Shown here in pieces: positions 1-64,000 of a stretch of 64,000 nt of DNA (the first letter of the stretch is position 1; the number at the start of each line of letters is the position of its first letter). The translations under genes were made by a program, and so were the position numbers. The DNA is taken from NCBI GenBank assembly GCA_965223705.1, contig OZ245015.1, positions 2,208,001 to 2,272,000 on the forward strand, given 5' to 3'. Under the pieces are notes generated by a model that was not told the origin of the DNA, searched no databases, and was given only the letters and a program-made list of their open reading frames with translations. This DNA is from Myxococcota bacterium. GTDB taxonomy: Bacteria > Myxococcota_A > UBA9160 > UBA6930.

Positions 1-59
1 AGGAAGTACGCCGGTTGCTTCGCCTGGCACGTGCAAAGGCGGATTGACGCTGAATCCGA

Positions 60-87
60 TTGACACCCGGCCCCGAGATGCGATCCT
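60..87 (+). promoter_or_regulatory. Putative sigma70 promoter for leader peptide/MATE transcript
   Basis: Perfect TTGACA at 60-65, 16-nt spacer, weak -10 (GATCCT preceded by TGC); ATG of short ORF at 98. Confidence 0.45.
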
Positions 88-97
88 CCCCGGCGAG

Positions 98-193
98 ATG
101 ACCAGTCACACCCCGATCGCAGCCCCGCGCACCGCGAAATCCAACGCTGCTCGAGAACGCGCGCAGGACCTGCGCGCGAACCACCCTGTGTAA
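98..193 (+). CDS. Putative 31-aa leader peptide (MTSHTPIAAPRTAKSNAARERAQDLRANHPV)
   Basis: Translated by hand; ATG 98, TAA 191-193, directly upstream of competing hairpins. Confidence 0.55.
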   Translation: MTSHTPIAAPRTAKSNAARERAQDLRANHPV

Positions 194-216
194 GACCTGG
201 AAGTCTCCGTTCTTTA

Positions 217-255
217 GAACGCCCTTCCGGGAGTCGGGAGGGCGTTTCGATTTTT
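217..255 (+). terminator. Intrinsic terminator-like hairpin (attenuator) upstream of MATE gene
   Basis: GAACGCCCTTCCG-ggagt-CGGGAGGGCGTTT stem (G-U pairs allowed) followed by CGATTTTT. Confidence 0.65.
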
Positions 256-302
256 AGGTGATATCCGATAAACGCCCGTCGGCTTCCCCAAGGAGCCGCG
301 GT

Positions 303-1649
303 ATGAACATTCGAAACGAACTGCGAGCGATCGGCGTGCTGGCAGGGCCGGCCGTTGCGATGCAGCTCGGCGACATGACACTCGGCGTGGTCGACACGCT
401 GATGGTCGCCCGGGTCAGCACCGAGGCGCTGGCTGCGGCGACCCTCGCTAACGTCTACGAAGCCCTGGCGCTGTTCTCGGTGGCGGGGATTCTGCTGGGC
501 ATCGATCCGCTGGTCAGCCAGGCTCACGGCGCTGGTGTGGGCCGGCGAGCCGGCCTGGCGCTGCAGCACGCGCTGGTCCTCGGAGCGCTCCTGACGCTGC
601 CCGTCGTCGCGCTGTTCCGCGGTGCCGAGGCGGTGTTCCTAACCCTCGGCCAGCGCGCTGACTTGGCCCTGGCTTCAAGCCAATACCTGTGGGTGCAGGC
701 GCCGAGCATCCCGTTCTTCTTCGGTTTTGTCGCGCTGCGCCACTACCTGATGGGGCGAGAGATCCTGGCGCCGACGCTCTCGGTGATCCTGGTGGCCAAC
801 CTCGTGAACATCCTGGCCAACTGGGTCTTGATCTTCGGCCACTGGGGGGCGCCGGCCCTCGGCCTGGTCGGCGCGGGGCTCTCGACCTCGTTGGTTCGCG
901 TGGCACTGTTCGCGGGCCTGGCGTCGTGGATTCTGCTGGCGGGGCTTCACCGTGCCGCGTGGCCACGCTTCGGGCGCCAAGCCTTTCGCGGCCGGCGGCT
1001 CGCGCGGGTGATGCGGCTTGGGCTACCGATTGCGGTCCAGTTCACCCTGGAGATCGGTGCCTTCGCCGTGGCGACCCTGATCGCCGGGTGGCTCGGCGTG
1101 GTCCCCCTCGCCGCTCACGCACTGGCGCTCAACATGGCGTCCGTGACGTTCATGATCTCCCTCGGTATCTCCCTCGCCGCTGCGACGCGGGTCGGAAACC
1201 TGATTGGGGCGCGTCGCGGTTGTCTGGTGCCGCGCAGCGCCGGGCTCGCGATGGCTGTGGGCGGCGGTGCGATGTCGGTCGCGGGTGTCGCGTTCGCGCT
1301 GTTTCCGCGGTCTTTGGCTGGCCTCTACACCGACGACGCGTCCGTCGTGGCTGTGTGCGCCCAGCTGCTGCCGATCGCTGGTGCCTTTCAGATCTTCGAC
1401 GGGGTCCAGACCGTCGCCGGCGGGGTACTTCGGGGGCTGGGGAAAACGCGCCCGGCGGCTTGGGCCAATTTCATCGCCTACTGGTTGATCGGCTTGCCGG
1501 TGGGGTACTTCCTCGCGCTTCACACCACCGCCGGTATTCGCGGGTTGTGGTGGTCTCTGGCAGCGGGGCTCGCAATCGTCGCCGGCGTACTGGCGACCCG
1601 GGCCTTTCGAGAGGGAAGACGCGCAGCGCAGAGCCAGTCGCGGTGTTGA
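303..1649 (+). CDS. MATE family efflux transporter (NorM-like)
   Basis: About 12 hydrophobic segments; VVDTLMV, FQIFDGVQTVAGGVLRGLG motifs; AGGAG RBS before ATG 303. Confidence 0.92.
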   Translation: MNIRNELRAIGVLAGPAVAMQLGDMTLGVVDTLMVARVSTEALAAATLANVYEALALFSVAGILLGIDPLVSQAHGAGVGRRAGLALQHALVLGALLTLPVVALFRGAEAVFLTLGQRADLALASSQYLWVQAPSIPFFFGFVALRHYLMGREILAPTLSVILVANLVNILANWVLIFGHWGAPALGLVGAGLSTSLVRVALFAGLASWILLAGLHRAAWPRFGRQAFRGRRLARVMRLGLPIAVQFTLEIGAFAVATLIAGWLGVVPLAAHALALNMASVTFMISLGISLAAATRVGNLIGARRGCLVPRSAGLAMAVGGGAMSVAGVAFALFPRSLAGLYTDDASVVAVCAQLLPIAGAFQIFDGVQTVAGGVLRGLGKTRPAAWANFIAYWLIGLPVGYFLALHTTAGIRGLWWSLAAGLAIVAGVLATRAFREGRRAAQSQSRC

Positions 1650-1996
1650 TTCATCGCGAGCGACGCTGGGGTTTGCGGTACACCAGCCGCGACTCCTAGA
1701 GCGGGACCGGGCCCCGTTACGAGGGAACCGGTCCCGCGGCCGTCCAAGCCAGGGCAGCGAGGTGGGACGAGGGGTAGAACCCTTGAGCGCATTCGGGACA
1801 GGGTTTCGGGGCACGGCATCATTGGAAGAAGCGAGGACCTAGGCGAACCGTTCTAGGAACTCGGAGGGTTCGCCGACGGGAAGAGTCAACCGCCGTTGTC
1901 ATGTCATGCGGCCAACCTAGCTTTGCGAGGGTGGGACCCTCAGCTTGCCATCAGCAAAACGCATCTAGCGGACGGGCATTGCGCGTAGAGAGAAGC

Positions 1997-2170
1997 ATGT
2001 GGCGGCTGACGGTTTCGATTCTGGTGGCGGTGCTCTTCGCGGACGGCGCCAGCGCTTGCACTTGCAGCCCTGTGCCGCTCACACGGCTCGAAGCGTATGA
2101 CCTCGTTTTTCTAGGTCGGGTCGTAGGCCAGGAGACAATTGAGAACCCACGTCGGCCCGACCGGGCTTAG
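1997..2170 (+). pseudogene. Truncated exported protein with TIMP/NTR-like N-terminus
   Basis: Signal peptide ending ASA, then CTC..., YDLVFLGRV; stops after only 57 aa. Confidence 0.45.
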
Positions 2171-2186
2171 CCACTCATCTCACAAC

Positions 2187-2543
2187 TTAAGCGGCCAGGG
2201 AAATGGCGTGGCGCCTGCTCAGCCCGCGTAGTGCGGCATCGAATCGGCGAAGCCCGAGTTGGATCCGCCGCAAGCGCTCGATCGCTCTCATCCATGGTGC
2301 CGAGCCGGTACTGCGAGAAGTGATTCTCAAAGAGACGAAGATGGGCCACCAGATGGCTGCGAAGGCCCAAGCGGTCGCGCGCGAATTCAAGTAGTGAATC
2401 TGGCTGTCAGCGATCGACTGACGGATCTCCGCGCGCGTCGCCGCGGTCGCTTGGCGAATTTGGGTTGCGAGATAGGCCAGTGTCGCGACGGTTGCGACGC
2501 CTCCGATCAACTCTGCGACCGCACCGACCGCGTCCCAGTTCAC
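2187..2543 (-). pseudogene. Frameshifted membrane-anchored hypothetical protein (NWDAVGAVAELIGG type)
   Basis: N-terminal TM helix in one frame; family-like LFENHFSQYRLGTMDE segment lies in another frame (2167..2370 ORF). Confidence 0.5.
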
Positions 2544-2717
2544 GCTTGCTCCACCGACCCACGACCGACTAGCCGACATCGCCGAAAAACGGGAACGTCG
2601 GGGACGAACCTCTACGGGCATACCCATCGGGGTGCGCATTCTAGCCCGCCGAACCTTCCTCGGGTTCTACAACCGACGCCAGCGCGGCCCACCTAAAAAT
2701 TGTGAGGAGTTGAAGCA

Positions 2718-3158
2718 ATGACCGACGATCCCGCTCGCGTTGTCGACCAAGGGTGGATGGCGGCGAAGCTGTCCGAGGAACCGGACGCTCTCGCTCCTGA
2801 CGGATCTGAAGTCCGTGTCCTCACGCGCGTTTCCCGGGGCAGCATGGCTCATTTTCGCTTGCGAGCGGGAATGACGTCCAAAGCGGTCGCACATCGGTCC
2901 ATTGAAGAACTTTGGTACTTCGTCGGAGGAGAGGGAGAAATGTGGCTCAAGCTAGGTGCGACCCAGGAGAAGGTTGTCGCCGTTGCTCGGGGGGTATCGA
3001 TCGCGATTCCGGTGGGTGCCCACTTTCAATTCCGCGCGTGCGGCGACAGCTCCCTGGAAGCGGTAGGCGTGTCTATGCCCCCGTGGCCTGGTGACGAAGA
3101 GGCCTACGAAGTCCCGGGCCGTTGGTCTCCGTCTTTGGCTTCGGACTCAATCCCCTAG
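2718..3158 (+). CDS. Cupin domain protein
   Basis: [15 protein letters not shown] and [10 protein letters not shown] cupin motifs; GAGGAG RBS. Confidence 0.88.
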
Positions 3159-3946
3159 GGCTTTACGCGCATGCAGACCGCGTAGGGAGTGAAAAGTCTG
3201 GTGCTGGAGAAGGTGTTGAACATCATGACTTCCCAGCTTCGGCTGTCGACCGGGTAGTTCCTTCGCGTTCTGAGAAAGTTGGTCGGGGACGACATGCCTC
3301 CTCCGGTTACGAGCCATCCTGGGGGGCAAACCGCCCGTCCAATGTTGGCCGCCCCCGCTGCGACGGAGACCGGAGCTCCCGGAACGCGCAGGGTTTCGAT
3401 CTCCGCCCCGCCGGGCGGTCCCTGTGGACCTGGCGGACCTTCGGGGCCGGGCGGGCCCTGGGCACCCGGTGCCCCGTCGGCACCGGCAGGACCCGTCGCG
3501 CCGGGCGGACCTGGCGGACCGACCGGGCCTTGCGGTCCCGGCTGCCCATCGATCCCAGGTGGGCCCTGGGGCCCAGGAGCGCCGTCGATGCCCGGAGGCC
3601 CCTGCTCCCCCTGCGGCCCTACCGCTCCGATGGTGAGGGCGTAGGTGTCTGTTCGAGGAGTGCCTCCGCCCGTCGTTACTTCCAGGAGGTAGTCACCGTC
3701 CGGGAACCCTTCGGGCAGCCCCACGGTGATTTCGTTGGGCGTGTCGCCGGTTACCACGAGCGGTACGCCGCCGAGCGTCACATCAAGGGAGTTCCCGTTG
3801 TCGAAGTTGTTTCCGCCGATCACGATTTGAGCGTTCTCGACGTCGACGAACACATCGATGATTTCGAGGGGTTGGACCGCCCGCGCCGAACCCGCGATCC
3901 AAAGCAACGAGAAAACAGTGACAAGAGATCGAGCTCGCAAGCGCAT
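3155..3946 (-). CDS. Exported collagen-like protein (Ig/TIG-like N-domain, about 24 Gly-X-Y triplets, CPxGxxxxGGG C-domain)
   Basis: Signal peptide; uninterrupted GXY run; C-terminal [11 protein letters not shown]...YAVC. Confidence 0.85.
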
Positions 3947-4087
3947 CGGGGTTTCTCCTAGAGGGCATCTGCCCAGCATTTCAATGTGGCTTCGACGAAA
4001 CCATAGGTGACCGCTTTTTCAGCGCTCGTCCGAGCGGCAAATGCGAACATCAAGCTCCACAAAGCTTCAGCCTGGGGCGGTTGAAAA

Positions 4088-5710
4088 ATGCCCGGCGCGG
4101 CTGGCAACCTATCCGCGATGGTTCCCCACGCCGATGCCCCGTCGACAGAACCGCGCCGCACCGCCAGCGGCTTCGGCTATTGGGTCCCGGTTCTCGGCGT
4201 GCTCGGTGTGTCGGCGCTTCTAGTGTTCGCTGCACTGGCCCTGGATCTCAATGGCCGGAAGCTCTCGGACCTGCATCCGGACAGCGCGCTGGATCGTGTT
4301 TCTACGGCTGCCGAAGTGGTGGCAGGGCTGCTCGCGATCGTCATCACCGTCGTGGCGATCGTCGTGGAGCTCGCCGCAAATCGGTACACGCATCGCATCA
4401 CACAACTCTTTGTACGTGAGCCGGTCCACGGGCTGGTGATCGGCTTTTTCGTCGCCACGACGGTCGTGTGTCTGTGGATCTCGGCGGCCCCCTACGCCGA
4501 CGGGCAGAGTCCACGCGCCGCCCTGACCGTCCCCATGCTGATGATCACCACATGCCTTGTTGCACTGCTCCCCTATTTCGCGTTCCTGTTTCGGTTTCTC
4601 GCGCCGCACAACATCATTCGGAAAATTCAGAGGACGGCCTTCGCGTCGGTTGGAGTCGGCGCAGGGAACCGCGACGATGTCGTGGAAGCGATCGCTGAAC
4701 TCGAGGACATCGTCCGCCGCGCGCGACAGCAACGCGATCGGCGGATCGCCATGTCCGCAATCGATGCGCTCGCCGGCTTGATCGACGAATCGATGCGCGT
4801 CCGCGACCAGCTGCCGGCTGACTGGTTCGATATCACGGGAGAGTTGGCCCGCGATCCGGATTTCGTCGCACTCTCGAGAAAGAGCCTCCGGCTCGCCGAA
4901 CAGCAGCGGTTGTGGGTCGAGAACAAGGTCCTGCGTCAGTACGCTTCGCTCCTCGAAGAGAGCCTTGGACCCGATCGAGACCTCGGGAATCTGATCGCGA
5001 TCCATACGCGTCGACTCGCTGACCGCTATGGGCCCGTGGCTCCGGGGTTTCGCGATCTCTCGGCGCGCGCTTTCAACACTTATCTCCGATTCGCCATCCG
5101 TGGCGGCGATCAACGCTTGGCGTACTACGTGCTCCACCAGTACCGAGAGCTGGCGGAATCGGAATTGCGGAGAGGCGAAGCGCAGCACGCTGTAGAGACT
5201 GCGCAATACCTCCGTAGCTATGGCCACTTCGCGTTTGAGACGGGCCAGGAGTTCCTCCTCGAAGTTGTGGCCATGGATCTCAGCGGGCTGGTCGAGTGTG
5301 CTGTTGACCACGCCCCGACCGAGGTTGACCGCCTTCTCGAAGTGTTTCTCGAAGTCGACCGCGAAAGTCGGTCGGACGAGCAGGAGATCCGACTCCGCGG
5401 CGTCCGGCGGGCACAGGTCCAGCTCGCCGTGTTCTTCCTGGAGCGCGGCGACGAGGATCGAGCGCGTCGAATCTTCGCCGATATGAGAGAAGAGACGACC
5501 GAGCGCCTTCGCGCGGTGCGTGAGGAGCTCGAAGCGGAGCAACCCGAACACTACTGGGAGCTCACCGACCGGGGGATCAACTTCGCCTATCTGAGCCCCG
5601 AGCGGCGGGCCCATCTCGTGACTTTCTTCAGTTGGTTCGACGACGAAGGTCGGGTTGCCGTCGGCGCCCACCGAGGCCGAGACCGAGCAGCGAAAGAGCT
5701 ACCAGGGTGA
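4088..5710 (+). CDS. DUF2254-like membrane protein
   Basis: 4 N-terminal TM helices with IVVELAANRYT motif, long helical soluble domain; start could be 4118. Confidence 0.7.
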   Translation: MPGAAGNLSAMVPHADAPSTEPRRTASGFGYWVPVLGVLGVSALLVFAALALDLNGRKLSDLHPDSALDRVSTAAEVVAGLLAIVITVVAIVVELAANRYTHRITQLFVREPVHGLVIGFFVATTVVCLWISAAPYADGQSPRAALTVPMLMITTCLVALLPYFAFLFRFLAPHNIIRKIQRTAFASVGVGAGNRDDVVEAIAELEDIVRRARQQRDRRIAMSAIDALAGLIDESMRVRDQLPADWFDITGELARDPDFVALSRKSLRLAEQQRLWVENKVLRQYASLLEESLGPDRDLGNLIAIHTRRLADRYGPVAPGFRDLSARAFNTYLRFAIRGGDQRLAYYVLHQYRELAESELRRGEAQHAVETAQYLRSYGHFAFETGQEFLLEVVAMDLSGLVECAVDHAPTEVDRLLEVFLEVDRESRSDEQEIRLRGVRRAQVQLAVFFLERGDEDRARRIFADMREETTERLRAVREELEAEQPEHYWELTDRGINFAYLSPERRAHLVTFFSWFDDEGRVAVGAHRGRDRAAKELPG

Positions 5711-6296
5711 AGGTCGAAGGCTCGGGGGTCGAGGCTACTTCGTAATAGATCTTGGAACCCGTGACGACGAACTCGCCATAGGGAGTTGTGTCCCACGCGC
5801 TGTACAACCCCAGACCTTTGAGAATCTCGAGATCCGCGTTCGCGGCGGATACGTCTCCGCGAATACCCACGTTCGGGGCGATCGAGAGCCGGCCCTGCAA
5901 GTAAAAGGAGAACCGCTCCCCAGCCGAGAGTGCGATGTGGGGGATGTTCACGCGGGAGTACCACATCCCGTTGCCCCACTCGTATGAGCTGAAGGTCATA
6001 AGCTGCGTCGTTAGCAGCGTCCACGAACCGGGCGACTCTTCAAACCCAACGTGGGTTCCCGCTTTCGCGAAAATGGAGATGTCGTCGTTGAGTCCACCCA
6101 GCGCAAAGCCGGTGATCGTCAGGTCGTTGAGGGCGACGACGTCAAACATGTGCCCGCCCGGAACCCCGATTCCGGAGGCCGCCCCAGCGGTCTCGAGGGA
6201 CCGAGTGATCGGAACCGAATGGGCCGCCTCGGGGCTGGAAAACCCGGTCGCCAGAATCGCAAAGACGAGTCCAGATAGAAGCCATCGATAGAGCAC
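5628..6296 (-). CDS. PEP-CTERM sorting domain surface protein
   Basis: Signal peptide; C-terminal TPEPSTFTLVALSLLGLGLGGRRR; AAGGAG RBS before GTG 6296. Confidence 0.85.
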   Translation of the reverse strand: MLYRWLLSGLVFAILATGFSSPEAAHSVPITRSLETAGAASGIGVPGGHMFDVVALNDLTITGFALGGLNDDISIFAKAGTHVGFEESPGSWTLLTTQLMTFSSYEWGNGMWYSRVNIPHIALSAGERFSFYLQGRLSIAPNVGIRGDVSAANADLEILKGLGLYSAWDTTPYGEFVVTGSKIYYEVASTPEPSTFTLVALSLLGLGLGGRRRQPDLRRRTN

Positions 6297-6332
6297 TGCG
6301 CGATCTCCTTCCCAAAGAGAGGCCACAGAAGG

Positions 6333-6348
6333 CGCAATCCGCGTGCCA
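6333..6348 (-). promoter_or_regulatory. sigma54 (-24/-12) promoter of PEP-CTERM gene
   Basis: TGGCACGCGGATTGCG on minus strand, correct GG-N10-GC spacing. Confidence 0.7.
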
Positions 6349-6545
6349 AACGGGTCGTGCAGCCGGCGAAGGCGTTGGCGGACAGTACGGAAGGGGGACG
6401 AGTTGCGTGCGCTCTTCCGGCTGCTTGAGCGGGCGAACTACCGGCAGCATGGGAGAAGGGTTCGCCACTGTGGGCCAACTCGAGATCCCCCGCGTAGTGA
6501 GTACCCCGGGGCCGGGTTTGGTGACACCCGCCCCGACGGGCTGGG

Positions 6546-7562
6546 CTAGGCGCGGAAAGCCGAAGCCAGGTTGAACATTGGCTCGTAGATCTCGTCGGGG
6601 CCTTCCGCCGGAGGAGGCGCGACATTGAGGCACACCACCTCATCGACGACGCCTTCGTAGGAGGCAAGCCGATTGCGACATTCGTCCGGGGTGCCGGCAA
6701 TCGCGACGCGGTCGATGCACTCATCGGGAATGGCGTCGACCGCACGGTCGAGCTGCCCCGTTGGCACGTACTTCAAAGCCGCGTCGGCGGCCGCAGAGAA
6801 GCCCTGCTCCCGAAGCGTGAACTCGTAGTACGGGTGAGGCAGCGGGTCGAAGAGCCCGCAGATCGCTTCCCGTGCGCGACGGCGCGCACGCTCCCGGTCG
6901 TCGTCGATCGATACCAGCGCCGCGACGAGGAACGAGAGTGCGGAGGGGTCCCGGTCAGCATCGGCCGCGGCCTTACACGCCTCGGGGCGAACGACGTCGC
7001 GGAAATAGTCCGCGGAAATCACGCCGCCGCCCGCAAGGCCGTCGGCACAGCGGCCCGCGACCCGCACCATGCGCGGAAAAACCCCGGCGAGGATCACCGG
7101 AAAAGCGCGGATCGGATCGACGGCGGGAGCCCAGTTCATGCGGTGCACCCTGCCCTCGAACTCGAGGCGTTCGCCCAAGCCGGTCCTTGCGGCCTGACGG
7201 AGAAGCGTGACGTACTCCTCCATCTTGGTGAGCACGCGCTCGTGGGGAATGCCCTGCCATTGCTCGTTGATGAGCTTGTTGCCACCGCCCACGCCCAGAA
7301 CCAAGCGGCCGTCCGAGAGCTCGTCGAGATCCACCGCGGACATCGCCGTCAAGAAAGGGCTGCGGCCATAGGCGTTCAGGACGTAGGGACCCAGGCGGAT
7401 GCGCTCGGTCGCCGTCGCAATCGCCGCAAGGGGGACGAAGGCGCTGCGCCACGCTTCGGTCAGGTAGACCGCGTCGAAGCCGCTCGCTTCCGCGCGCCGA
7501 CCGAGCTTCACCAGATCGGTCATCGCGATGCCGCCGCCCGTAAAGGCGAGGCCCAGATCCAC
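6546..7562 (-). CDS. LLM-class flavin/F420-dependent oxidoreductase (Mer-like)
   Basis: AEASGFDAVYLTE, ATERIRLG, DELSDGRLVLGVG motifs. Confidence 0.9.
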   Translation of the reverse strand: MDLGLAFTGGGIAMTDLVKLGRRAEASGFDAVYLTEAWRSAFVPLAAIATATERIRLGPYVLNAYGRSPFLTAMSAVDLDELSDGRLVLGVGGGNKLINEQWQGIPHERVLTKMEEYVTLLRQAARTGLGERLEFEGRVHRMNWAPAVDPIRAFPVILAGVFPRMVRVAGRCADGLAGGGVISADYFRDVVRPEACKAAADADRDPSALSFLVAALVSIDDDRERARRRAREAICGLFDPLPHPYYEFTLREQGFSAAADAALKYVPTGQLDRAVDAIPDECIDRVAIAGTPDECRNRLASYEGVVDEVVCLNVAPPPAEGPDEIYEPMFNLASAFRA

Positions 7563-7573
7563 GGCGCGGCGCC

Positions 7574-7999
7574 TCAGATGCCCAGGGCTTTGCGAATCCC
7601 CGCGACGCCGCCGACATAGATGCCTTGGACCATCTTCTCGGCTTCTTCCACGGAACCGATAGGCTCAAACGTGCTCTGCCAATCCACCTGGCATTGGTCG
7701 GCGCCGAGCTCGGTCACCTTGGCGGTGGCGACATAGTCTTTTACCGGAAGCGGGCACTCGCCGATGATCGCGTACGTGAAACGGCGTGCGCTCGCGTCGA
7801 TCGCTTCGAGCCGCTCGCGGATCACGGCACCATCGGCGAGGGTCAAGGTGCGGACCGCACCGGCGCTGTTTCCGTCGGACTCGCAGCTCTTGATGAGATT
7901 CGGGTCCGCCCATTTATCCACGCCGCCAAAGTCAGCCATGATCTGCCAGACCTGGTCTGCGGACGCCGCCACTTGTTCCTGAACGTTGACACTTGCCAT
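7574..7999 (-). CDS. SRPBCC / polyketide cyclase-like protein
   Basis: ADQVWQIMADFG, GAVRTL, IRERLE, FTYAI pattern; AAGGAG RBS. Confidence 0.85.
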   Translation of the reverse strand: MASVNVQEQVAASADQVWQIMADFGGVDKWADPNLIKSCESDGNSAGAVRTLTLADGAVIRERLEAIDASARRFTYAIIGECPLPVKDYVATAKVTELGADQCQVDWQSTFEPIGSVEEAEKMVQGIYVGGVAGIRKALGI

Positions 8000-8086
8000 G
8001 GTCACTCCTTGTTGTCGGGTGCCTCAGGATACACCTGGCAGCCTCCTTCAGGGAACGAAAGCCACGGCAGCGTGCTGCGGCGGCTC

Positions 8087-8431
8087 TCACCCGCGCAGCA
8101 TCCAAGCGATGCCAGCGCTCGCCGCGATGATGATCAGAAGTGACCCGAAGCCCGCGAGGAACGCGCCCGCAGCGATGAGACGCAGGAGGCTCGAAGCCGC
8201 AAAGAAGGCGCCCGTGGCGATCGCGGCATGGAAGGCCCACCGACGATCGAGCAGTGCGCCGAGTGCTGTCCCCAACGCGGCCACGCCCTGCATCGCATAG
8301 AGGGACAGCAGGTAGGCGCCTCCCCCTTCCGGATGAAGTACCCACCCAATGCCGGCGCCGGCCACGACGGACCCGGCGAAGCTTATCGCAAACAAGATCT
8401 GCCAGATCGGGCGATCCACCGGGTCGCTCAA
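8087..8431 (-). CDS. Small membrane protein (about 4 TM)
   Basis: Hydrophobic 114-aa ORF overlapping the upstream stop by 4 nt. Confidence 0.6.
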   Translation of the reverse strand: MSDPVDRPIWQILFAISFAGSVVAGAGIGWVLHPEGGGAYLLSLYAMQGVAALGTALGALLDRRWAFHAAIATGAFFAASSLLRLIAAGAFLAGFGSLLIIIAASAGIAWMLRG

Positions 8432-9069
8432 AGTGACTCGAGCTCGCGGATCAAGTCTTCTGTCGTCACCTGTCGGCAGTAGCCGCGTATCGCTCGCAAC
8501 GAGTGATCATGTCGTTCCTGGCTGAAGGTCAGACAGGCATCGGTCACCTGGGTGACGAGGTAGCCGAGATCGCACGCGTCCCGGATGGCGCTCTCGATGC
8601 ACTGGTCGGTGACGAGCCCGGCGATCGCGAGCTGGCGGACGCCTAAGTTGCGCAGCAGGTAGTCGAGATGGGTCGAGATGAAGACCGACGACGAGGTCTT
8701 CGGCAGGACGATCTCGTCGCCTTCCGGAGCGATTTCATCGAGGACCTTGGCGTCCCAAGAGCCTTTGGGGACGTGAAAGCCCGTGATCTTGTAGTCGAGT
8801 GAGCGATCGCGGCCATCGAGCGTCAAGCTTTCGATTGTCGTGTAGAGAACCTCGACACCCGCCTGTCGGCAGGCGGCCTGAACCGCCTGCATGTTGGGCA
8901 AGACGCGGGTTTCGAGCTGCTCGAAGAACCACCCGTACTTGGCCTCGAAGGTCGCTGCGCTTACGTCCTTGAACTCCCCACCTCGGCGATGGGCGGCGAA
9001 GTTCTGTACGTCGATGAACAGCAGGGCCGATTGGGCGGGGACGAGGGGTACGTCGCGGGTCAACGACAT
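8428..9069 (-). CDS. Isochorismatase-family cysteine hydrolase
   Basis: LLFIDVQN, KTSSSVF, GLVTDQCIES (Asp-Lys-Cys triad). Confidence 0.9.
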   Translation of the reverse strand: MSLTRDVPLVPAQSALLFIDVQNFAAHRRGGEFKDVSAATFEAKYGWFFEQLETRVLPNMQAVQAACRQAGVEVLYTTIESLTLDGRDRSLDYKITGFHVPKGSWDAKVLDEIAPEGDEIVLPKTSSSVFISTHLDYLLRNLGVRQLAIAGLVTDQCIESAIRDACDLGYLVTQVTDACLTFSQERHDHSLRAIRGYCRQVTTEDLIRELESL

Positions 9070-9160
9070 GGCGTCGCTCCGATATTTCGCACGTTGCCCT
9101 TCGGCGCCGAATCGCTCACGATCGGCAGAGCATACTTCGATCTCGCGAGGTTCGATGCCT

Positions 9161-10492
9161 ATGGAACACGACGAAACCGCGCGCGACGTGAAGCAGCCCA
9201 TGACCTTCGTCGGCACGTCCGATCTGTCGGGCATCGTGCGCGGCAAGTCGTTCCCGACCCGCGAGTGGAAGTGGCGCGCGAAGCGCGGCGTCGGCTGGAC
9301 CCCGACCAACGTCCAGATCACCTGCTTCGACACGATCGCCGAAAGCCCCTTTGGCGCCTTGGGAGACCTCGCGCTGGTGCCCGACCCCGCGGCCCGCGTC
9401 ACGCTCGAGGGCGGAGGCGACGTCTTCGACTTCGCCCTGGGTGACATCGCGAACCTCGACGGTACGGCTTGGCCCTTCTGTACACGGTCGTTGGCGAGGC
9501 GCGCGCTCGATGAGCTCCACGCTCTTTGCGGCGCGACCCCTGTCGCCGCCTTCGAGCACGAGTTTCAGATCGCCGATCAGCCCCCGCGCCGCGGCGACAG
9601 CTACGGGATCAAGGGCTACCGCGACGCGAAGCGATGGGCGGCTCCCTATATCGATGCGCTTGCGGCTGCGGGGCTGCGACCCGACACGTTCATGAAGGAG
9701 TACGGGCCCGGGCAGTACGAGATCACGGTGAAGCCGGCCGCCGGCCTCGCCGCACCCGATCAAGCCGTCATTCTGCGTATCCTCACCGACGAGGTGCTGC
9801 GCCGGTATGGCGTGAGACCGACCTTCTCCCCGATTTTGGATCCCGCGGGCGTCGGCAACGGGGTGCACCTCCACATGAGCTTCGTCGACGACGGAGGGTC
9901 GCCGCTCACCTACGATGGAACCGATCCGCAGGGCCTGAGCCGCCTCGCTCGGCATTTCCTCGGCGGTATCCTCGCGCACCTCGACGAGATCCTGGCGCTG
10001 CTCGCGCCCTCGGAGATCAGCTACCTGCGCCTCACCCCGCACCGTTGGAGCGCGGCGTGGAACAACCTCGGCTACCGCGATCGGGAGGCGGCGGTGCGGA
10101 TCTGTCCCGTATCCGCCGTCGACGACGACCCGATCGATCGACAGCTCCACTTCGAGGTCCGCACACTCGATGCCGCCGCGAGCCCGTATCTGGCCTTTGC
10201 GGCGCTGATCTTCGCGGGGTCGCAGGGAATCCGCGACGAAACCGAACCCGGCGCGCCGACCGAAGAGGATCTGTCGCTCCTCGCGCCGGACGATCTGGCG
10301 GCCCGAGGGCTCCGGCGATTGCCGCAGAGTCTCGGAGATGCGCTTGCGCGCATCGGAGCATCTACAGCGGTTCGACGGTGGTTCGGTGACGACTTCGTCG
10401 ATCTCTACGTCGCGCACAAGCGCGGTGAGATGGAGGCCCTTTCAGGCCTCGATGCGGCGGCGAAATGCGATCGTTACAAGGAGGTGTACTGA
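9161..10492 (+). CDS. Glutamine synthetase family protein (gamma-glutamyl-amine ligase type)
   Basis: EHEF, EYGPGQYEI, GNGVHLHMS, REAAVRI, FEVRTLDAAASPYL; start uncertain (9155-9200). Confidence 0.88.
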   Translation: MEHDETARDVKQPMTFVGTSDLSGIVRGKSFPTREWKWRAKRGVGWTPTNVQITCFDTIAESPFGALGDLALVPDPAARVTLEGGGDVFDFALGDIANLDGTAWPFCTRSLARRALDELHALCGATPVAAFEHEFQIADQPPRRGDSYGIKGYRDAKRWAAPYIDALAAAGLRPDTFMKEYGPGQYEITVKPAAGLAAPDQAVILRILTDEVLRRYGVRPTFSPILDPAGVGNGVHLHMSFVDDGGSPLTYDGTDPQGLSRLARHFLGGILAHLDEILALLAPSEISYLRLTPHRWSAAWNNLGYRDREAAVRICPVSAVDDDPIDRQLHFEVRTLDAAASPYLAFAALIFAGSQGIRDETEPGAPTEEDLSLLAPDDLAARGLRRLPQSLGDALARIGASTAVRRWFGDDFVDLYVAHKRGEMEALSGLDAAAKCDRYKEVY

Positions 10493-10502
10493 CCCCTCTG
10501 GC

Positions 10503-11414
10503 CTACCGATCCTCCGCAAAGCCCATCTTCCCTTCGAGGCGCTTCAGGATTTCCGGCGAGGTCACGGCGGGTCCGCGCGTCATGAAAAGAACCTCCTTGA
10601 GGGCGTAGTTCGGATACTCGGCGATCATCGCGTCGGCAATCTCCGCCTGCAGCACCTTCGGTTCGGAGACCGCCTCGTACGCGCGCAGGTACTCGATCTG
10701 CTCGTCCAGCACCCGCGCGTCGCCCACCGGGCCGTGACCTGGTACCACGGTGTCGATCTCGAATCTGCGCTTTGTCGCCTCAATGGAACGAATCCACACG
10801 TCGGGGCGATTGAGTCCTCCTCCGATGTAGGCGTGGAACTTGTGGTAGAGCTGGTCCCCGGCCACATACGCCTTGAGCTCGGGCACATAGAACGCCGTCG
10901 CGTGGATCGTTTCCGCGGGTTCGAGGTCGACCACGTCGATGTGGTGCCCTTCGAACGAAAACACGTCGCCGTGAAGCTCCTCGATCTCCGGGAGCGCGCT
11001 CGGCACTTCGTCACGATAGACCTCCGACCAGCGCAGGAGACGGGCGCGAAACTCCAGCTCGATCTCCTGTTTGATCGCGGGGCGGGCATAGATCACCGCA
11101 TCCGGATACCGCTTCTTCACTTCCACGACGCCCCAAACGTGATCCGGGTGGCCGTGAGTCAGCAGGATCGCCGTGAGCTCCCGCTTCGTCGCTTCGAGCG
11201 CCGCGACGAGCTCGCGGGCATCCGTCGCCTGAAACTGGGCGTCGATCAGCAACGCCCGGGTCGGGGTCAGCAAGATCGCCGAATTGGCGAGGGGCATTCG
11301 CTTGCCCAGATGGACCTGAAGCTCGAGCGGTTCCGCCTGTGCCCATGGCGTGGTGGCCGCCAGTGCCCACAGGATGGAGGTCCCGAGCGCGAAGCTTCTC
11401 CAGAAGGTAACCAT
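10503..11414 (-). CDS. Exported MBL-fold metallo-hydrolase
   Basis: Signal peptide; THGHPDH, AGD, VPGHG motifs. Confidence 0.88.
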   Translation of the reverse strand: MVTFWRSFALGTSILWALAATTPWAQAEPLELQVHLGKRMPLANSAILLTPTRALLIDAQFQATDARELVAALEATKRELTAILLTHGHPDHVWGVVEVKKRYPDAVIYARPAIKQEIELEFRARLLRWSEVYRDEVPSALPEIEELHGDVFSFEGHHIDVVDLEPAETIHATAFYVPELKAYVAGDQLYHKFHAYIGGGLNRPDVWIRSIEATKRRFEIDTVVPGHGPVGDARVLDEQIEYLRAYEAVSEPKVLQAEIADAMIAEYPNYALKEVLFMTRGPAVTSPEILKRLEGKMGFAEDR

Positions 11415-11572
11415 GCGCGTCTTCCTTGAGGTTGTGGTGATCGCAGAGCCACGATGTGGGTTCCGCCGGATCCGCGCAAGCGAGCGAGCAACCAGGATCA
11501 CCGGGGTGTGAAAGCGCTACGCTAACCCTAAACAGCGCCCTCCCGACAGGAGGGCCATCGGGAGAACAAGCC

Positions 11573-12703
11573 ATGGAGTCGATCGTTCAGGGCGGCTGTA
11601 TTTCCGCGGATTCTCACATCATGGAGGCCCACGACACATACTTGGGCACGATCGACAAGAAATACCGGGACCGCGCGCCGCGAATCGAAACCGATGCAAA
11701 GGGGAACGACATCTTCGTGATCCCGGGGATGACGGACCAGATTCCGCTCGGTCTCGTTGCCGGGGCCGGAGTTCCGTCCGAGAAACTGGCCGAGCGACAC
11801 GAGGGGTCGAAGTTCGAGGATCTGCACAAGAGCGGCTACGACTCGAGCTACCGCGTTGCGGATCAGGAACGCGACGGAATCGCGGGCGAGATCCTCTACG
11901 CCTCGGTGGGCATGGTGCTATGCAACCACCCGGACTTCGCGTACAAAGACGCTTGCTTCGACGCCTACAACCGTTGGCTGGCCGCCTACTGCTCCGGCGC
12001 GCCCGACCGGCTCTTCGGCCTGGCGCAGACGGCGGTGAGTTCCGTCGACCGCGCGATCGAGGATGTGAGGCGCGCCAAGGAGATGGGCTTCGTCGGCATG
12101 ATGATGCCGGGGAACCCCCAGCACGAAGATTACGATCAGCCGATGTACGACCCGCTGTGGGAGTGCGCCGCCGATCTCGAGATGCCGATCTGTTTCCACA
12201 TCCTCACCTCGAAGGGTTCGGACATCAACACAGTCTTCAACGGCGCCCGAGGCAACAAGATCAACGGCTTCATGAACATCATTCGCGGGGTCCAGGACAT
12301 CATCGGTCTGTTCGTGTTGGGCGGCGTCTTCGACCGCCACCCCACCCTCAAGATGGTGTGCGCCGAGGGCGACGCCGGCTGGCTTCCCCACTACATGTAC
12401 CGGATGGACCACGCCTACGATCGGCACGGGTTCCACATCGGCTCGCGCGATCTCAGCCGGCCGCCGAGCCACTACATCCGCGAGAATCTGTACTTCACCT
12501 TCCAGGACGATTGGATCGCGTTCAAGAACACCGACGAGATGAACCCGAAACGCCTGGTCTGGGCCAACGACTTCCCACACAGCGATGCCACCTGGCCCCA
12601 CAGTCAGAAGCTGCTTAGCGAACATACCCAGTGTCTTGGCGAGGAGGAGCGGCGCTGGATCCTTCGCGACAACGTCAAAGAACTCTTCCACCTCCCCTGC
12701 TGA
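11573..12703 (+). CDS. Amidohydrolase family protein (Amidohydro_2)
   Basis: ISADSHIME, PICFHI, WANDFPHSD motifs. Confidence 0.9.
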   Translation: MESIVQGGCISADSHIMEAHDTYLGTIDKKYRDRAPRIETDAKGNDIFVIPGMTDQIPLGLVAGAGVPSEKLAERHEGSKFEDLHKSGYDSSYRVADQERDGIAGEILYASVGMVLCNHPDFAYKDACFDAYNRWLAAYCSGAPDRLFGLAQTAVSSVDRAIEDVRRAKEMGFVGMMMPGNPQHEDYDQPMYDPLWECAADLEMPICFHILTSKGSDINTVFNGARGNKINGFMNIIRGVQDIIGLFVLGGVFDRHPTLKMVCAEGDAGWLPHYMYRMDHAYDRHGFHIGSRDLSRPPSHYIRENLYFTFQDDWIAFKNTDEMNPKRLVWANDFPHSDATWPHSQKLLSEHTQCLGEEERRWILRDNVKELFHLPC

Positions 12704-12719
12704 GCTGAAAGGAGCGGTC

Positions 12720-13097
12720 ATGAGTGAAGCCAACCGCGAACGCGTGACCGCGTTCTGCCATGCGTTGTTGAAGGGGACCGACGAGGTGGTCACCTTCCTC
12801 GCCGAAGACGTCTACTACCACAACATGCCGTGGCCGCCCGTGACGGGGCACGCGGGCGTGCGGGAAGTGCTCTCCCCCCTGATCGATGCCGATCCCTGCG
12901 CGCTCAGAAAGATGGAGATCCATCACACCGTAGCCGAGGGCGACCTCGTGATGAACGCCCGCGACGAGACTTGGGAGCACAAGGGCGTCAAGGTGGTGCT
13001 GCCGGTGGCGGGTGTCTTTCAACTCCGGGACGGCATCATCACGCGCTGGAGCGACTACTTCGACGTCGCAACGATCCAGCCCCTTCTCGACGCCTAG
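12720..13097 (+). CDS. Limonene-1,2-epoxide hydrolase / SnoaL-like protein
   Basis: DVYYHNMP, VMNARDE, LPVAGVF, ITRWSDYFD; AAGGAG RBS. Confidence 0.85.
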   Translation: MSEANRERVTAFCHALLKGTDEVVTFLAEDVYYHNMPWPPVTGHAGVREVLSPLIDADPCALRKMEIHHTVAEGDLVMNARDETWEHKGVKVVLPVAGVFQLRDGIITRWSDYFDVATIQPLLDA

Positions 13098-13207
13098 CGT
13101 AGAGCGAATTCGGGTTCCCAACCCGCGCCGGTGAGCGCTGCGCGGCGAGACTTTCGCGACGCATCGCGCCCGCTATGTTCGGAGGCGGACGGGTTGGGGG
13201 GTAGGCC

Positions 13208-13951
13208 ATGACACGTGCGCGTCGCGTACGTTCGGTGAATTGGATCGGGGTCGCGCTTGTCGCTGCGCTGAGCGCGAATTCCGCGGATGCGCTGCTTATC
13301 GACGGAGATTTCTCACTCGCGACGGGCGGCAGTGTGACCAGCAATAGCGCGTGGTCCCTCACGGCGAGTACGCCGGACGGCGCCAATCTGGCCGCGCAGT
13401 TCCAAACTGGCTTCGCCAACGCCCAGAACACCGGCGTGGGCGGCTCACAGCCTCCCGGGACCGGCACCGGAGTCTGGTTTCGATCCTTTGAAGGAAACCA
13501 GGCGGGCGGCGGCGATCCCTTGGCCCAGGCCGTCCTCACCCAGTCGATCGTCGCTCCGCAGAACAGCGGATACCTCCTCAGTTTTGTCGCCGGGCGCGAA
13601 GCGAACTTCACCGCTCGAGTGTTCGCGGTCACGCTCTCGACGAACAGCCAATCGGTGACCGTCGACCTGCTCGCTGCGGCCATTCCGGACGGGAACCTCG
13701 GCGGCGCCGCGAGTGGGAACCCGGGCGGTACGCCCTTCGCCTTGTTCCTTCCCGGTGTGTCGGCGGGCGAGGTACTCACCGTGACGGCCGTGATGCTCGA
13801 CGGAGAAGATTCCCAGGTTCCGGGGGGTCAGAGCGCGTTTCTCGACGGATTTGCGGTGGCCGTTCCGGAGCCTGCGACCGCATTGTTCCTCTTTGCGGGC
13901 ATCGTCGGGCTCTCCCTTCGACGGCAGGGGTACGCGCGCCAACGCTCGTGA
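13208..13951 (+). CDS. PEP-CTERM sorting domain surface protein
   Basis: Signal peptide, Gly/Ser/Asn-rich body, VPEPATALFLFAGIVGLSLRR. Confidence 0.88.
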   Translation: MTRARRVRSVNWIGVALVAALSANSADALLIDGDFSLATGGSVTSNSAWSLTASTPDGANLAAQFQTGFANAQNTGVGGSQPPGTGTGVWFRSFEGNQAGGGDPLAQAVLTQSIVAPQNSGYLLSFVAGREANFTARVFAVTLSTNSQSVTVDLLAAAIPDGNLGGAASGNPGGTPFALFLPGVSAGEVLTVTAVMLDGEDSQVPGGQSAFLDGFAVAVPEPATALFLFAGIVGLSLRRQGYARQRS

Positions 13952-14006
13952 CAGCCCCGCATCGGATACCATCGCTTCCCCACGTTTCTTGAAGCGAGGA
14001 GCCGCG

Positions 14007-14573
14007 ATGGCCCGAATTGAACCGATCGATCCCGACAAAGCTCCGGAGCCCCTCGGCAAGCTGCTCCACGCGCTGCCGCCGCTCAACATCATCCGCACGG
14101 TGGCGCTGGCGGAAAGCCACGCCGAGCCTTTCCTGCGCTTCGGAACCTCGGTGCTTACCGAGCAGCAGCTCTCGGGGCATTTGCGCGAGCTCGCGATCCT
14201 GCGCGTCGCCCGGCTCTCGGAGGCGGAATACGAGTGGGTCCAGCACGTGCCGATCGCACTCGACGCGGGCGCGAGCCAGGCACAAGTCGACGCGCTCGCC
14301 GAAGATCGACCCGACGCCGACTGCTTCGACCGCGAGGAGCGCGCCGTTCTCGACTTCACCACGGACGTGGTGCGCAACGTCGGTTCAAGTGATGCCAGCC
14401 ATGACGCTGTTGCCGCGTTCCTATCCGACCGCGAGATCGTGGAGCTGGTGATCGCGATCGGCTTCTACATGATGGTGGCCCGCGTGATGGAATGTGCGCA
14501 GATTGATCTCGACCCGCCGGCGGGTGCGTCGATCCTCGCCGACACTGCCGCGGCGGTGCGCGGGAGGCGCTAA
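14007..14573 (+). CDS. Carboxymuconolactone decarboxylase (AhpD-like) family protein
   Basis: LRELAILRVA, YEWVQH, EIVELVIAIGFY; GAGGAG RBS. Confidence 0.88.
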   Translation: MARIEPIDPDKAPEPLGKLLHALPPLNIIRTVALAESHAEPFLRFGTSVLTEQQLSGHLRELAILRVARLSEAEYEWVQHVPIALDAGASQAQVDALAEDRPDADCFDREERAVLDFTTDVVRNVGSSDASHDAVAAFLSDREIVELVIAIGFYMMVARVMECAQIDLDPPAGASILADTAAAVRGRR

Positions 14574-15092
14574 ATCGAGATTCGGTTCGCGAGAGAGTCG
14601 GAGGCCGTCCTTGTCTCGGAGCTCGCATTCCGCTCCAAGGCGCACTGGGGCTACACGTCCGATGAAATGTCGGTGTTTCGCGCGGAGCTGACTCTCTCCC
14701 CACGAGACCTCGCGACTGGCAGAATTCACGTCCTGGAAGAGTCGGGGTCCATTCTTGGCTTCTACTCACTGGTTTCTCGCGCGCACCCTCGGGTCGAGCT
14801 CGAGCATCTGTTCATTGAGCCGACGGAACTCGGCCGCGGGCTTGGTACGGCCCTCTTCCGACATGCGTGCGGCGTGGCTCGCCGAATGGGATTCGAGATG
14901 CTCGTTATCCAAAGCGATCCGAACGCAGCCGGCTTCTACGCTCGATTGGGCGCGCGGAAGCTGCGAGATATTTCTTCGAGTCTTCCCGGGCGCTTCATTC
15001 CGTACTTCGAGCTTTCGTTGTCCGACGAGGACTTCACGATTGGATCGGCGTCGGGTTACCTTTTCCCGTCTGATGGCTTGAGGAGAGAACGC
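14574..15092 (+). CDS. GNAT acetyltransferase (no canonical start for the full domain; no own stop, reads into PPOX ORF)
   Basis: IRFARESE..LAFRSKAHWGY, LEHLFIEP..GRGLG, SDPNAAGFYARLGA. Confidence 0.7.
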
Positions 15093-15518
15093 GTGAACGC
15101 CCCAATTTCGCACGACGTGTCCGAGTTCATCGGGCGGCCGCTGACGGGCGTCCTCGCATGGACGTCGCCTTCCGGGGAGCCGCGCTCGACCCCCATGAAC
15201 TACGTCTGGGAAGACGGCGCCCTCTGGTTTACAACGGGAGCGAACTCCGCCAAGGCCCGTGCGCTGAAAAGGCAGCCCGTCATATCCTTCTCGATTCCGA
15301 GTGAGGCGAGCTCGCCTCCCGCGCGCGCCGTCACGGTCCGCGGAATCGCCGAGATTTCGGATTGGGATCCCGAACGCCAACTTCGCGCGTTCATGCGCTA
15401 TGGGCTGCCCAGGCGCGAGGCAGAGGAGATGCGAGCCGGGTACTCCGCTGCCATGGATCTGGTTTCGATTCGCCTGGTACCGACCAAGATCTCGACGTTC
15501 GGATTCGACGCGGCGTAG
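15093..15518 (+). CDS. Pyridoxamine 5'-phosphate oxidase-like (PPOX/F420-binding) protein
   Basis: GEPRSTPMNY, LWFTT..SAKARAL, AVTVRGIAE; own GAGGAG RBS + GTG at 15093, in frame with GNAT. Confidence 0.75.
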   Translation: MNAPISHDVSEFIGRPLTGVLAWTSPSGEPRSTPMNYVWEDGALWFTTGANSAKARALKRQPVISFSIPSEASSPPARAVTVRGIAEISDWDPERQLRAFMRYGLPRREAEEMRAGYSAAMDLVSIRLVPTKISTFGFDAA

Positions 15519-15554
15519 GCGCTCCAGTGCAAAGCGTTGGGTCGGCGGAAGAAG

Positions 15555-16433
15555 CTATCGGCCGGCGAGAAGCAGAAAGCGATCCATTCTCCGCTTGCGC
15601 TCGTCGATACCCGCTCCGAGGTTGAAGTCCGGCAGGACGAACTCGTGCACGCCGGCGTCTCGATAAGCCGCGAGGGCCTCCCGGATCGCCTCTTCCCCGG
15701 GACCGATCGTCGCCGGCATGGGCAGCTTCGGTTGATCGCCGTCGCCGAAATCGACGAGTGCTACCGCCGAGCGCTGGATCGCCTCGGGCGCACGTCCTAA
15801 CTCGCCGCAGTGCTTGTCGAGCACCGCCATCTTGTGGCGCAGCACATCGGGCGTACCCCAGACGTTCCACTCGTCGGCGTGCTCGGCGACGATGCGGAGT
15901 GTCACGCGCTCGCCTCCGCCACCGATCATGAGCGGGAGCCGCTCCTGCACCGGCTTGGGTTCACACGGGGCCTCGGTGATCTGGTAGTGCTTGCCGGCGA
16001 AGCTCGTGCGCGATTGACGAAGCAGGCCCTGCACGACGTGGCAGGCTTCGTCGAGACGCTCGAGGCGTTCGCCGATCTCGAAGAGGGGGATGCCGTAGGC
16101 TTGGTGTTCGTTCTCCTGCCAGCCGGCGCCGAGCCCCAGCACGAAGCGACCGCCCGAGATCTGATCGGCGCCCGCCGCCATCTTGGCCACGACAGCGGGG
16201 TGACGATAGGTGTTGCCCAGCACCAGATGGCCGATGCGCACGCGCGGAACGCTGGCGGCGAGCGCGCTCACCACCGTCCAGCTCTCGTTCACAGGGCCGC
16301 CGATGTCGGTGCGCGTCGGCATGAAGTGGTCGGCGTACCAGAGGCCGTCCCAGCCGGTGACTTCGGCGTGTCGGCAGAGATCTTGTAGTTCGTTCCAGGG
16401 CGTAGCGGGGCCGGGCCAGAAACCGAGTCGCAT
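15555..16433 (-). CDS. LLM-class F420-dependent oxidoreductase
   Basis: WYADHFMP, GNTYRHPAVVAKMA, GAGWQENEH, IGGGGE. Confidence 0.9.
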   Translation of the reverse strand: MRLGFWPGPATPWNELQDLCRHAEVTGWDGLWYADHFMPTRTDIGGPVNESWTVVSALAASVPRVRIGHLVLGNTYRHPAVVAKMAAGADQISGGRFVLGLGAGWQENEHQAYGIPLFEIGERLERLDEACHVVQGLLRQSRTSFAGKHYQITEAPCEPKPVQERLPLMIGGGGERVTLRIVAEHADEWNVWGTPDVLRHKMAVLDKHCGELGRAPEAIQRSAVALVDFGDGDQPKLPMPATIGPGEEAIREALAAYRDAGVHEFVLPDFNLGAGIDERKRRMDRFLLLAGR

Positions 16434-16507
16434 GGCGAGTTCCTCAGCGAAGTTCGACGCGAGACGCTAGCTCACTTCGCTCGGGTGCCTTCGCTGCGAA
16501 AAACTCC

Positions 16508-16909
16508 TCACCAGTGGCGCTTGGCCGGATGTCCCTTCCCCTTCTTGTGCCGATGTGAGTGGCGCTTCTTGGCCAGGCCGGGGGGTAGCGAATGCGTGAC
16601 ACGCGCCCAGTGTCCATCCAACCTCGCACTGCGGTACCAGAAACCGTGGGCCAAGCGGTAGAAGTGATCCCGATGGAAAAAGTGGTCCTCCAAGCCCACG
16701 ACGACGTACGCGCCGAGGTGTGTGTCGAAAACCAACTCGACTCCGTGGTGATGGTGCTTGTGGCGATACCCGTGCGCGGGCGCATGGGGCGGCGGACCCG
16801 GGTGTCTGACCGCAGGCGGCCCCGGACGTCCGTGATGATGATGAGGGACACATCCCGAAAGACCGAGAAGAAGCGTGAAGCAAAACATCGAGATGAAAAG
16901 GCGGATCAT
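16508..16909 (-). CDS. His-rich lipoprotein (PPGLAKK type)
   Basis: Lipobox LSGC; HHHH runs; PPPHAPAHGYR; LPPGLAKK. Confidence 0.8.
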   Translation of the reverse strand: MIRLFISMFCFTLLLGLSGCVPHHHHGRPGPPAVRHPGPPPHAPAHGYRHKHHHHGVELVFDTHLGAYVVVGLEDHFFHRDHFYRLAHGFWYRSARLDGHWARVTHSLPPGLAKKRHSHRHKKGKGHPAKRHW

Positions 16910-16999
16910 GTCGGAGCGACCTCGAAGAGATTTACCGCGTTCTATCGTCCGACCCGGGTTTCTGTTGGGGTGATTCAGCGCACAAATGGCGAGGTCGAT

Positions 17000-17057
17000 C
17001 GGACGCGGATGTCCGAGACCTTCCGCGTCCGCCGGCCCGATCGGACATCGATGACCC
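17000..17057. promoter_or_regulatory. Paired palindromic enhancer-like boxes
   Basis: CGGACG-CGGA-TGTCCG (17000-17015) and CGGACA-TCGA-TGACCC (17042-17057). Confidence 0.6.
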
Positions 17058-17096
17058 GAATGCTGCTCGGACCCCGCTCAGGCGACGTTTTGCGGT

Positions 17097-17112
17097 TGGC
17101 ACGCGATCTGCA
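17097..17112 (+). promoter_or_regulatory. sigma54 (-24/-12) promoter
   Basis: TGGCACGCGATCTGCA, 12 nt before ATG 17125. Confidence 0.7.
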
Positions 17113-17124
17113 CCCTCTTCGGCC

Positions 17125-17649
17125 ATGACACAACCCATTCGTCCAAAATCCATCCGGAACCGCACCGTCGTCTACGCCGATCCCCTTCTGTTTCGCCCGG
17201 CCGACGGCGCCGAGAGTTTGCAGCGTTATGTCCGCGAACTCGACGGACAAGGCGCCGACCCGTTCGTGCTGTTCGATGAAGAACCCGAACTCGAGAGCCT
17301 GTTCAGCGAGCTACCGGCTGAAGAAGTTCCGCTCCTCCGCCGCGAGGAAAAGGAGCATGGGAGCAAGGTCGCAGCGTTCGCCGACGCCCTCCTGGCAGAC
17401 ACCCTGGAGCTGGCTGTCGACGTCGACCGAGTACGAACGCCTCGGGGGGCCCGCTCGATGCTCCGCCAAACGGAGCTTCGATCGATGTTGGCCGCGGGAA
17501 CCGAGCGCGATGCGATCTCGTCCTGTCTGATCGCCGCCGACCGGGCGTTGACCCTTGGCATCGAGGCGGTGCGCGTCGGACACCCTCGCGCGCTGCTCGA
17601 AGATCGCGCGACCCGTATCCACGGGGACAACGCGAAGCTTGCTGCGTAG
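17125..17649 (+). CDS. Degenerate amino-acid-kinase (ArgB-like) fold protein, paralog 1
   Basis: AAFADALLADTLELAVDVDRV..G, LIAADRALTLGIEAVRV..ATRI follows AAK C-lobe pattern; aligns with 41550..42221. Confidence 0.65.
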   Translation: MTQPIRPKSIRNRTVVYADPLLFRPADGAESLQRYVRELDGQGADPFVLFDEEPELESLFSELPAEEVPLLRREEKEHGSKVAAFADALLADTLELAVDVDRVRTPRGARSMLRQTELRSMLAAGTERDAISSCLIAADRALTLGIEAVRVGHPRALLEDRATRIHGDNAKLAA

Positions 17650-17708
17650 CGTGCGCGTGCGGTACGCCCCGGCCGGCAGGGCCGACCCGCGCTGGTAACA
17701 TTGCGTTC

Positions 17709-18728
17709 ATGGCGCGCCGCGAGACCGTCGAAGCGCGGTTCGCGACCCGTTGTCGGGTCGCCGCTGCACTGTTCGTAGCGCTCGCCTTCGGTCAAGTCGG
17801 ATGCGGCGGCCCTTCGACGTTGGGCACGATCGAACGGAAGGACCCGCGCCTCGACGCACTGCTGGCGCCGGACGCGCGGATCGAGATCCTGGCGGACGGG
17901 TATGACTGGGCGGAAGGCCCAGTCTGGGTGAAGCACGCCGGTTACTTGCTCTTCTCGGACGTCCCATCCAACCGGATCTGTCGGTGGAAACGGGGAGAAG
18001 GCGCGCGAACCTACCTGCGGCCGTCCGGCGGGTCGAATGGCCTCGCGATCGACACGGCCGGAAGACTCGTCCTCTGCCAACACGGCGACCGTCGACTTGC
18101 GCGGATGGAGGTGTCGCTCGAACGCCCCGCACCGCGGCACGTCACGCTCGCGGGAGAGTTCGAGGGCAAGCGCCTCAACAGCCCCAACGACCTGGTCTTC
18201 CACACGGATGGGGCCATCTATTTCACGGATCCACCCTACGGGCTGCCCAAGGGGATGGGCGACCCCGGAAAAGAGCTCGACTTCCAGGGGGTCTACCGAC
18301 TCGGAACGGACGGTGAGCTCACGCTTCTCACGAGAGAGATGACGCGGCCGAACGGGATCGGCTTGTCCCCGGACGAAAGGACGCTCTACGTGGCGAACTC
18401 GGATCCGATGCACGCCGCGTGGTATGCGTTCCCGGTCGAAGCGGACGGCACCCTCGGAGCCGGCCGGGTCTTTGCGGATTTCACGGCGCAGGTGGGAGGC
18501 GCGAAGGGCCTGCCGGACGGCCTCAAGGTCGACGAACAGGGCAACCTGTGGGCGACAGGGCCGGGAGGCGTGATCGTCTTCGCGCCCGACGGAACGCACC
18601 TAGGCACGCTGGCGACCGGCGAGGCCACCTCGAACTGCGCTTGGGGCGAGGACGGTTCGACGCTCTTTATTACCGCCGACCAGTATCTCGCTCGCATTCG
18701 CACACGCACCAAAGGCCTGCGCTTCTAG
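17709..18728 (+). CDS. SMP-30/gluconolactonase family lipoprotein
   Basis: WAEGPVW, NSPND, PNGIGLSPD, PDGLKVD; lipobox-like VGC. Confidence 0.92.
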   Translation: MARRETVEARFATRCRVAAALFVALAFGQVGCGGPSTLGTIERKDPRLDALLAPDARIEILADGYDWAEGPVWVKHAGYLLFSDVPSNRICRWKRGEGARTYLRPSGGSNGLAIDTAGRLVLCQHGDRRLARMEVSLERPAPRHVTLAGEFEGKRLNSPNDLVFHTDGAIYFTDPPYGLPKGMGDPGKELDFQGVYRLGTDGELTLLTREMTRPNGIGLSPDERTLYVANSDPMHAAWYAFPVEADGTLGAGRVFADFTAQVGGAKGLPDGLKVDEQGNLWATGPGGVIVFAPDGTHLGTLATGEATSNCAWGEDGSTLFITADQYLARIRTRTKGLRF

Positions 18729-20062
18729 TCGAGGCGCGTCGGTCGGAGCTCGATGAAGCTTCCGCTGTCGACCCACAGGAGGACGGACCCGTCGGCCAGC
18801 TGGACCAGGTCGCGGATCCGCTCGCCGATCGGGATAGCCTCCGAGAGCGCGACCCGGTCTTCGATCATGCGCAGCCGGAAGAGCGAGCGTCCGACCAGAG
18901 AGGCGACGAGGAGGTCGCCATCCCAAGCTTCCGGTTCGCGCTGGATCTGGATGACGTTCGAGACGCCGATCGACGGAGTCCATGCATAGACCGGCTGCGC
19001 GAACCCGTCGTGTCGACCCTGCCGGCGATTCAACGGCCACTCGAGCTTGCCGTAGTCGGTGCCGAGCGTGACGACCGGCCATCCGTAGTTTCCGCCGGAG
19101 ACGATCGCGTTCAGCTCGTCGCCGCCTTCGGGGCCGTGATCGGTGGCCCAGAGATTCCCGTCCCGGTCGAAGGTCAGGCCCTGCGGGTTGCGCAAACCCA
19201 TCGCGTGTACGGTCACATCGCCTGAGTCCGGATCGATCCGCAGGATCTTGCCGTAGCTCGACGTCTCGTCCTGGCTGGCGATCCGCGGCACCGTCACGCC
19301 GTCGTAGCGCTGGTCTCCGGTGCCTACGAGCAGCTTCCCGTCGGACGCGACGACGATCCGCCCCCCGGAATGGTCTGTGTTGAAGGGAGAGGGGTCGGCC
19401 GGATCGAACCCGATCCGCGGCCAGCTGTCGAAGACGACATCCCAGGCACGCGGTTCTGCGGTGAGCCGGCCCACCAGCAGCGTTCCGACGTCGGGAATGA
19501 GTAGCCGCGAGATGCGGAGCGACTTCTCCGCCGTGTCCGCGTGCCAGAACTGATGGGCGACAAACAAGTCGAGCCCGGCAGCGGTCTCACGGGCTGCGAT
19601 GCCCGCCACGCGCATGGTGACCGCGAGCCGCGCTCGGAGGGATTCTTCGGGAACGACGCGGGACACGTGCTCGAGAAAGGCCTGCCGGTTCGAATCGAGC
19701 CCGAGGTCGATCCGGCGGATCTCGCCCCCGCCCCGATAGACGAAGAACGTGCCGGCCCGGTCGACGCCCAGCACGGCATTCCGCACGCGTACCAAGCCGC
19801 CGCCGCGCCCCAGCAGGGCATCGGAGTCCGCTCCGGTGTAGGTCCTCGTCTCGAGCCGCAGAACGCTGGTCGCGATCGTCTGCGGACGGTCTGGCCGCTC
19901 CGGACCCTGCGGAAACAGGAGGCGCTCCGCCGCCCCGAGCTGGTGGTAGGGAAAGATTCGTTGGGTGATTACGAGCGCGCTGTAGAGCCCACCCAGGAGG
20001 AAGGCGGCCGCGACCGCTGCGCACCATCGCAATCGGCGGGTTCGGTGGCTGATGTCGGTCAC
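18725..20062 (-). CDS. PQQ-dependent sugar dehydrogenase (GSDH/YliI-like)
   Basis: HSGGRI, GKILRI, GLRNPQG, TDHGPEGGDELN, GGNYGWP. Confidence 0.88.
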   Translation of the reverse strand: MTDISHRTRRLRWCAAVAAAFLLGGLYSALVITQRIFPYHQLGAAERLLFPQGPERPDRPQTIATSVLRLETRTYTGADSDALLGRGGGLVRVRNAVLGVDRAGTFFVYRGGGEIRRIDLGLDSNRQAFLEHVSRVVPEESLRARLAVTMRVAGIAARETAAGLDLFVAHQFWHADTAEKSLRISRLLIPDVGTLLVGRLTAEPRAWDVVFDSWPRIGFDPADPSPFNTDHSGGRIVVASDGKLLVGTGDQRYDGVTVPRIASQDETSSYGKILRIDPDSGDVTVHAMGLRNPQGLTFDRDGNLWATDHGPEGGDELNAIVSGGNYGWPVVTLGTDYGKLEWPLNRRQGRHDGFAQPVYAWTPSIGVSNVIQIQREPEAWDGDLLVASLVGRSLFRLRMIEDRVALSEAIPIGERIRDLVQLADGSVLLWVDSGSFIELRPTRLD

Positions 20063-20161
20063 GCGCGGACCTCGAGATGCGATGGTGAGCGATGCCCAGG
20101 TGCAGCGAGCGTAAGGGAGAACCCAGGGCGGCGCCCAGTGCGTGGACTGCTCCGCGCGCGC

Positions 20162-21391
20162 TCATTGTCCGCCGCGTTTGAGAAGTTCCTTCAGCTTCTG
20201 GCCCGGGTCCGTCAGTTGCTCGGGGTCGATTCGTGCGCCTGTAGCAAGCAACTTTCGAACGGCTCGCATATCAGACCCGGAATTCGAGGCCACGGCCCCG
20301 CACAGTTCGCCGCCACGAAAATAGGCGGCCAACCAGCGTCCACTCTGACGCTCGCCTCGGTAGTACACGTCATCCTCGTCCGTTGGAAAGCCTGCCATCT
20401 GCAGGTTGACGTCGTACTGATCCGACCAGAACCACGGCACTTCTCGGTAGGCTTCGGGCTGTCCGCACAGGGTCCTGGCCGCGCATACGGATTGATTCTG
20501 TGCGACCTGCCAGGATTCGAGGCGTACGGGTTTCGGCGCCATGGGACTCGGGTGCCGGGTCACTTCGCCCGCAGCGAAGATGTCGGTCACCCCGGTCTCA
20601 CCGTATTCGTTGACGCCGATACCGTTCGAAAGATCGATCCCGGCACCCGCCGCGAATTCCGTGTTTGGAACGCCGCCGACACTCACCAGGGCGAAGGGCG
20701 TCGGAAAGTACTCACCTGTGTCGAGACGTACCCCTTCGAGACGATCGGCGCCGTCAAAGGACGCCACGTTGACCCCGCAACGAACCTCCACGCCGGAGTT
20801 TCGGTGGAGCGCGGCGAGGTAACCTCCGATCTCCGTGGGCAGAACCCGTTGTAGAACTTCCCCTTCCCGTTCGAGGACCGTGACCTCGAGCCCGCATCGC
20901 CGTGCACTCGCCGCAACCTCGAGGCCGAGGAATCCCCCGCCGACGACCACCAGACGCGATTCACTTCGCAACCGTTCGCGTATGCCGGCCGCGTCGCTCA
21001 TGTCGCGCAGAGTAAACACGCCCTCGAGCGTGATACCGGGAAGATCCAACGTTCGAGCCCGGGAGCCCGTCGCGAGGAGTAGACGGTCGTAAGACAGCTC
21101 GACCCCGTCGTCGCACTCGAGGCGATGCCGAGCGGGTTCGATTTTAGCGACGCGCGCCCCCATCCGAAGGTCGATGCGCTCACTCGAGAAGAACTCCGGG
21201 GGAAGGACATGGCTCGGTGGGTGCGAACCGTCGCTCGTCAGGAACTCCTTCGAAAGCGGAGGCCGCTCGTAGGGAGTGGTCCGCTCATCGCCGATCAGTT
21301 TGATGGGACCTTCGTATCCCGCGCCTCGCATCGCCTGCGCCGCGCGCGCTCCGGCCTGCCCCGCCCCGACAATGACGAATCCCGCGTTCAT
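20162..21391 (-). CDS. Ferredoxin--NAD(P)+ reductase (GR-type, oxygenase component)
   Basis: GAGQAG, PYERPPLSK, GGGFLGLE, PWFWSDQY; GGGAGG RBS. Confidence 0.92.
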   Translation of the reverse strand: MNAGFVIVGAGQAGARAAQAMRGAGYEGPIKLIGDERTTPYERPPLSKEFLTSDGSHPPSHVLPPEFFSSERIDLRMGARVAKIEPARHRLECDDGVELSYDRLLLATGSRARTLDLPGITLEGVFTLRDMSDAAGIRERLRSESRLVVVGGGFLGLEVAASARRCGLEVTVLEREGEVLQRVLPTEIGGYLAALHRNSGVEVRCGVNVASFDGADRLEGVRLDTGEYFPTPFALVSVGGVPNTEFAAGAGIDLSNGIGVNEYGETGVTDIFAAGEVTRHPSPMAPKPVRLESWQVAQNQSVCAARTLCGQPEAYREVPWFWSDQYDVNLQMAGFPTDEDDVYYRGERQSGRWLAAYFRGGELCGAVASNSGSDMRAVRKLLATGARIDPEQLTDPGQKLKELLKRGGQ

Positions 21392-21445
21392 GTGGTGTCC
21401 TCCCGATCGATGAAGGAAGTGTCGAGTCTCAAGGCCGGCACGCGC

Positions 21446-21487
21446 TACACGAAAATGGGTAGCCAAGTGACCCACCCATTTGGGTGG
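21446..21487. promoter_or_regulatory. Tandem NarL/LuxR-type 7-2-7 operator pair
   Basis: TACACGA-AA-ATGGGTA (21446) and CCACCCA-TT-TGGGTGG (21472), 26 bp apart. Confidence 0.6.
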
Positions 21488-21542
21488 GTGGCAAGCGAGT
21501 CGACGCAAGGTAGTCTCGAGCGAACCGCCACGCGGGGCTTTG

Positions 21543-23174
21543 ATGACGGACTCCCTGCCCGAAACAAGCCATGGGATGGCGTCTCGAGTGGAGCGTTACG
21601 CCTGGGAGACGACGGCACTCGGACCCTCCTCAGATTGGTCGGCAGCACTCCGAACTGCAGTCGATTTGTGTCTCGGCTCTCGTCTATGCGGTTGCATCTA
21701 CTGGGGAGAGGAGCAGCTCATCCTCTACAACGACGCCTATGCATCGATCCTCGGCACGAAACATCCGTGGGCGTTGGGACGGCCTGCGGCTCTGGTGTGG
21801 CCTGAGATCTTCCACGAGATTGGCCCGTTGCTCCGCCATACGTTCGCCACCGGCGAAACGACAGGGGACGACGACGCCCCGTTGTTCCTGAACCGCTCCG
21901 GTTATGTGGAAGAGTTCTACTGTTCCTTCAGCTATACCTCGCTCGTCAACGAGCGAGGCGAAGTCGAAGCGGTGTGCGCCACGCTCCCCGAAACCTCGGC
22001 ACAAGTCATTGGTGAACGTCGACTCCGCACGCTCGAGCAGCTGGCGTCGGGTGCACGCGATGCCCGATCGGCGCGAGAAGCGATGGCGGTTGCTGCAAAG
22101 ATCACCCAAGAAAACCTGTTCGACATTCCCTTCGCGACGTTTTACCTATGGAACGTCTCAAAGAGCGAAGCCCAGCTCTGTGCGACCTCTGGCGTGGATG
22201 CGAATCGGCCCTTCGCATGGCCGTCCATCCGCCGCGGTGCTGAGGGTATGGCGGGGGTCCTGGCGGATCTCGCACGTCGAGCCTCGGTCTCGGGTGACAC
22301 CGAGCGTTTCGACTTGCCACGCGACGCGATCGACGTTCCAAAGGGCGCTTGGGAAGTCCCACCGAACTCGCTCGTCGTGTTGCCGATCTGCGCTGTGCGG
22401 GACGGGGAGCCTTCTGGCTTTGTGTTGACAGGCGTGAGTCCCCACAAACGACTCGATTCCGAGTACCTAGGCTTCTTCCAGATGCTTCGCGACCAGGTGT
22501 CGGCCGCGGTTTCGGAAGCGCACTCTCACTCGCAACAAGAGTCCCGCGCGCGCCACGACGAACGGCTCAGGCTGGCGCGCGAACTTCACGATACGCTCCT
22601 TCAAAGCGTGCAAGGGATGCGCTTCCTGATCGAAGCCGGTGTGGCGAAGGCCGACTCGGACCTTCCCGGATCGCTCGCTTACTTCGACCGGGCGCTCGAC
22701 GCATCGATTCGCGCCGTGGACGAAGGGCGCGAGGTCCTGGCCCTCCTCCGCGCTCCACAACCTCCGAGCGAACTCGAGCTTCCGGCAGCGCTCGAGCGAT
22801 TGGGACGCGACCTGCTCGGGGGGGCGGCGCCGCGTTTTCGGTTCGCCGTGCGAGGCGAGCCGCGTGAACTCGACCCGGCCGAACGGGACGAAGTGTTGGC
22901 GGTGTGTCGCGAGTCGATCGCGAATGCCCTCCACCACGCGTCTGCAGGCGTGATCTCCCTCGAGCTCGAGTTTTCGGATCGGATCCGGATCGAAGTCTCG
23001 GACGACGGGACCGGGATGCCCGCCGAGGTCGCCGCGCTCGGAAGGCGAGGACACTATGGCCTCGCAGGTATGCGAGAACGCGCAGAGGGCATTGGCGCAG
23101 AACTCATCATCGCGTCACAGCCGGGCGCGGGTACACGCGTCACCCTGAGGCTACCCAGGCGGGCAAACGACTGA
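21543..23174 (+). CDS. Cytoplasmic sensor histidine kinase (PAS-like + GAF-like + HisKA_3 + HATPase)
   Basis: YNDAY..KHPWALG..VWPEI; RLARELHDTLLQ; DDGTG; GLAGMRERA; no TM. Confidence 0.9.
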   Translation: MTDSLPETSHGMASRVERYAWETTALGPSSDWSAALRTAVDLCLGSRLCGCIYWGEEQLILYNDAYASILGTKHPWALGRPAALVWPEIFHEIGPLLRHTFATGETTGDDDAPLFLNRSGYVEEFYCSFSYTSLVNERGEVEAVCATLPETSAQVIGERRLRTLEQLASGARDARSAREAMAVAAKITQENLFDIPFATFYLWNVSKSEAQLCATSGVDANRPFAWPSIRRGAEGMAGVLADLARRASVSGDTERFDLPRDAIDVPKGAWEVPPNSLVVLPICAVRDGEPSGFVLTGVSPHKRLDSEYLGFFQMLRDQVSAAVSEAHSHSQQESRARHDERLRLARELHDTLLQSVQGMRFLIEAGVAKADSDLPGSLAYFDRALDASIRAVDEGREVLALLRAPQPPSELELPAALERLGRDLLGGAAPRFRFAVRGEPRELDPAERDEVLAVCRESIANALHHASAGVISLELEFSDRIRIEVSDDGTGMPAEVAALGRRGHYGLAGMRERAEGIGAELIIASQPGAGTRVTLRLPRRAND

Positions 23175-23176
23175 AG

Positions 23177-23806
23177 ATGACTACCTCACAACCGATTCGC
23201 GTCCTCTGTGTCGACGACCACCCGGTGGTCCTGCAGGGAATCTCCGCCGTGTTGTCGACCGATCCGTCTTTCGAGGTCGTGGCCGTGGCGACCAGTGGAG
23301 AGGAGGCGGTCGATGCGTTTCGCCAGCATGCGCCCGACGTCACGCTCCTCGATTTACACCTTCCGGGGATGTCGGGTGTGGATACCATCGTCGAGATTCG
23401 AAACCGCGCCCCGGACGCAAAGATTGTCATGCTGACGACAGAAGCCGGCGACGCGCAGATCCAGCGAAGCCTCAACGCCGGTGCGATGGCGTACGTGTTG
23501 AAAGACGTGGCCATGGCCGAACTCTTTGACATCCTCCGCGCAGTCAACGCAGGCGAGCGTCGTATCCCGGGCGCCGTCGCCGCAGAGGTCGCTTCCCACA
23601 TCACCGACGCACCGCTCACTTACCGCGAGACACAGATCACCCGACTGATCGCAAACGGAATGCGGAACAAGGCCATTGCCGCGGAGCTGTCGATCTCGGA
23701 CGAGACCGTCAAGATGCACGTCAAGAATCTGATGGCCAAGCTCGGTGCCCGCGACCGTACGCACGCCGTGACGATCGCCATCCGTCGCGGCTTCATCAGC
23801 CTCTAG
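23177..23806 (+). CDS. NarL/LuxR-family response regulator
   Basis: VDDHP, LLDLHLP, LTYRE..NKAIA..TVKMH HTH. Confidence 0.94.
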   Translation: MTTSQPIRVLCVDDHPVVLQGISAVLSTDPSFEVVAVATSGEEAVDAFRQHAPDVTLLDLHLPGMSGVDTIVEIRNRAPDAKIVMLTTEAGDAQIQRSLNAGAMAYVLKDVAMAELFDILRAVNAGERRIPGAVAAEVASHITDAPLTYRETQITRLIANGMRNKAIAAELSISDETVKMHVKNLMAKLGARDRTHAVTIAIRRGFISL

Positions 23807-23828
23807 CTCAGGTTCACTCGAAACCGGC

Positions 23829-23870
23829 TTCCCCATCTGGGGAATTCACGACCCTCCCCGTCCGCGGGTA
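23829..23870. promoter_or_regulatory. Tandem NarL/LuxR-type 7-2-7 operator pair
   Basis: TTCCCCA-TC-TGGGGAA (23829) and TCCCCGT-CC-GCGGGTA (23855), 26 bp apart. Confidence 0.6.
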
Positions 23871-23945
23871 GCGGCCCGAGGCATATTCGACCGAGCCTTT
23901 GAGGGCGGCGAACCACGGCCACCAAAACGGCCTACGAGGGAAATC

Positions 23946-25109
23946 ATGTCCAAGACCGAGACGAATGGAAGCCTACCCTACGACCCCAAGACGATCGGCT
24001 ACAGCGTCCTGAAAGACGCGCCGGACGTCGCGAAAACCCACAAGAAGGGAGAGGTCTACTTCTCCGATGACATCATGCGTCGTGAAGTCAACGAGATCTT
24101 CATGAAGCAGTGGGTGTTGGTGGGACGCGCCGAGGAGGTTGAGAACCCCGGCGACTACTTCACCCATCGGATCGCGGACGAACCCATCGTCGTCGTGAAG
24201 GAGCGAAACGGAACGATCCAGACCTTCGCCAACGTGTGCCGCCATCGCGGGGTGCAGGTGGCGTGGAACTCCGGAAACGCCAAGTACTTTACGTGCCCAT
24301 ATCACGGCTGGGTCTACAACACGAGCGGCAAGCTCGTCGACGCCCAGTACCTCGACAAAACCAAGAACTTCGACAAGAGCAAGTGTGAGCTTCCCCGCAT
24401 CCGAACGGAACAGTGGGAAGGTTTCATCTTCATCAACTTCGATCCGAACGCCGAGCCGTTGATGGAGCACCTCGAGCGCTGCGACTTCCCTCGGATCTAC
24501 GGCCCGTATCAAATGGGCCGACTCAAACTGGCCAACAAGTTCGAGTTGAAGATCGACTGCAATTGGAAATTCTTGAACGAGAACCTCACGGACATCTACC
24601 ACATCGCCGTTCTGCACAGCGGAACCTTCGGACCGTACCAGCCACTTGAGGGCTACCGCTACGAAGTCTTCGATGGCGGCTATCACGGGCGCTTCGAGGG
24701 CGGGACGCTCGCCCCGGACGGCAAGTCCCTGTTCGGACCGATGCCCTGGTTGCCCGAGGGACTCCACAGCGGCGGCTTCTCGAGTCATCTGCCTCCGAAC
24801 GTCGCGTGGTTCCCTCGCTTCGACTACGTCTCGATCAATACGAACTGGCCGATCACGGCGGAGACAAGCCTGTCGATCACCTACCAGTTGTTTCCGGAGG
24901 AGCATTTCGAACAGCCCGACTTCGAAGAAAAGGCGCAGGAGTATGTGAATTTCTACAAGGCTTTTATGGACGAAGACACGGAGATGATTCGCGCGCTGCA
25001 GAAAGGCATGCGATCCCGCTACTACGAGCCGGGTCCGGTGTCGTCTTTCGAAGAGGGCGGCGTGATGGGCACGATCAAGCACAGCATCGAGGATCTCGGC
25101 CATGACTAG
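23946..25109 (+). CDS. Rieske non-heme iron oxygenase alpha subunit
   Basis: CRHRG...CPYHGW Rieske motif; ENLTDIYHIAVLH...ED mononuclear Fe site. Confidence 0.93.
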   Translation: MSKTETNGSLPYDPKTIGYSVLKDAPDVAKTHKKGEVYFSDDIMRREVNEIFMKQWVLVGRAEEVENPGDYFTHRIADEPIVVVKERNGTIQTFANVCRHRGVQVAWNSGNAKYFTCPYHGWVYNTSGKLVDAQYLDKTKNFDKSKCELPRIRTEQWEGFIFINFDPNAEPLMEHLERCDFPRIYGPYQMGRLKLANKFELKIDCNWKFLNENLTDIYHIAVLHSGTFGPYQPLEGYRYEVFDGGYHGRFEGGTLAPDGKSLFGPMPWLPEGLHSGGFSSHLPPNVAWFPRFDYVSINTNWPITAETSLSITYQLFPEEHFEQPDFEEKAQEYVNFYKAFMDEDTEMIRALQKGMRSRYYEPGPVSSFEEGGVMGTIKHSIEDLGHD

Positions 25110-26145
25110 CCGAACCGTGGGTCCGGATCTCGCGCGGGCGGCGCTCGCTCTGGTGCGCGACATGATGTGCATTGTCGAGGGGGAGCACGTTCTCGTCACG
25201 GCGGACACGGGGACCGAGAGCAGCGCGATCGACGCGATCGTCAACGCCTCGCACAGTCTGGGGGCACGCGTCGCCGTTGCGACCCTGGCGCCACCTCTCC
25301 CTTTCCAGGGAGGCCTTGCGAATCCATACATGCCCGATCCCGTGAGCGCCGCCGCGCAGAACTGTGACGCGTGGATCGATTTGTGTATGCCCTACATCGC
25401 GGGCGCAGCGGTCTATGACCAAGCGATGAAGAACGGCAGAACCCGCTATTTCCTCGGCGCCGATATCGGCGCCGACGGAATCGTACGCATTTTCGGCCGG
25501 GCGGATCTCGATCAGGTGTTCGAGGTATCCGATGTCTTCAACGATCTGCTGGCACGATCCGCGGGCTCACAGTGCCGGTTCACCACGCCACTCGGCACGG
25601 ATGTAACCTTTCAGCTCGCCGCGCCCGAAGGGCTCGCTATCGAACGCGCTGCCAGACCGGGAGGCTACTTCGTGCCCGGCACGGTCATGGTGATCCCCGA
25701 ACTCGACACGGTGAAGGGCACCGTCGTGTGCGAGTCCACCTTCCATGAGTACTACACGCCTCTCGAGGAGCCCTACCGCTTCGAGGTCGACGGTGTGATC
25801 CGTTCGGTCACCGGGGGAGGCACGGAACTCGCCGCCATCGACCGTTCCTTGAGACGAGCGGGGAACGGCGATTACGGCAATATCGTCCACTTCACTTGCG
25901 GCTATCACCCGGCGGCGCGGTTCACCGGACGGTCGTTCATCGAGGATCAACGTGTCATCGGATGCAACGCCGTCGGTCTCGGGCTGCCGCAGTGGGTCGA
26001 CGGCGGGGGGGAGAACCATCCCGACTGCGTCATGAGAGAACAGTCATTTTGGATCGGAGCCGAGCAGATCATCGACCGCGGGCGAATCATCGCTCCCGCA
26101 GAATTGAGAATGGCGACCGAGAAGCTGCAGCTCGTCTACGGGTAG
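25102..26145 (+). CDS. NicX (2,5-dihydroxypyridine dioxygenase)/aminopeptidase-T-like protein
   Basis: GEHVLVTADT, TPLGTDVTF, IVHFTCGYHP, NHPDCV (His...His-x-Asp); overlaps Rieske stop. Confidence 0.65.
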   Translation: MTSRTVGPDLARAALALVRDMMCIVEGEHVLVTADTGTESSAIDAIVNASHSLGARVAVATLAPPLPFQGGLANPYMPDPVSAAAQNCDAWIDLCMPYIAGAAVYDQAMKNGRTRYFLGADIGADGIVRIFGRADLDQVFEVSDVFNDLLARSAGSQCRFTTPLGTDVTFQLAAPEGLAIERAARPGGYFVPGTVMVIPELDTVKGTVVCESTFHEYYTPLEEPYRFEVDGVIRSVTGGGTELAAIDRSLRRAGNGDYGNIVHFTCGYHPAARFTGRSFIEDQRVIGCNAVGLGLPQWVDGGGENHPDCVMREQSFWIGAEQIIDRGRIIAPAELRMATEKLQLVYG

Positions 26146-26164
26146 CCAGTCCGCAACTCGGTCC

Positions 26165-27166
26165 TCAGGCGTCGCGTCGCCTACCGTGCCGCTCGGCTTC
26201 GGCCACCATGGCCTCGACCTCGGCGAGCGGAAGCGATCCGGGTTCGCGCCGGTCTCTCGCCATCCGGTTGGCGAGGAGTCGCAGGGATTCGTTGACCGGC
26301 GTCTCGACGCCATGGAGGCGGCCGAGCATCACGACTTCGCCGTTCAGAAAGTCCGCTTCGATCGAGCCCGTGCGGCGCGCGAGGCTCTGCCAGGAGGAGC
26401 TGCCGAAACGTTTTTCTCCGGCGAGAGACTCCGTCGCGAAGCCTTCGCGACGCGCGGCCTCTTCGTCGGCCGTCGCGACGTCGATGCCCGCGGCGCGGAA
26501 CGCGGCGAGCGCTTCCTCGGACGCTCGCTTTCCGAGATCGGAACCGCGCGCCTCCCAACCGCAAGCCGCGTCGAGCGCGTTGCGCGCGTTGGTACGGAGC
26601 TTCGCGTATTTGAAGCGCATGATCGCCTCGTTGACTTCGGACCGGAAGCCCGATTCGGACAGCGCGCCCGCCAGCTGTTCCGCACACTCGCTCCCACCGG
26701 ACGGGTAGCGCCCGAGATCGAGGATCCCGAGAATCGGCTTGCCGAAAGCCATGACCACGCCGGGTTCCAGGTGCGTGCCGGGCAGGTAGACGCACATACC
26801 GCAGACGTTCGCGAAATGGCGCAGTGCCTGGCGTTCGTTGTCGACGCCGTTCTGCGCGCAGACGATCGACAGTTCGGGTGGGGCTTCGGCGACGAGGGCG
26901 TCGAGCGCATCTCGGGTGTGGTGCGATTTCACCGCCAGAATGACCGTGTCTTCGACACATAGATCCAGGCGAGCCGGCCGCTCCGCGGCTTCGAGCTTGA
27001 TTCGCTCCGTTCCGCCGTGGTGGCGGAACTCGAGGCCTCGGCTCTCGATGGCTTTCAAATGGTCGCCGCGTGCGATAACGGCCACGCGATGCCCGGACCG
27101 AGCCAAACCCGCGGCGATGACACCTCCGACGCCGCCGGCCCCGTAAACGACAAATCGCTTCGTCAC
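26165..27166 (-). CDS. Ketopantoate reductase family protein
   Basis: GAGGVGG, LAVKS, AQNGV, SSWQSL, EADFLNGE. Confidence 0.88.
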   Translation of the reverse strand: MTKRFVVYGAGGVGGVIAAGLARSGHRVAVIARGDHLKAIESRGLEFRHHGGTERIKLEAAERPARLDLCVEDTVILAVKSHHTRDALDALVAEAPPELSIVCAQNGVDNERQALRHFANVCGMCVYLPGTHLEPGVVMAFGKPILGILDLGRYPSGGSECAEQLAGALSESGFRSEVNEAIMRFKYAKLRTNARNALDAACGWEARGSDLGKRASEEALAAFRAAGIDVATADEEAARREGFATESLAGEKRFGSSSWQSLARRTGSIEADFLNGEVVMLGRLHGVETPVNESLRLLANRMARDRREPGSLPLAEVEAMVAEAERHGRRRDA

Positions 27167-27214
27167 GTCGGTGAGTGTGGCTCGTCGTGCGCGCGCAAGC
27201 CAGCCGAGGCCCCT

Positions 27215-28276
27215 CTAGAGGTGTCGGATCTTGGGCGCGACGTCGCTCGCGAATCGCGACATTGCCTCGAGGACTTCGCGGTGCGGGATGCGACCGCCTG
27301 GGTTGAACCAGCAGATCAGTTCATCCATTCCGAGCTTTTCGTGGAGCCCCGCAATGCGCTCGACGCACGTTTCGGGTGTGCCGAAGACCGCCATCGTCTC
27401 TTCGATCCCGTCTAGGGTGACGTTGGCGACACTCTCGTGGACTTTGTCGAGGTAGCGATACGAGTCGGAGTCATCCTTGGGTGGCCGCACAGCCCGCGCC
27501 ATGCCCAACACACTCTCGAAGTAGTGGTCGAGGCTGGGTGCAACACGCTGCCGTGCCTGGGATGCGTCGTCGCCCGGAGAGACGAAAAACATCGTTGCCA
27601 CGTCCGGGCGGGCTTCGCCCTTTTCCCCTTCTTGCCAAGCGGCGCGGTAGCGATCGATGTGTCCGAACATGCGCGGCAACGGGTTCGTGACGGACGCGAC
27701 GAAGATCGGGTAGCCCTCGCGGCCGGCGAACTCCACGGTGTCGGGTCCGTTCGCCGCGATGCGGATCGGCGGATGGGGCTTCTGCAGGGGCTTCGGGACG
27801 ACACACGTCTCCGGGATCTGGTGATAGCGACCGTCGTGAGAGAAGGAGTCCTTTGTCCAGGCCTGTTTGATGATCGCGAGCGCCTCTTCGAAGCGTTCGC
27901 GGCTCTCATCCCGGGATACGCCGTACCCGGCAAAATGGAGAGGGATGGCGCCACGGCCGACGCCAAACTCGAGCCTCCCGCCGCTCAGCAGATCCACGGT
28001 GGCCCCCTCCTCGGCGCTCCGCACGGGGTGCCAGAGCGGCAGGAGATTGACCGCGATTCCCAATCGGATGCGTTGCGTCTTCTGGGCGATGGCCGTCGCG
28101 ACGATAAGCGGCGCGGGCATGATGGAGAAGGGCTTGTAGAAGTGAAGCTCCGCGAGCCATGCGCAGTCGAAACCCAACGCCTCTCCGTGTTGCACTTGCT
28201 CGATCGTCTCGGCATAGCGCGCGGCGTCCGACTGGTCGTCGGAACAGGGGAGCTGATAGAAGAGGCTGAATCGCAC
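27215..28276 (-). CDS. LLM-class luciferase-like monooxygenase
   Basis: WLAELHF, HPVRSAEE, SGGRLEFGVGRG, PKPLQKPHPP. Confidence 0.92.
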   Translation of the reverse strand: MRFSLFYQLPCSDDQSDAARYAETIEQVQHGEALGFDCAWLAELHFYKPFSIMPAPLIVATAIAQKTQRIRLGIAVNLLPLWHPVRSAEEGATVDLLSGGRLEFGVGRGAIPLHFAGYGVSRDESRERFEEALAIIKQAWTKDSFSHDGRYHQIPETCVVPKPLQKPHPPIRIAANGPDTVEFAGREGYPIFVASVTNPLPRMFGHIDRYRAAWQEGEKGEARPDVATMFFVSPGDDASQARQRVAPSLDHYFESVLGMARAVRPPKDDSDSYRYLDKVHESVANVTLDGIEETMAVFGTPETCVERIAGLHEKLGMDELICWFNPGGRIPHREVLEAMSRFASDVAPKIRHL

Positions 28277-28367
28277 GGCCGCTCCTCCAGTGAGCGTGGG
28301 CTCGGAAAGCCTAACCGAAGCGAGGCTCGTCGTGGGGACCTGAGGCGCCTATCGTCTCAAAGCGAGC

Positions 28368-28700
28368 ATGCATCCCGGGACGGGACCGCTGCCGTGGAGT
28401 CGTGCTGTGAGAGATCATCGTCGCCGGTCCGTGGTTTTCGCGTGGCTGGCCCTCGCGCTACTCCCCCTGGCGCTCTTCGCGTGTGCCGCTTCGGGCACGA
28501 CGGTGCCGCTCGTCGCCTTCGAGAACAGCCTCGACGGAGATGAACCCCTCGATGACCCGCTGGCAACGCCGCGGGTGGAAACCGCCGGCCCGATCGCGAT
28601 TTGCGTGAGCGCTTCCGCGCCGAGCGCGGGCGTTTCGCGGGCCGTTCTTTTCGCGAGGGCGCGTCCCCGCTCGCCGCCCGCCATACGCTCTCGGTCGTAG
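28368..28700 (+). CDS. Small TM protein with C-terminal RSPP motif (candidate arrest uORF)
   Basis: RRR + hydrophobic helix, acidic linker, ends ARPRSPPAIRSRS; true start may be a downstream GTG. Confidence 0.55.
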   Translation: MHPGTGPLPWSRAVRDHRRRSVVFAWLALALLPLALFACAASGTTVPLVAFENSLDGDEPLDDPLATPRVETAGPIAICVSASAPSAGVSRAVLFARARPRSPPAIRSRS

Positions 28701-28783
28701 GCGCCGCCGAGCCACGGATGCTCGTCGGTTGAGCAAGGGGTTCGCGTCGCAGCCTCAACGGGTCACTGGCGCGCGAGGTCGGT

Positions 28784-30229
28784 ATGAATTTTCGACGGGT
28801 AATCGGAATTCTGAGCTTTGTGCTCTATTCCCTCGCTATTGCTCAGCTAATTCCTTTGGCATGGTGTCTTCATCCGTTCGATCGGAACGGGGCCACGGGG
28901 CTTTTGGTCGGTGCGGCCGCGGCCGCGGTATTCGGAACGGTCTTTCGCCTCGTGGGCCGCACGGACGGCGAGCTCTACCGACGCGAGGGCGTTCTCGTCG
29001 TCGTGCTCGCTTGGCTCTTCGCCTCGGTGACCGGTGCCATCCCGTACCTCGCGAGCGGCGCGATCGCGCTTCCGACAGACGCTTTGTTCGAGTCGGTCTC
29101 GGGGTTTACAACCACCGGCGCATCGATCCTCGCAGACATCGAGGCCCTACCGGCCGGCCTGCTCGTGTGGCGGAGCATGACGCAGTGGCTCGGTGGCATC
29201 GGGATTGTCGTGCTGTTCGTCGCACTGTTGTCGGAGCTCGGGCCCGGCGCCCGGTTCCTCGTCAAACTCGAAGTTCCCGGCTCGAACAATGAGATCATGC
29301 ACGCCCGCGTGAGAGAAGCGGCTCGATCCTTGTTCCTCATCTACTTGGGCCTCTCCGTCGCGCAGTTGGTTCTCATGCTGCTCTTCGGAGCGACGCTCTT
29401 CGACGCGGTGACCCACACCTTCGCCACGGTGTCGACGGGAGGCTTCTCCCCTTACAGCGATTCGGTGGCACACTTCTCGACGCCGCTTCAAGGAATCGTC
29501 CTCTTGTTCATGCTGGTTTCGGGGGCGAACTTCGGGCTCTACTTCGCGCTGATTCAATCCCGGGATTTCGGCATCTTTCGGGATGTCGAGTTCCGTTTCT
29601 ATCTCGCCCTGGCGACGGTGGTCACCGTCGTTGCCGCGATCGATATCTATGCATCGGGCTGGAACCCGGACCCGTTCCGAGATCTCTTCGACGCCGCGTT
29701 TCACGTCGTTTCGCTCCTCACGACAACGGGGTTCGCGACCGCTGATTTCGCGCAGTGGCCGGGCTTCGCGCACACGGCGCTGGTCAGCGTGATGTTCGCC
29801 GGCGGCTGTGCGGGCTCAACAGCCGGCGGGGCGAAGCTCGTGCGCCTCTTGATCGGAATCAAGATCGCCCTCCGAGAAGTTCATCTCACGTTCAACCCGC
29901 GGTCGGTGATCGCGATTGCGGTCGGCGATCGCGTTGTGCCGGAAGCGTCGGCCCAGGGAGCCGTGTCTCTACTGGTTCTGTGGCTCTTCGGCTGCGGCGT
30001 CGGGGCGCTACTCCTGTCCGTCGGCGACACGGATTTCGTGACCGCCGCGACCGCCTCACTCGCGACGATTTCGAACGTCGGGCCCGGTCTGGCCGCCGTC
30101 GGGCCGACGGAGAACTTCGCGTTCTTCGCGAGTTGGCAGAAGCTCGTGATGATCGTTCTGATGTGGCTGGGCAGGCTCGAGTTCTTCGCCTTGCTGGCGT
30201 TGGTGCTACCGAGGTTCTGGAGGGTCTAG
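28784..30229 (+). CDS. trkH: TrkH potassium uptake membrane subunit
   Basis: FESVSGFTTTGA, QWLGGIG, STGGF, TTTGF, GGCAGSTAGG, NVGPG, GRLE. Confidence 0.95.
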   Translation: MNFRRVIGILSFVLYSLAIAQLIPLAWCLHPFDRNGATGLLVGAAAAAVFGTVFRLVGRTDGELYRREGVLVVVLAWLFASVTGAIPYLASGAIALPTDALFESVSGFTTTGASILADIEALPAGLLVWRSMTQWLGGIGIVVLFVALLSELGPGARFLVKLEVPGSNNEIMHARVREAARSLFLIYLGLSVAQLVLMLLFGATLFDAVTHTFATVSTGGFSPYSDSVAHFSTPLQGIVLLFMLVSGANFGLYFALIQSRDFGIFRDVEFRFYLALATVVTVVAAIDIYASGWNPDPFRDLFDAAFHVVSLLTTTGFATADFAQWPGFAHTALVSVMFAGGCAGSTAGGAKLVRLLIGIKIALREVHLTFNPRSVIAIAVGDRVVPEASAQGAVSLLVLWLFGCGVGALLLSVGDTDFVTAATASLATISNVGPGLAAVGPTENFAFFASWQKLVMIVLMWLGRLEFFALLALVLPRFWRV

Positions 30230-31083
30230 ACCGCGGCCTCCTGCGTCGCCGCTTCAAGGCGCACCGGTAGGGGTGCCGTTTGGCTTCCGGCGTACAGCGT
30301 CCGGTGCGGGAACGGGATCTCGATGTTTTCGGCGTCGAACGCTTCCTTGATCTCGTGCTGAATCGAGTTCCGAAGATCGAGGAAGTTCTCCCGTGCCGCC
30401 CACACGGAGAACTGAATTTGCAGCGCGGAGTCTCCGTAGCCTGTGAAGATAAACAGCGGAGGCGGCTCCTCGAGCGACAAGGGGTTGCGATCGGCGACTT
30501 CGGCGAGGACTTCACGCACGCGCTCGATGTTTTCCTTGTAGGCGACACCGATCTGGATATCGACCCGGCGAATCGGGAATCGCGTCAGGTTCGTGATCTC
30601 CGACTTGATCAGGGTTTCGTTGGGAATACGGACGAGGAGGTTGTCAAAGGTACGCAGTTTGGCTGACAACAGATCGAGAGAGATCACTTCGCCGGTGGTG
30701 CCGCCAACCCGAATCGTGTCTCCGACGCCGAAGGGATGCTCGCCGATCAGAAACAGTCCACTGACGAGATTCGAGGCCGAGGTTTGCGAGGCAAAGCCCA
30801 AGGCGACCCCGACAACGCCCGCAGCGCCCAACAAGACCGATAGATTGAAGCCCAGTTGATGAAGGGCGCCGGTCGCGAAGAGAAGGATCACGAAGTAGCT
30901 CAGGCCGCGACGCAGGAGCTGTGCGCGGTGCTGGTCGAGATCGTCCTCCACCAGGCGGTGCAAAGCCGCTCCGACGATCCTCGCGATCACAAGACCCGCC
31001 GCGAGAAGCGTCGCCGCTCGTATCACCGCCGAGAAGAGCTCGGGATGCATCCACTGCGGCAAGAAGGCTCCGATCGAGTCCAT
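30226..31083 (-). CDS. Small-conductance mechanosensitive channel (MscS family)
   Basis: GVALGFASQ..SNLVSG, PFGVGD, RIPNE, IEIPFP. Confidence 0.93.
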   Translation of the reverse strand: MDSIGAFLPQWMHPELFSAVIRAATLLAAGLVIARIVGAALHRLVEDDLDQHRAQLLRRGLSYFVILLFATGALHQLGFNLSVLLGAAGVVGVALGFASQTSASNLVSGLFLIGEHPFGVGDTIRVGGTTGEVISLDLLSAKLRTFDNLLVRIPNETLIKSEITNLTRFPIRRVDIQIGVAYKENIERVREVLAEVADRNPLSLEEPPPLFIFTGYGDSALQIQFSVWAARENFLDLRNSIQHEIKEAFDAENIEIPFPHRTLYAGSQTAPLPVRLEAATQEAAV

Positions 31084-31107
31084 ATCGAATGAATCCTCCC
31101 GAAGGTC

Positions 31108-31908
31108 TCAGAGCAGCCGACTGAACGCGCGAACCAGCCCGCGCGGTGTTTCTGAGCGCGGTTCCGCCAGCTGCTCGGCGTCGCGGGGGATCGCGTCGTC
31201 GACCTGGATGTCAGCGAGTTCATCGTCATCGTCTTCGCGAGTCAACGTGAGCTGCGACGTTCGCATGATGCCGGCCGAGTCAACCCACAGCCCGAGGCCG
31301 GGGACGGGTACTTTGATGCGCTCGATTCGAAGGGGCGTCGATCCGAAGTTCCGGATGCACACTTCGGTCACCGCACGGTGGGGGCTCCAGCGCACGTCCT
31401 CCTGCCGGAGACGCAGGCGTGTCCGCGAGGCGTAGCAGAGCTTGCCGTCGCGGGTGTTTCGCCCAAACCAGGTATCCGAGAGACGGACGAGGGGAAGCTC
31501 GATGACGGGTGCCGCGTTCGCTTCCAAGGCGATGCCGAGCCAGAGTGGGGACCCCACGTAGCCCGTGAGGGTGCTGCCCGGGATGACCCAAAACGGTTTC
31601 TCGGGACGGGACACGACATCGCGGTCGGCGAGGCGCGGGCGAAGGTCGACGTGTTGCGATGCCTCGGGCAAGCCGGCGAAGCGCTGCGCGGGTCCCGAGA
31701 GTTCGTCATCTCGCGGCAAGGGCGCGTTCGCGACGACTTCGAGTTCATCGGAGAACGGATCGCCTTCGCTGGCGCTGCGAATGACCCACTCGCGAGGTTG
31801 ACGCTCGATCCATAGCTGGGCGGGCCCGATCCGCCAACGCATCGAGGTCCCGACGCCCAGCACGGACGACCCCCACCAGCGCCGATCCGCGGATTCCGCG
31901 TTCGTCAA
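31108..31908 (-). CDS. Hypothetical protein, DUF432-like
   Basis: LADRDVVSRP, LSDTWFG..GKLCYA; beta-rich; directly upstream of MscS. Confidence 0.6.
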   Translation of the reverse strand: MTNAESADRRWWGSSVLGVGTSMRWRIGPAQLWIERQPREWVIRSASEGDPFSDELEVVANAPLPRDDELSGPAQRFAGLPEASQHVDLRPRLADRDVVSRPEKPFWVIPGSTLTGYVGSPLWLGIALEANAAPVIELPLVRLSDTWFGRNTRDGKLCYASRTRLRLRQEDVRWSPHRAVTEVCIRNFGSTPLRIERIKVPVPGLGLWVDSAGIMRTSQLTLTREDDDDELADIQVDDAIPRDAEQLAEPRSETPRGLVRAFSRLL

Positions 31909-31920
31909 CTTCTCGCGACC

Positions 31921-32670
31921 TTAGGCGTATTCCAGCGTGTGGCCGAAGGACGTCCGGAGCGGGGGCAGCGAGAGTTCCAGCCAGCCGGGCTCGTGCTCTC
32001 CGCGCACGCGTACGACCACCGCTGTGGCATCCGGGACGGGGTTCCTGCGGTGAGCCGTCCCGACGATGCGGCTGGCCAGCACGCGGGGTGAGAGGTCGCC
32101 TGCGGCGCGAACGAACGCTGTGTCTTCGAGGACTTCTTCCGCACCATCGGTGCAGAGAACGACGGTGTCTCGGGGTTCCAGATCTACGCCGAACACTTCC
32201 ATCGTCAGGTCGCCACCTTCGTCGACCGCGGCGTCTTGCGAAAGCTCGTGGTCGCGGGTCAGCTGGTGTGCGCGCCCTCGCCGGATCAGGTAGGCGCGGC
32301 TGTCTCCTCGATGCCCGATCACCCCGCGGTCTCCGTGTGCGAGGAGCATCGTGATGGTGGTGGAGAGTCCGCGTAGATCCGGTTCGCTCCGGACCGCGTC
32401 CTCGAGCGCCATCAACGCGTGCCCCATCGCCTGGTCGACGAGGGCACGGGCAACGCGTGCACGCGGCAGATCGAGCTCCCGTCCCGTGCGATCGACGAAC
32501 TCCTCGACGGTTTTCGCCGCCAGCCGAGCAGCGACCTCGCCACCCGGGCGTCCCCCGACACCGTCACAGACCACGTACAAACCCAGCCCGTCCTCCGCCA
32601 GAAAGACGTCTTCGTTGTGGAACGAGTCTCCGCCGGCGCGAGAGGCACCGCTGCCTTCAGTAGATGACAT
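31921..32670 (-). CDS. PP2C-family Ser/Thr protein phosphatase
   Basis: HNED, VCDGVGG, GDSRAY, LCTDG, DAT. Confidence 0.9.
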   Translation of the reverse strand: MSSTEGSGASRAGGDSFHNEDVFLAEDGLGLYVVCDGVGGRPGGEVAARLAAKTVEEFVDRTGRELDLPRARVARALVDQAMGHALMALEDAVRSEPDLRGLSTTITMLLAHGDRGVIGHRGDSRAYLIRRGRAHQLTRDHELSQDAAVDEGGDLTMEVFGVDLEPRDTVVLCTDGAEEVLEDTAFVRAAGDLSPRVLASRIVGTAHRRNPVPDATAVVVRVRGEHEPGWLELSLPPLRTSFGHTLEYA

Positions 32671-32800
32671 ATACGACCCCCTCGCTCGTTTGTAGGCGTC
32701 GGGAGCGCGCCCGGCAAGACTCCGCCCGCCCCGCCGGACAGGCTAGAGCAAGGGAGACTCGCTTCTTGAAGTTTCGGCCGACAACGACTACGCCCCTTGG

Positions 32801-34069
32801 ATGGACGCCCTGCTCCGGAAGGCCGACAGCCGCCTCGTCGAAGCGGCAAAGGGACTGCATGTGCTGGCCCATCTCGCTTGGCCCTCGTCCGTCCAATCGG
32901 AGTTCCTGGCCAACTTCTCGGCCGGTCGCCCCGCCCTTCCCGAGGTGCACTACGCAAACCTCGATCTCAGCGACACGCTCCGTGAGCTCGCGCAGATCGC
33001 CGGGGACGCCGCGCGCGTCGACTCACCGATTGCTCGCTACCTCGAGCGGACCGCGCGATCCTATCTCGCGATCGGGCGTCTGATGAACTGCGCGGGATCA
33101 CGTGAGGCCGGAAACATCTCCATCGAGATCTACGGCCGACCCGGAGATCCTCTGCCCGGCAGCACCACGAACAACCTGGATGCCGCGCTTTATTTCGTCG
33201 AGATCAGCCGAGAGTACGAACGAGCGACCAGCGGAGAGGCCGTCGACTATTGCCTTACCGGGAGCATGGTCGCCGACGCCATGGCGGAGCGCATCGGCTC
33301 TGTGATTCCGGAGAATATCGTCGAGGTCAAAGTCGATTCCCGCCTGGTTGCGAAAGCGGCGGCCGGCGCCACGCGCGTCCGCCTGCGCGAGGGGACGCAC
33401 TTCACGAAATTCGACGTCGAGCAGCTGCTGCAACACGAAGTGTTTGTCCACAGCCTGACGGCGCTGAACGGTCGTGCCCAGGGGCAGCTGACGAGTCTTT
33501 CTCTCGGCGCGCCGCGCACGACCGCGACACAGGAAGGACTCGCGACCTTCGCCGAGCTTGTGACCGGGGCGATCGATATTCAACGCATGGAGCGCATCGC
33601 CCTTCGGATCATCGGAATCGATGCCGCACTGTCGGGTGCGGACTTCATTGAGGTCTTTCAGCTCTTTCGCGAGGCGGGTCAGCCCGACGTGGAAAGCTTC
33701 AATTCGACGATGCGCATCTTCCGAGGCGTTCCTGTCGACGGGGGTGACGCCTTCACGAAAGACGGTGTCTATCTACAGGGGCTCCTCGAAGTTCACACCT
33801 TCTTTCGCTGGGCCCTGCAGAACGGTCGGCTCGAGCTGGGGCGGTATCTCCTCGGGGGTCGCATGAGCCTCGGAGACGTCTTCGCTCTCGAGCCATTCTT
33901 CAGGGCCGGAGAGCTCGCGGGGCCGCGCTATCTCCCACCTTGGATGACGCAAACGAACAACCTGACCGCCCATCTCGCCTTTTCCGTCTTCGCCAACCAC
34001 ATTGCGATTGATGACGTGGTTCCGGAGGCGTTCGAGCGTACGGGCGACCGTTGGAACCGACCTCGATAG
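32801..34069 (+). CDS. QEGLA-motif metallopeptidase (DUF1704 family)
   Basis: HEVFVH (HExxxH), TQEGLA, FTKDGVYLQG. Confidence 0.88.
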   Translation: MDALLRKADSRLVEAAKGLHVLAHLAWPSSVQSEFLANFSAGRPALPEVHYANLDLSDTLRELAQIAGDAARVDSPIARYLERTARSYLAIGRLMNCAGSREAGNISIEIYGRPGDPLPGSTTNNLDAALYFVEISREYERATSGEAVDYCLTGSMVADAMAERIGSVIPENIVEVKVDSRLVAKAAAGATRVRLREGTHFTKFDVEQLLQHEVFVHSLTALNGRAQGQLTSLSLGAPRTTATQEGLATFAELVTGAIDIQRMERIALRIIGIDAALSGADFIEVFQLFREAGQPDVESFNSTMRIFRGVPVDGGDAFTKDGVYLQGLLEVHTFFRWALQNGRLELGRYLLGGRMSLGDVFALEPFFRAGELAGPRYLPPWMTQTNNLTAHLAFSVFANHIAIDDVVPEAFERTGDRWNRPR

Positions 34070-34137
34070 CGTCTGCGAGATAGGCCTTGCCCCTCGGGTG
34101 ACGCTGCTCGATCCTGGCGGCGGGAGAACACGAAACC

Positions 34138-35457
34138 ATGTCCGAGGTGCAAGCAGAAGTCTCAACCTGGTTGATGGAACGATGGGCTTCGATCCTGGAC
34201 TGGTCGACGAGCGCCTTGTTCTACAGCCAGTTGGCGGGGATCGTCGTAGCGGTCCTCATCGCAGCCCTTCTCGCCGCCCTCGCGCGGCGGCGGCTCCCCG
34301 TCTTCGCGCGGGAACCGAGCCCGGGTGCGCTCTTCGGTTTGCGTTCTGGCCTGCACCGTCTGCGCCCGCTCGTCTTTCCACTCCTCAATATCTTGTTCCT
34401 CGGCGTAGCGGTTGAGGTCGCCGAAGCCTACGAGATGCAAAGCTGGCTCATCCGTCTCGCGCGAAGCGTCGCGGTCGTGGTTCTGCTGTTTTCGATCGCC
34501 TCGGGCTACATCCAGAACCCCCTGATCAAGGCGGCCGCCAGATGGATCGTGATCCCCGTGGCGGCCCTCCAGGTCTTCGGCTGGCTCGACGACGTCACGG
34601 CGTACCTCGACTCGGTCTCGATCAACGCGGGCAACCTGCGGCTCTCGTTGTTCGCGTTGTTGCGCACCCTCTTCTTCGGCGGCCTCCTGTTCTGGCTCGG
34701 CCGGATCTCGAATGACGCTGGCAAGAAGGCGATTCGCAACCAGCAAGCGCTCAACGCCGGAACCCGGGAAGTCGCGGCAAAGCTCTTCGAGATCGGGTTG
34801 GTCGTCGTCGTCTTCCTGCTGCTGCTGAACGTCATGGGGATCAACCTGACCGCACTCGCCGTATTCGGCGGCGCGCTGGGCGTGGGCCTCGGCTTCGGGT
34901 TGCAGCAGATCGCCTCGAACTTCATCTCGGGAATCATCATTCTGCTCGACCGCTCGATCACGATCGGAGACCACATCGAGCTCGAGGACGGTCGCTCGGG
35001 CACGCTGCGCGAACTGAACATGCGTTTCGCCGTCATCGAAACCTATGACGGCAAGGACGTCGTCGTCCCGAACGAGCAGTTCATCACGACCTCGTACACC
35101 AACTGGACCCACAAAGATCCACTTCAGCGCTATGCCCTGGAGTTCCAGGTCGCCTACTCAACCGATCTCGATCTCTTGTTCGAAAACATCCGACAACTCT
35201 GTGCGGAGCATCCACAGGTCGTGAGCGGTGACGATCTGCCGATCGAGATCCGACCGGACGCCGAGATCGCCGGTTTCGGCGATTCCGGGATCGACATCCT
35301 CGTCGAGTTTTGGATGGAGGGAATCGACGACGGCAAGAACCGCGTCGGAGCGGATCTCCTGCACGCCATCTGGCGATCGATTCAGGAACACGGCATGGAA
35401 ATTCCGTTCCCGCAGCGCGAGGTGCGGATCCTGAACGACAGCGGCGACCGACGTTAG
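34138..35457 (+). CDS. MscS-family mechanosensitive channel (extra N-terminal TMs)
   Basis: GVGLGFGLQQIASNFISG, VPNE, EIPFPQR. Confidence 0.93.
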   Translation: MSEVQAEVSTWLMERWASILDWSTSALFYSQLAGIVVAVLIAALLAALARRRLPVFAREPSPGALFGLRSGLHRLRPLVFPLLNILFLGVAVEVAEAYEMQSWLIRLARSVAVVVLLFSIASGYIQNPLIKAAARWIVIPVAALQVFGWLDDVTAYLDSVSINAGNLRLSLFALLRTLFFGGLLFWLGRISNDAGKKAIRNQQALNAGTREVAAKLFEIGLVVVVFLLLLNVMGINLTALAVFGGALGVGLGFGLQQIASNFISGIIILLDRSITIGDHIELEDGRSGTLRELNMRFAVIETYDGKDVVVPNEQFITTSYTNWTHKDPLQRYALEFQVAYSTDLDLLFENIRQLCAEHPQVVSGDDLPIEIRPDAEIAGFGDSGIDILVEFWMEGIDDGKNRVGADLLHAIWRSIQEHGMEIPFPQREVRILNDSGDRR

Positions 35458-35482
35458 GCCGGCCGGAGGCCGCTTCTGCGAT

Positions 35483-37234
35483 TCAGGAGTTGAGGAGCGC
35501 GTTGACCGCTTCCACGAGTTCCGAGGGGAGGTACGGCTTTGGCAGGAAGTTCACTCTTTCGTTCTTGGTGACGCGCGAAACGGTTTCCCCCACCGCGTAC
35601 CCAGAACACAAGAGGATCGGGAGCTCGGACTGGATCGCTCTCAGCTCCCGGAACGTCTTCTCCCCGCTCCAGCCCGGCATCAGCATGTCCAGAACGACCA
35701 GATCGACGGCTTGCCCGGAGGACAAGGCCTCGACCACCTCGCGACCGCCTTGATACTCGATGACGCGGAACCCCTCGGACTGAAGCACCCGAAGGCAGGC
35801 GCGACGCACGTCCTCGGCGTCGTCGACGACGGCCACCGTGCTGCGACGTGCCTCCCCACGCGATCGTTCATCGGCTGCCACGGACTTTTCTCCATCAGCT
35901 AGGGGAAGGTAGAGAGAAATTTCCGTCCCCTCGCCCACCCGCGTGTCCAACATGAAGCCGCCGCCGAACCCTCGCGCGGCCGCCAACGCGGTCGCGAGAC
36001 CCAGGCCGCGGCCGTTCCCTTTAGTCGTGGCGTAGGGATCAAATATTCGCTCTTCGATTTCGGTCGAGATTCCCGAGCCCGTATCGCGCACGGAGCAACA
36101 CGCATAGCCGCCGCCGCTTCGCGGTTCAGGGGGTATCAGATTCGAGGCCTCGAGGGTCGTCAGCGACGCATCGTGGGTATGGACGTGAATTTCGCCGGCG
36201 CGATTCCCAATGGCCTCCCCCGCATTGATCAAGCAGTTCATTACGATCTGGTGGAGTTTCGCTTCGTCTGCCTCGATCGGGAGCGAGGTACCGCACGACA
36301 CGTGCAGATCGACCTCGGGAGGCAGGGAGCTCTGGGTGAGTGCCGCAATCGCTTGAACTTCCTCGCTCATGTCGAGCAGGCGGCTCGCTTCGACGGTCTC
36401 GCCGGCATAGGTGCGAATTTGCGCGAGAAGGGCTCGCGACCGCTCCGCAGCCGAAACGATGTCCGCGACGACCGCAGCATTCTTGTCGTCGGGGTTCGTG
36501 CGGGCCGACAGCAGCTCCGAGTTCGCGAGGATCGGGACCAGCAAGTTGTTGAAATCATGAGCGATTCCGGCTGCGAGCTGTCCCAGGCCCTCGCGCTTCT
36601 CCGCTACGCGGAGCCGATTTCGAAGACGGTTCTGCTCATCGAACTCTTGCTGCAGTGCCAGCTCAGCGACGCGCTGCGCGTAGACGGCTTCGCCCAGTTG
36701 AATGGTCAGACGGTTCGAGATCGTTCCAGCCAGGAAACCGAAGAAGACGATGGCCCCGCCGATGGCAACCACGACCGTCCCCGGAACTTCAACAGGCCAA
36801 AGATGCGGGGCAATCGTGAGCAGCGCGGCGTTCGCAATCGATACGACACTGACGTTGCCGACCACCGTTCCGCACAACACGCAGGTGAAGAGGAGGACCG
36901 GCGGACCGGAGCTTCCGATTCCCTGGAAAATCGTGCAAAGCGCACCCGTCGCAAAGGCGAAGATGACGATGGAATAGGCTTTGATTTTTTCGGGTACGTT
37001 TCGCGGAAGAAGAACCGCGCACATCAGAATGAACATTACTCCGAACGTTGTCGGGAGGAACCATTCACCTGTCCGGATATCGTTCGGAATCCCGCCGAGC
37101 CACGCCATCGCCGTGAGCCCCAGGATCCAAGGCGTCATTCTCCGCAGTAGCGCCGCGCGGTGTTCGGCCACGATCGAAGTGGCATCGAACGCTTCGATCT
37201 CCTCGCCGCGTGATCTTTCGAGGCTCGGACGCAA
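35483..37234 (-). CDS. Membrane hybrid histidine kinase (HisKA + HATPase + receiver)
   Basis: TM region; AHDFNNLL; DTGSG; GRGLGL; VVDD..LDMLMP..KP; start uncertain. Confidence 0.9.
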   Translation of the reverse strand: MRPSLERSRGEEIEAFDATSIVAEHRAALLRRMTPWILGLTAMAWLGGIPNDIRTGEWFLPTTFGVMFILMCAVLLPRNVPEKIKAYSIVIFAFATGALCTIFQGIGSSGPPVLLFTCVLCGTVVGNVSVVSIANAALLTIAPHLWPVEVPGTVVVAIGGAIVFFGFLAGTISNRLTIQLGEAVYAQRVAELALQQEFDEQNRLRNRLRVAEKREGLGQLAAGIAHDFNNLLVPILANSELLSARTNPDDKNAAVVADIVSAAERSRALLAQIRTYAGETVEASRLLDMSEEVQAIAALTQSSLPPEVDLHVSCGTSLPIEADEAKLHQIVMNCLINAGEAIGNRAGEIHVHTHDASLTTLEASNLIPPEPRSGGGYACCSVRDTGSGISTEIEERIFDPYATTKGNGRGLGLATALAAARGFGGGFMLDTRVGEGTEISLYLPLADGEKSVAADERSRGEARRSTVAVVDDAEDVRRACLRVLQSEGFRVIEYQGGREVVEALSSGQAVDLVVLDMLMPGWSGEKTFRELRAIQSELPILLCSGYAVGETVSRVTKNERVNFLPKPYLPSELVEAVNALLNS

Positions 37235-37323
37235 ACCAAAATCCTAAGAGCGCCGCCTGGCGTGTCGCCAGATGTGGGTCAACCGGGCTCCAATGTACCA
37301 AGCCGGGGGACTCCTGAGTGCGC

Positions 37324-38946
37324 TCAATCGAAGGAGTGATTCTCGTCGGGCTCTGCCGGTTCCTGCGCCGCCGGCGCGATGTCGTCGGTGAGCTGCCGCA
37401 GGTGGTGCACCGCCCGCCACGCGTGGTGGGCGACGCGTTCCAGCCAGCGATACGCGTCCATGAGCGCCAACGCATCGGCTGCAGCCAACGCATCCGGAGC
37501 CACCTCCTTCCCGATCGTATTGCGGAACTGGACGCGGTCGCCGGAGAGATCGGCGCAAAGTGCTTCGAGCACTCTCTCCTTTGCGTCGAGCGCGTCGGCG
37601 GGTGCGGTCTCGGGAACGAGTGCGGCGGCGAGTCGCGCGGTTCGTTCGCCGAACAGGGGACTCCCGTCGAGTGCTTCCACGCGCTCGTGTTGGGCCTCCC
37701 TGGCGAGGAGACGGTTCAGTTGGTCGACGACGTGAAGAGCGGCGCGTCGACGGGCAGCGGATTCCCGAGTGGGCTCGACCAGCGAGAGATAATTTTCGAC
37801 ATCGCCGAGGGCGATCTGGAGTAGCTCGCGCCGATCCTGGTGGTTCCCCGACGTCCGATGCGAGACCAGTTGATCGCGCAGAATCTCAAAAGTGTGTTGG
37901 GCCAGCTCGACGAGCGTGGGACCGATCGCCCGTACGGCCACTTCGGGGTCGGAGAGCAGACGGCGATCGAGCCGCTCAGTGAGAGGCGTGGGGCGATCGG
38001 GTACGACCCGTTCCACGAGCCGCGCGAAGGGTTGGGTCAGCGGTAGCACCGCCACCACGCCCACGAGATTGAACGCCGTGTGGAAGGCCACAAGCGACAG
38101 CTCCGGCTGGCGCAGGAGCACTCCGGGGAGGAGCGTCTCCGAGGCGAGGACGAACATCGGTAACAGCAGGAACGCCGCCGCGGCCGTCATCACGTTGTAG
38201 ATCACGTGGGCCCAGCCCGTGCGTCGGCCGGCGAGCGAAGCCCCGATCGCCGCGAAGCCCGCGGTGACAGTGGTTCCGACATCCATCCCGATCACGAGTG
38301 CCGCGGCTTGCGGGAAGCCGATGGCACCGCCGGAGATCGCGGCCAGAGCCGAGGCGACACCGGCGCTCGAAGACTGCGTGACCAGCGTGAAGACGACACC
38401 GACGCCGACGAGCCGAAGCCGACCGGCCACCGAGTCTGCGGGAAACTGCTCCGGGGTCACCAGTCCTTCGAATGCGGCACTCCCCTCCCGAAGCATCTCG
38501 ATGCCCACAAACGCCAAGCCGAACCCGGCGATCCCCAGGCCGGCGCTCGCGAGGCGCCCTCGCCCGAACACCCGCAAGAGCGCTCCCGCGAGGACGACCA
38601 CCGGCATCGCGGTTCCGAGTTCGAGCTTGAATCCGACCCATGCGACGATCCACCCGGTGATCGTCGTGCCGACGTTCGCTCCGAAGACGATCCCGAGCGC
38701 CTGCGGGAACGTGAGGAGGCCGGCGCTCGCGAAACCGACCGCGGTGACTGTCGTGACACTCGACGACTGCACCAGGGCCGTGGCGGTCGCACCGGTAAGC
38801 GCTCCGGAAGTCGGGTTTCGCGTGAAGCGTCGCAAGGCGCGGTGGATTGCCGCTCCGGCGAGGTCCCGGAGCCCCTGGCTCAGGATGACCATCCCGAGGA
38901 GGAAGAGACCGAGACCTCCCGCGACTTCGAGGGCGTTCTGTACCAT
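37324..38946 (-). CDS. Na+/Pi cotransporter family protein
   Basis: GGLGLFLLGM, two QSSS repeats, GANVGTT/GMDVGTT, PhoU-like tail. Confidence 0.92.
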   Translation of the reverse strand: MVQNALEVAGGLGLFLLGMVILSQGLRDLAGAAIHRALRRFTRNPTSGALTGATATALVQSSSVTTVTAVGFASAGLLTFPQALGIVFGANVGTTITGWIVAWVGFKLELGTAMPVVVLAGALLRVFGRGRLASAGLGIAGFGLAFVGIEMLREGSAAFEGLVTPEQFPADSVAGRLRLVGVGVVFTLVTQSSSAGVASALAAISGGAIGFPQAAALVIGMDVGTTVTAGFAAIGASLAGRRTGWAHVIYNVMTAAAAFLLLPMFVLASETLLPGVLLRQPELSLVAFHTAFNLVGVVAVLPLTQPFARLVERVVPDRPTPLTERLDRRLLSDPEVAVRAIGPTLVELAQHTFEILRDQLVSHRTSGNHQDRRELLQIALGDVENYLSLVEPTRESAARRRAALHVVDQLNRLLAREAQHERVEALDGSPLFGERTARLAAALVPETAPADALDAKERVLEALCADLSGDRVQFRNTIGKEVAPDALAAADALALMDAYRWLERVAHHAWRAVHHLRQLTDDIAPAAQEPAEPDENHSFD

Positions 38947-39224
38947 TCGTGAGGATTGGCCCTGCAACAATGGGGCCTGGAACGCGTTGGCCCCTAACAG
39001 GTCGCGTCCCATGCACGCTGAGAATTGGATCGGAGCGATCGACCCGGAGGCTCCTGCAACGGATGCCGCCCGGCGCGGCGGCGGCTCGCCGTCGTCGCCG
39101 GCGCATTCTTTCAATCGGAACCGGCGGACCCGGCCGATCTAGCGGCGCTGCCGCGGCCCGCGCATTGCAGGAGACAGCTCGACACAGATTGTGGCGGATC
39201 GTCCCAGCTCGGCGTGAGCAGCGC

Positions 39225-39240
39225 TGGCATGCTGCCTGCA
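39225..39240 (+). promoter_or_regulatory. sigma54 (-24/-12) promoter
   Basis: TGGCATGCTGCCTGCA, followed by AGGAGG RBS and ATG 39266. Confidence 0.65.
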
Positions 39241-39265
39241 TCGTGTTCCGCAGGAGGCTCCTGCC

Positions 39266-39532
39266 ATGGCCACCGCTGCAACCGATCCGCCCCGTTCGAC
39301 AGACTCGTCTCTCGCTACTTTGTTGGAGATGCGCGAGCACCTGACCGTTTCCGAATGGGCGCAGCGACTCGTCGACTGGATGAAAATTCAGGAAGAATCG
39401 ATGCGACGACTGAAGCCTGAGGATCCGCGCCGCAAGCGGTTGCGCAGGCGTTGTCGGATCGCCCGGCGACTTCTCAACCGAACGCGGGTGGCTCGGCCTG
39501 CGGATGAGCTATCGAGAGAACGAGTCGCCTAG
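39266..39532 (+). CDS. Small basic hypothetical protein (88 aa)
   Basis: Strong RBS, sigma54 promoter, helical Arg-rich C-half. Confidence 0.65.
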   Translation: MATAATDPPRSTDSSLATLLEMREHLTVSEWAQRLVDWMKIQEESMRRLKPEDPRRKRLRRRCRIARRLLNRTRVARPADELSRERVA

Positions 39533-39546
39533 TTCTCGCGGGATGC

Positions 39547-40008
39547 TCAAGATCCCGCTGGCGAAATCACGATCGCCGGGTGTCGGCCGTCCTGATCTGA
39601 ACACAGGACATCGGTCGTGGGATCGGCGTGCGCGAAGGCTCGAGAGCTTCGCTCTCCCAGGGCGTCGACGACCCCTTGCACGTAGTCTTCCGACTCCCAT
39701 CTCGGATCGTTTCCGGACGGTTCGCAGTAGCCGAGTTCGATGTGACCCGGCTCAAAGTCGCGAATCAGTTCGGCCGCTGCGTCGATCAGCACCTCGCTCT
39801 CGGCGGTCAAGCGCTCACCGTTCGGCGCGAGCGTCAGCCCGCGCACGACGATGGGCGCGTTGTCCTCGTCTGCGCCCGCGAACTCGGTGCCCGCCGTAGC
39901 GGAGGTAGCCGTGAACAATCGGATCGCCGCGAGCAGCGCGATCAGTCCGAGCAACAGCAGGAGCCGCGTTTCTTCTCTTCCGGTCTTGTTTGCGAGCCTT
40001 TGATTCAT
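39547..40008 (-). CDS. Membrane-anchored protein with degenerate OmpA-C-like domain
   Basis: TM helix, then IVVRGLTLAPNGERLTAESEVLIDAAAELIR..IELGY; lacks the canonical GHTD and LSxxRA motifs. Confidence 0.5.
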   Translation of the reverse strand: MNQRLANKTGREETRLLLLLGLIALLAAIRLFTATSATAGTEFAGADEDNAPIVVRGLTLAPNGERLTAESEVLIDAAAELIRDFEPGHIELGYCEPSGNDPRWESEDYVQGVVDALGERSSRAFAHADPTTDVLCSDQDGRHPAIVISPAGS

Positions 40009-40020
40009 ACCGAACGGTGG

Positions 40021-40036
40021 TGCAAGTTCCGTTCCA
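40021..40036 (-). promoter_or_regulatory. sigma54 (-24/-12) promoter
   Basis: TGGAACGGAACTTGCA on minus strand, 12 nt before ATG 40008. Confidence 0.7.
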
Positions 40037-40075
40037 AGGTCTTGTGATCGCTCTGTCCTTCTGGGCAGGGGGAAT

Positions 40076-40132
40076 CGGACACCCCTGGCCTGTCTTGTGG
40101 GAGCACGCGCTAGAATCGGCCACCTATGTCCG
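40076..40132. promoter_or_regulatory. Paired enhancer-like boxes; second overlaps bEBP start codon
   Basis: CGGACA-CCCC-TGGCCT (40076) and CGGCCA-CCTA-TGTCCG (40117); TAGAAT -10 at 40111. Confidence 0.6.
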
Positions 40133-41553
40133 ATTCCGCGATGCGAGGCGCCCGGATTGTCGTGCGTGGGGACCATGGCTTGGCTCCCGCTCTCGAGGCC
40201 GCTGGTCTCGATGTGACACTGGCTCCCGAAGCGTCGCAGGGTGCCTTGGCCGAGGGCCCGCCACGCCTCGTGGTGTTTTCGGAGGACGTCCCCGACCTGG
40301 TCCGACAGGTCAGGGAGTCTCGCGCGCGCTGGCCGCTCGTCGATGTTCTCGTCCACGCCGCCGACGCGTCGGCGCGTGATGTCCGAGCCTTGCTGCAGGC
40401 CGGTGCCCGGGACGTGTTGCTCGAGACCGACACCGAGTCGGTCGCAACGGCGGTTCGTCGGGCGCTCGAGGCGCAACAAATCCTTCCCGCCGTCGAAGAG
40501 CTATCGAAGCGCCGGGTTCGTTCTTCGCGGTTCGAAGGCATGTTGAGCCGCAGCAACGCCATGTGGGACGTTTTCGAAACCTGTGCGCGGGTCGGCCCGA
40601 CGGATGCGAGCGTCTTGATCTGCGGCGAGACGGGTACGGGCAAGGAGCTTCTGGCGCGGGCCGTTCACCGACGGTCCGGAAGATCCGGGCGATTCGTCCC
40701 CCTCAACTGCAGCGCAATTCCGGACCATTTGGTCGAATCGGAACTCTTCGGACACGAAAAGGGAGCGTTCACCGGTGCCGTGAAGGAGAGTCCGGGAATC
40801 TTCCGGCGCGCGCAGGGTGGGACCGTTTTCCTCGACGAGATCGGGGATATGCCGCAACCGGCCCAACAATCGCTCCTGCGCGTCGTCGAGCAGCGCGTGG
40901 TGCGACCGGTCGGGTCAGCCGATGAGGCGCCCGTGGACGTTCGTATCGTCGCCGCCACGAACAAGCCCCTCGAGGAGGCCGTGGCTGCCGGGACGTTTCG
41001 CGAAGATCTCTTTTACCGGCTCGACGTCATCCGGCTTCAGATCCCGGCGCTGCGCGATCGTCCCGAGGATATCGTCTACCTGTTCGGGTTTTTTGCCAAG
41101 CGACTCGCCAAGCACTACGGCGTCGCACCACCGAAGATCGGTGACGCGTTTATCGGCGAGCTCACCGCGTACCCCTGGCCGGGCAATGTCCGGGAGCTCG
41201 AAAATCTTGCGGAGCGTCTAACGCTTCGCGGAGAGAGTCGAGCGCTTGCGGCGTCCGACTTCCACCGCTCCGTTCGTCCTGCCGGTGATGGCGTGGGCGC
41301 GGCCGAATCGTCTGCGTCCACCGATCGCGCGCCTCCGTGCGAGATCGACACGACAAAGACCCTCGAGCAGACCGTGATGCCTCAGCTCAACGAAATCGAG
41401 GAGCGCTATCTCGCCGCGCTTCTCACCGAGACGGGCGGGAGCGTTCGAGAGACGGCGTCCCGGGCGGGCGTGTCACCTCGAACGCTCCAACGCAAGATGG
41501 CAGCGCTCTCACTCGATAAGGCGGACTTCAAGTCGCCGGGAGCGGACGACTAA
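40126..41553 (+). CDS. sigma54-dependent enhancer-binding protein (NtrC-like) with degenerate receiver
   Basis: GETGTGKE, ESELFGHEKGAFTGA, FLDEIG, FREDLFYRL, WPGNVREL, C-terminal Fis-type HTH. Confidence 0.93.
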   Translation: MSDSAMRGARIVVRGDHGLAPALEAAGLDVTLAPEASQGALAEGPPRLVVFSEDVPDLVRQVRESRARWPLVDVLVHAADASARDVRALLQAGARDVLLETDTESVATAVRRALEAQQILPAVEELSKRRVRSSRFEGMLSRSNAMWDVFETCARVGPTDASVLICGETGTGKELLARAVHRRSGRSGRFVPLNCSAIPDHLVESELFGHEKGAFTGAVKESPGIFRRAQGGTVFLDEIGDMPQPAQQSLLRVVEQRVVRPVGSADEAPVDVRIVAATNKPLEEAVAAGTFREDLFYRLDVIRLQIPALRDRPEDIVYLFGFFAKRLAKHYGVAPPKIGDAFIGELTAYPWPGNVRELENLAERLTLRGESRALAASDFHRSVRPAGDGVGAAESSASTDRAPPCEIDTTKTLEQTVMPQLNEIEERYLAALLTETGGSVRETASRAGVSPRTLQRKMAALSLDKADFKSPGADD

Positions 41554-42221
41554 GCCGCTGTGGCGTAGGGGTGGTGGCGACTGCCTCGCAGTCTCCACCA
41601 AGCACTGGTGACCCGCTCGTAGCGTTCACTCAGACACGCTCCCACCGGCGTGCGGCGCAGGTTCCAGCTCGTGGCTGCGGGCCGGTCCGTGACCGTTGCT
41701 GCGTAGGAAATTTGCGGGTCCGGCACGAGTTCGGTCGCGTTGCCGCGCGTCAGGGTTTCCGGAGAGCCGAAGCGGACGCGGGCGACTCCCTTTCGAAAGG
41801 CGTCACAGCCCGCGGCGAGTTTCTCTCGGATCTTCTTGCGAACGCCCGGGCATTCCGACAGCGCTTCCGCCCGGCCGATCGAGAGCTCGTGCGCTGCGTT
41901 GCCGTTCTCGTCGTACACGACGGGCGCGTCGATCACGAAGTCGAGGGCATCGGCGTGGAGCCGTGAGGCGATCTCGGCGGAAAGCTCCTCCTCGGACTTC
42001 GACTTGGCACCCGCGAGTTCATTGGTCGGAAGACTCGTTTGGCTGGCCGCTTTTTCGATCTCTCGATGTCCGCGGTGCAGAAGCAAGGAGCGGTCTTCGT
42101 CGACGGAGTTCAGGTACTGGGCAAGCCGCTCCGGTCCGCTCGGATGTTGTAGGACCAGGGCTCCGGCGTGAATGACCCGCTCGACAGGATGGCGTTCCGA
42201 CTGAATTGGCACGTTTCGCAT
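41550..42221 (-). CDS. Degenerate amino-acid-kinase (ArgB-like) fold protein, paralog 2
   Basis: AEIASRLHADALDFVIDAPVVYDENG..ELS..KLAAGCDAFRKGVARVRF..ATEL; AAGGAGG RBS. Confidence 0.7.
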   Translation of the reverse strand: MRNVPIQSERHPVERVIHAGALVLQHPSGPERLAQYLNSVDEDRSLLLHRGHREIEKAASQTSLPTNELAGAKSKSEEELSAEIASRLHADALDFVIDAPVVYDENGNAAHELSIGRAEALSECPGVRKKIREKLAAGCDAFRKGVARVRFGSPETLTRGNATELVPDPQISYAATVTDRPAATSWNLRRTPVGACLSERYERVTSAWWRLRGSRHHPYATAA

Positions 42222-42253
42222 GTTGGTTCGTGTCCTCCTTGCCACGACAACAG

Positions 42254-42269
42254 TGCACGAGCCGTGCCA
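42254..42269 (-). promoter_or_regulatory. sigma54 (-24/-12) promoter
   Basis: TGGCACGGCTCGTGCA on minus strand. Confidence 0.7.
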
Positions 42270-42307
42270 GCCGTCTAGCGCCAGGAGAGCGCGTTAGGCA
42301 CCGAAAC

Positions 42308-42354
42308 CGGACATCCGTGTCGCGTCTTCGCGGTATCTCGGCCATCGCTGACAG
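42308..42354. promoter_or_regulatory. Paired enhancer-like boxes
   Basis: CGGACA-TCCG-TGTCGC (42308) and CGGCCA-TCGC-TGACAG (42339). Confidence 0.55.
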
Positions 42355-42394
42355 ATCGACCCGACTTGCGGGTGCGTTCAGACGTTACGCGTGC

Positions 42395-43759
42395 CTACAG
42401 ACAGCCCGCATTCGGATTCGGTTCGCTGACCGGGCCCCAGAACTCCACCTTGATGCCATCGGGGTCGAAGAAAAACACGATCCCGACGTCACCGGCATTG
42501 GTTCCACCGCCGATCGGGCCGAGCTGTTCGAAACCGATCCGATTCATCTCATCGATGGTCGCGTTCAGGTCGTCGACGTAGAAAGCGATACGGTCGATGC
42601 CCAGGTGATTGACCGGCGGTGAGTAGGGCGGCGACCCGTCGAAAGGCTTCTTCCACTGCCGCAACTGCAACGTCGCATTGGGATTGCCGACAAAGGGGAT
42701 TCCCGGGGTGGGACCCGGAAGGCTGACGTCGACGCCCTTGAACTTGATCCGGCCGCTTTGTCCGTGGGCCGCGGCAAACTCACCCGAGCCGGCCTGTGAG
42801 GCGGGCTTGGACTCGGTAAACCCGAGCAACCGATAGAACTCCCGCGATCGTTTCAGGTCAGCCACGTTCATGTTCGTGTTGACGAGCGCGACCAAGTTCG
42901 GCGGACCGGGGTTCGCCGGTACGCCCGACAAATCCTCGATCAACTTCAAGAAGGTGCCATCTTGATCCTTCAGGAAGACGAACCGCTCACCATTGGGCGC
43001 GACCGCGGGCGGCGATACAAATTCGACGCCCTCTCCCATGAGGAAGTCGTAGGCGCCGTCGAGGTCGGTCGTCGAGTACGTCGAGTACGCCATGCCGATG
43101 TGGTTCAGGTTTGCGTAGGGCGGATCGTCGCGGAACGAATCCTCTCGGAACTGCACCGTATCGACCCAGGGCGGCGCGCCGTTGAAGCTCGTCAGGGCGA
43201 CGAAAATCAGATAGTTGTCCGGGAACCCGAGCGACTGCGCAAAAGTCCGACACACCTCGGGCCCCGCCGGGAAAATCTCGCCGGAGAGTCCCAGCGTGTT
43301 GTAGAACGCCCGCTGGCGGTCCATGTCGCTGGTGTTGAGGCCGTAGTACACCTTGGCGCGCACGTCGAAGTTTGCCTCGGTGTACTGAACGACGCGAACG
43401 CCGAGTTTTCCTCCGGGCTTTCCGCGAACGCTCACCTCGATGGTGTTCTCAGGCTGGAGCTGCAACGGGATGACGACCTTGCCGTTGCCGCGGAAGTCCC
43501 GAGCCCGAACGACTTCGACGCCGTTGATGACGATCTTGGCGTTCTTGATTCCCTTATCTCGCAGGATCAGCTTCGCGGGACCGTCGATAGCCCTGAACGT
43601 GGCCGAATGGGTCGTCGGTTTTCCGCGCTCGCGTTCGTAGACCTCCGGGCCGAAGCGGGTCAGGTTGGCCTCGCCCGCTGAGGCCGTGGTGGATACAACG
43701 GCGAGAACGCCCAGTACCGATACGAAGACCGATGCAAAGCTTCCGAATCCGTTCCTCAT
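42395..43759 (-). CDS. Exported protein with N-terminal beta-sandwich and tandem VOC/glyoxalase domains
   Basis: Signal peptide; NTSDMDRQRAFY, FLKDQDG, NVADLKRSREFY, FFDPDGIKVE. Confidence 0.8.
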   Translation of the reverse strand: MRNGFGSFASVFVSVLGVLAVVSTTASAGEANLTRFGPEVYERERGKPTTHSATFRAIDGPAKLILRDKGIKNAKIVINGVEVVRARDFRGNGKVVIPLQLQPENTIEVSVRGKPGGKLGVRVVQYTEANFDVRAKVYYGLNTSDMDRQRAFYNTLGLSGEIFPAGPEVCRTFAQSLGFPDNYLIFVALTSFNGAPPWVDTVQFREDSFRDDPPYANLNHIGMAYSTYSTTDLDGAYDFLMGEGVEFVSPPAVAPNGERFVFLKDQDGTFLKLIEDLSGVPANPGPPNLVALVNTNMNVADLKRSREFYRLLGFTESKPASQAGSGEFAAAHGQSGRIKFKGVDVSLPGPTPGIPFVGNPNATLQLRQWKKPFDGSPPYSPPVNHLGIDRIAFYVDDLNATIDEMNRIGFEQLGPIGGGTNAGDVGIVFFFDPDGIKVEFWGPVSEPNPNAGCL

Positions 43760-43839
43760 GACGCCTCCCGTGTGTATGCGGGAATTGTCTCATACGCCCG
43801 CCGTGCGGGGGTGACATTCGCGAAACAAAGATCGCTCGG

Positions 43840-45078
43840 CTAGATCAGGGCTTCCGCCCAGCGCGCGCGGAGCGCTTCGACGCGCTCACCGGAGACGTCT
43901 TCCATGCGGGAGAGCACTCGCCCGGGGAGGAGATCCTCCGCCTCGAGGCGCACCTGAAGCTCCCGTGCCGCCGCGTAGGAGGGGCTGCCGACGTCGAGTA
44001 GGCGGATCTTCGTCTTCTGCGTGCTCGGGTCGAGGATGTCGTCGAAGGGGACGGGTACGATGGCGTCGGACTCGCGCGTGATCATGACGGCGTCCCCGCC
44101 GTCGAGGAGACAGCGTACGGCGCCGGCACCGAGATCGCGGGTGTAGGCGATGTCGAATGCGTTCGGGCTGGCGCAACGCAGCTCGTAGCCGACGTCCTTG
44201 GCGACGAGCGTCGTCGATAATCCGAGCTCTCGAAGCCCGGAGCGCACGCGGTCGATCACCAAGCGACCCAACGGGAGCTCTGCCAGGCGCGGATGACCGT
44301 GCTCGTCACGCGGGACCTCCGGCACGTCGGCCAAGTCCGCCGGGTCGAGACGCTCACCAATGCCCTCGGCGAGGACGGCCACCCCATAGGGACGGCCGAC
44401 GGCCATGCGTTTCACGATTGCCGCCTCGATCGTGCGCGCGATCTGTTGCAGAGAACCCGTCGGCTGAGGCAGTTCTTCGGCGACGAGCGCCAAGGTCGCG
44501 CCGGCCGCCTTCGCGGCCCCGAGGGCCAAGTGGCCCGCCGAGCGCCCCATCACGACCGCGACGTACCAGCGGCTCGTCGTTCGCGCATCTTCCATGAGGT
44601 GACTCAAGATGCGCGCCGCCTCTTCGCGGGCGGTCTCGAACCCGAAGGTCGGGATGCCCGGCGGTAGCGGCAGATCGTTGTCGATGGTCTTGGGAACGTG
44701 GGCCACGCGAATACGTCCCTTGGCTTCCTCGGACACGCGACGCGCCGAGTGACAAGTGTCGTCCCCGCCGATCGTGATGAGGTAATCAACGCCGAGCCCC
44801 TCGAGACAGGAGACGACTCGCGCCAGATCTTCCGGACGTTTCGTCGGGTTGGCCCGCGACGTCTGCAACACCGATCCGCCGAGCAGGTGAATGCGGGAGA
44901 CCTCGCCGATCAAGAGGTCGCGAACCGCCGAGGTGTCCCCGGCGATCAAGCCCTCGAAGCCCGACGGGATACCGAGGACCCGGGCCCCTTGCCGGCGCGC
45001 CAGAATCGCGGCGGAGCCGATCACTCCGTTGATGCCCGGCGCCGGCCCGCCGCCGACGAGAATGCCAAACGTCGCCAT
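43840..45078 (-). CDS. pfp: 6-phosphofructokinase, probably PPi-dependent
   Basis: GGGPAPGIN, GGDD, PKTIDNDL, MGRSAGHL, GYELRC. Confidence 0.88.
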   Translation of the reverse strand: MATFGILVGGGPAPGINGVIGSAAILARRQGARVLGIPSGFEGLIAGDTSAVRDLLIGEVSRIHLLGGSVLQTSRANPTKRPEDLARVVSCLEGLGVDYLITIGGDDTCHSARRVSEEAKGRIRVAHVPKTIDNDLPLPPGIPTFGFETAREEAARILSHLMEDARTTSRWYVAVVMGRSAGHLALGAAKAAGATLALVAEELPQPTGSLQQIARTIEAAIVKRMAVGRPYGVAVLAEGIGERLDPADLADVPEVPRDEHGHPRLAELPLGRLVIDRVRSGLRELGLSTTLVAKDVGYELRCASPNAFDIAYTRDLGAGAVRCLLDGGDAVMITRESDAIVPVPFDDILDPSTQKTKIRLLDVGSPSYAAARELQVRLEAEDLLPGRVLSRMEDVSGERVEALRARWAEALI

Positions 45079-45130
45079 GCTCACCCCCTGACAAAGCGGA
45101 GATCGTACGCAGCGCCGAGCGGGCGCGCGA

Positions 45131-45892
45131 CTACTTGAGCAACCGACGCTTGAGCGCAAGCACCGCGAGTGGCGTGAACACCACCACTATCGCCGCGGAG
45201 TAAAGTGCCCACAGCGTGTGTTCGCCGGCCCATGTCCCTTCGGTGCACGCTCGCGCCATCTGCACGAGCGGAGTCAGTGGCGCCACCCGTGCGATCGGCT
45301 CGATCCAGTCCGGGAGTACGGAGATCGGGAAGAACGACCCGCTAAAGAAAAACAGCGGCGACGCCACCAGCGTGAAGACGAGCGAGAGGACATGGAGCGA
45401 TTTCGAGAGCGCCGCAAAGAGGAGGCCGATGCCTCCGAACACCAAGCCCGTACCGACCCCTACGGCGAGAAGACCCGGGGTAGCCGCGAGGGGAATCCAG
45501 CCGAAGGCGAGCGCGAAGACGCCGAGTGCGCTGACGGAAATCAGCGCGCGCGTGACAGCGAACGCGAGCTCGGCGAGCACGATTTCGGCCACGGTGACCG
45601 GCGCCGTCAGGATGGTGTCGTAGACACTCTGGTTGATGCGCTCGAAGGCACTCCAAGACGCTTCGAAAATCGCGTGGAACATGGCGTTGCCGACGAGGAT
45701 GCCCGGCGTGACGAAAGCGGCGTAGGCGCCGTGCCCTTCGACGTCTCCCACGAGTCGGCCGATTCCGATCGCCGCGGCCGCGAGCACCACCACCGGCTCG
45801 ACCACGAACCAGGTGAACGCCACCTTCCACACGCGCAGCAGGGCCAGGATATGGCGCCGCCACACGCCTACGACCGAGCGCCAGCGAATCAT
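45131..45892 (-). CDS. ABC-2 type permease (NodJ-like)
   Basis: 6 TM; YAAFVTPG, PLFFFSGSFFP. Confidence 0.88.
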   Translation of the reverse strand: MIRWRSVVGVWRRHILALLRVWKVAFTWFVVEPVVVLAAAAIGIGRLVGDVEGHGAYAAFVTPGILVGNAMFHAIFEASWSAFERINQSVYDTILTAPVTVAEIVLAELAFAVTRALISVSALGVFALAFGWIPLAATPGLLAVGVGTGLVFGGIGLLFAALSKSLHVLSLVFTLVASPLFFFSGSFFPISVLPDWIEPIARVAPLTPLVQMARACTEGTWAGEHTLWALYSAAIVVVFTPLAVLALKRRLLK

Positions 45893-46821
45893 GGCTCCCC
45901 CAACCCACGCCCGGCGAGTGCGAGAAATACGTCCTCCAGGTTGGCCGGCCGCTCCGTCACACGCGCGCCCGGTAGCGCCGGGAGCGCTGGGCTCTCGCCG
46001 TCGCGCCCGGTCACGCGAAACACCGCACCGAGCTCACGGTAGGCATAGCCCGTGGCGTCGAGCGCTTGACGCAAGCGCTCGCGCGCGGCCGGATCCGGAT
46101 CGTTCGGACGGACTTCGGCCACGCCGCCCGCGGCGTGGCGCGTCACCAGTTCGTGCGGGGCCGCCTCATCGAGAAGGCGGCCCGAATGGAGCATGGCAAT
46201 GCGGTCCGAGAGGGTTTCCGCCTCGTCCATGTAGTGGGTCGTCATGAGGATCGTCACGCCCTGCCCCTTCAGCACCGCGAGCTCTTCCCAGACTTTGACG
46301 CGGCTCTCGGGGTCGAGGCCCGTCGACGGTTCGTCGAGGACGATCACCCGGGGCCGGTTGACGAGCGCGCGGGCGATCGCGAGCCGCCGGCGCATCCCGC
46401 CCGAGAGCTCGTCGACGCGATCCTTCGCGCGCGCCGTCAGGTCGAAGAAGTCGAGGACGTCGTCGGCGCGGCGGCCGGCGTCGCGTCGCGAAAGCCCACA
46501 GAGATAGCCGAAGACCTCGAGGTTCTGGCGCACGGACACATCGCTATCGAGGCCGTCCGCCTGGGTGACGACGCCCATGATGTGCCGCACCTCGCGCGGC
46601 GCTTCCGTCACGTCGAGGCCGGCCACACGAGCGCTGCCGCCGCTCGGTGGTGAGAGCCCGGCGAGGATGCGCATGATGCTCGTCTTCCCCGCGCCGTTCG
46701 GACCGAGCAGACCCACGGTCTCGCCGCGCGCGACGTCGAACGAAACGCCATCGACGGCTCGTGTTCCGCTGAATTCCTTGACGAGGTTCACCACCTCGAT
46801 TTCCGGGCGATCGCCGAGCAC
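45889..46821 (-). CDS. ABC-2 exporter ATP-binding subunit (NodI/DrrA-like)
   Basis: GPNGAGKT, LSGGM, LDEPSTGLD, TTHYM. Confidence 0.92.
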   Translation of the reverse strand: MLGDRPEIEVVNLVKEFSGTRAVDGVSFDVARGETVGLLGPNGAGKTSIMRILAGLSPPSGGSARVAGLDVTEAPREVRHIMGVVTQADGLDSDVSVRQNLEVFGYLCGLSRRDAGRRADDVLDFFDLTARAKDRVDELSGGMRRRLAIARALVNRPRVIVLDEPSTGLDPESRVKVWEELAVLKGQGVTILMTTHYMDEAETLSDRIAMLHSGRLLDEAAPHELVTRHAAGGVAEVRPNDPDPAARERLRQALDATGYAYRELGAVFRVTGRDGESPALPALPGARVTERPANLEDVFLALAGRGLGEP

Positions 46822-46831
46822 GGGCTGGAAC

Positions 46832-47932
46832 TTAGGCGTCGGGGTGCAGCTCTTCGAGTGGACGAAACGGAGCGTCGATGCCGAACGCGCGCGGGCCGAA
46901 GATCGCGAGCGCCTCGGGGCTTCGCATGATCGGTGCGCAGCTCGTTCCGATGACGCGGACCCGCTGTCCGTAGCGCAGCGCCTCCGTCGTGATGGGCTCG
47001 GCGGTCTCCGCATCGATCACGCAGATCAAGTCCGGCACGATGGCGCAGATCTCGTCGTTCTGGCGCGCGACGAGGTTCTCGTTTTGGAATTCGATCTCGA
47101 GGCTCCCCTGCCCACTCCCACTCTGCGATTCGATACGGCAGTGGCCGACGGAGAAGCCGCGCGTTGTCTCGCGACGCAGGTCGGCGATCTTGCCCTCGAA
47201 GAGCACCTTGCACCGGTTGTAGAACGGGCTCGCTCGTAGGGCTTCGAGCAGGTGGGCTGTGGGGTCACCCTCGCGCCGGCCCCGCTCGATGGCGCGGCCG
47301 ATTTCCAGTGCCACGCTGAGTGTGCCCAAGACCCCAGCGCGTTTCAGCTCTGCACCGCTCATGGGATAGCAGGACATGAGCGCACTGAGGCCCATCTGCA
47401 CGACGTTCGCGCGCGCCATGTCCTCCGCGGTCTTGGCATCCGAGGCTTCGATCACGACGCTGTTCCCGTGCTCATCGGCCATCGCGAGGGGGGCCGCTCC
47501 GATTCCGTAGATGTTGAACGTGACCATCTGCAGCTCGGGGAAAGCGCGGCCCATGCCGTCCGCGTCGACCAGGGGAAGGCCCAGGCGTGCGGCGGCGGCG
47601 ATCGGGATCATCGAGTTACAACCGCCGATCTCGATGGGAGCGATGAACGAGGCGGTACGTCCCCGGTACGCCTCGAGGCGCCTGACAGAAAGGACGATGT
47701 CGTCGCCGCTCGCGATCTTCTCGACGAGCACCGTCGGGGCGCCGATCATCGCCGAGGTGTAGACGGCGGCATCGTCGGGGAGCGCCTCGGGAGCCACGAC
47801 TTCGGGCATGCCGCACTCGCGAATCGCCTGTTCGGCGATGAGGCGCCCGATGTACGGGTCACCGCCGCCTCCGGTGCCGAGGAAAGCGGCGCCCCGCGCG
47901 AGATCGGCCAAGTCTTCGACCGCCAGCTTCAT
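46832..47932 (-). CDS. DUF917 family protein
   Basis: LGTGGGGDP, EIGGCNS, DADGMGRAFPE, FQNENL, VPDLI. Confidence 0.9.
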   Translation of the reverse strand: MKLAVEDLADLARGAAFLGTGGGGDPYIGRLIAEQAIRECGMPEVVAPEALPDDAAVYTSAMIGAPTVLVEKIASGDDIVLSVRRLEAYRGRTASFIAPIEIGGCNSMIPIAAAARLGLPLVDADGMGRAFPELQMVTFNIYGIGAAPLAMADEHGNSVVIEASDAKTAEDMARANVVQMGLSALMSCYPMSGAELKRAGVLGTLSVALEIGRAIERGRREGDPTAHLLEALRASPFYNRCKVLFEGKIADLRRETTRGFSVGHCRIESQSGSGQGSLEIEFQNENLVARQNDEICAIVPDLICVIDAETAEPITTEALRYGQRVRVIGTSCAPIMRSPEALAIFGPRAFGIDAPFRPLEELHPDA

Positions 47933-49500
47933 CGAGGTGCTCCCTCAGAAGCCGACGCGTGACTGAGGTCGCCGGCGACTTTCAGGCGGACCCGAACCGC
48001 TCCGCCTGGGATATATGCGAGGGGGACTTCTTCGAGGTCGACCGTCTCGACGGTACTCGGTTCCGCTCCGGCTTCGACGGCGAGCCTCGTCGCTTCGGCG
48101 CGGGCTTCCTCGAGGGCCTCGTCGCGTTCCGTCCGCTCGTAGGAGAACACGCGATCGACTTCCCCACCGACTTGGGCGATCGATGCGCCGATGGCGTTCG
48201 CCACCCCGGCGTACTCGGGCACGCGTCGGTCCGAACAGCCGGGAATCTCGCGATCGAGGAGTACCGCCCCACCACCGACGAGGATGAGAGGAACCTGACC
48301 CGCCTGGGTCTTCATACGATCCACGCCGTCTGCCACCATGGCGTGCATCCGCGCAACGCACGCTTCGACGACGTCGCGGTCGAGATCCGCGACGCGCTGG
48401 CGATCGCCCAGGTCGGCGTAGCCGGCGGCGACTGCGATGTCGGTCGCGGTGAGGGTCTCCCCACCGAAGACCCGCGCTTCTCGCTCCAGCCGGTGGCCCA
48501 CAGAGCGCGGACCGATGCCGACCTCGGGTCCTTCGAACGTGACGAGGCTACCTCCCCCGAGTCCGAGAGCGATCGTGTCGGGCATACGGAAGTTGGTGCG
48601 GACGCCACCGATGTCGGCCACCACCGAGGACTCGCGTGGGAATCCGCCGACGAGCACGCCGATATCGGTCGTGGTGCCGCCGATGTCGGCCACGGCCGCG
48701 TCCTCGAGACCCGACAAGTACGCCGCGCCGCGCATACTGTTGGTCGGCCCGGACGCGAACGTGAGCACGGGGTAGCGCTCTACGCGCTCGGCGCGCATCA
48801 GGGTCCCGTCGTTCTGGCTGATGTAGAACGGCGCGTCGATGCGAAGCTCTCGCAGTGCATCTCGAAACGACTGCACCACCCGCCGGGCGAGATCGGCAAG
48901 GCTTGCGTTCATCACCGCCGCGTTCTCCCGCTCGAGGAGTCCGATCCGGCCGATCCGAGACGAGAGCGTCACCGCCGCGTCGGGTACCTCGTTACAGATG
49001 ATCTCTTCAGCGCGTTCTTCGAGGTCCGCGTTGACCGGCGAGAAGAGCGCCAGGACGGCCGCGGCGCGCAGACCCTTGCGCTTCATGTCGCGAGCGGCTT
49101 CCGCAAGCCCGGCTTCGTCGAAGGGAGCGAGGGGCCGGCCGTCGCAGTGATAGCCGCCCCGGAGGAGATACGGATGCGACCCGACGGCTCGCGCGAGTCC
49201 CTCGGGCCAGTCGACGAGTGGCGGGAGTGATCGCGCGGCCGGCATCGCAATCCGGAACACGGCGACTTCGAGGAGATTGCGTCGCTCGACGAATGCGTTC
49301 GTGAATTGCGTCGTACCGATCATCACGCTGTCGATGCGATCGGTGGGGGTTCCCGAAGCGTCGAGAACCGCCCGGATCGCGGCGACGATGCCGTCGCTCA
49401 CGTTCTCGCTGGTCGCAGCTTTGTGGCTGGCGATGAGCGTTCGCCCGTCCATCACCACCGCGTCGGTGTTGGTTCCACCGACGTCGACTCCGATCCTCAC
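47929..49500 (-). CDS. Hydantoinase/oxoprolinase family protein
   Basis: IGVDVGGTNTD, SGPTNS, DIGGTTTD, VANAIGA. Confidence 0.92.
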   Translation of the reverse strand: MRIGVDVGGTNTDAVVMDGRTLIASHKAATSENVSDGIVAAIRAVLDASGTPTDRIDSVMIGTTQFTNAFVERRNLLEVAVFRIAMPAARSLPPLVDWPEGLARAVGSHPYLLRGGYHCDGRPLAPFDEAGLAEAARDMKRKGLRAAAVLALFSPVNADLEERAEEIICNEVPDAAVTLSSRIGRIGLLERENAAVMNASLADLARRVVQSFRDALRELRIDAPFYISQNDGTLMRAERVERYPVLTFASGPTNSMRGAAYLSGLEDAAVADIGGTTTDIGVLVGGFPRESSVVADIGGVRTNFRMPDTIALGLGGGSLVTFEGPEVGIGPRSVGHRLEREARVFGGETLTATDIAVAAGYADLGDRQRVADLDRDVVEACVARMHAMVADGVDRMKTQAGQVPLILVGGGAVLLDREIPGCSDRRVPEYAGVANAIGASIAQVGGEVDRVFSYERTERDEALEEARAEATRLAVEAGAEPSTVETVDLEEVPLAYIPGGAVRVRLKVAGDLSHASASEGAPR

Positions 49501-49528
49501 GGTGGGGCTCCGCTCTCGCCGACGTTGT

Positions 49529-50521
49529 TCACAGCGCGGGCAGAATCTCGCGCGCCGCCAGGGCGAGCTGGGTTTCCATCTGGTCCGGCGCGGCCAGCAC
49601 CAACGACACTTGCGCCGCGCCGGCATCGAGGAGGCGCCGAACGCTTTCGGCGCACTCGTCCGGCTCACCCGCGACGGCGAGCAACTCGATCCATTCCGAA
49701 GGCATTTCTTTCGCGACGAGCGCCGGATCGCCCAGTTTTTGAAGCTCGGCGATGTCGTCGTTCAAGCCGAGTGGAGCGGTGAGCGCGGTCGGTCCTACCG
49801 CTGTGAGGTAGTGCGCCACCACGCCGGCCGCCGCGGTGCGGGCCTTCTCCCGATCGGGGTCGCACGCGAAGATCGCGAGAATGGGGAACTCGTGCGTCTT
49901 CCTTCCCGAGAGCGCTCCGCCGCGCTCGATGTGCGTCTTTGCTTCTTCGATGTAGGCCGGAGCGATGAGCACGCTGCCGAGCGTTCCGTCGGCGACCTCG
50001 CCCGAGACTGCGAGAGACCGCGGACCCAGGACGCCGGTCACGATCTTGGCGCCGGGCAAGGGATGAGAGAGCCGGACCGCGTCGAAGTGGAAGTGGCCGT
50101 CGTGTTCGGTGAGGGTCTCCCCTTCGAGCAAGCGCCGCACCGAGACGACGACTTCGCGCAGCACCGCCAGTGGCGACGACGGGTAGACCCCCATCTGGCG
50201 GGTCCACGCCGGGACGCCGTGGCCGATGCCCGCGACCAGGCGATCGGGAAACGCGCGGCCGAGGGTGGCGATCTCCATGGCGGTCACCGCCGGGTGTCGC
50301 GTCACGGAGGAGACAATGCCGAGACCGCAGCGAAGTTCTCGTGTCGAACCGAGGATCGCCCCGGCGCTCGCGAAAGCCGCGAGCTCGAAGTAGTCCTCCG
50401 CCGCCCAGACATCGCGGAAGCCGAGCTCCTCCACCGTGCGCGCCAGACCCGGCAGCTGCTCCGGAGGCAGGTAAGGAGGGATGCAGACCGCTAGAGGGTC
50501 GTCGTAACGCAAAAACTCCAT
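49529..50521 (-). CDS. LLM-class flavin/F420-dependent oxidoreductase
   Basis: WAAEDYF, RHPAVTAME, GIGHG. Confidence 0.88.
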   Translation of the reverse strand: MEFLRYDDPLAVCIPPYLPPEQLPGLARTVEELGFRDVWAAEDYFELAAFASAGAILGSTRELRCGLGIVSSVTRHPAVTAMEIATLGRAFPDRLVAGIGHGVPAWTRQMGVYPSSPLAVLREVVVSVRRLLEGETLTEHDGHFHFDAVRLSHPLPGAKIVTGVLGPRSLAVSGEVADGTLGSVLIAPAYIEEAKTHIERGGALSGRKTHEFPILAIFACDPDREKARTAAAGVVAHYLTAVGPTALTAPLGLNDDIAELQKLGDPALVAKEMPSEWIELLAVAGEPDECAESVRRLLDAGAAQVSLVLAAPDQMETQLALAAREILPAL

Positions 50522-50535
50522 GGAAGGCTCCTGGC

Positions 50536-52833
50536 CTACGGATCGATGCCGCGATCGATGAGGACCGCCAAGACATCTTCCGGTGTAATCGGGATCTTGG
50601 GAATGCGCACACCGAGCGCGTCGGCTACGGCGTTTCCGATGGCGGCGGGGACGAGAACCATGGGCGGCTCTGCGGCACCTTTGGCGCCGAACGGACCGGA
50701 TCCGTCGGGGTGCTCGAGAATCCTCATCTCGACCTCGGGCACGTCCGCGGCGACGGGGAGCCGGTAGTTCTTCAGGCTTTGCTCAAGATATTGTCCGCTA
50801 TCTAGGCGTAAATTCTCGTAAAGGGCATAACCTATACCCTGCGCCACACCGCCCTGGATCTGTCCCACCACGGCCGCCGGATTGATGGCGCGGCCCACTT
50901 CTTGCGCGACGACGTAGCGCAAGACGCGCACGACACCGGTGATCGGGTCGATCGACACTTTCGCGAGGTGTACGTGATACGTCGGGGTGGGGAGTGCCGG
51001 AAACGCCAAGCCACGAGCGCGTTCGGGGTCGAAGGGCACCGGCGCCTCTCCGTGGCGCCCGCTTCCCATGACCGCGCCCGCGCCGAAGGCCGCGGCCGCC
51101 AGCACATCGGTGAGCGGCACTTGTCGCTCCGGCCGTTGGGTGTCGCGCACGATGCCGTCGAGCAGTGCGAGATCGGCGGCGTCCGCTTCGAGCAGCGGCG
51201 CTGCGGTCTCGAAGAGTCGCTCTCGAGCCTGGACGGCCGCGTGCTGTGCGGCTCGTCCCACCGCTCGCGTCGTGCGACTACCCTGCCCGCCGCCGTCGTA
51301 CCCCGCTACATCGGTATCCGGTGCGGCGAGGTGAACTTCGGTCGGGTCGAGACCGAGCTCCTCCGCCACGATTTGGACCACGCCCTGGGCCACCGCTCCG
51401 GTGCCGATGTCGCAAGCGCCGGTGACCACGTGCACCGACCCGTCTTCGTTGAACTTGACCGTCGCAGAGCCTGGCAGCGGATTGGTGAGCCAAACCGCGG
51501 TGGCGATTCCGATCCCTTCGAGGGGTTTCTTGTCGCGCCTGAGCGCCGTCCAGGGCGCCACGGCGTCGACTTCTTCAAAGGCCTTTCGCGCGATGGACAC
51601 GTCGTCCAGGGTCTGACCGTTCGGCAACGACTCCCCGTCGCGCAGCAGTACGCGCAGGCGATAGTCGCGGGGATCGACGCCGAGCTCCTCCGCGATGTGA
51701 TCGGTGTGCTGCTCGATGGCGTTGTAGATGGCGACACCCGACACACCGCGGAACGCGCCGGTGGGCGGCGAGTTCGTGTAGATCAAGCGGAAGCGCGCGC
51801 GAAGCTCGGGCACGCGGTAGCAACCGCCGCCGAGAAGCAGCACCAAGCCCGCCATGAGGGGCATCTCCCCGCAATACGCACCGTTGTCGTGATCCGAGAA
51901 GAGCTCTCGGCCGAGGATCTCACCGTCGGCACCCACGGCCGTGCGCACGGTGATGATGGCGCCCTCCCGACAGGGCGTGACGTGGAGGTCCTCCGCACGC
52001 GAGAACACGAGCTGTACGGGGCGCCCGCCGGCGGCCTTCGAGAGCAGCGCCGCATAGGGCTCCGGGCCGAAGTCGAGCTTTCCGCCGAAGCCGCCGCCCA
52101 CCGTTTGGCCCTCGACCCGGATGTCGCTCGGACGAACCGCGAGAAACTGGGCGAGTCGGTCCCGCAGGTTAAAGATGTATTGGTGGCCGCTACGGATTCT
52201 GTAGCGACCGTCGCGATAGCTCGCGAGAGTGGCTTTGGGCTCGAGATACGCCTGGTACTGGCGATCGTGGGTAAAGGTGTCCTCGACGACTCGGTGCGCC
52301 GTGCGGAACGCCTCGTCGACGCCGCTCGTCTCGTGGCTCCACTCGGTGGCGACGTTTTCGTGGGGAGATAGATCGAGGCCCGGCAGCTGTGCGTACTCGG
52401 CGAGTTGTGGATGGAGGCGCGGCGCGTCGAGTGCGAGCGCCTGATCCATGGTCGAGACGACCGTGCGTTCTTCGAACTCGACCGCGATCTCGGAGAGAGC
52501 GGCGCGTGCGGTCTCGAGATCATCGGCGGCGACGGCGGCCAGCGGTTCACCCTGGTAGCGCACGACGTCGCCTGCGAACAACGGGGTATCGCGGATGACC
52601 CAGCCGGCCAGTTCACCGGGCGCGTCCTTTGCCGACACCGCGGCGCGGACGCCGGGCATGCGCCGCGCCCGCGAAAGATCGATCCGCAACACGCGCGCCG
52701 AAGGCACGGGCGAGCGAAGGATCGCGCCGTAAAGCATTCCCGGTTCGCTCAGGTCTCCCGCGTAGGTGGCCTGTCCGGTCACCTTGGCGCGGCCGTCGCT
52801 CCGCCAAGTGCTGGTTCCGACGACGTCGGTCAC
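50536..52833 (-). CDS. Xanthine dehydrogenase-family molybdopterin-binding subunit
   Basis: KVTGQA, VGGGFGGK, AFRG, GSRTT, GQIQGG, GAKGAAEP. Confidence 0.93.
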   Translation of the reverse strand: MTDVVGTSTWRSDGRAKVTGQATYAGDLSEPGMLYGAILRSPVPSARVLRIDLSRARRMPGVRAAVSAKDAPGELAGWVIRDTPLFAGDVVRYQGEPLAAVAADDLETARAALSEIAVEFEERTVVSTMDQALALDAPRLHPQLAEYAQLPGLDLSPHENVATEWSHETSGVDEAFRTAHRVVEDTFTHDRQYQAYLEPKATLASYRDGRYRIRSGHQYIFNLRDRLAQFLAVRPSDIRVEGQTVGGGFGGKLDFGPEPYAALLSKAAGGRPVQLVFSRAEDLHVTPCREGAIITVRTAVGADGEILGRELFSDHDNGAYCGEMPLMAGLVLLLGGGCYRVPELRARFRLIYTNSPPTGAFRGVSGVAIYNAIEQHTDHIAEELGVDPRDYRLRVLLRDGESLPNGQTLDDVSIARKAFEEVDAVAPWTALRRDKKPLEGIGIATAVWLTNPLPGSATVKFNEDGSVHVVTGACDIGTGAVAQGVVQIVAEELGLDPTEVHLAAPDTDVAGYDGGGQGSRTTRAVGRAAQHAAVQARERLFETAAPLLEADAADLALLDGIVRDTQRPERQVPLTDVLAAAAFGAGAVMGSGRHGEAPVPFDPERARGLAFPALPTPTYHVHLAKVSIDPITGVVRVLRYVVAQEVGRAINPAAVVGQIQGGVAQGIGYALYENLRLDSGQYLEQSLKNYRLPVAADVPEVEMRILEHPDGSGPFGAKGAAEPPMVLVPAAIGNAVADALGVRIPKIPITPEDVLAVLIDRGIDP

Positions 52834-53285
52834 GGTTGGCGTGCGGCGTCGAGGGCGGCCGCGACCATCGCCGCATAGCCCGTGCAGCGACAGAGGTTTC
52901 CCGCCAGGGCCCGCTTGATGTCGTCGGCGGTAGGCTTGGAGTCGCGTCGCAGCAGTGCCGTAAGCACCATCACGACGCCGGGCGTGCAAAAGCCACATTG
53001 GATCCCGCCGCGCGTGAGCAGCGCTCGCTGCAGCCGTGAAAGCTCATCGCGACCGATGCCTTCGATCGAGGTGACGGAACGCCCGTCGGCATGGGCTGCG
53101 GGGAAAAGGCAAGCGGCCACGGGATCTCCGTCGATGAGGACGGTGCAGGCGCCGCATTCGCCCTCGCGGCAGCCGTCCTTGGTTCCGGGCAGGTGCAACT
53201 TCTGCCGAAGGGTATCGAGGAGCACCTCTGCGGGCTCGACCTCGACCTGTTCGGCCGTGCCGTTGACTTCGAGTTCGAGCTTCAC
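52830..53285 (-). CDS. (2Fe-2S)-binding subunit (CoxS/XdhC-type)
   Basis: GCREGECGACTV, QCGFCTPG, NLCRCTGY. Confidence 0.95.
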   Translation of the reverse strand: MKLELEVNGTAEQVEVEPAEVLLDTLRQKLHLPGTKDGCREGECGACTVLIDGDPVAACLFPAAHADGRSVTSIEGIGRDELSRLQRALLTRGGIQCGFCTPGVVMVLTALLRRDSKPTADDIKRALAGNLCRCTGYAAMVAAALDAARQP

Positions 53286-54142
53286 GCGGCTGCCACCTCA
53301 CGGATCAGCTCTCGCGCGTTCGATACCAACAAGCGAGAGGCGACCGCACGCCTGTAGCCGCGACTCGCCCACGTGTCGTCGAGTGGATCCGCGCCACGCG
53401 CGAGCGCTTCCCCGGCTTCGCGGAGGTCGGCCTCGCTGGGACGGCCGAGGAGCATCCTCTCGGTCTCCGGAAACCGCCGCGCGGTCGGCGTGATTCCGGA
53501 AACCGCGAGTCGGGCATCGCGGATTTCGCCTCCTTCACCCGGCACCAGCGCGATCGCGAAGCCGACCAGGGCGACCTCCATCGCTCCTCGCCGCCCGACC
53601 TTCACGTAGCGTGCGGCTGCGCCGGCGGGGGCGGCGTCGAACGAGACGTCGAGCAACAGTTCGTCGGACGCGCGCGCGGTTTCCCCCGGTCCCCGAAGAA
53701 AGGCATCGAGCGCGAGGGAGCGCTCGCCGCTGTCACGACTCTTGAGTCGCAGCACGGCATCGCGCAACAGGAGAGCGGGCACGAGCTCGGCCGTCGGCGC
53801 GGCGTTGCACAGGTTCCCGCCCAACGTCGCCACCACGCGCGTTTGCCACCCACCGAGGTGAGCGGCGGCCATCCCGAGTGTTGTGTCTCCGTGCGAGCCT
53901 TCGTTCCGCGCCAAGTCCTCGACTCGAGCGAGCGCGCCGACCCGCACGCCCCCGCCTTCCGACGAGACGCCCGAGAGTTCCGCGCGGAGGCCGTCGAGGG
54001 AGATCAGCGCCGAAGGCCGGGCGTCACGCGGAGCGAGGCCGAGCATCGCGCAGGTCGCACCCGCAATCGGCAGCGCGTCCTCTCCGTAGTCGGCCAAAGC
54101 TGCCACCGCCTCGTCGACGCTCGTGGGACGGACGAACTCCAT
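53282..54142 (-). CDS. FAD-binding subunit (CoxM-type)
   Basis: PTSVDEA, IAGAT, ATLGGNLCNAAP. Confidence 0.92.
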   Translation of the reverse strand: MEFVRPTSVDEAVAALADYGEDALPIAGATCAMLGLAPRDARPSALISLDGLRAELSGVSSEGGGVRVGALARVEDLARNEGSHGDTTLGMAAAHLGGWQTRVVATLGGNLCNAAPTAELVPALLLRDAVLRLKSRDSGERSLALDAFLRGPGETARASDELLLDVSFDAAPAGAAARYVKVGRRGAMEVALVGFAIALVPGEGGEIRDARLAVSGITPTARRFPETERMLLGRPSEADLREAGEALARGADPLDDTWASRGYRRAVASRLLVSNARELIREVAAA

Positions 54143-54145
54143 ACG

Positions 54146-56071
54146 CTATGCGCGCTCCGCGAGTGCTTCCGCGGCCTCGATGTAGCGCGCAACGTCTTCC
54201 GCCAGAAGCAGTCGCTCGCGCTGCAATCCCTCCGCGGCCTCACGGACTCGCTCGACGTACGCGTCGTGGGAGGGGTAGCGCTCCTCGAGGGAGCGACGCG
54301 GGTCGCCGCTGCGCTCGCGTTCGACCCGGGTCGCGGGGAACGGGAAGCACGACCCGACGACCATGAGAGCGTCTTCGGCGAACTCCCGGTTGCGGAGATT
54401 CCAGCCCGTGAGCGTCGCACGAGGGACGGCGACCTCGGGCAGACGGATTCCCGCCCGCTCGTTTCCATCTTCGTCGAGCTTCGGTACGAGCAGGCTGTAG
54501 CCGGTCCCGGGGACGGGGCGCGGCGGCTGGGTGCCGTAGTCCATCCGCGAGAGCTCGTTGATCACATCCGGATAGCGAACGCCCGGAATCTTCGGGAAGC
54601 CCGGGCTCTCCTTCGGGAACGGGGGAACGAGGGTGCCGTCGGCGACACTCGGGTAGCGGCTCGGCGGGGCCTCTTCTCGGCCGCTCACCCACGCTTCGAG
54701 TGCGGCGAGAAGAGAACGGTTGAGCGGCGCGTAGTCGGTCGTGTTCAAGGGATACACGGGATCTTGGGAGAAGATGCCCGCGTGCTTCATCATCACCGGT
54801 CCGGCGTGCTGGGTGCCGGCGAAGAGGTAGAGTCGCACCGCGTCGGGAAGCTCGATGTCGTGTCCGTCCTCGTCGGTTACCAGCAGCGAGCTACGTCCTT
54901 GCCAAAACTCGGTGCTCGAATCGACGTGGATCATCTTGGGACAGGTTCCGGTCGCGGTAGCGCGCTCGAGGATGCCGTCTCGTATGCCGGTCACGGGATC
55001 CGTCCGGGTGGCGTAGGTGAACGGAAATTGATCCTCGGGGTAGAGGTGATCCTCGTGCTCACGGTGGAAGCGGCCGGGCTGTGAGAACGGTGCGTTCAAA
55101 TCGATGCGCCGGGAGCCGGCGATCGAAGCGTAGATCCCGTCGAACACCTTACGCCCGGTCTCGTCCTGGTTGAAGCCCAGCCGCAGGAACTCCCGCAAGA
55201 AACGCCCGGGTTGGGAGCGCCCGTAGGCGATGGCGTACTCAAGCGGCGCGGTCTCGAGGGGGATGGGGTTCGCGACGCCCGCTTCGTCCGCAACCTCGTG
55301 TCGGAAGAACGAGACCAGGTCGCGCACGGCGGCGAAACCGAGCCCCATCACGATCGGGTCCCTGGCGGGGTAGATGAACTCGTAGAGGGCGCCCGAGCCG
55401 AAGCCCGGCACGGGGTCAATTTCGATGGCGCGGGGAGAGACGTAGCGCCAGCGGTTCCGGTCCACCGGAGTGCGCGGGTCGGATTCCCGCTGCCGCACCG
55501 AAAGTGAGGCCTCCGCCGGGTCGAGGCTTGCGGCGGGGTAGTTGAGCGGTGCCGCGGCGGGTTCCTCGACCTGACCGAGCATGATCTCCTCCCGGCAGAT
55601 CGCAACGATCGGTTCGCCTCCGTCCGTGGCTACCGGGTAGTGCGCGAGCATCTTCTGCTCTTCGTCCGCCACGCCTCCCTGCCAGGCGCTAAACAGCACG
55701 GTGTAACCCGCGCGCATCAGGTAACCGTTCCCGGCGTCGGCCGGACTCGTTGGATCGTTCGAGCTCGCTCCTTTCTCCGCGCTGTTGATGTCGATCAGCG
55801 CCAGCTTGTCGCCGCGATTCGACGTGTCGAAGAGAAGCCGCCGGTTCCCCGCGCGAGGATCGGTCGGGCACAGCACGCAGAAGTCAACGCTGTAAGCGAC
55901 ACGACCACTCGGGTCGAGGGGAGCCTTGTCGAGGTTCGCGATCTCGCGGTTCAGCGGGTGCTTCGGATCGACGGAGCCGTGGACCCGGCCGACGACCTTT
56001 CGGTAGGTGCCGACATCGCCAAACCGCGTGCCTCCGAAGGCCTCTTCGTTCCGCTCGATCTCGAGACGCAT
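54146..56071 (-). CDS. Alpha/beta hydrolase domain protein
   Basis: SNRG, GLGFAAVRD, GRSQPGRFLR nucleophile elbow, GTQH, DGNE. Confidence 0.8.
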   Translation of the reverse strand: MRLEIERNEEAFGGTRFGDVGTYRKVVGRVHGSVDPKHPLNREIANLDKAPLDPSGRVAYSVDFCVLCPTDPRAGNRRLLFDTSNRGDKLALIDINSAEKGASSNDPTSPADAGNGYLMRAGYTVLFSAWQGGVADEEQKMLAHYPVATDGGEPIVAICREEIMLGQVEEPAAAPLNYPAASLDPAEASLSVRQRESDPRTPVDRNRWRYVSPRAIEIDPVPGFGSGALYEFIYPARDPIVMGLGFAAVRDLVSFFRHEVADEAGVANPIPLETAPLEYAIAYGRSQPGRFLREFLRLGFNQDETGRKVFDGIYASIAGSRRIDLNAPFSQPGRFHREHEDHLYPEDQFPFTYATRTDPVTGIRDGILERATATGTCPKMIHVDSSTEFWQGRSSLLVTDEDGHDIELPDAVRLYLFAGTQHAGPVMMKHAGIFSQDPVYPLNTTDYAPLNRSLLAALEAWVSGREEAPPSRYPSVADGTLVPPFPKESPGFPKIPGVRYPDVINELSRMDYGTQPPRPVPGTGYSLLVPKLDEDGNERAGIRLPEVAVPRATLTGWNLRNREFAEDALMVVGSCFPFPATRVERERSGDPRRSLEERYPSHDAYVERVREAAEGLQRERLLLAEDVARYIEAAEALAERA

Positions 56072-57310
56072 CTAGGCGTTCCCCGTAGGCCGGTCCCATT
56101 CCGGGAATGCGGGTACGTCGAGCTTGGGAAGGACCTTGGTCATGAAGGTCTCGAGCTCGTCGATCACGGTCTGCTTCGGCGCTTGTGCGTAGTGCCAGAT
56201 GAGGCACACGAACTCGCAGGGCACGCGATCGAGGAGCGCCTGCCAGTACGCAACCTGGTCGTCGACGGTGCCGATCGGGAAGAGCCCCGTGTCGAGCATG
56301 CGCTGCACCATATCGGTGGCCCCTTCGATCAGCGCCGGGAAGAACGAGCCGTAGTGGTTCCTGTAGAACTCCTCGTCCCGTGTGGCGAGGATGCGGCGCG
56401 CGGCTTCGGCGCTATCGGCAAAGTGCGGCCAGCGTACGACGCACTGGCGTTCGCCGAGTCGGTACGCGAGCCCGCGCTCCTGCCCGTGGGCGACGTAGTG
56501 GTGCGCCATCTCTTCCATACCTTCGAGGCTGGTGAAGTACACGGGCACAATGCCGCGCTCTGAGCAGAAGCCGATGGACTCCAAGCTGCCGCTCACCGCG
56601 GTGAAGACCGGCGGGTGCGGCCGTTGGAAGGGCGCCGGGACGACGGAGACGCGCCGCACCGCTCCGGCTTCGTCGATCTCTCCCGGAGCGCCGAGGCGTT
56701 TGGCCACGTCCGCACCGGGGAAACCTTCGACACCGGTGTCGAACGGGTACGGCGCCTGGTAGTGCTCGCCTTCGAACGAGACGGTTTCGTCGGTCCAGCA
56801 GGCGAGGATCTGGTCCACCCGCTCTTCGAAGAGCTCGCGGTTCTTGCGATCGTCGTCGCTGCCGTCGCTCACGGTGGCCTGCATGTCGGTGTACTGGCCG
56901 AGAATGCTGGTCCAGCGTTTCTGGTAGCCCCGGGCGAAGCCCGCGAAGTACCGGCCGCGGGTCAGGTGGTCGAGCATCGCCATCTCTTCGGCCACGCGGA
57001 TCGGGTCCCGAGTGCCGACGACGTAGCCGAGGGCGCCCAAGCGGACGTTCTCGACCTGGCTCGCCCAGTAGGCGTTCAGCACGCCAGGGTTGGGTGAGAC
57101 CTCGTAGCCCTCGGAATGGAGATGGTGCTCGATAGTGCTGACGGCCCAGACGCCGAGTTGGTCCGCCGCCTTCACGATATCGGTCATCTCGTGGATGACG
57201 TCGTGGTAGAGCGCGCTGTCACGCCCGAGCGGACGTCGAGCGGCGCGTTCGGCCTCGTCGGCGGCCGGTAGGACGGGGTACAGGTTGACGATCACCTTGG
57301 GTCGGGCCAT
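56072..57310 (-). CDS. LLM-class luciferase-like monooxygenase
   Basis: IEHHLHSEG, DPIRVAEE, GFARGYQ, PFQRPHPP; GAGGAAA RBS before ATG 57310. Confidence 0.88.
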   Translation of the reverse strand: MARPKVIVNLYPVLPAADEAERAARRPLGRDSALYHDVIHEMTDIVKAADQLGVWAVSTIEHHLHSEGYEVSPNPGVLNAYWASQVENVRLGALGYVVGTRDPIRVAEEMAMLDHLTRGRYFAGFARGYQKRWTSILGQYTDMQATVSDGSDDDRKNRELFEERVDQILACWTDETVSFEGEHYQAPYPFDTGVEGFPGADVAKRLGAPGEIDEAGAVRRVSVVPAPFQRPHPPVFTAVSGSLESIGFCSERGIVPVYFTSLEGMEEMAHHYVAHGQERGLAYRLGERQCVVRWPHFADSAEAARRILATRDEEFYRNHYGSFFPALIEGATDMVQRMLDTGLFPIGTVDDQVAYWQALLDRVPCEFVCLIWHYAQAPKQTVIDELETFMTKVLPKLDVPAFPEWDRPTGNA

Positions 57311-57336
57311 GAGTTTCCTCCCTCGACCCGACCATC

Positions 57337-58224
57337 CTACGCGAATCCGCCACCGCGCTCGAGAGACAGTTCCGCGCGCACATCGTCCGGCGTTGCGAGG
57401 ACCCCGCCGGCGGCTTCGACGCGTCTCGCGACAGCCGCGACGAGCTCCGCGTTGGTGGGGGTGCCCAGCTCGCGAAAGGGATGATCCCCCAGGCCGAACG
57501 AGAGGTGGCCGCCCCGGGCCACGACCGCCTCGACCATCGCGAGCAAGTTGCCGCCCGCAGAAAGTGCGATCCACCGCTCGGCCCGATCCGGCAGAAACGG
57601 CAGCAGGGCGTCGAGGCCGGCCTCGGTCGCGGGGTGCACCGCCAGGATCGAGTCGGAGAGGACGATCTCGACGAGGAGCGGTCCCTCGAGCTCGCCCATC
57701 TCGAAGAGCGCGCCGAGCACCCGCGCCGATCCGACGTTCCACAAGACGGGCAAGACGGCGACACCACAGCCGCGGATCGCGGCGATCTCGGTGCGGATCC
57801 CGGCGATCGAGTTGCGGTACACGAGATCTTCCGCGCCGAACCCCCGACCGGGTCGGTACGGATCGATGTTCGAGCTCGCGAGGTCCACCGGAGCGAAATC
57901 CGGCCGCGTTTCCGGGTCCTTCGCCAGAACCGGGATGTGGGCGACTCGCTCCGCCGCGTCGTCGATCGTGTAGGCGCCGAGCGTCGGCGTGATGAGCATG
58001 TCGCAGGCGCCGCGGATCGCTCGAATCGCGTCGCCATAGTCGGCCACGGCGTGGGCGGGCGCCCCAGTTTTCGGGTCTCGCGCGTGGAAGTGGTAGAGCG
58101 CCGCGCCGGCCTCGCGGCAGGCCGCGGCGTCGGCGGCGAGCTCGTCCGCCGACCACGGCACGTGCGGGTTCGCCGCGCGGCTCGCGTACTCGTTTGCACG
58201 GACCTCGAGAATGACCTTGGCCAT
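57337..58224 (-). CDS. BKACE/DUF849 (3-keto-5-aminohexanoate cleavage enzyme-like) protein, atypical active site
   Basis: NPHVP, EAGAALYHFHARD, GGHLSFGLGD, TNAELV. Confidence 0.85.
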   Translation of the reverse strand: MAKVILEVRANEYASRAANPHVPWSADELAADAAACREAGAALYHFHARDPKTGAPAHAVADYGDAIRAIRGACDMLITPTLGAYTIDDAAERVAHIPVLAKDPETRPDFAPVDLASSNIDPYRPGRGFGAEDLVYRNSIAGIRTEIAAIRGCGVAVLPVLWNVGSARVLGALFEMGELEGPLLVEIVLSDSILAVHPATEAGLDALLPFLPDRAERWIALSAGGNLLAMVEAVVARGGHLSFGLGDHPFRELGTPTNAELVAAVARRVEAAGGVLATPDDVRAELSLERGGGFA

Positions 58225-58234
58225 CGGCGATGAA

Positions 58235-60325
58235 TCACCCTCCGCCGACGGTTGCGCTTTCCTGTTTCTTCACGGCCTTGCGCGCCTGCTGACGGATGTA
58301 GTGGAAGAGCTCTTTCAACTGCGTCTCCGAGAACGAGTCGAAGTTCGGCATGCCGAGGGGACGTCGGCCTTCGATCATCACGGTCTTGAAGCTCTCCCAG
58401 TTTTGGGGCGTGGGGGCGGCGCGTAGGTCCGGCGCCATCCCGCCCGAGACGACGGCGGGGCCATGACACCAGAGGCAAACCTCGGCGAAGGTCTTGGAGC
58501 CCTTGGCGGCCATCGCCTCGTCGATCTGCAAGTCGGGTACGTCGACAGGGACGGCGAAGGAGGGCCCCGGCGTCGGAGGCATCGGAACCTCGCCGCCGAG
58601 CGCAAAGGTAAAGAGCCGCCGGGGCTGCGCTTTGTAGGCCCAGCCGTACTGGGCGGCGAGCGAACCGAAGCGGAGGCCGCCGCCGCCCCAGCCCACCAAC
58701 AACGAGACGTACTGTTGCCCGTCGACGCTGTAGGTAATCGGAGGGGCCGTGATGCCGAGCCCCAGATTCTGCGTCCAGAGTTCCTCTCCGGTGGTGGCGT
58801 CGTAGGCCACGAAATCGCCGCTAGCCCGCCCCTGGAAGACCAGGTTGCCCGCCGTCGTGAGCGTGCCTCCGTTCCAGTTCTTCGGCAGGTCGAGACGCCA
58901 GGCTTCCTTCTGCTTGATCGGATCCCACGCCAAGAGGGCCGCCGCACCGTAGTTGGGCGGCGCGTCTTCTTCGCCGAACGCGACACCGGCGCTGAGGTTG
59001 AACTTGGGCGACTTCCAGTTCTTGATGTCGACACCTTGATCGGAGTAGATCGCGGCGGCTTCGATGATCGGGATGTAGGCCAGGCCCGTCATCGGGTTGT
59101 ACGACATGGCGTGCCAGCTGTGGACGCCAAACGGACCGGGCCAGATCTGCTCGGACCCGTCCTCGTAACGCGAGCCTTCGACCTCGACCGGGCGGCCGGT
59201 TTCCATATCGATATGACTCGCCCAGGTGACCTTGCCGATCTTCTCCGCCGATAGAAGCTTCCCATTCGATCGATCGATGACGTAGAAGAAACCGTTCTTC
59301 GGCGCGTGGAGGAGCGCCTTCACGACCTTGCCGTCGATGGTGAGATCCGCCAGGACGATGTCCATGTTCGAGTTGTAGTCCCAGGTCTCTCCCGGAACCT
59401 GCTGGTAGTGCCACTTGTAGGCGCCGGTTTCGGGATCGAGTGCGACCAATGAGCAGAGGAACAGGTTGTCTCCGCCCCCGGGGCTCCGGATCTTGCGGTT
59501 CCAGGGCGAGCCGTTCCCGGTTCCGATGATTAGCTGATCAAATTCCGGGTCGTAGGTAATGCCGTGCCAGACGTTTCCACCGCCGCCGAACTTCCACCAC
59601 TCGCCGGTCCAGGTCTTCGCGGCCATCTCCATGGCCGGGTTCTCGAAACCGTCCGCGGGATTGCCCGGCACGATGTAGAACTTCCAGGCTTCCTCGCCGG
59701 TTTCCGCGTCGTAGGCGACCACATAGCCGCGAGCCGCTTCGTTTTCCGTGCCGCCGTTCCCGATGAGGACCTTGCCTCGGAACACTTTCGGAGCGCCCGT
59801 GATGTAGTAGGCCTTCCCTTCTTCGATCGTGTCGACTTCCCAGACGCGCTGACCGGTCTTCGCGTCGATGGCGACCAGGCGGCCATCGATCGTGGCGATG
59901 AACACCTTGCCGTTCCAGTAGGCCAGACCGCGGCTGTCGTCGGTCATGATCCGGAGGCGGTCGCCCGCATGTTCAATGGACTGCGGGTCGTATCGCCACA
60001 GGACCTCGCCGGTTCGGACGTCGACGGCGCGAACCCGGCTGTAGCTCCCGGTGAAGTACATGATCCCGTCGACCACCAGCGGCGTGGAGACCAAGGTTCG
60101 GTCGTTGGGGAGATCGAGCACCCACTGAATGCCGATTTTGTCGACGTTTTCGTGATTGATCTGGTTCAGAGGGCTGAACCGCTTCTCGCTGTAGGTCTTG
60201 CCGTAAGCGAGCCAGTTGGCGCCGTCGCTCTCGTCCGCCAGTGCCGCGTCTTTCACGACGGTCTGCGCGTCGGCAGTGACGGCGAAGCAAGAGAGCAAGA
60301 GCAGGCTGAGAGCGAAACGCACCAT
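58235..60325 (-). CDS. PQQ-dependent quinohemoprotein dehydrogenase (type II ADH-like, C-terminal cytochrome c)
   Basis: Signal peptide; RFSPLNQI, GTGNGSPW, WDYN, PKNGFFY; CLWCH heme motif. Confidence 0.93.
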   Translation of the reverse strand: MVRFALSLLLLSCFAVTADAQTVVKDAALADESDGANWLAYGKTYSEKRFSPLNQINHENVDKIGIQWVLDLPNDRTLVSTPLVVDGIMYFTGSYSRVRAVDVRTGEVLWRYDPQSIEHAGDRLRIMTDDSRGLAYWNGKVFIATIDGRLVAIDAKTGQRVWEVDTIEEGKAYYITGAPKVFRGKVLIGNGGTENEAARGYVVAYDAETGEEAWKFYIVPGNPADGFENPAMEMAAKTWTGEWWKFGGGGNVWHGITYDPEFDQLIIGTGNGSPWNRKIRSPGGGDNLFLCSLVALDPETGAYKWHYQQVPGETWDYNSNMDIVLADLTIDGKVVKALLHAPKNGFFYVIDRSNGKLLSAEKIGKVTWASHIDMETGRPVEVEGSRYEDGSEQIWPGPFGVHSWHAMSYNPMTGLAYIPIIEAAAIYSDQGVDIKNWKSPKFNLSAGVAFGEEDAPPNYGAAALLAWDPIKQKEAWRLDLPKNWNGGTLTTAGNLVFQGRASGDFVAYDATTGEELWTQNLGLGITAPPITYSVDGQQYVSLLVGWGGGGLRFGSLAAQYGWAYKAQPRRLFTFALGGEVPMPPTPGPSFAVPVDVPDLQIDEAMAAKGSKTFAEVCLWCHGPAVVSGGMAPDLRAAPTPQNWESFKTVMIEGRRPLGMPNFDSFSETQLKELFHYIRQQARKAVKKQESATVGGG

Positions 60326-60477
60326 GGGTCTGGGTCCTCCGGGCACCAACGTAACCCGAGCGGTCGGGCCGACTCAACTTCGGGGGATCGAGGCCTCGGG
60401 CCGGCGGAACCGCGGGGCGATTTCCCTCGGACCGCTCCGAGTTGACATTCCTTCCGCAGAGAAGACTATTGCGTGCT

Positions 60478-61017
60478 ATGCGACCGACCCCCTTGCTCCT
60501 CACGATTCTCCTCATCGCAGTGCTTCTCGGGTGTAGCGCCGACGCTCCGCCGGACTCGCCCGCCGAGTCCGACCGATCGACGCCGGTCGTAGAAACGTCG
60601 ACGCCGAGCGAACCCCCCGAAGCCGTCGCCGTCCTCCCACCCGCGATCGCTACACCGCGTCCGGGTGCGGGGCCCGAATTGCCATCGATCCAGGTTCGCC
60701 CGCACTCCGTCGAGGAGTTGTTGCGCCTGCCCGCGGAGCCGGAGGCGGGAGCGGAGAATCCGGTGTCGATGCTCCCGGAAAGTACGGGCGACGTGACCGA
60801 TCCTCTCGCTCGGCGCGGTGATCGCCGCGTTCGACTGGAGTTCAGTACGCAGACCGATCGAGCGATCGTGCCGGGCTCCGAGAGAACTCAGACGGACGTC
60901 GGTGTGTCACTCGGTGTTGGAGATCGCACGCGACTCCGAGCCGGGGTCCGCGTCGACGAGGAGGAGGGCCTGGATCGCGAAGAAACGCCCACGCTGGGAA
61001 TCGAGCGCCAGTTCTAG
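60478..61017 (+). CDS. Lipoprotein with Pro-rich linker and C-terminal amphipathic beta-strands
   Basis: Lipobox LLGC; ends LGIERQF. Confidence 0.7.
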   Translation: MRPTPLLLTILLIAVLLGCSADAPPDSPAESDRSTPVVETSTPSEPPEAVAVLPPAIATPRPGAGPELPSIQVRPHSVEELLRLPAEPEAGAENPVSMLPESTGDVTDPLARRGDRRVRLEFSTQTDRAIVPGSERTQTDVGVSLGVGDRTRLRAGVRVDEEEGLDREETPTLGIERQF

Positions 61018-61572
61018 CCGCGTTTACTCGAGCCATCCCAGTCGGCGGCGCAGCGGCCGCGACACAGCGGCCAGCACGTCGTAGAGGCGGGTCTGCCGAC
61101 CTGGCGTTTGTCGGTGCCGCGCAGATGAACGCCCAGGCTGTGACGCCCAGCCAGGTGCGCCGTGTGGAACGCGTCGACCTCGTCGAGAATTTCGGCCCGC
61201 ACCCGCACGTGGCGGTCGATCACACCGGCGGCCTTCGCGCGCTGCTCCGTATACCAACCCGCGTCGAAGCGGACCTTGTCGCGGTGCAAGTGGTACGGAT
61301 ACAAGAAGATGCTCTCCGGTGTACCCGTGTTCAGTCGCGTGAGCCGCGCCTCGTCGAGCAAACGAGCGTCCGGGGGGATGTCGCGCCAGTCGATGTCGCT
61401 GACCGGATCGAAGTAGTACTCCCAGCTGTTTTCACCCCGTTCCGGGCCATAGAACGGATTCGGCCCGTCTGGGAAGCGCGGAGCGATCTCGACGACCGGA
61501 ACGAGGTCCTCACGCTCGCAATAGAGCAGCTGGTTCAGGACGTAAACGACTTGCGCGAAGAATCCCTGTCAC
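61014..61572 (-). pseudogene. NodZ/alpha-1,6-fucosyltransferase-like fragment
   Basis: Frame open from about 61569: GFFAQVVYVLNQL..PVV..ENSWEYYFDPV..LGVHLRGTDK; candidate GTG is out of frame; truncated after the motif. Confidence 0.6.
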
Positions 61573-61699
61573 GGGTCGGATTCCTTCCTTCACATCCCCG
61601 ACCATCGCCACCGGCGCGTTCGCCGCACGATCGATCCCTCGCTAAGCATTGGAGCGCGGGGAACCGCCACGCTCCCGGGCGTGAATTCATGAGGCAAGC

Positions 61700-63187
61700 A
61701 TGGGGTTGGCGGTTACGCAAGAACGGTTTGAGCCCGCGGACTACGGTCGATTCGGCGAGCGTTTGCACCGCAGCCTCGACGTGCTTCGCGCGTTGCTCGA
61801 ACGCCCGGGGTTTGGCGAGCAGCCGGCGTCCATCGGGGCTGAGCTCGAGCTCTCGATCATCGATTCGGAGGCGCGCGCCCTGCCGCTCAATCGGGCCATC
61901 CTCGGCCCCAGCCCGGATCCCCGGCTGCAGCTCGAGCTCGATCGTTTCAACCTCGAACTCAACTTGACGCCGGAGCGCTGCAGCGGCGAGCCCTTCCGGA
62001 ATCTCGAAAACGAAATGGTGGAAGCGCTCGCGTCACTCTCGAGACGCTGCGAGGAGCATCGCGGGCGCGTCGTGGCGATCGGCATTCTCCCGACCCTCCG
62101 ACCGGCGGAGTTGACGTCCTCCTCGATGACCGATCTCCCGCGCTACCGCGCCCTGTCGGCCGGGTTGAAGCGGCTTCGCGGCGATCCCTTCCGAATTCGA
62201 ATCAGCGGCGAAGAACCTCTCGAATTGTCGGTCGACGACGTGACCCTCGAAGGTGCTGCGACCTCCCTGCAGATTCACTTGCTCGTGCCGCCACGCGAGT
62301 TCGCCGCCACCTACAACGCGGTACAACTCACTACCCCGTTGGCGCTGGCCGCGAGCACGAACTCTCCGACTTTTCTCGGCCACCGCTTGTGGGACGAGAC
62401 CCGGGTGGCGCTGTTCAAGCAATCGGTCGATAGCCGTCCGACGGAAGAGCAGCGTTGGCGAGCGCCCGCGCGGGTCTCTTTTGGTCACGGCTGGCTACGA
62501 ACCGGGGCCTACGAACTCTTCCAAGAGGCGGTGTCGCTCTTCCCTCCCCTGCTTCCGGTGCTCGGACCGCAAGATCCGGCAGCCGCCCTGGCGACCGGCG
62601 AGGTTCCGAAACTCGAGGAGCTGCGACTCCATCAGGGAACGGTGTGGCGCTGGAACCGAGCGATTTTTGATCCAGCTGGTGGGGGGCATTTGCGCATCGA
62701 GATGCGCGCTCTGCCGGCGGGCCCGACGCCCGTCGACATGGTGGCGTCAGCCGCGTTTCAGCTAGGGCTCGCGATCGCCCTCCGCGATGACATGGACGAA
62801 CTCATTCCGTCGTTCCCTTTCGAGTACGCGCATTGGAACTTCTACCGAGCGGCCCAAAGCGGGCTCGACGCCAACATTCTCTGGCCATCACGGCGAGCGC
62901 CATCGCCCGCAGAGCGGCCGATCGCCGAGCTCATCTTGGAGATGATCCCGCGCGCCGACGAAGGTCTCGACCGGCTCGGTGTTGCCAGCGGCGAGCGCCG
63001 ACGTTTGCTCGGGATTCTCCGCGACCGCGTTGCGAGCGGCACGACGCCTTCGCAGTGGCAGCACCGGTTCCTCGCACGGCGCGAGGCGCATGCGCATCGA
63101 CAGGATGCCCTCCGAGAGATGCTCGAGTGCTATCTCGAGCACGCCGGGACGGGCGCGCCCGCTCACGAGTGGCCCGATCGCCCGTGA
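61700..63187 (+). CDS. Glutamate--cysteine ligase (GCS2)-like carboxylate-amine ligase
   Basis: GAELEL, ELDRFNLE, TSLQIH, HQGTVWRWNR, HLRIEMRALPAGPT. Confidence 0.85.
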   Translation: MGLAVTQERFEPADYGRFGERLHRSLDVLRALLERPGFGEQPASIGAELELSIIDSEARALPLNRAILGPSPDPRLQLELDRFNLELNLTPERCSGEPFRNLENEMVEALASLSRRCEEHRGRVVAIGILPTLRPAELTSSSMTDLPRYRALSAGLKRLRGDPFRIRISGEEPLELSVDDVTLEGAATSLQIHLLVPPREFAATYNAVQLTTPLALAASTNSPTFLGHRLWDETRVALFKQSVDSRPTEEQRWRAPARVSFGHGWLRTGAYELFQEAVSLFPPLLPVLGPQDPAAALATGEVPKLEELRLHQGTVWRWNRAIFDPAGGGHLRIEMRALPAGPTPVDMVASAAFQLGLAIALRDDMDELIPSFPFEYAHWNFYRAAQSGLDANILWPSRRAPSPAERPIAELILEMIPRADEGLDRLGVASGERRRLLGILRDRVASGTTPSQWQHRFLARREAHAHRQDALREMLECYLEHAGTGAPAHEWPDRP

Positions 63188-63189
63188 CC

Positions 63190-64000
63190 ATGAAGAGCGC
63201 CGCGCTGCTGATCGATGCGTCTGACCTCGAACTCGGGAGCTCCGATACCGAGATGCTCGATGCGCTTCGCGGCCCGACTTGGGTATCCCTCGCCGGTCGC
63301 GATCGATCGCGACTTCGGGTCGCAACGACCTTGCTTCACGGGAACGAGCCGTCGGGCTTTCGAGCCATTCGGAGATATCTGCGCTCCGGTCGCGTGCCCG
63401 CGACGGATCTCTTGTTCTTCTTCGGCTCCGTCTCGGCGGCTCAGATCCTGCCGCGCTTTTCCAATCGAACCCTACTCTCGGGACGCGACCTCAATCGCTG
63501 CTTCCGGCCTCCCTACGACGGAGCCGAGGGACGGCTTGCCGCGACGGTTCTCGCGCGACTCGAAGACCGTCGGCCCGAGGCCCTGATCGATCTCCACAAC
63601 ACGTCGGGTCGCGGCCCGGCCTACGGAGTCCTCATGACGCGCGATCGCGCCTGTCAGCAGGTCGCGGCGCTGTGGGCTCGCCACGTGGTGGTGACGGATC
63701 TTCGGCTCGGCGCACTCACCGAGGCGACGACCCAGCACTTTCCTTCGGCGGTCGTCGAGTGCGGCGGACGCGAAGACCCGGCAGCCGACAGCGTCGCCTG
63801 GTTCGGCCTCCGAGAGTTCGCGGACCGCGCGACGCTGTTCGACCGCGACGCCGCACCGGAAGTGTTCGAGCACCCCGTGCGGATCGAGCTCCGCGCGGGA
63901 TGCGAGATCGCGTTCGCGAGGCAACCGGTGGAACGCGCCGACGTGACGCTCTACCCCGATCTCGATCGCCACAACTTCGGGATGGTCGACGTCGGTGAAC
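63190..64000 (+). CDS. Succinylglutamate desuccinylase/aspartoacylase (M14) family protein, runs off window end
   Basis: Not in the ORF track; hand translation gives TLLHGNEPSG, DLNRCF, IDLHNTSG; ATG 2 nt after GCS2 stop. Confidence 0.85.
   Translation, partial: MKSAALLIDASDLELGSSDTEMLDALRGPTWVSLAGRDRSRLRVATTLLHGNEPSGFRAIRRYLRSGRVPATDLLFFFGSVSAAQILPRFSNRTLLSGRDLNRCFRPPYDGAEGRLAATVLARLEDRRPEALIDLHNTSGRGPAYGVLMTRDRACQQVAALWARHVVVTDLRLGALTEATTQHFPSAVVECGGREDPAADSVAWFGLREFADRATLFDRDAAPEVFEHPVRIELRAGCEIAFARQPVERADVTLYPDLDRHNFGMVDVGE

Follow-up and report, generated by a model that had tools for sequence, protein, structure and literature searches.

A predicted sigma-54 regulon with a conserved activator box and shortened ArgB targets in a Myxococcota bacterium

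Boxes and sigma-54 promoters in the window

The window analyzed here (64,000 nt of a Myxococcota bacterium, GCA_965223705.1 OZ245015.1:2208001-2272000; source genome G000) holds three sigma-54 promoters, each preceded by paired quasi-palindromes, and raises the question of whether they form one regulon, which protein reads the boxes, and in response to what. A sequence-only reading had proposed such a regulon, driven by an enhancer-binding protein whose gene is flanked by two of the promoters. The boxes and promoters are:

17000..17015: distal activator box of promoter A, CGGACG-CGGA-TGTCCG; rank 326 of 4.54 million positions by a matrix from other genomes
17042..17057: proximal activator box of promoter A, CGGACA-TCGA-TGACCC, 39 nt 5' of the -24 element; genome-wide rank 16
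17097..17112, + strand: sigma-54 -24/-12 promoter A, TGGCAC-N5-CTGCA; rank 1 of 354
40021..40036, - strand: sigma-54 promoter C, TGGAAC-N5-TTGCA, divergent from the activator gene, with an ATG 28 nt past its first base; rank 2 of 354
40076..40091: proximal activator box of promoter C, CGGACA-CCCC-TGGCCT, 39 nt 5' of the -24 element; rank 252
40117..40132: distal activator box of promoter C, CGGCCA-CCTA-TGTCCG, covering the activator's own first ATG (40126); rank 34
42254..42269, - strand: sigma-54 promoter B, TGGCAC-N5-GTGCA, followed by a leader with AAGGAGG; rank 3 of 354
42308..42323: proximal activator box of promoter B, CGGACA-TCCG-TGTCGC, 38 nt 5' of the -24 element; genome-wide rank 15
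42339..42354: distal, weak activator box of promoter B, CGGCCA-TCGC-TGACAG; rank 3293, marginal

Re-reading the sequence confirmed all six boxes and three promoters where they had been placed, and the reported distances (39, 39 and 38 nt from box to -24 element, second copies 42, 41 and 31 bp further out) were exact. The proposed consensus, CGG(A/C)CA-N4-TGNCCG, did less well: among the six boxes, just the one at 40117 fits it exactly. Against CGGACA-N4-TGTCCG the boxes at 17000, 17042, 40076, 40117, 42308 and 42339 carry 1, 2, 2, 1, 2 and 3 mismatches. Each promoter has one mismatch to the -24/-12 pattern, and the source genome encodes RpoN (TIGR02395, above cut-off). Scans for sigma-70 promoters and terminators returned chance-level results. 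The ATG of gene A lies 28 nt from the first base of promoter A, so that its transcript would be nearly leaderless. Box centers fall at about -105 to -115 (distal) and about -73 (proximal); the proximal boxes are thus nearer the promoter than the 100-150 bp upstream commonly cited for activator sites (in the available part of PMC7057263). The 38-nt spacers between box and promoter differ among the three promoters (10, 18 and 10 identical positions of 38, pairwise).

Genome-wide, a box with at most two mismatches stands 36-42 nt upstream at only these three of 241 sigma-54-like sites. The sequence-only reading had taken the fixed spacing at three loci as an argument against chance, which proved insufficient alone: the window-only statistic is post hoc, and 209 of 45,056 palindromic consensi likewise find at least three promoters at one distance, four of them (the window's own and three all-GC ones) also yielding second copies. 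It had also called for a genome-wide test of boxes at sigma-54 sites, and here the outcome was favorable. With an operator matrix trained on other genomes, the window excluded, and applied to 354 sigma-54-like sites in G000, the three window promoters took the first three ranks (scores 20.6, 19.5 and 14.4; next 7.6; median -17.7). The remaining top matrix matches in this genome lay in coding DNA or lacked a sigma-54 site and were dropped; a single box with promoter at G000:C1:3935716 gained no support from the matrix.

Conservation of the box with the activator

A gene lying between promoters B and C encodes the candidate activator:

40126..41553, + strand: enhancer-binding protein, 475 aa, with a pseudo-receiver, an AAA+ domain with GAFTGA (PF00158, E 6e-65) and a Fis-type HTH (PF02954, E 6e-7)

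About 90 orthologues of this protein were found. De novo search of the regions 5' of orthologues returned a 20-bp palindrome, ATG[GA]GACA-N4-TGTC[CT]CAT, with 59 sites spread over 22 of 23 regions; in the de novo step 18 of the 24 regions had it, as against 6-9 in 30 shuffles. The palindrome tracks the activator orthologues in Planctomycetota, Eisenbacteria and Myxococcota-labelled genomes, and among control loci of other activators none of 37 scored 10 or above (0 of 18 other loci in G000, 0 of 19 loci of relatives). Held-out metagenome loci were positive in 16 of 18 cases, or 9 of 11 once duplicates were removed. In three genomes (G095, G175 and G177) the sole genome-wide pattern matches lie at shortened argB genes, and in four of five further genomes the single match is the activator-adjacent promoter. 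Promoter C holds the same place relative to the activator gene as its counterparts in the orthologous loci. Three loci (L058, L077 and L078, with 30-residue matches) were excluded from all counts as non-orthologous.

This comparison across orthologues is the decisive evidence for the predicted boxes. The reading of chance GC-rich palindromes beside chance sigma-54 matches, which could appeal to the many consensi that do equally well on spacing, is refuted by the palindrome at the orthologues, the independent matrix ranking and the clean control loci. By the same evidence the adjacent enhancer-binding protein, as had been proposed, is the best-placed predicted activator of all three promoters. 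That the boxes are read instead by another of the roughly 19 full-length enhancer-binding proteins of G000, or by an unrelated factor, is very improbable, even with a half-site like the GAGACA of AcoR (available part of PMC12648084): the box tracks this one orthologue group across phyla, is missing at the 37 control activator loci, and the group has one copy in G000.

The fit is not uniform. Window boxes have C where the family matrix has G or A, giving lower scores, and the first targets in G175 and G177 score 8.1 and 12.0, near the control range. In one genome (G041) a sigma-54 site precedes a shortened argB, with neither box nor activator orthologue found; a second shortened argB copy in G177 sits behind another activator without a scored box; and at L074 the argC-B-D-J operon itself lacks one. 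Orthologue boxes lie 28-104 nt from the -24 element, with the nearest box edge at 28-42 nt. A box spacing of three to four helical turns, which had been suggested, holds in the window (42, 41 and 31 bp) but not as a general rule, since steps in orthologues are mostly 22-24 and 38-39 bp.

Taken as a whole, an activator-box sigma-54 regulon with predicted binding is probable. The activator would bind copies of the 20-bp palindrome through its Fis-type HTH and open promoters A, B and C. Very probably, dimers would occupy two or three boxes located 28-105 nt upstream, an AAA+ ring would form and the sigma-54 polymerase would be remodelled, with the box on the activator's start codon damping the activator's own expression.

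The activator and its relatives

The activator falls below the cut-off of every named NCBIfam model shown (best NtrC, 316 vs 559 bits). Walker motifs and GAFTGA are intact in the window protein, and among 46 orthologues the GAFTGA columns are invariant or nearly so, as is the recognition helix S-R-R-T-x-x-R-K nearly; the window activator alone (1 of 46) has Pro replacing Arg in that helix. The receiver is another matter. At the columns that we take, from alignment to NtrC1, to be the phospho-Asp, Thr/Ser and Lys positions, Asp is present in 10 of 46 orthologues (the window protein has Ser there), the Thr/Ser column holds Trp in 32 of 46, and Lys occurs in 0 of 46. Such a receiver could not be phosphorylated in the usual way, and its input is therefore likely to be a small molecule or partner protein. 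No cognate sensor kinase was found among families common to at least three of 31 loci. A hybrid kinase is encoded 2.9 kb from the activator in the window only.

The regulatory logic of paired palindromes and sigma-54 is textbook. NtrC, AtoC, ZraR and FlbD share the domain order, GAFTGA, paired palindromes 5' of -24/-12 and divergent layout (available part of PMC7057263); the window activator differs from this family in lacking the three receiver residues, in its operator, in having no recurring kinase, and in a nearest box edge so close to the -24 element. With FleQ, FlrA and VpsR it has a non-phosphorylatable N-terminal domain in common, and FleQ is its top solved-structure match by sequence (E 8e-102). 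The c-di-GMP motif of FleQ is LFRS / RN / ExxxR (PMC10333796, in the part available). In a profile alignment to 8p53 the window activator has RFEG / RA / no Glu at these columns, unlike FleQ, and the flagellar and biofilm targets of that group contrast with the metabolic targets here. A further comparison is AcoR, whose N-terminal sensor is presumably not a receiver. Its Bacillus operator, ACGAGACA-GA-TGTCTCAT, has a half-site (ATGAGACA / TGTCTCAT) near-identical to that of the window family, but the spacer in GAGACA-N2-TGTCTC is 2 bases rather than 4 (available part of PMC12648084). No acetoin (aco) genes were present at any locus examined.

The literature searched, mainly the text of open papers, held no description of the activator, operator or shortened ArgB, and we regard this predicted sigma-54 regulon as previously undescribed.

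Predicted target genes in the window

Within G000 the likely targets of the activator are limited to two shortened kinase genes, whose products are predicted to be inactive, and a gene for a small putative cell-envelope protein:

17125..17649, + strand: gene A, 174 aa, in the shortened-ArgB family but strongly diverged (profile A2, E 5.7e-25; alignment A4)
39547..40008, - strand: gene C, 153 aa, hydrophobic segment at the N terminus and putative degenerate OmpA C-terminal-like domain (Foldseek)
41550..42221, - strand: gene B, 223 aa, predicted pseudokinase derived from ArgB and lacking 92 internal residues; its stop codon and that of the activator overlap

The earlier description of A and B as AAK-like pseudo-enzymes held up, for B by fold and profile and for A by profile. 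For gene B, 20 relatives reach E 2e-7 or lower; its profile reaches T. maritima NAGK (E 5.8e-12), and its model (pLDDT 84) matches the AAK fold in Foldseek (3d2p, 2bty, 1gs5). Pairwise BLASTP of gene A against gene B gave no match, so that their kinship required a profile search, by which gene A is a distant paralogue of gene B; its AAK assignment is by profile only, and it has one 61% homologue (P0003). A terminase nuclease reading of gene A (Atlas features, 0.91) was rejected because the ArgB-deletion profile matches it and the deletion aligns.

One clean 92-residue deletion is common to about 20 family clusters and removes the substrate-side region. We number residues as in E. coli ArgB, from the 1gs5 alignment, and take Lys8 to be catalytic, HGGG to be a loop, Arg66 and Asn158 to bind substrate, and Asp181 and Lys217 to lie on the nucleotide side. 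On the family alignment Lys8 has become His, Tyr or Arg, HGGG has become HxGQ, and the Arg66/Asn158 region is not kept; equivalents of Asp181 and Lys217 are retained in B and in 18 and 21 of 21 family rows, respectively. Gene A keeps Asp181 and has lost the equivalents of K8 and K217, the latter Lys in 21 of 21 A2 rows. The shortened ArgB is thus predicted to be catalytically dead. The family shares its fold with ArgB and with non-catalytic AAK domains (e.g. that of N-acetylglutamate synthase ArgA); it differs from ArgB in the deletion, in a score of 21 vs the cut-off of 151, and in being a stand-alone gene with its own sigma-54 promoter. A tree split (100/97; unrooted, with long branches) groups the family with the ArgBs linked to the activator and separates it from housekeeping ArgB, that of G000 among them.

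For gene C the label degenerate OmpA-like probably holds as well, by fold: in Foldseek its top 30 or so rows are all of OmpA/MotB/Pal type (best E 4e-3, single-sequence model, pLDDT 61), and it weakly matches a true OmpA in G092. There was no Pfam OmpA match at E 1, and a sequence search of the PDB returned nothing. GHTD and R-A, which we take to be the peptidoglycan-binding motifs of OmpA, are missing from gene C, which has GYCE where the G092 OmpA has GHTD.

Might activator, boxes and targets in G000 be the decaying remains of an ornithine operon that has been lost? Each of the three targets is degenerate, the recognition helix has its Arg-to-Pro change, the boxes score lower, and gene A lacks an otherwise invariant Lys. 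The activator is present in 4 of 225 class genomes, none of the 32 genomes searched from the same family has it, and a search of 30 relatives gave general paralogues only (at most 46% identity); shortened argB occurs in five of the 225, the four with the activator and G041. We nonetheless consider decay quite improbable: reading frames are intact, the clean deletion is shared across the family, gene A has its homologue elsewhere, and boxes are held at 38-39 nt though the spacers diverged. The dN/dS of the closest shortened-argB pair, 0.18, is comparable to that of the activator AAA domain, 0.20 (four distant pairs gave 0.47-0.94 with dS near-saturated).

Predicted targets in orthologous loci and the possible signal

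Among 26 orthologous loci, 15 face sucrose-synthesis operons, five argC-B-D(-J) operons and two a lone shortened argB; SPS, sucrose synthase, argC, argB, argD and ArgJ score above their NCBIfam cut-offs. The orthologous activators likely turn on these sucrose and ornithine genes. The gene set facing the activator in Planctomycetota is sps-spp-frk-ams, the same as in Synechococcus PCC 7002 and methylotrophs, where it is described as an osmoprotectant operon (available part of PMC11046441); sps was not found in G000. NAGGN genes, an SLC12 transporter, MscS and TrkH adjoin several loci. Because of that description and these neighbors we tentatively favor a trigger of osmotic or water stress.

A signal of nitrogen or carbon status (ornithine, arginine, N-acetylglutamate or sugar phosphate), acting on the same regulon with storage or amino-acid outputs rather than osmoprotection, is somewhat unlikely yet has points in its favor. 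Non-planctomycete targets center on ornithine (argC-B-D-J, ATP-grasp ligases, and an ornithine-racemase-like gene with GNAT, E 1e-73, below cut-off), and amylosucrase-type genes connect sucrose with glycogen. In five of five Eisenbacteria/Myxococcales genomes tested, no argB other than the activator-linked one was found, so that a housekeeping or nitrogen role fits as well as osmotic stress. Such a signal would require a single ligand to control sucrose and ornithine operons alike, and ion and osmolyte genes recur near the loci; moreover neither argG nor argH turned up in the incomplete genomes G228 and G231, so that the pathway need not end in arginine.

The ancestral output was probably a solute-making operon, for sucrose in Planctomycetota and an acetylated ornithine pathway in Eisenbacteria/Myxococcales. 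In this lineage the ornithine operon was probably pared from argCBD-J to argB-GNAT-GNAT-ATP-grasp and then to the deleted argB alone, which possibly, though we hold this with some doubt, is a nucleotide-binding regulatory protein. An old kinase-independent switch coupling stress to solute synthesis across phyla through one 20-bp operator, with dead ArgB now a nucleotide-sensing regulator and this lineage's only conserved output, is speculative and as a whole unlikely. If true, it would be a conversion of enzyme to signal with intermediate stages still seen in genomes.

The comparison newly defines a stand-alone ArgB-derived pseudokinase family, with a visible series running from the complete operon down to one shortened gene, and indicates putative sigma-54 control of the ornithine pathway. 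Sigma-54 or enhancer control of sps-spp-frk-ams was not found in the literature searched, nor was any described regulator of the sucrose operons of cultured Planctomycetota (Gimesia), for which a precise and testable candidate operator and activator are now at hand; the input of the Asp-less receiver can be screened.

Boxes and promoters

The elements concerned are:

17000 and 17042: distal and proximal boxes of promoter A
17097 (+): sigma-54 promoter A
17125-17649 (+): gene A
39547-40008 (-): gene C
40036 (-): sigma-54 promoter C
40117 and 40076: distal and proximal boxes of promoter C
40126-41553 (+): activator, an enhancer-binding protein of 475 aa
41550-42221 (-): gene B
42269 (-): sigma-54 promoter B
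42339 and 42308: distal and proximal boxes of promoter B

The six 16-bp boxes and three -24/-12 elements lie where the sequence-only reading had placed them, and its distances are exact: 39, 39 and 38 nt from proximal box to -24 element (promoters A, C and B), and from there another 42, 41 and 31 bp to the second boxes. Its consensus, CGG(A/C)CA-N4-TGNCCG, fits box 40117 exactly but the other five deviate; against CGGACA-N4-TGTCCG each box has one to three mismatches. The 4.56-Mb genome has 241 sigma-54-like sites, and these three alone have, 36-42 nt upstream, a box that deviates at two positions or fewer, a post hoc count. Of the 45,056 possible palindromic consensi with arms of 6 bases and spacers of 0-10, 209 occur at a constant distance from three or more promoters, and four of these (the window consensus and three all-GC ones) have second copies as well; thus the claim that fixed spacing argues against chance is suggestive but insufficient alone.

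An independent test of the operator used loci fetched by N-terminal alignment of the activator: 27 from genomes (26 kept, L058 being dropped for its 30-residue match) and 20 from metagenomes (18 kept). In a de novo palindrome count over 24 upstream regions, window excluded, GGGAC-N6-GTCCC and nested forms occurred in 18, vs. at most 6-9 when the regions were shuffled 30 times. The iterated palindrome, ATG[GA]GACA-N4-TGTC[CT]CAT, was found 59 times, in 22 of the 23 regions, those from related genomes not being independent. Two or three sites usually lie ahead of each divergent sigma-54 promoter, with distances of 28-31, 51-54 and 90-93 nt in one arrangement and 39-42, 63-66 and 101-104 nt in the other.

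The genome containing the window was scanned whole with a box matrix built from orthologue upstream regions of other genomes. The window boxes rank 15, 16, 34, 252, 326 and 3293 among 4.54 million positions, and the window promoters rank 1, 2 and 3 of 354 sigma-54-like sites, scoring 20.6, 19.5 and 14.4, with the next at 7.6. Scores of at least 22 were reached by 16 of the 18 held-out metagenome loci, or 9 of 11 once five training-locus copies and two internal duplicates were removed; one of the two misses lacks any upstream DNA. No locus of another activator reached 10, either in relatives (0/19, best 8.7) or in the window's genome (0/18, best 2.7). A point against is that the first targets of genomes G175 and G177 score just 8.1 and 12.0, because they have C at position 4, as in the window. 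A pattern search of these two and a third genome, G095, returned the first-target sites and the G095 site as each genome's only matches, and none with the reversed pattern; of five further genomes, four had their sole match at the activator-adjacent promoter. A possible fourth target in the window's genome (C1:3935716-3935793 (-), locus L093), where a good sigma-54 site has a single GGCCA-N4-TGGCC box 48 nt upstream, has no support from the box matrix.

Promoters A and C (17097-17127; 40006-40036) both have the first ATG exactly 28 nt beyond the base that opens the -24 element, at about +3; their transcripts would therefore have almost no leader. That of promoter B has 22 nt of leader, including AAGGAGG. 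Boxes 17000 and 17042 also fall upstream of a divergent ORF, 16508-16909 (-), encoding a His-rich protein of 133 aa with a lipoprotein-like N-terminus and no Pfam or NCBIfam match.

The activator and its likely action

The activator has receiver-like, AAA+ and Fis-HTH domains, the last at about residues 405-475, and scores under every named NCBIfam cut-off shown. About 90 database proteins (44-64% identity; by name from Myxococcales, Gimesia, Pirellulaceae and Eisenbacteria) form one group with it; it occurs in 4 of 225 class genomes, and no orthologue was found in the 30 close relatives searched. Across 46 aligned orthologues the recognition helix, S-R-R-T-x-x-R-K, hardly varies; the window activator alone has Pro (residue 451) for the first Arg.

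Activators of this kind attach to sites upstream of the promoter, assemble into oligomers and remodel the sigma-54 polymerase (PMC7057263 and PMC4641369), and the window system resembles NtrC-family systems in this. The boxes, promoters, activator catalytic motifs and conserved box-promoter-activator layout were computed directly, and rpoN is encoded in the genome. The activator very probably reads the predicted boxes; bound there, it would oligomerise and remodel the polymerase, while a box over its own start codon would provide negative feedback. It does not match a phosphorylated NtrC-type regulator, the receiver columns holding the phospho-acceptor Asp in 10/46, Lys in 0/46 and Trp at the Thr/Ser column in 32/46. 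The Asp-less receiver may instead sense a ligand or partner; no recurring kinase family was found among clustered orthologue loci.

The best solved-structure match is FleQ, and a FleQ-type c-di-GMP receptor was rejected since the motif, as given in PMC10333796, is not kept. AcoR has a similar half-site; its spacer of 2, vs. 4 here, sets it apart (PMC12648084). Activator, operator and ArgB pseudokinase were not described in the literature searched, although supplements and logos may hold them; passages of a 2025 sigma-54 regulon survey (PMC12316311) do not show them, and its main text says nothing about sucrose. We conclude that this is a real, undescribed sigma-54 regulon, its binding predicted, with an atypical receiver.

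A shortened ArgB family

That genes A and B are AAK-like held up: the model of gene B (pLDDT 84) matches the AAK fold, its 20 relatives (E 2e-7 or better) give a profile matching acetylglutamate kinases, and gene A matches the family profile at E 5.7e-25. Both also look like the pseudo-enzymes proposed. In the whole family the same 92 residues of the substrate-side region are cleanly deleted, and Lys8 is replaced by His, Tyr or Arg; the Asp181 equivalent is kept in 18/21 rows and that of Lys217 in 21/21, though gene A has lost the latter. In ArgB, Lys8 is the catalytic lysine, and Asp181 and Lys217 lie on the nucleotide side. In an unrooted, long-branched tree (48 rows), activator-linked ArgBs and the shortened family fall on one side of a 100/97 split and housekeeping ArgBs, the genome's own among them, on the other; the activator-linked and shortened proteins share a VRIG...AT ending. 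We consider this a new, predicted ArgB-derived pseudo-enzyme family, whose members are possibly, if somewhat doubtfully, nucleotide-binding regulatory proteins.

Shortened argB occurs in 5 of 225 class genomes, the four with the activator and G041, where no activator orthologue was found and the gene (L103 6561) follows a good sigma-54 site without a scored box. G177 has a second copy without a scored box behind a different activator (L101 580-1975), with dps, which has a perfect sigma-54 site, coming after it.

Orthologue targets and the trigger

Sucrose clusters (SPS, sucrose synthase or phosphatase family F2) adjoin 15 of the 26 genome loci; SPS or sucrose synthase is above cut-off at L037, L043, L050 and L051, beside amylosucrase-type GH13 and fructokinase-like genes. 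Five loci have argC-argB-argD, plus GNAT and argJ on contigs that extend far enough, and two a lone shortened argB; the rest comprise a PP2C and fructokinase-like pair, one locus without assigned target and two cut off. Among other loci, GNAT occurs at L070 and, with an ornithine-racemase-like gene, at L069. A second activator in G175 faces full-length argB-GNAT-GNAT-ATP-grasp with three boxes. At L074 (11856-12922 and 13739) there are two tandem activators, and beyond them sigma-54 promoters with boxes precede a small ORF and a degenerate ArgC-like ORF (weak Pfam matches), the latter likely a second arg-derived pseudo-enzyme under the same operator; the argC-B-D-J-GNAT-ATP-grasp operon there has no scored box at its own promoter. 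In this operon and that of L100, a 720-750 aa protein without Pfam or NCBIfam match follows the GNAT and ATP-grasp genes (L074 71-2245, L100 2722-4983).

We tentatively favour osmotic or water stress as the trigger, at a little under even confidence, because PMC11046441 (section 26) attributes an osmoprotective role to the sucrose operon and NAGGN, SLC12, MscS and TrkH genes adjoin several loci. The main rival, a nitrogen or carbon signal, is less likely; it was considered because the linked argB is the only argB found in five genomes, two of which (G228 and G231) gave no argG or argH match. Both have argC-B-D-J under the activator, and the pathway may end at ornithine there, or the genomes be incomplete. 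The window's genome encodes housekeeping argB, argC, argD-like and argJ elsewhere, and no sps was found in it. That its regulon is a relic is improbable: the most closely related orthologous pair of shortened argB has a dN/dS of 0.18, similar to the activator AAA domain (0.20). Four distant pairs, whose dS is close to saturation, give 0.47-0.94.

Gene C and neighbouring genes

Gene C has a hydrophobic N-terminus, and its description as degenerate OmpA-like agrees with a fold match (best E 4e-3, low-confidence model) and absence of the usual OmpA motif. About 600 nt away lies an ion/turgor block, 28784-39114 (TrkH, two MscS, PP2C, a MATCAP-family protein, hybrid histidine kinase and Na/Pi cotransporter), inside which no box-bearing promoter was found. 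At L033 in G095 an NAGGN osmoprotectant cluster lies just upstream of the shortened argB promoter. Gene B and the activator are convergent, with overlapping stop codons (41550-41553). Directly upstream of promoter B are a secreted-type protein with two glyoxalase/VOC domains, 42395-43759 (-), and a phosphofructokinase, 43840-45159 (-).

Follow-up and report, generated by a model that had tools for sequence, protein, structure and literature searches.

Within the 64,000-nt stretch of Myxococcota DNA analysed here (the window), two genes for miniature proteins related to acetylglutamate kinase (NAGK, ArgB), which we call P1 and P2, lie 24 kb apart, each behind a sigma54 box and candidate activator-site palindromes, and P2 lies beside the gene for a sigma54 activator (bEBP) (Table 1). 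The codon bias favours the annotated frame of P1 as judged from its sequence (0.124 vs −0.16 and −0.17, with 0.083 in the antisense frame), and no terminator-like site was found between P1 and the SMP-30/gluconolactonase gene downstream, so the two are possibly co-transcribed. Two Logan contigs match the P1 ORF with zero differences listed and may be the source of this DNA, the X5 match spans only part of P1, and no RNA datasets containing P1 were listed. In P2, the last ~53 codons (window 41550-41711, minus strand) show no coding bias. Separately, its tail ends in a PYAT motif that L037, L038, and P0013 also have in their long tails. Since five intact amino-acid-kinase (AAK) enzymes, read as LysC, ArgB, ProB, PyrH, and carbamate kinase, are encoded elsewhere in the genome, neither P1 nor P2 fills a metabolic gap.

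Table 1. Features of the P1 and P2 loci in window coordinates, with the arg operon loci in their own coordinates
Feature	Position	Strand	Remarks
Distal candidate activator-site palindrome, P1	17001..17014	.	GGACA-N4-TGTCC type; 96 nt before box
Proximal candidate activator-site palindrome, P1	17043..17056	.	54 nt before box
sigma54 -24/-12 box of P1	17097..17112	+	P1 ATG 28 nt after box start
P1, mini-NAGK pseudo-kinase, most eroded subclade	17125..17649	+	174 aa; from ORF list, profile, AF2 model, alignment
SMP-30/gluconolactonase gene (PF08450)	17709..18728	+	Starts 59 nt 3' of P1
153-aa ORF, third predicted target	39547..40008	-	Hydrophobic N-terminal segment; behind strongest palindrome-bearing sigma54 promoter
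Third sigma54 box of predicted regulon	40021..40036	-	Divergent from bEBP
Palindromes at third promoter	40077-40090, 40118-40131	.	Second overlaps bEBP start codon
sigma54 activator (bEBP)	40126..41553	+	Pseudo-receiver, intact GAFTGA AAA+ domain, Fis-type HTH; converges on P2
P2, mini-NAGK paralog	41550..42221 (start 42221)	-	223 aa from ATG behind strong Shine-Dalgarno; keeps D181 and K217
sigma54 box of P2	42254..42269	-	Shine-Dalgarno follows
Candidate activator-site palindrome, P2	42309..42322	.	53 nt before box; weak second one at 84 nt
arg operon loci	L101 3965-12170; L102 3454-11965; L103; L104 6134-11854; L042 1-5230		Variously reduced

Paralogy, fold and deletion of the miniature proteins

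The initial annotation had aligned P1 by eye with the ORF 24 kb away, and statistics bear this out. A Smith-Waterman comparison of P1 with the first 170 aa of P2 gave an end-to-end alignment with a score of 98 (z = 11.3) that none of 2000 shuffles reached, and in phmmer searches among 42,794 genome ORFs each protein was the other's only match below E 0.5 (3e-4 and 5e-4). P1 and P2 are true paralogs, with 41 identities over 167 positions, a relationship missed by two-sequence BLASTP (not significant, E 1.1).

The same annotation had read P1 as a pseudo-kinase of the amino-acid-kinase fold, a reading now supported by profile, model, and structure comparisons as well as by residue losses. Pfam searches yielded no match for P1 and a sub-threshold one for P2 (AA_kinase, E 0.057, 13.6 bits, below the gathering score of 24.9 bits), six of 11 family members reached AA_kinase at E <= 1 (best 3.8e-6), and a family profile matched two separate segments of the T. 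maritima NAGK (2bty 51-79 and 181-254; E 3.5e-10). In the ESM Atlas there was no usable lead for P1, and the sole lead, for the relative L037, was AA_kinase (0.90). An AF2 model built from 11 minis only, with no templates, reached pLDDT 87 and pTM 0.85 (a single-sequence model, at pLDDT 43, was discarded). When this model was compared with solved structures (VIA), the best 30 matches all belonged to the amino-acid-kinase family, with Z from 14.8 down to 9.4 and, for the top match, an rmsd of 2.5 across 157 residues, and the top Foldseek match was NAGK (E 1.5e-6). The modelling thus supports an alpha/beta/alpha AAK fold (PF00696 superfamily) for the minis.

Compared with NAGK (E. coli 1gs5, T. 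maritima 2bty), the minis retain the fold, the strand order, the N-terminal beta1-alphaA-beta2-alphaB, and the whole C-lobe, and differ by a single deletion of residues 87-179 (93 aa, a third of the enzyme) in the numbering of the genome's own ArgB, which bears out the earlier claim of a deleted central substrate-binding region. From the HGGGP proline to the D162 position there are 22-28 residues in 31/31 minis (25 in P1) vs 116-124 in 24 full-length enzymes. In NAGK, as the available part of PMC2851564 describes it, K8, D162, and K217 are catalytic, R66 and N158 bind NAG, and the deleted stretch holds the NAG lid, R66, N158, and dimer contacts, including the dimer helix that the minis lack. 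Outside the deletion, K8 is kept in none of the 31 minis and G11 in one, while D181 persists in 26 and K217 in 28; K217 is missing only from P1, P0003, and P0029, and in this clade G10 has also become D. P1 carries Y, P, G, and C at K8, G11, D162, and K217 (D162 with less certainty, as its column falls on the junction of the deletion), and the motif readings first made by eye proved exact (Y/D/P at K8/G10/G11 and F/D/E/E at H42-G45). The phosphate loops are acidic throughout the P1 clade, in P1 itself including the DEEP loop, and the C-lobe pocket of P1 keeps D181-V182, has Ile at M214, and has lost K217. At the other end of the range, the basal minis P0031-P0033 keep TDV and GMxPK, with Arg at K8. 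Read from the alignment, the family descends from NAGK by one deletion and a subsequent step-by-step loss of motifs, in which the nucleotide pocket went last and decayed furthest in P1. The nucleotide sensor proposed in the initial annotation is accordingly plausible for P2-type members, given their D181 and K217, and least likely for P1 itself, since its clade alone lacks K217 and also carries the G10 to D change.

Family, tree and selection

Our family alignment holds 31 minis (the fragments P0008, P0028, P0039, and P0151 were excluded) and is highly divergent, as only 4/465 pairs exceed 70% identity and the median is 34%. One of the fragments, P0151 (145 aa), has intact KLGG, HGGG, and GMVPK motifs and a different internal deletion, and is either an independent truncation or an assembly artefact. 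A three-sequence profile run against 224 other class genomes recovered five further full-span relatives in four genomes, plus about 70 weak matches that on inspection were nearly all C-lobes of ordinary ArgB, and larger profiles added further relatives. Among 1.84 billion representatives, about 25 single-stretch, near-full-span matches ranked before two-stretch matches to full-length kinases. P1's closest relative, NNL85628.1, is labelled ‘Myxococcales bacterium’, the only taxon label met in the family. Single sequences found little: P1 alone as a query matched 0/60 relatives, and word-indexed searches led from P1 to P0003 only and from P2 to nothing. In 400 other genomes of the phylum (8 candidates scored per genome) no mini was found at E <= 1e-11, and metagenome scans gave matches in 0/601 and 1/248 stretches.

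The minis are monophyletic (UFBoot 100) and fall with the other type of NAGK, apart from the genome's own ArgB; their sister among full-length NAGKs is placed with support of only 36-70. A C-terminal R-x-G is present in 30/31 minis and in 13 of the 14 members of one full-length NAGK group, and absent from canonical ArgBs; a count of R-x-G regardless of position carried no information and was set aside. Within the family, P1, P0003, and P0029 form a clade (UFBoot 100) at 36-59% identity, with open frames and common substitutions (YADP, EPxL, and the K217 loss). As for selection, the dN/dS comparison among homologs suggested earlier was informative for the two closest DNA pairs of the family (0.21 and 0.39), the remaining 26 pairs (0.44-1.11) being saturated; these values describe family pairs, and P1 itself, having no close DNA relative, is not among the measurable ones. 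Taken with the open frame and the three-member clade, the family dN/dS argues against decay and suggests that the family is maintained by selection and P1 is not a pseudogene. In the parent NAGK group there are also full-length members (P0034, P0037, P0042, and L042 4316-5230) that each bear a single loss (N158, D181, or K8), and judging by sequence these are possible earlier steps toward a pseudo-kinase.

Promoters, palindromes and the adjoining activator

The genome contains 29 sigma54 boxes vs 2.3 expected. Since our first palindrome count (2/53 sigma54 boxes) was post hoc, we used a palindrome matrix trained on 18 sites of other genomes only and scanned 348 sigma54-like boxes of this genome, of which those at 40036, 17097, and 42269 ranked first (null frequency <= 0.0007). 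The rank of P2 is less secure than that of P1, as the fourth-ranked box scores 17.3 vs 18.3 for P2. All three top-ranked promoters have a proximal palindrome of the GGACA-N4-TGTCC type at 53-54 nt, and the P1 and 40036 promoters share their whole geometry (palindromes at 54 and 95-96 nt from the box, and 28 nt from box to ATG). With so short a distance between box start and ATG, the mRNAs from these two promoters are predicted to be leaderless. The palindrome over the bEBP start codon suggests autoregulation. More broadly, all 8 minis with DNA context are preceded at 28-59 nt by a sigma54 box, whose -12 element is imperfect in L040 and L079.

Other features accompany these promoters. The 153-aa ORF behind the third promoter has no relatives in 5 genomes, Pfam, or PDB, and by eye, without support from those sources, resembles a degenerate OmpA-type C-terminal domain. 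Between it and a Na/Pi cotransporter, window 39225-39532 (plus strand) holds a sigma54-like box, a Shine-Dalgarno, and an 88-aa ORF with no Pfam match. Elsewhere (G000:C1, about 1.82-1.83, 3.34-3.35, 3.66-3.69, and 4.52-4.53 Mb), sigma54 boxes cluster before small proteins, which we take to be of general-stress types (USP, CsbD, PRC-barrel, BON, catalase), and we read these clusters as a sigma54-run general stress regulon.

The activator beside P2 has an N-domain that is receiver-like by weak profile matches (E 0.015), and in eight aligned activators this receiver is degenerate, with D in the phospho-Asp column in 2/8 and the acidic pocket and conserved Lys in 0/8. Activators of the same family adjoin P2, L037, L038, and L039, as well as the full-length ArgB paralog L042, though the five class-level activator loci served as the training set, so that their linkage is partly circular. 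In two genomes (L037 9136-9630; L038) a conserved ~165-aa ORF with no Pfam match sits between mini and activator. Searching 401 genomes of the phylum with the activator N-domain gave four new loci, three of which (L101-L103) face a sigma54 operon argC-argB-argD-argA-like GNAT-argJ, with palindrome clusters between promoter and activator (genes annotated by NCBIfam in L102 and read by eye in L101 and L103). In L101 and L102 the operon continues with an ATP-grasp gene and a ~660-aa gene. The fourth locus, L104, has the palindromes and an argA-argJ operon, lacks argC, argB, and argD, and has no argB within 18 kb, which indicates that the activator also occurs without an AAK neighbour. The loci form an erosion series, from the full operon (L101-L103) through argB with GNATs and ATP-grasp only (L042) to a mini alone, and the operon's GNAT, ATP-grasp, and 660-aa genes are absent from this genome; judged by gene content, the minis look like the last remnant of an argC-argB-argD-argA-argJ operon. 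The operon itself, a set of ornithine-synthesis genes, ends in a GNAT, an ATP-grasp ligase, and the ~660-aa protein, which has no NCBIfam match, and may make an ornithine-derived compound or polymer.

Three of the eight minis with DNA context (L040, L041, and L079) show no tie to this activator. Another bEBP precedes L040 and L079, neither of which has a good palindrome; L041 has no palindrome, and its genome yielded no match to the activator profile. A scan of the genome contigs for the activator recovered two loci already known and one further match, rejected as having a canonical receiver and no AAK neighbour; the weak class matches L089 and L090 are canonical response regulators too. The link between P1 and the bEBP, proposed from the window alone, is supported at the level of regulon and synteny. 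Modelled as a complex, P2 (8-170) and the receiver and AAA domains of the activator scored 0.00 in two runs without controls, which is evidence neither way.

A proposed regulatory role and its alternatives

Our main reading, to which we give a probability of roughly 0.4, is that P1 is a NAGK deletion derivative, predicted to be sigma54-transcribed under the 40126-41553 activator, and that it likely acts back on this activator as a protein partner. It starts from the documented fold, deletion, residue losses, family monophyly, promoter and palindrome sequences, and synteny. The GGACA-N4-TGTCC palindrome would be the activator's binding site, and the activator, having no phospho-acceptor, would need a non-phosphorylation input. 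The ArgB of the ancestral operon may have had a second, regulatory job, for which argB would have outlasted first its operon neighbours and then its own active site. P2-type minis might still read ADP/ATP in the retained C-lobe pocket, and P1 (K217 to C, G10 to D, acidic DEEP loop) would be a nucleotide-blind copy that binds the activator or P2 regardless of nucleotide and damps or resets the circuit like an antiactivator. A bolder formulation, in which a ~155-residue AAK core carved from ArgB is the missing sensor of the pseudo-receiver activator, with P2 reading ADP/ATP, nucleotide-blind P1 opposing it, and every stage from arg operon to dead regulator extant, is one we regard as rather doubtful.

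The promoter link marks the mini as an output and does not show it as an input, and a mini that is purely an output of the regulon, i.e., a stress-induced, USP-like protein that binds adenine nucleotide or inhibits another target (e.g., a GNAT N-acetylglutamate synthase or another glutamate-pathway enzyme) rather than an activator partner, is a serious contender, if still a tentative one. L040 is flanked by a different bEBP upstream and a Dps-like ferritin gene downstream, other mini loci border NAGGN-type, RimK/GCS2, ClC, and wax-ester genes, with neighbours that are often stress- or osmolyte-like, and many of the genome's sigma54 boxes precede what we take to be proteins of general-stress type (USP, CsbD, BON, catalase). 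USPs are also the next small folds after the AAK family in the structure comparison (Z 8.5), and L104 has the activator without argB. However, the USP match is no better than common alpha/beta arrangements give, no two loci have the same downstream genes whereas the mini-activator pair recurs, and this genome lacks the ancestral GNAT partners.

The other alternatives are considerably less probable. It is improbable that a mini acts as a PII decoy or a dominant-negative subunit of the housekeeping ArgB, as the initial annotation had also suggested. The genome does have two PII genes and a canonical hexamer-type ArgB, and the minis keep the C-lobe helices, P1 with an Arg in the alphaG column that we take to correspond to cyanobacterial R233. 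In the available text of a preprint (bioRxiv 10.64898/2026.08.10.743959), R233 is a PII contact and PII binds the hexameric ring with its T-loop inserted between domains. The hexamer N-helix motif is present in 0/31 minis vs 10/10 canonical ArgBs, the arginine-site motif in 0/31, and the alphaG Arg in only 6/31, and the dimer contacts lie in the deleted part (PMC2851564, in the portion available). The absence of N-helix, arginine-site motif, and dimer face, together with a family origin in an NAGK group other than that of the genome's ArgB, disfavours the decoy. A similarly low probability attaches to P1 alone being a decaying duplicate, with only P2-type minis functional. P1 has the most losses of family-conserved residues (H42, G44, K217), no Shine-Dalgarno, a GC3 of 0.73 vs 0.80-0.90 in relatives (but P2 has 0.75), and it matched none of its relatives as a query; against decay stand the substitutions shared by its open-framed, divergent clade, the confident fold, and a palindrome pair that is the best preserved in the genome beside the activator's own. 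Least probable of all is a still-active enzyme of new chemistry, an ATPase or a kinase for a very small or protein substrate. The ATP motifs of the basal minis, with an Arg in place of K8, would allow it, and the molybdenum storage protein MoSto, as the available part of PMC6448029 describes it, is AAK-fold and hydrolyses ATP for another purpose; P1, however, lacks both lysines, has Pro in place of G11, and carries acidic residues in each of its phosphate loops.

Known systems offer partial precedents for the feedback partner we favour. The AAK domain of ArgA (Z 13.2 against the mini model) is a non-catalytic, NAGK-derived regulatory domain, but is GNAT-fused, full length, and arginine-binding, whereas the minis stand alone and have no arginine motif. 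DhaK/DhaL with the enhancer-binding protein DhaR, and the dead DhaK paralog DhaQ, are kinase subunits and a dead paralog serving as ligand-sensing partners of their own operon's activator, analogous to the role proposed for the minis though unrelated in fold; PspA-PspF and NifL-NifA are further partner-controlled activators. MosA/MosB of MoSto (Z 11.9) are, like P1/P2, two AAK-fold paralogs that do not serve as an amino-acid kinase, but they are full size, cage-forming, and ATP-hydrolysing, whereas the minis have no molybdenum context (PMC6448029, in part). The available passages of PMC8528422 describe FleQ as an activator whose receiver Asp is absent and which is held in check by the ATPase FleN, a partner arrangement analogous to the one suggested here. 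FleN, however, is a MinD-type P-loop ATPase, and the candidate partner here would be an AAK pseudo-kinase. In the literature searched, we found no activator-partner role described for any AAK protein; no description of truncated or dead NAGK paralogs or of this arg operon was found in titles and the starts of abstracts, subscription papers and supplements aside, and a sigma54 regulon survey says nothing of argB or argC in its available passages (PMC12316311).

A mini is an AAK-fold member and not a NAGK, and non-catalytic uses of AAK folds and partner-controlled bEBPs are already known. If our main reading is true, the AAK fold would join the sources of stand-alone bacterial pseudo-enzyme regulators, and the family would provide a rare enzyme-to-regulator series with living intermediates (an intact operon, a reduced operon, a deleted protein with intact ATP motifs, and a deleted protein with eroded motifs). 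The mini would also be a natural minimal AAK scaffold, below the shortest solved AAK chains among the fold matches (about 210 residues). With the sigma54 activator family and its predicted operator and regulon defined, the control of an activator whose receiver lacks the Asp can be put to a direct test using three small genes.
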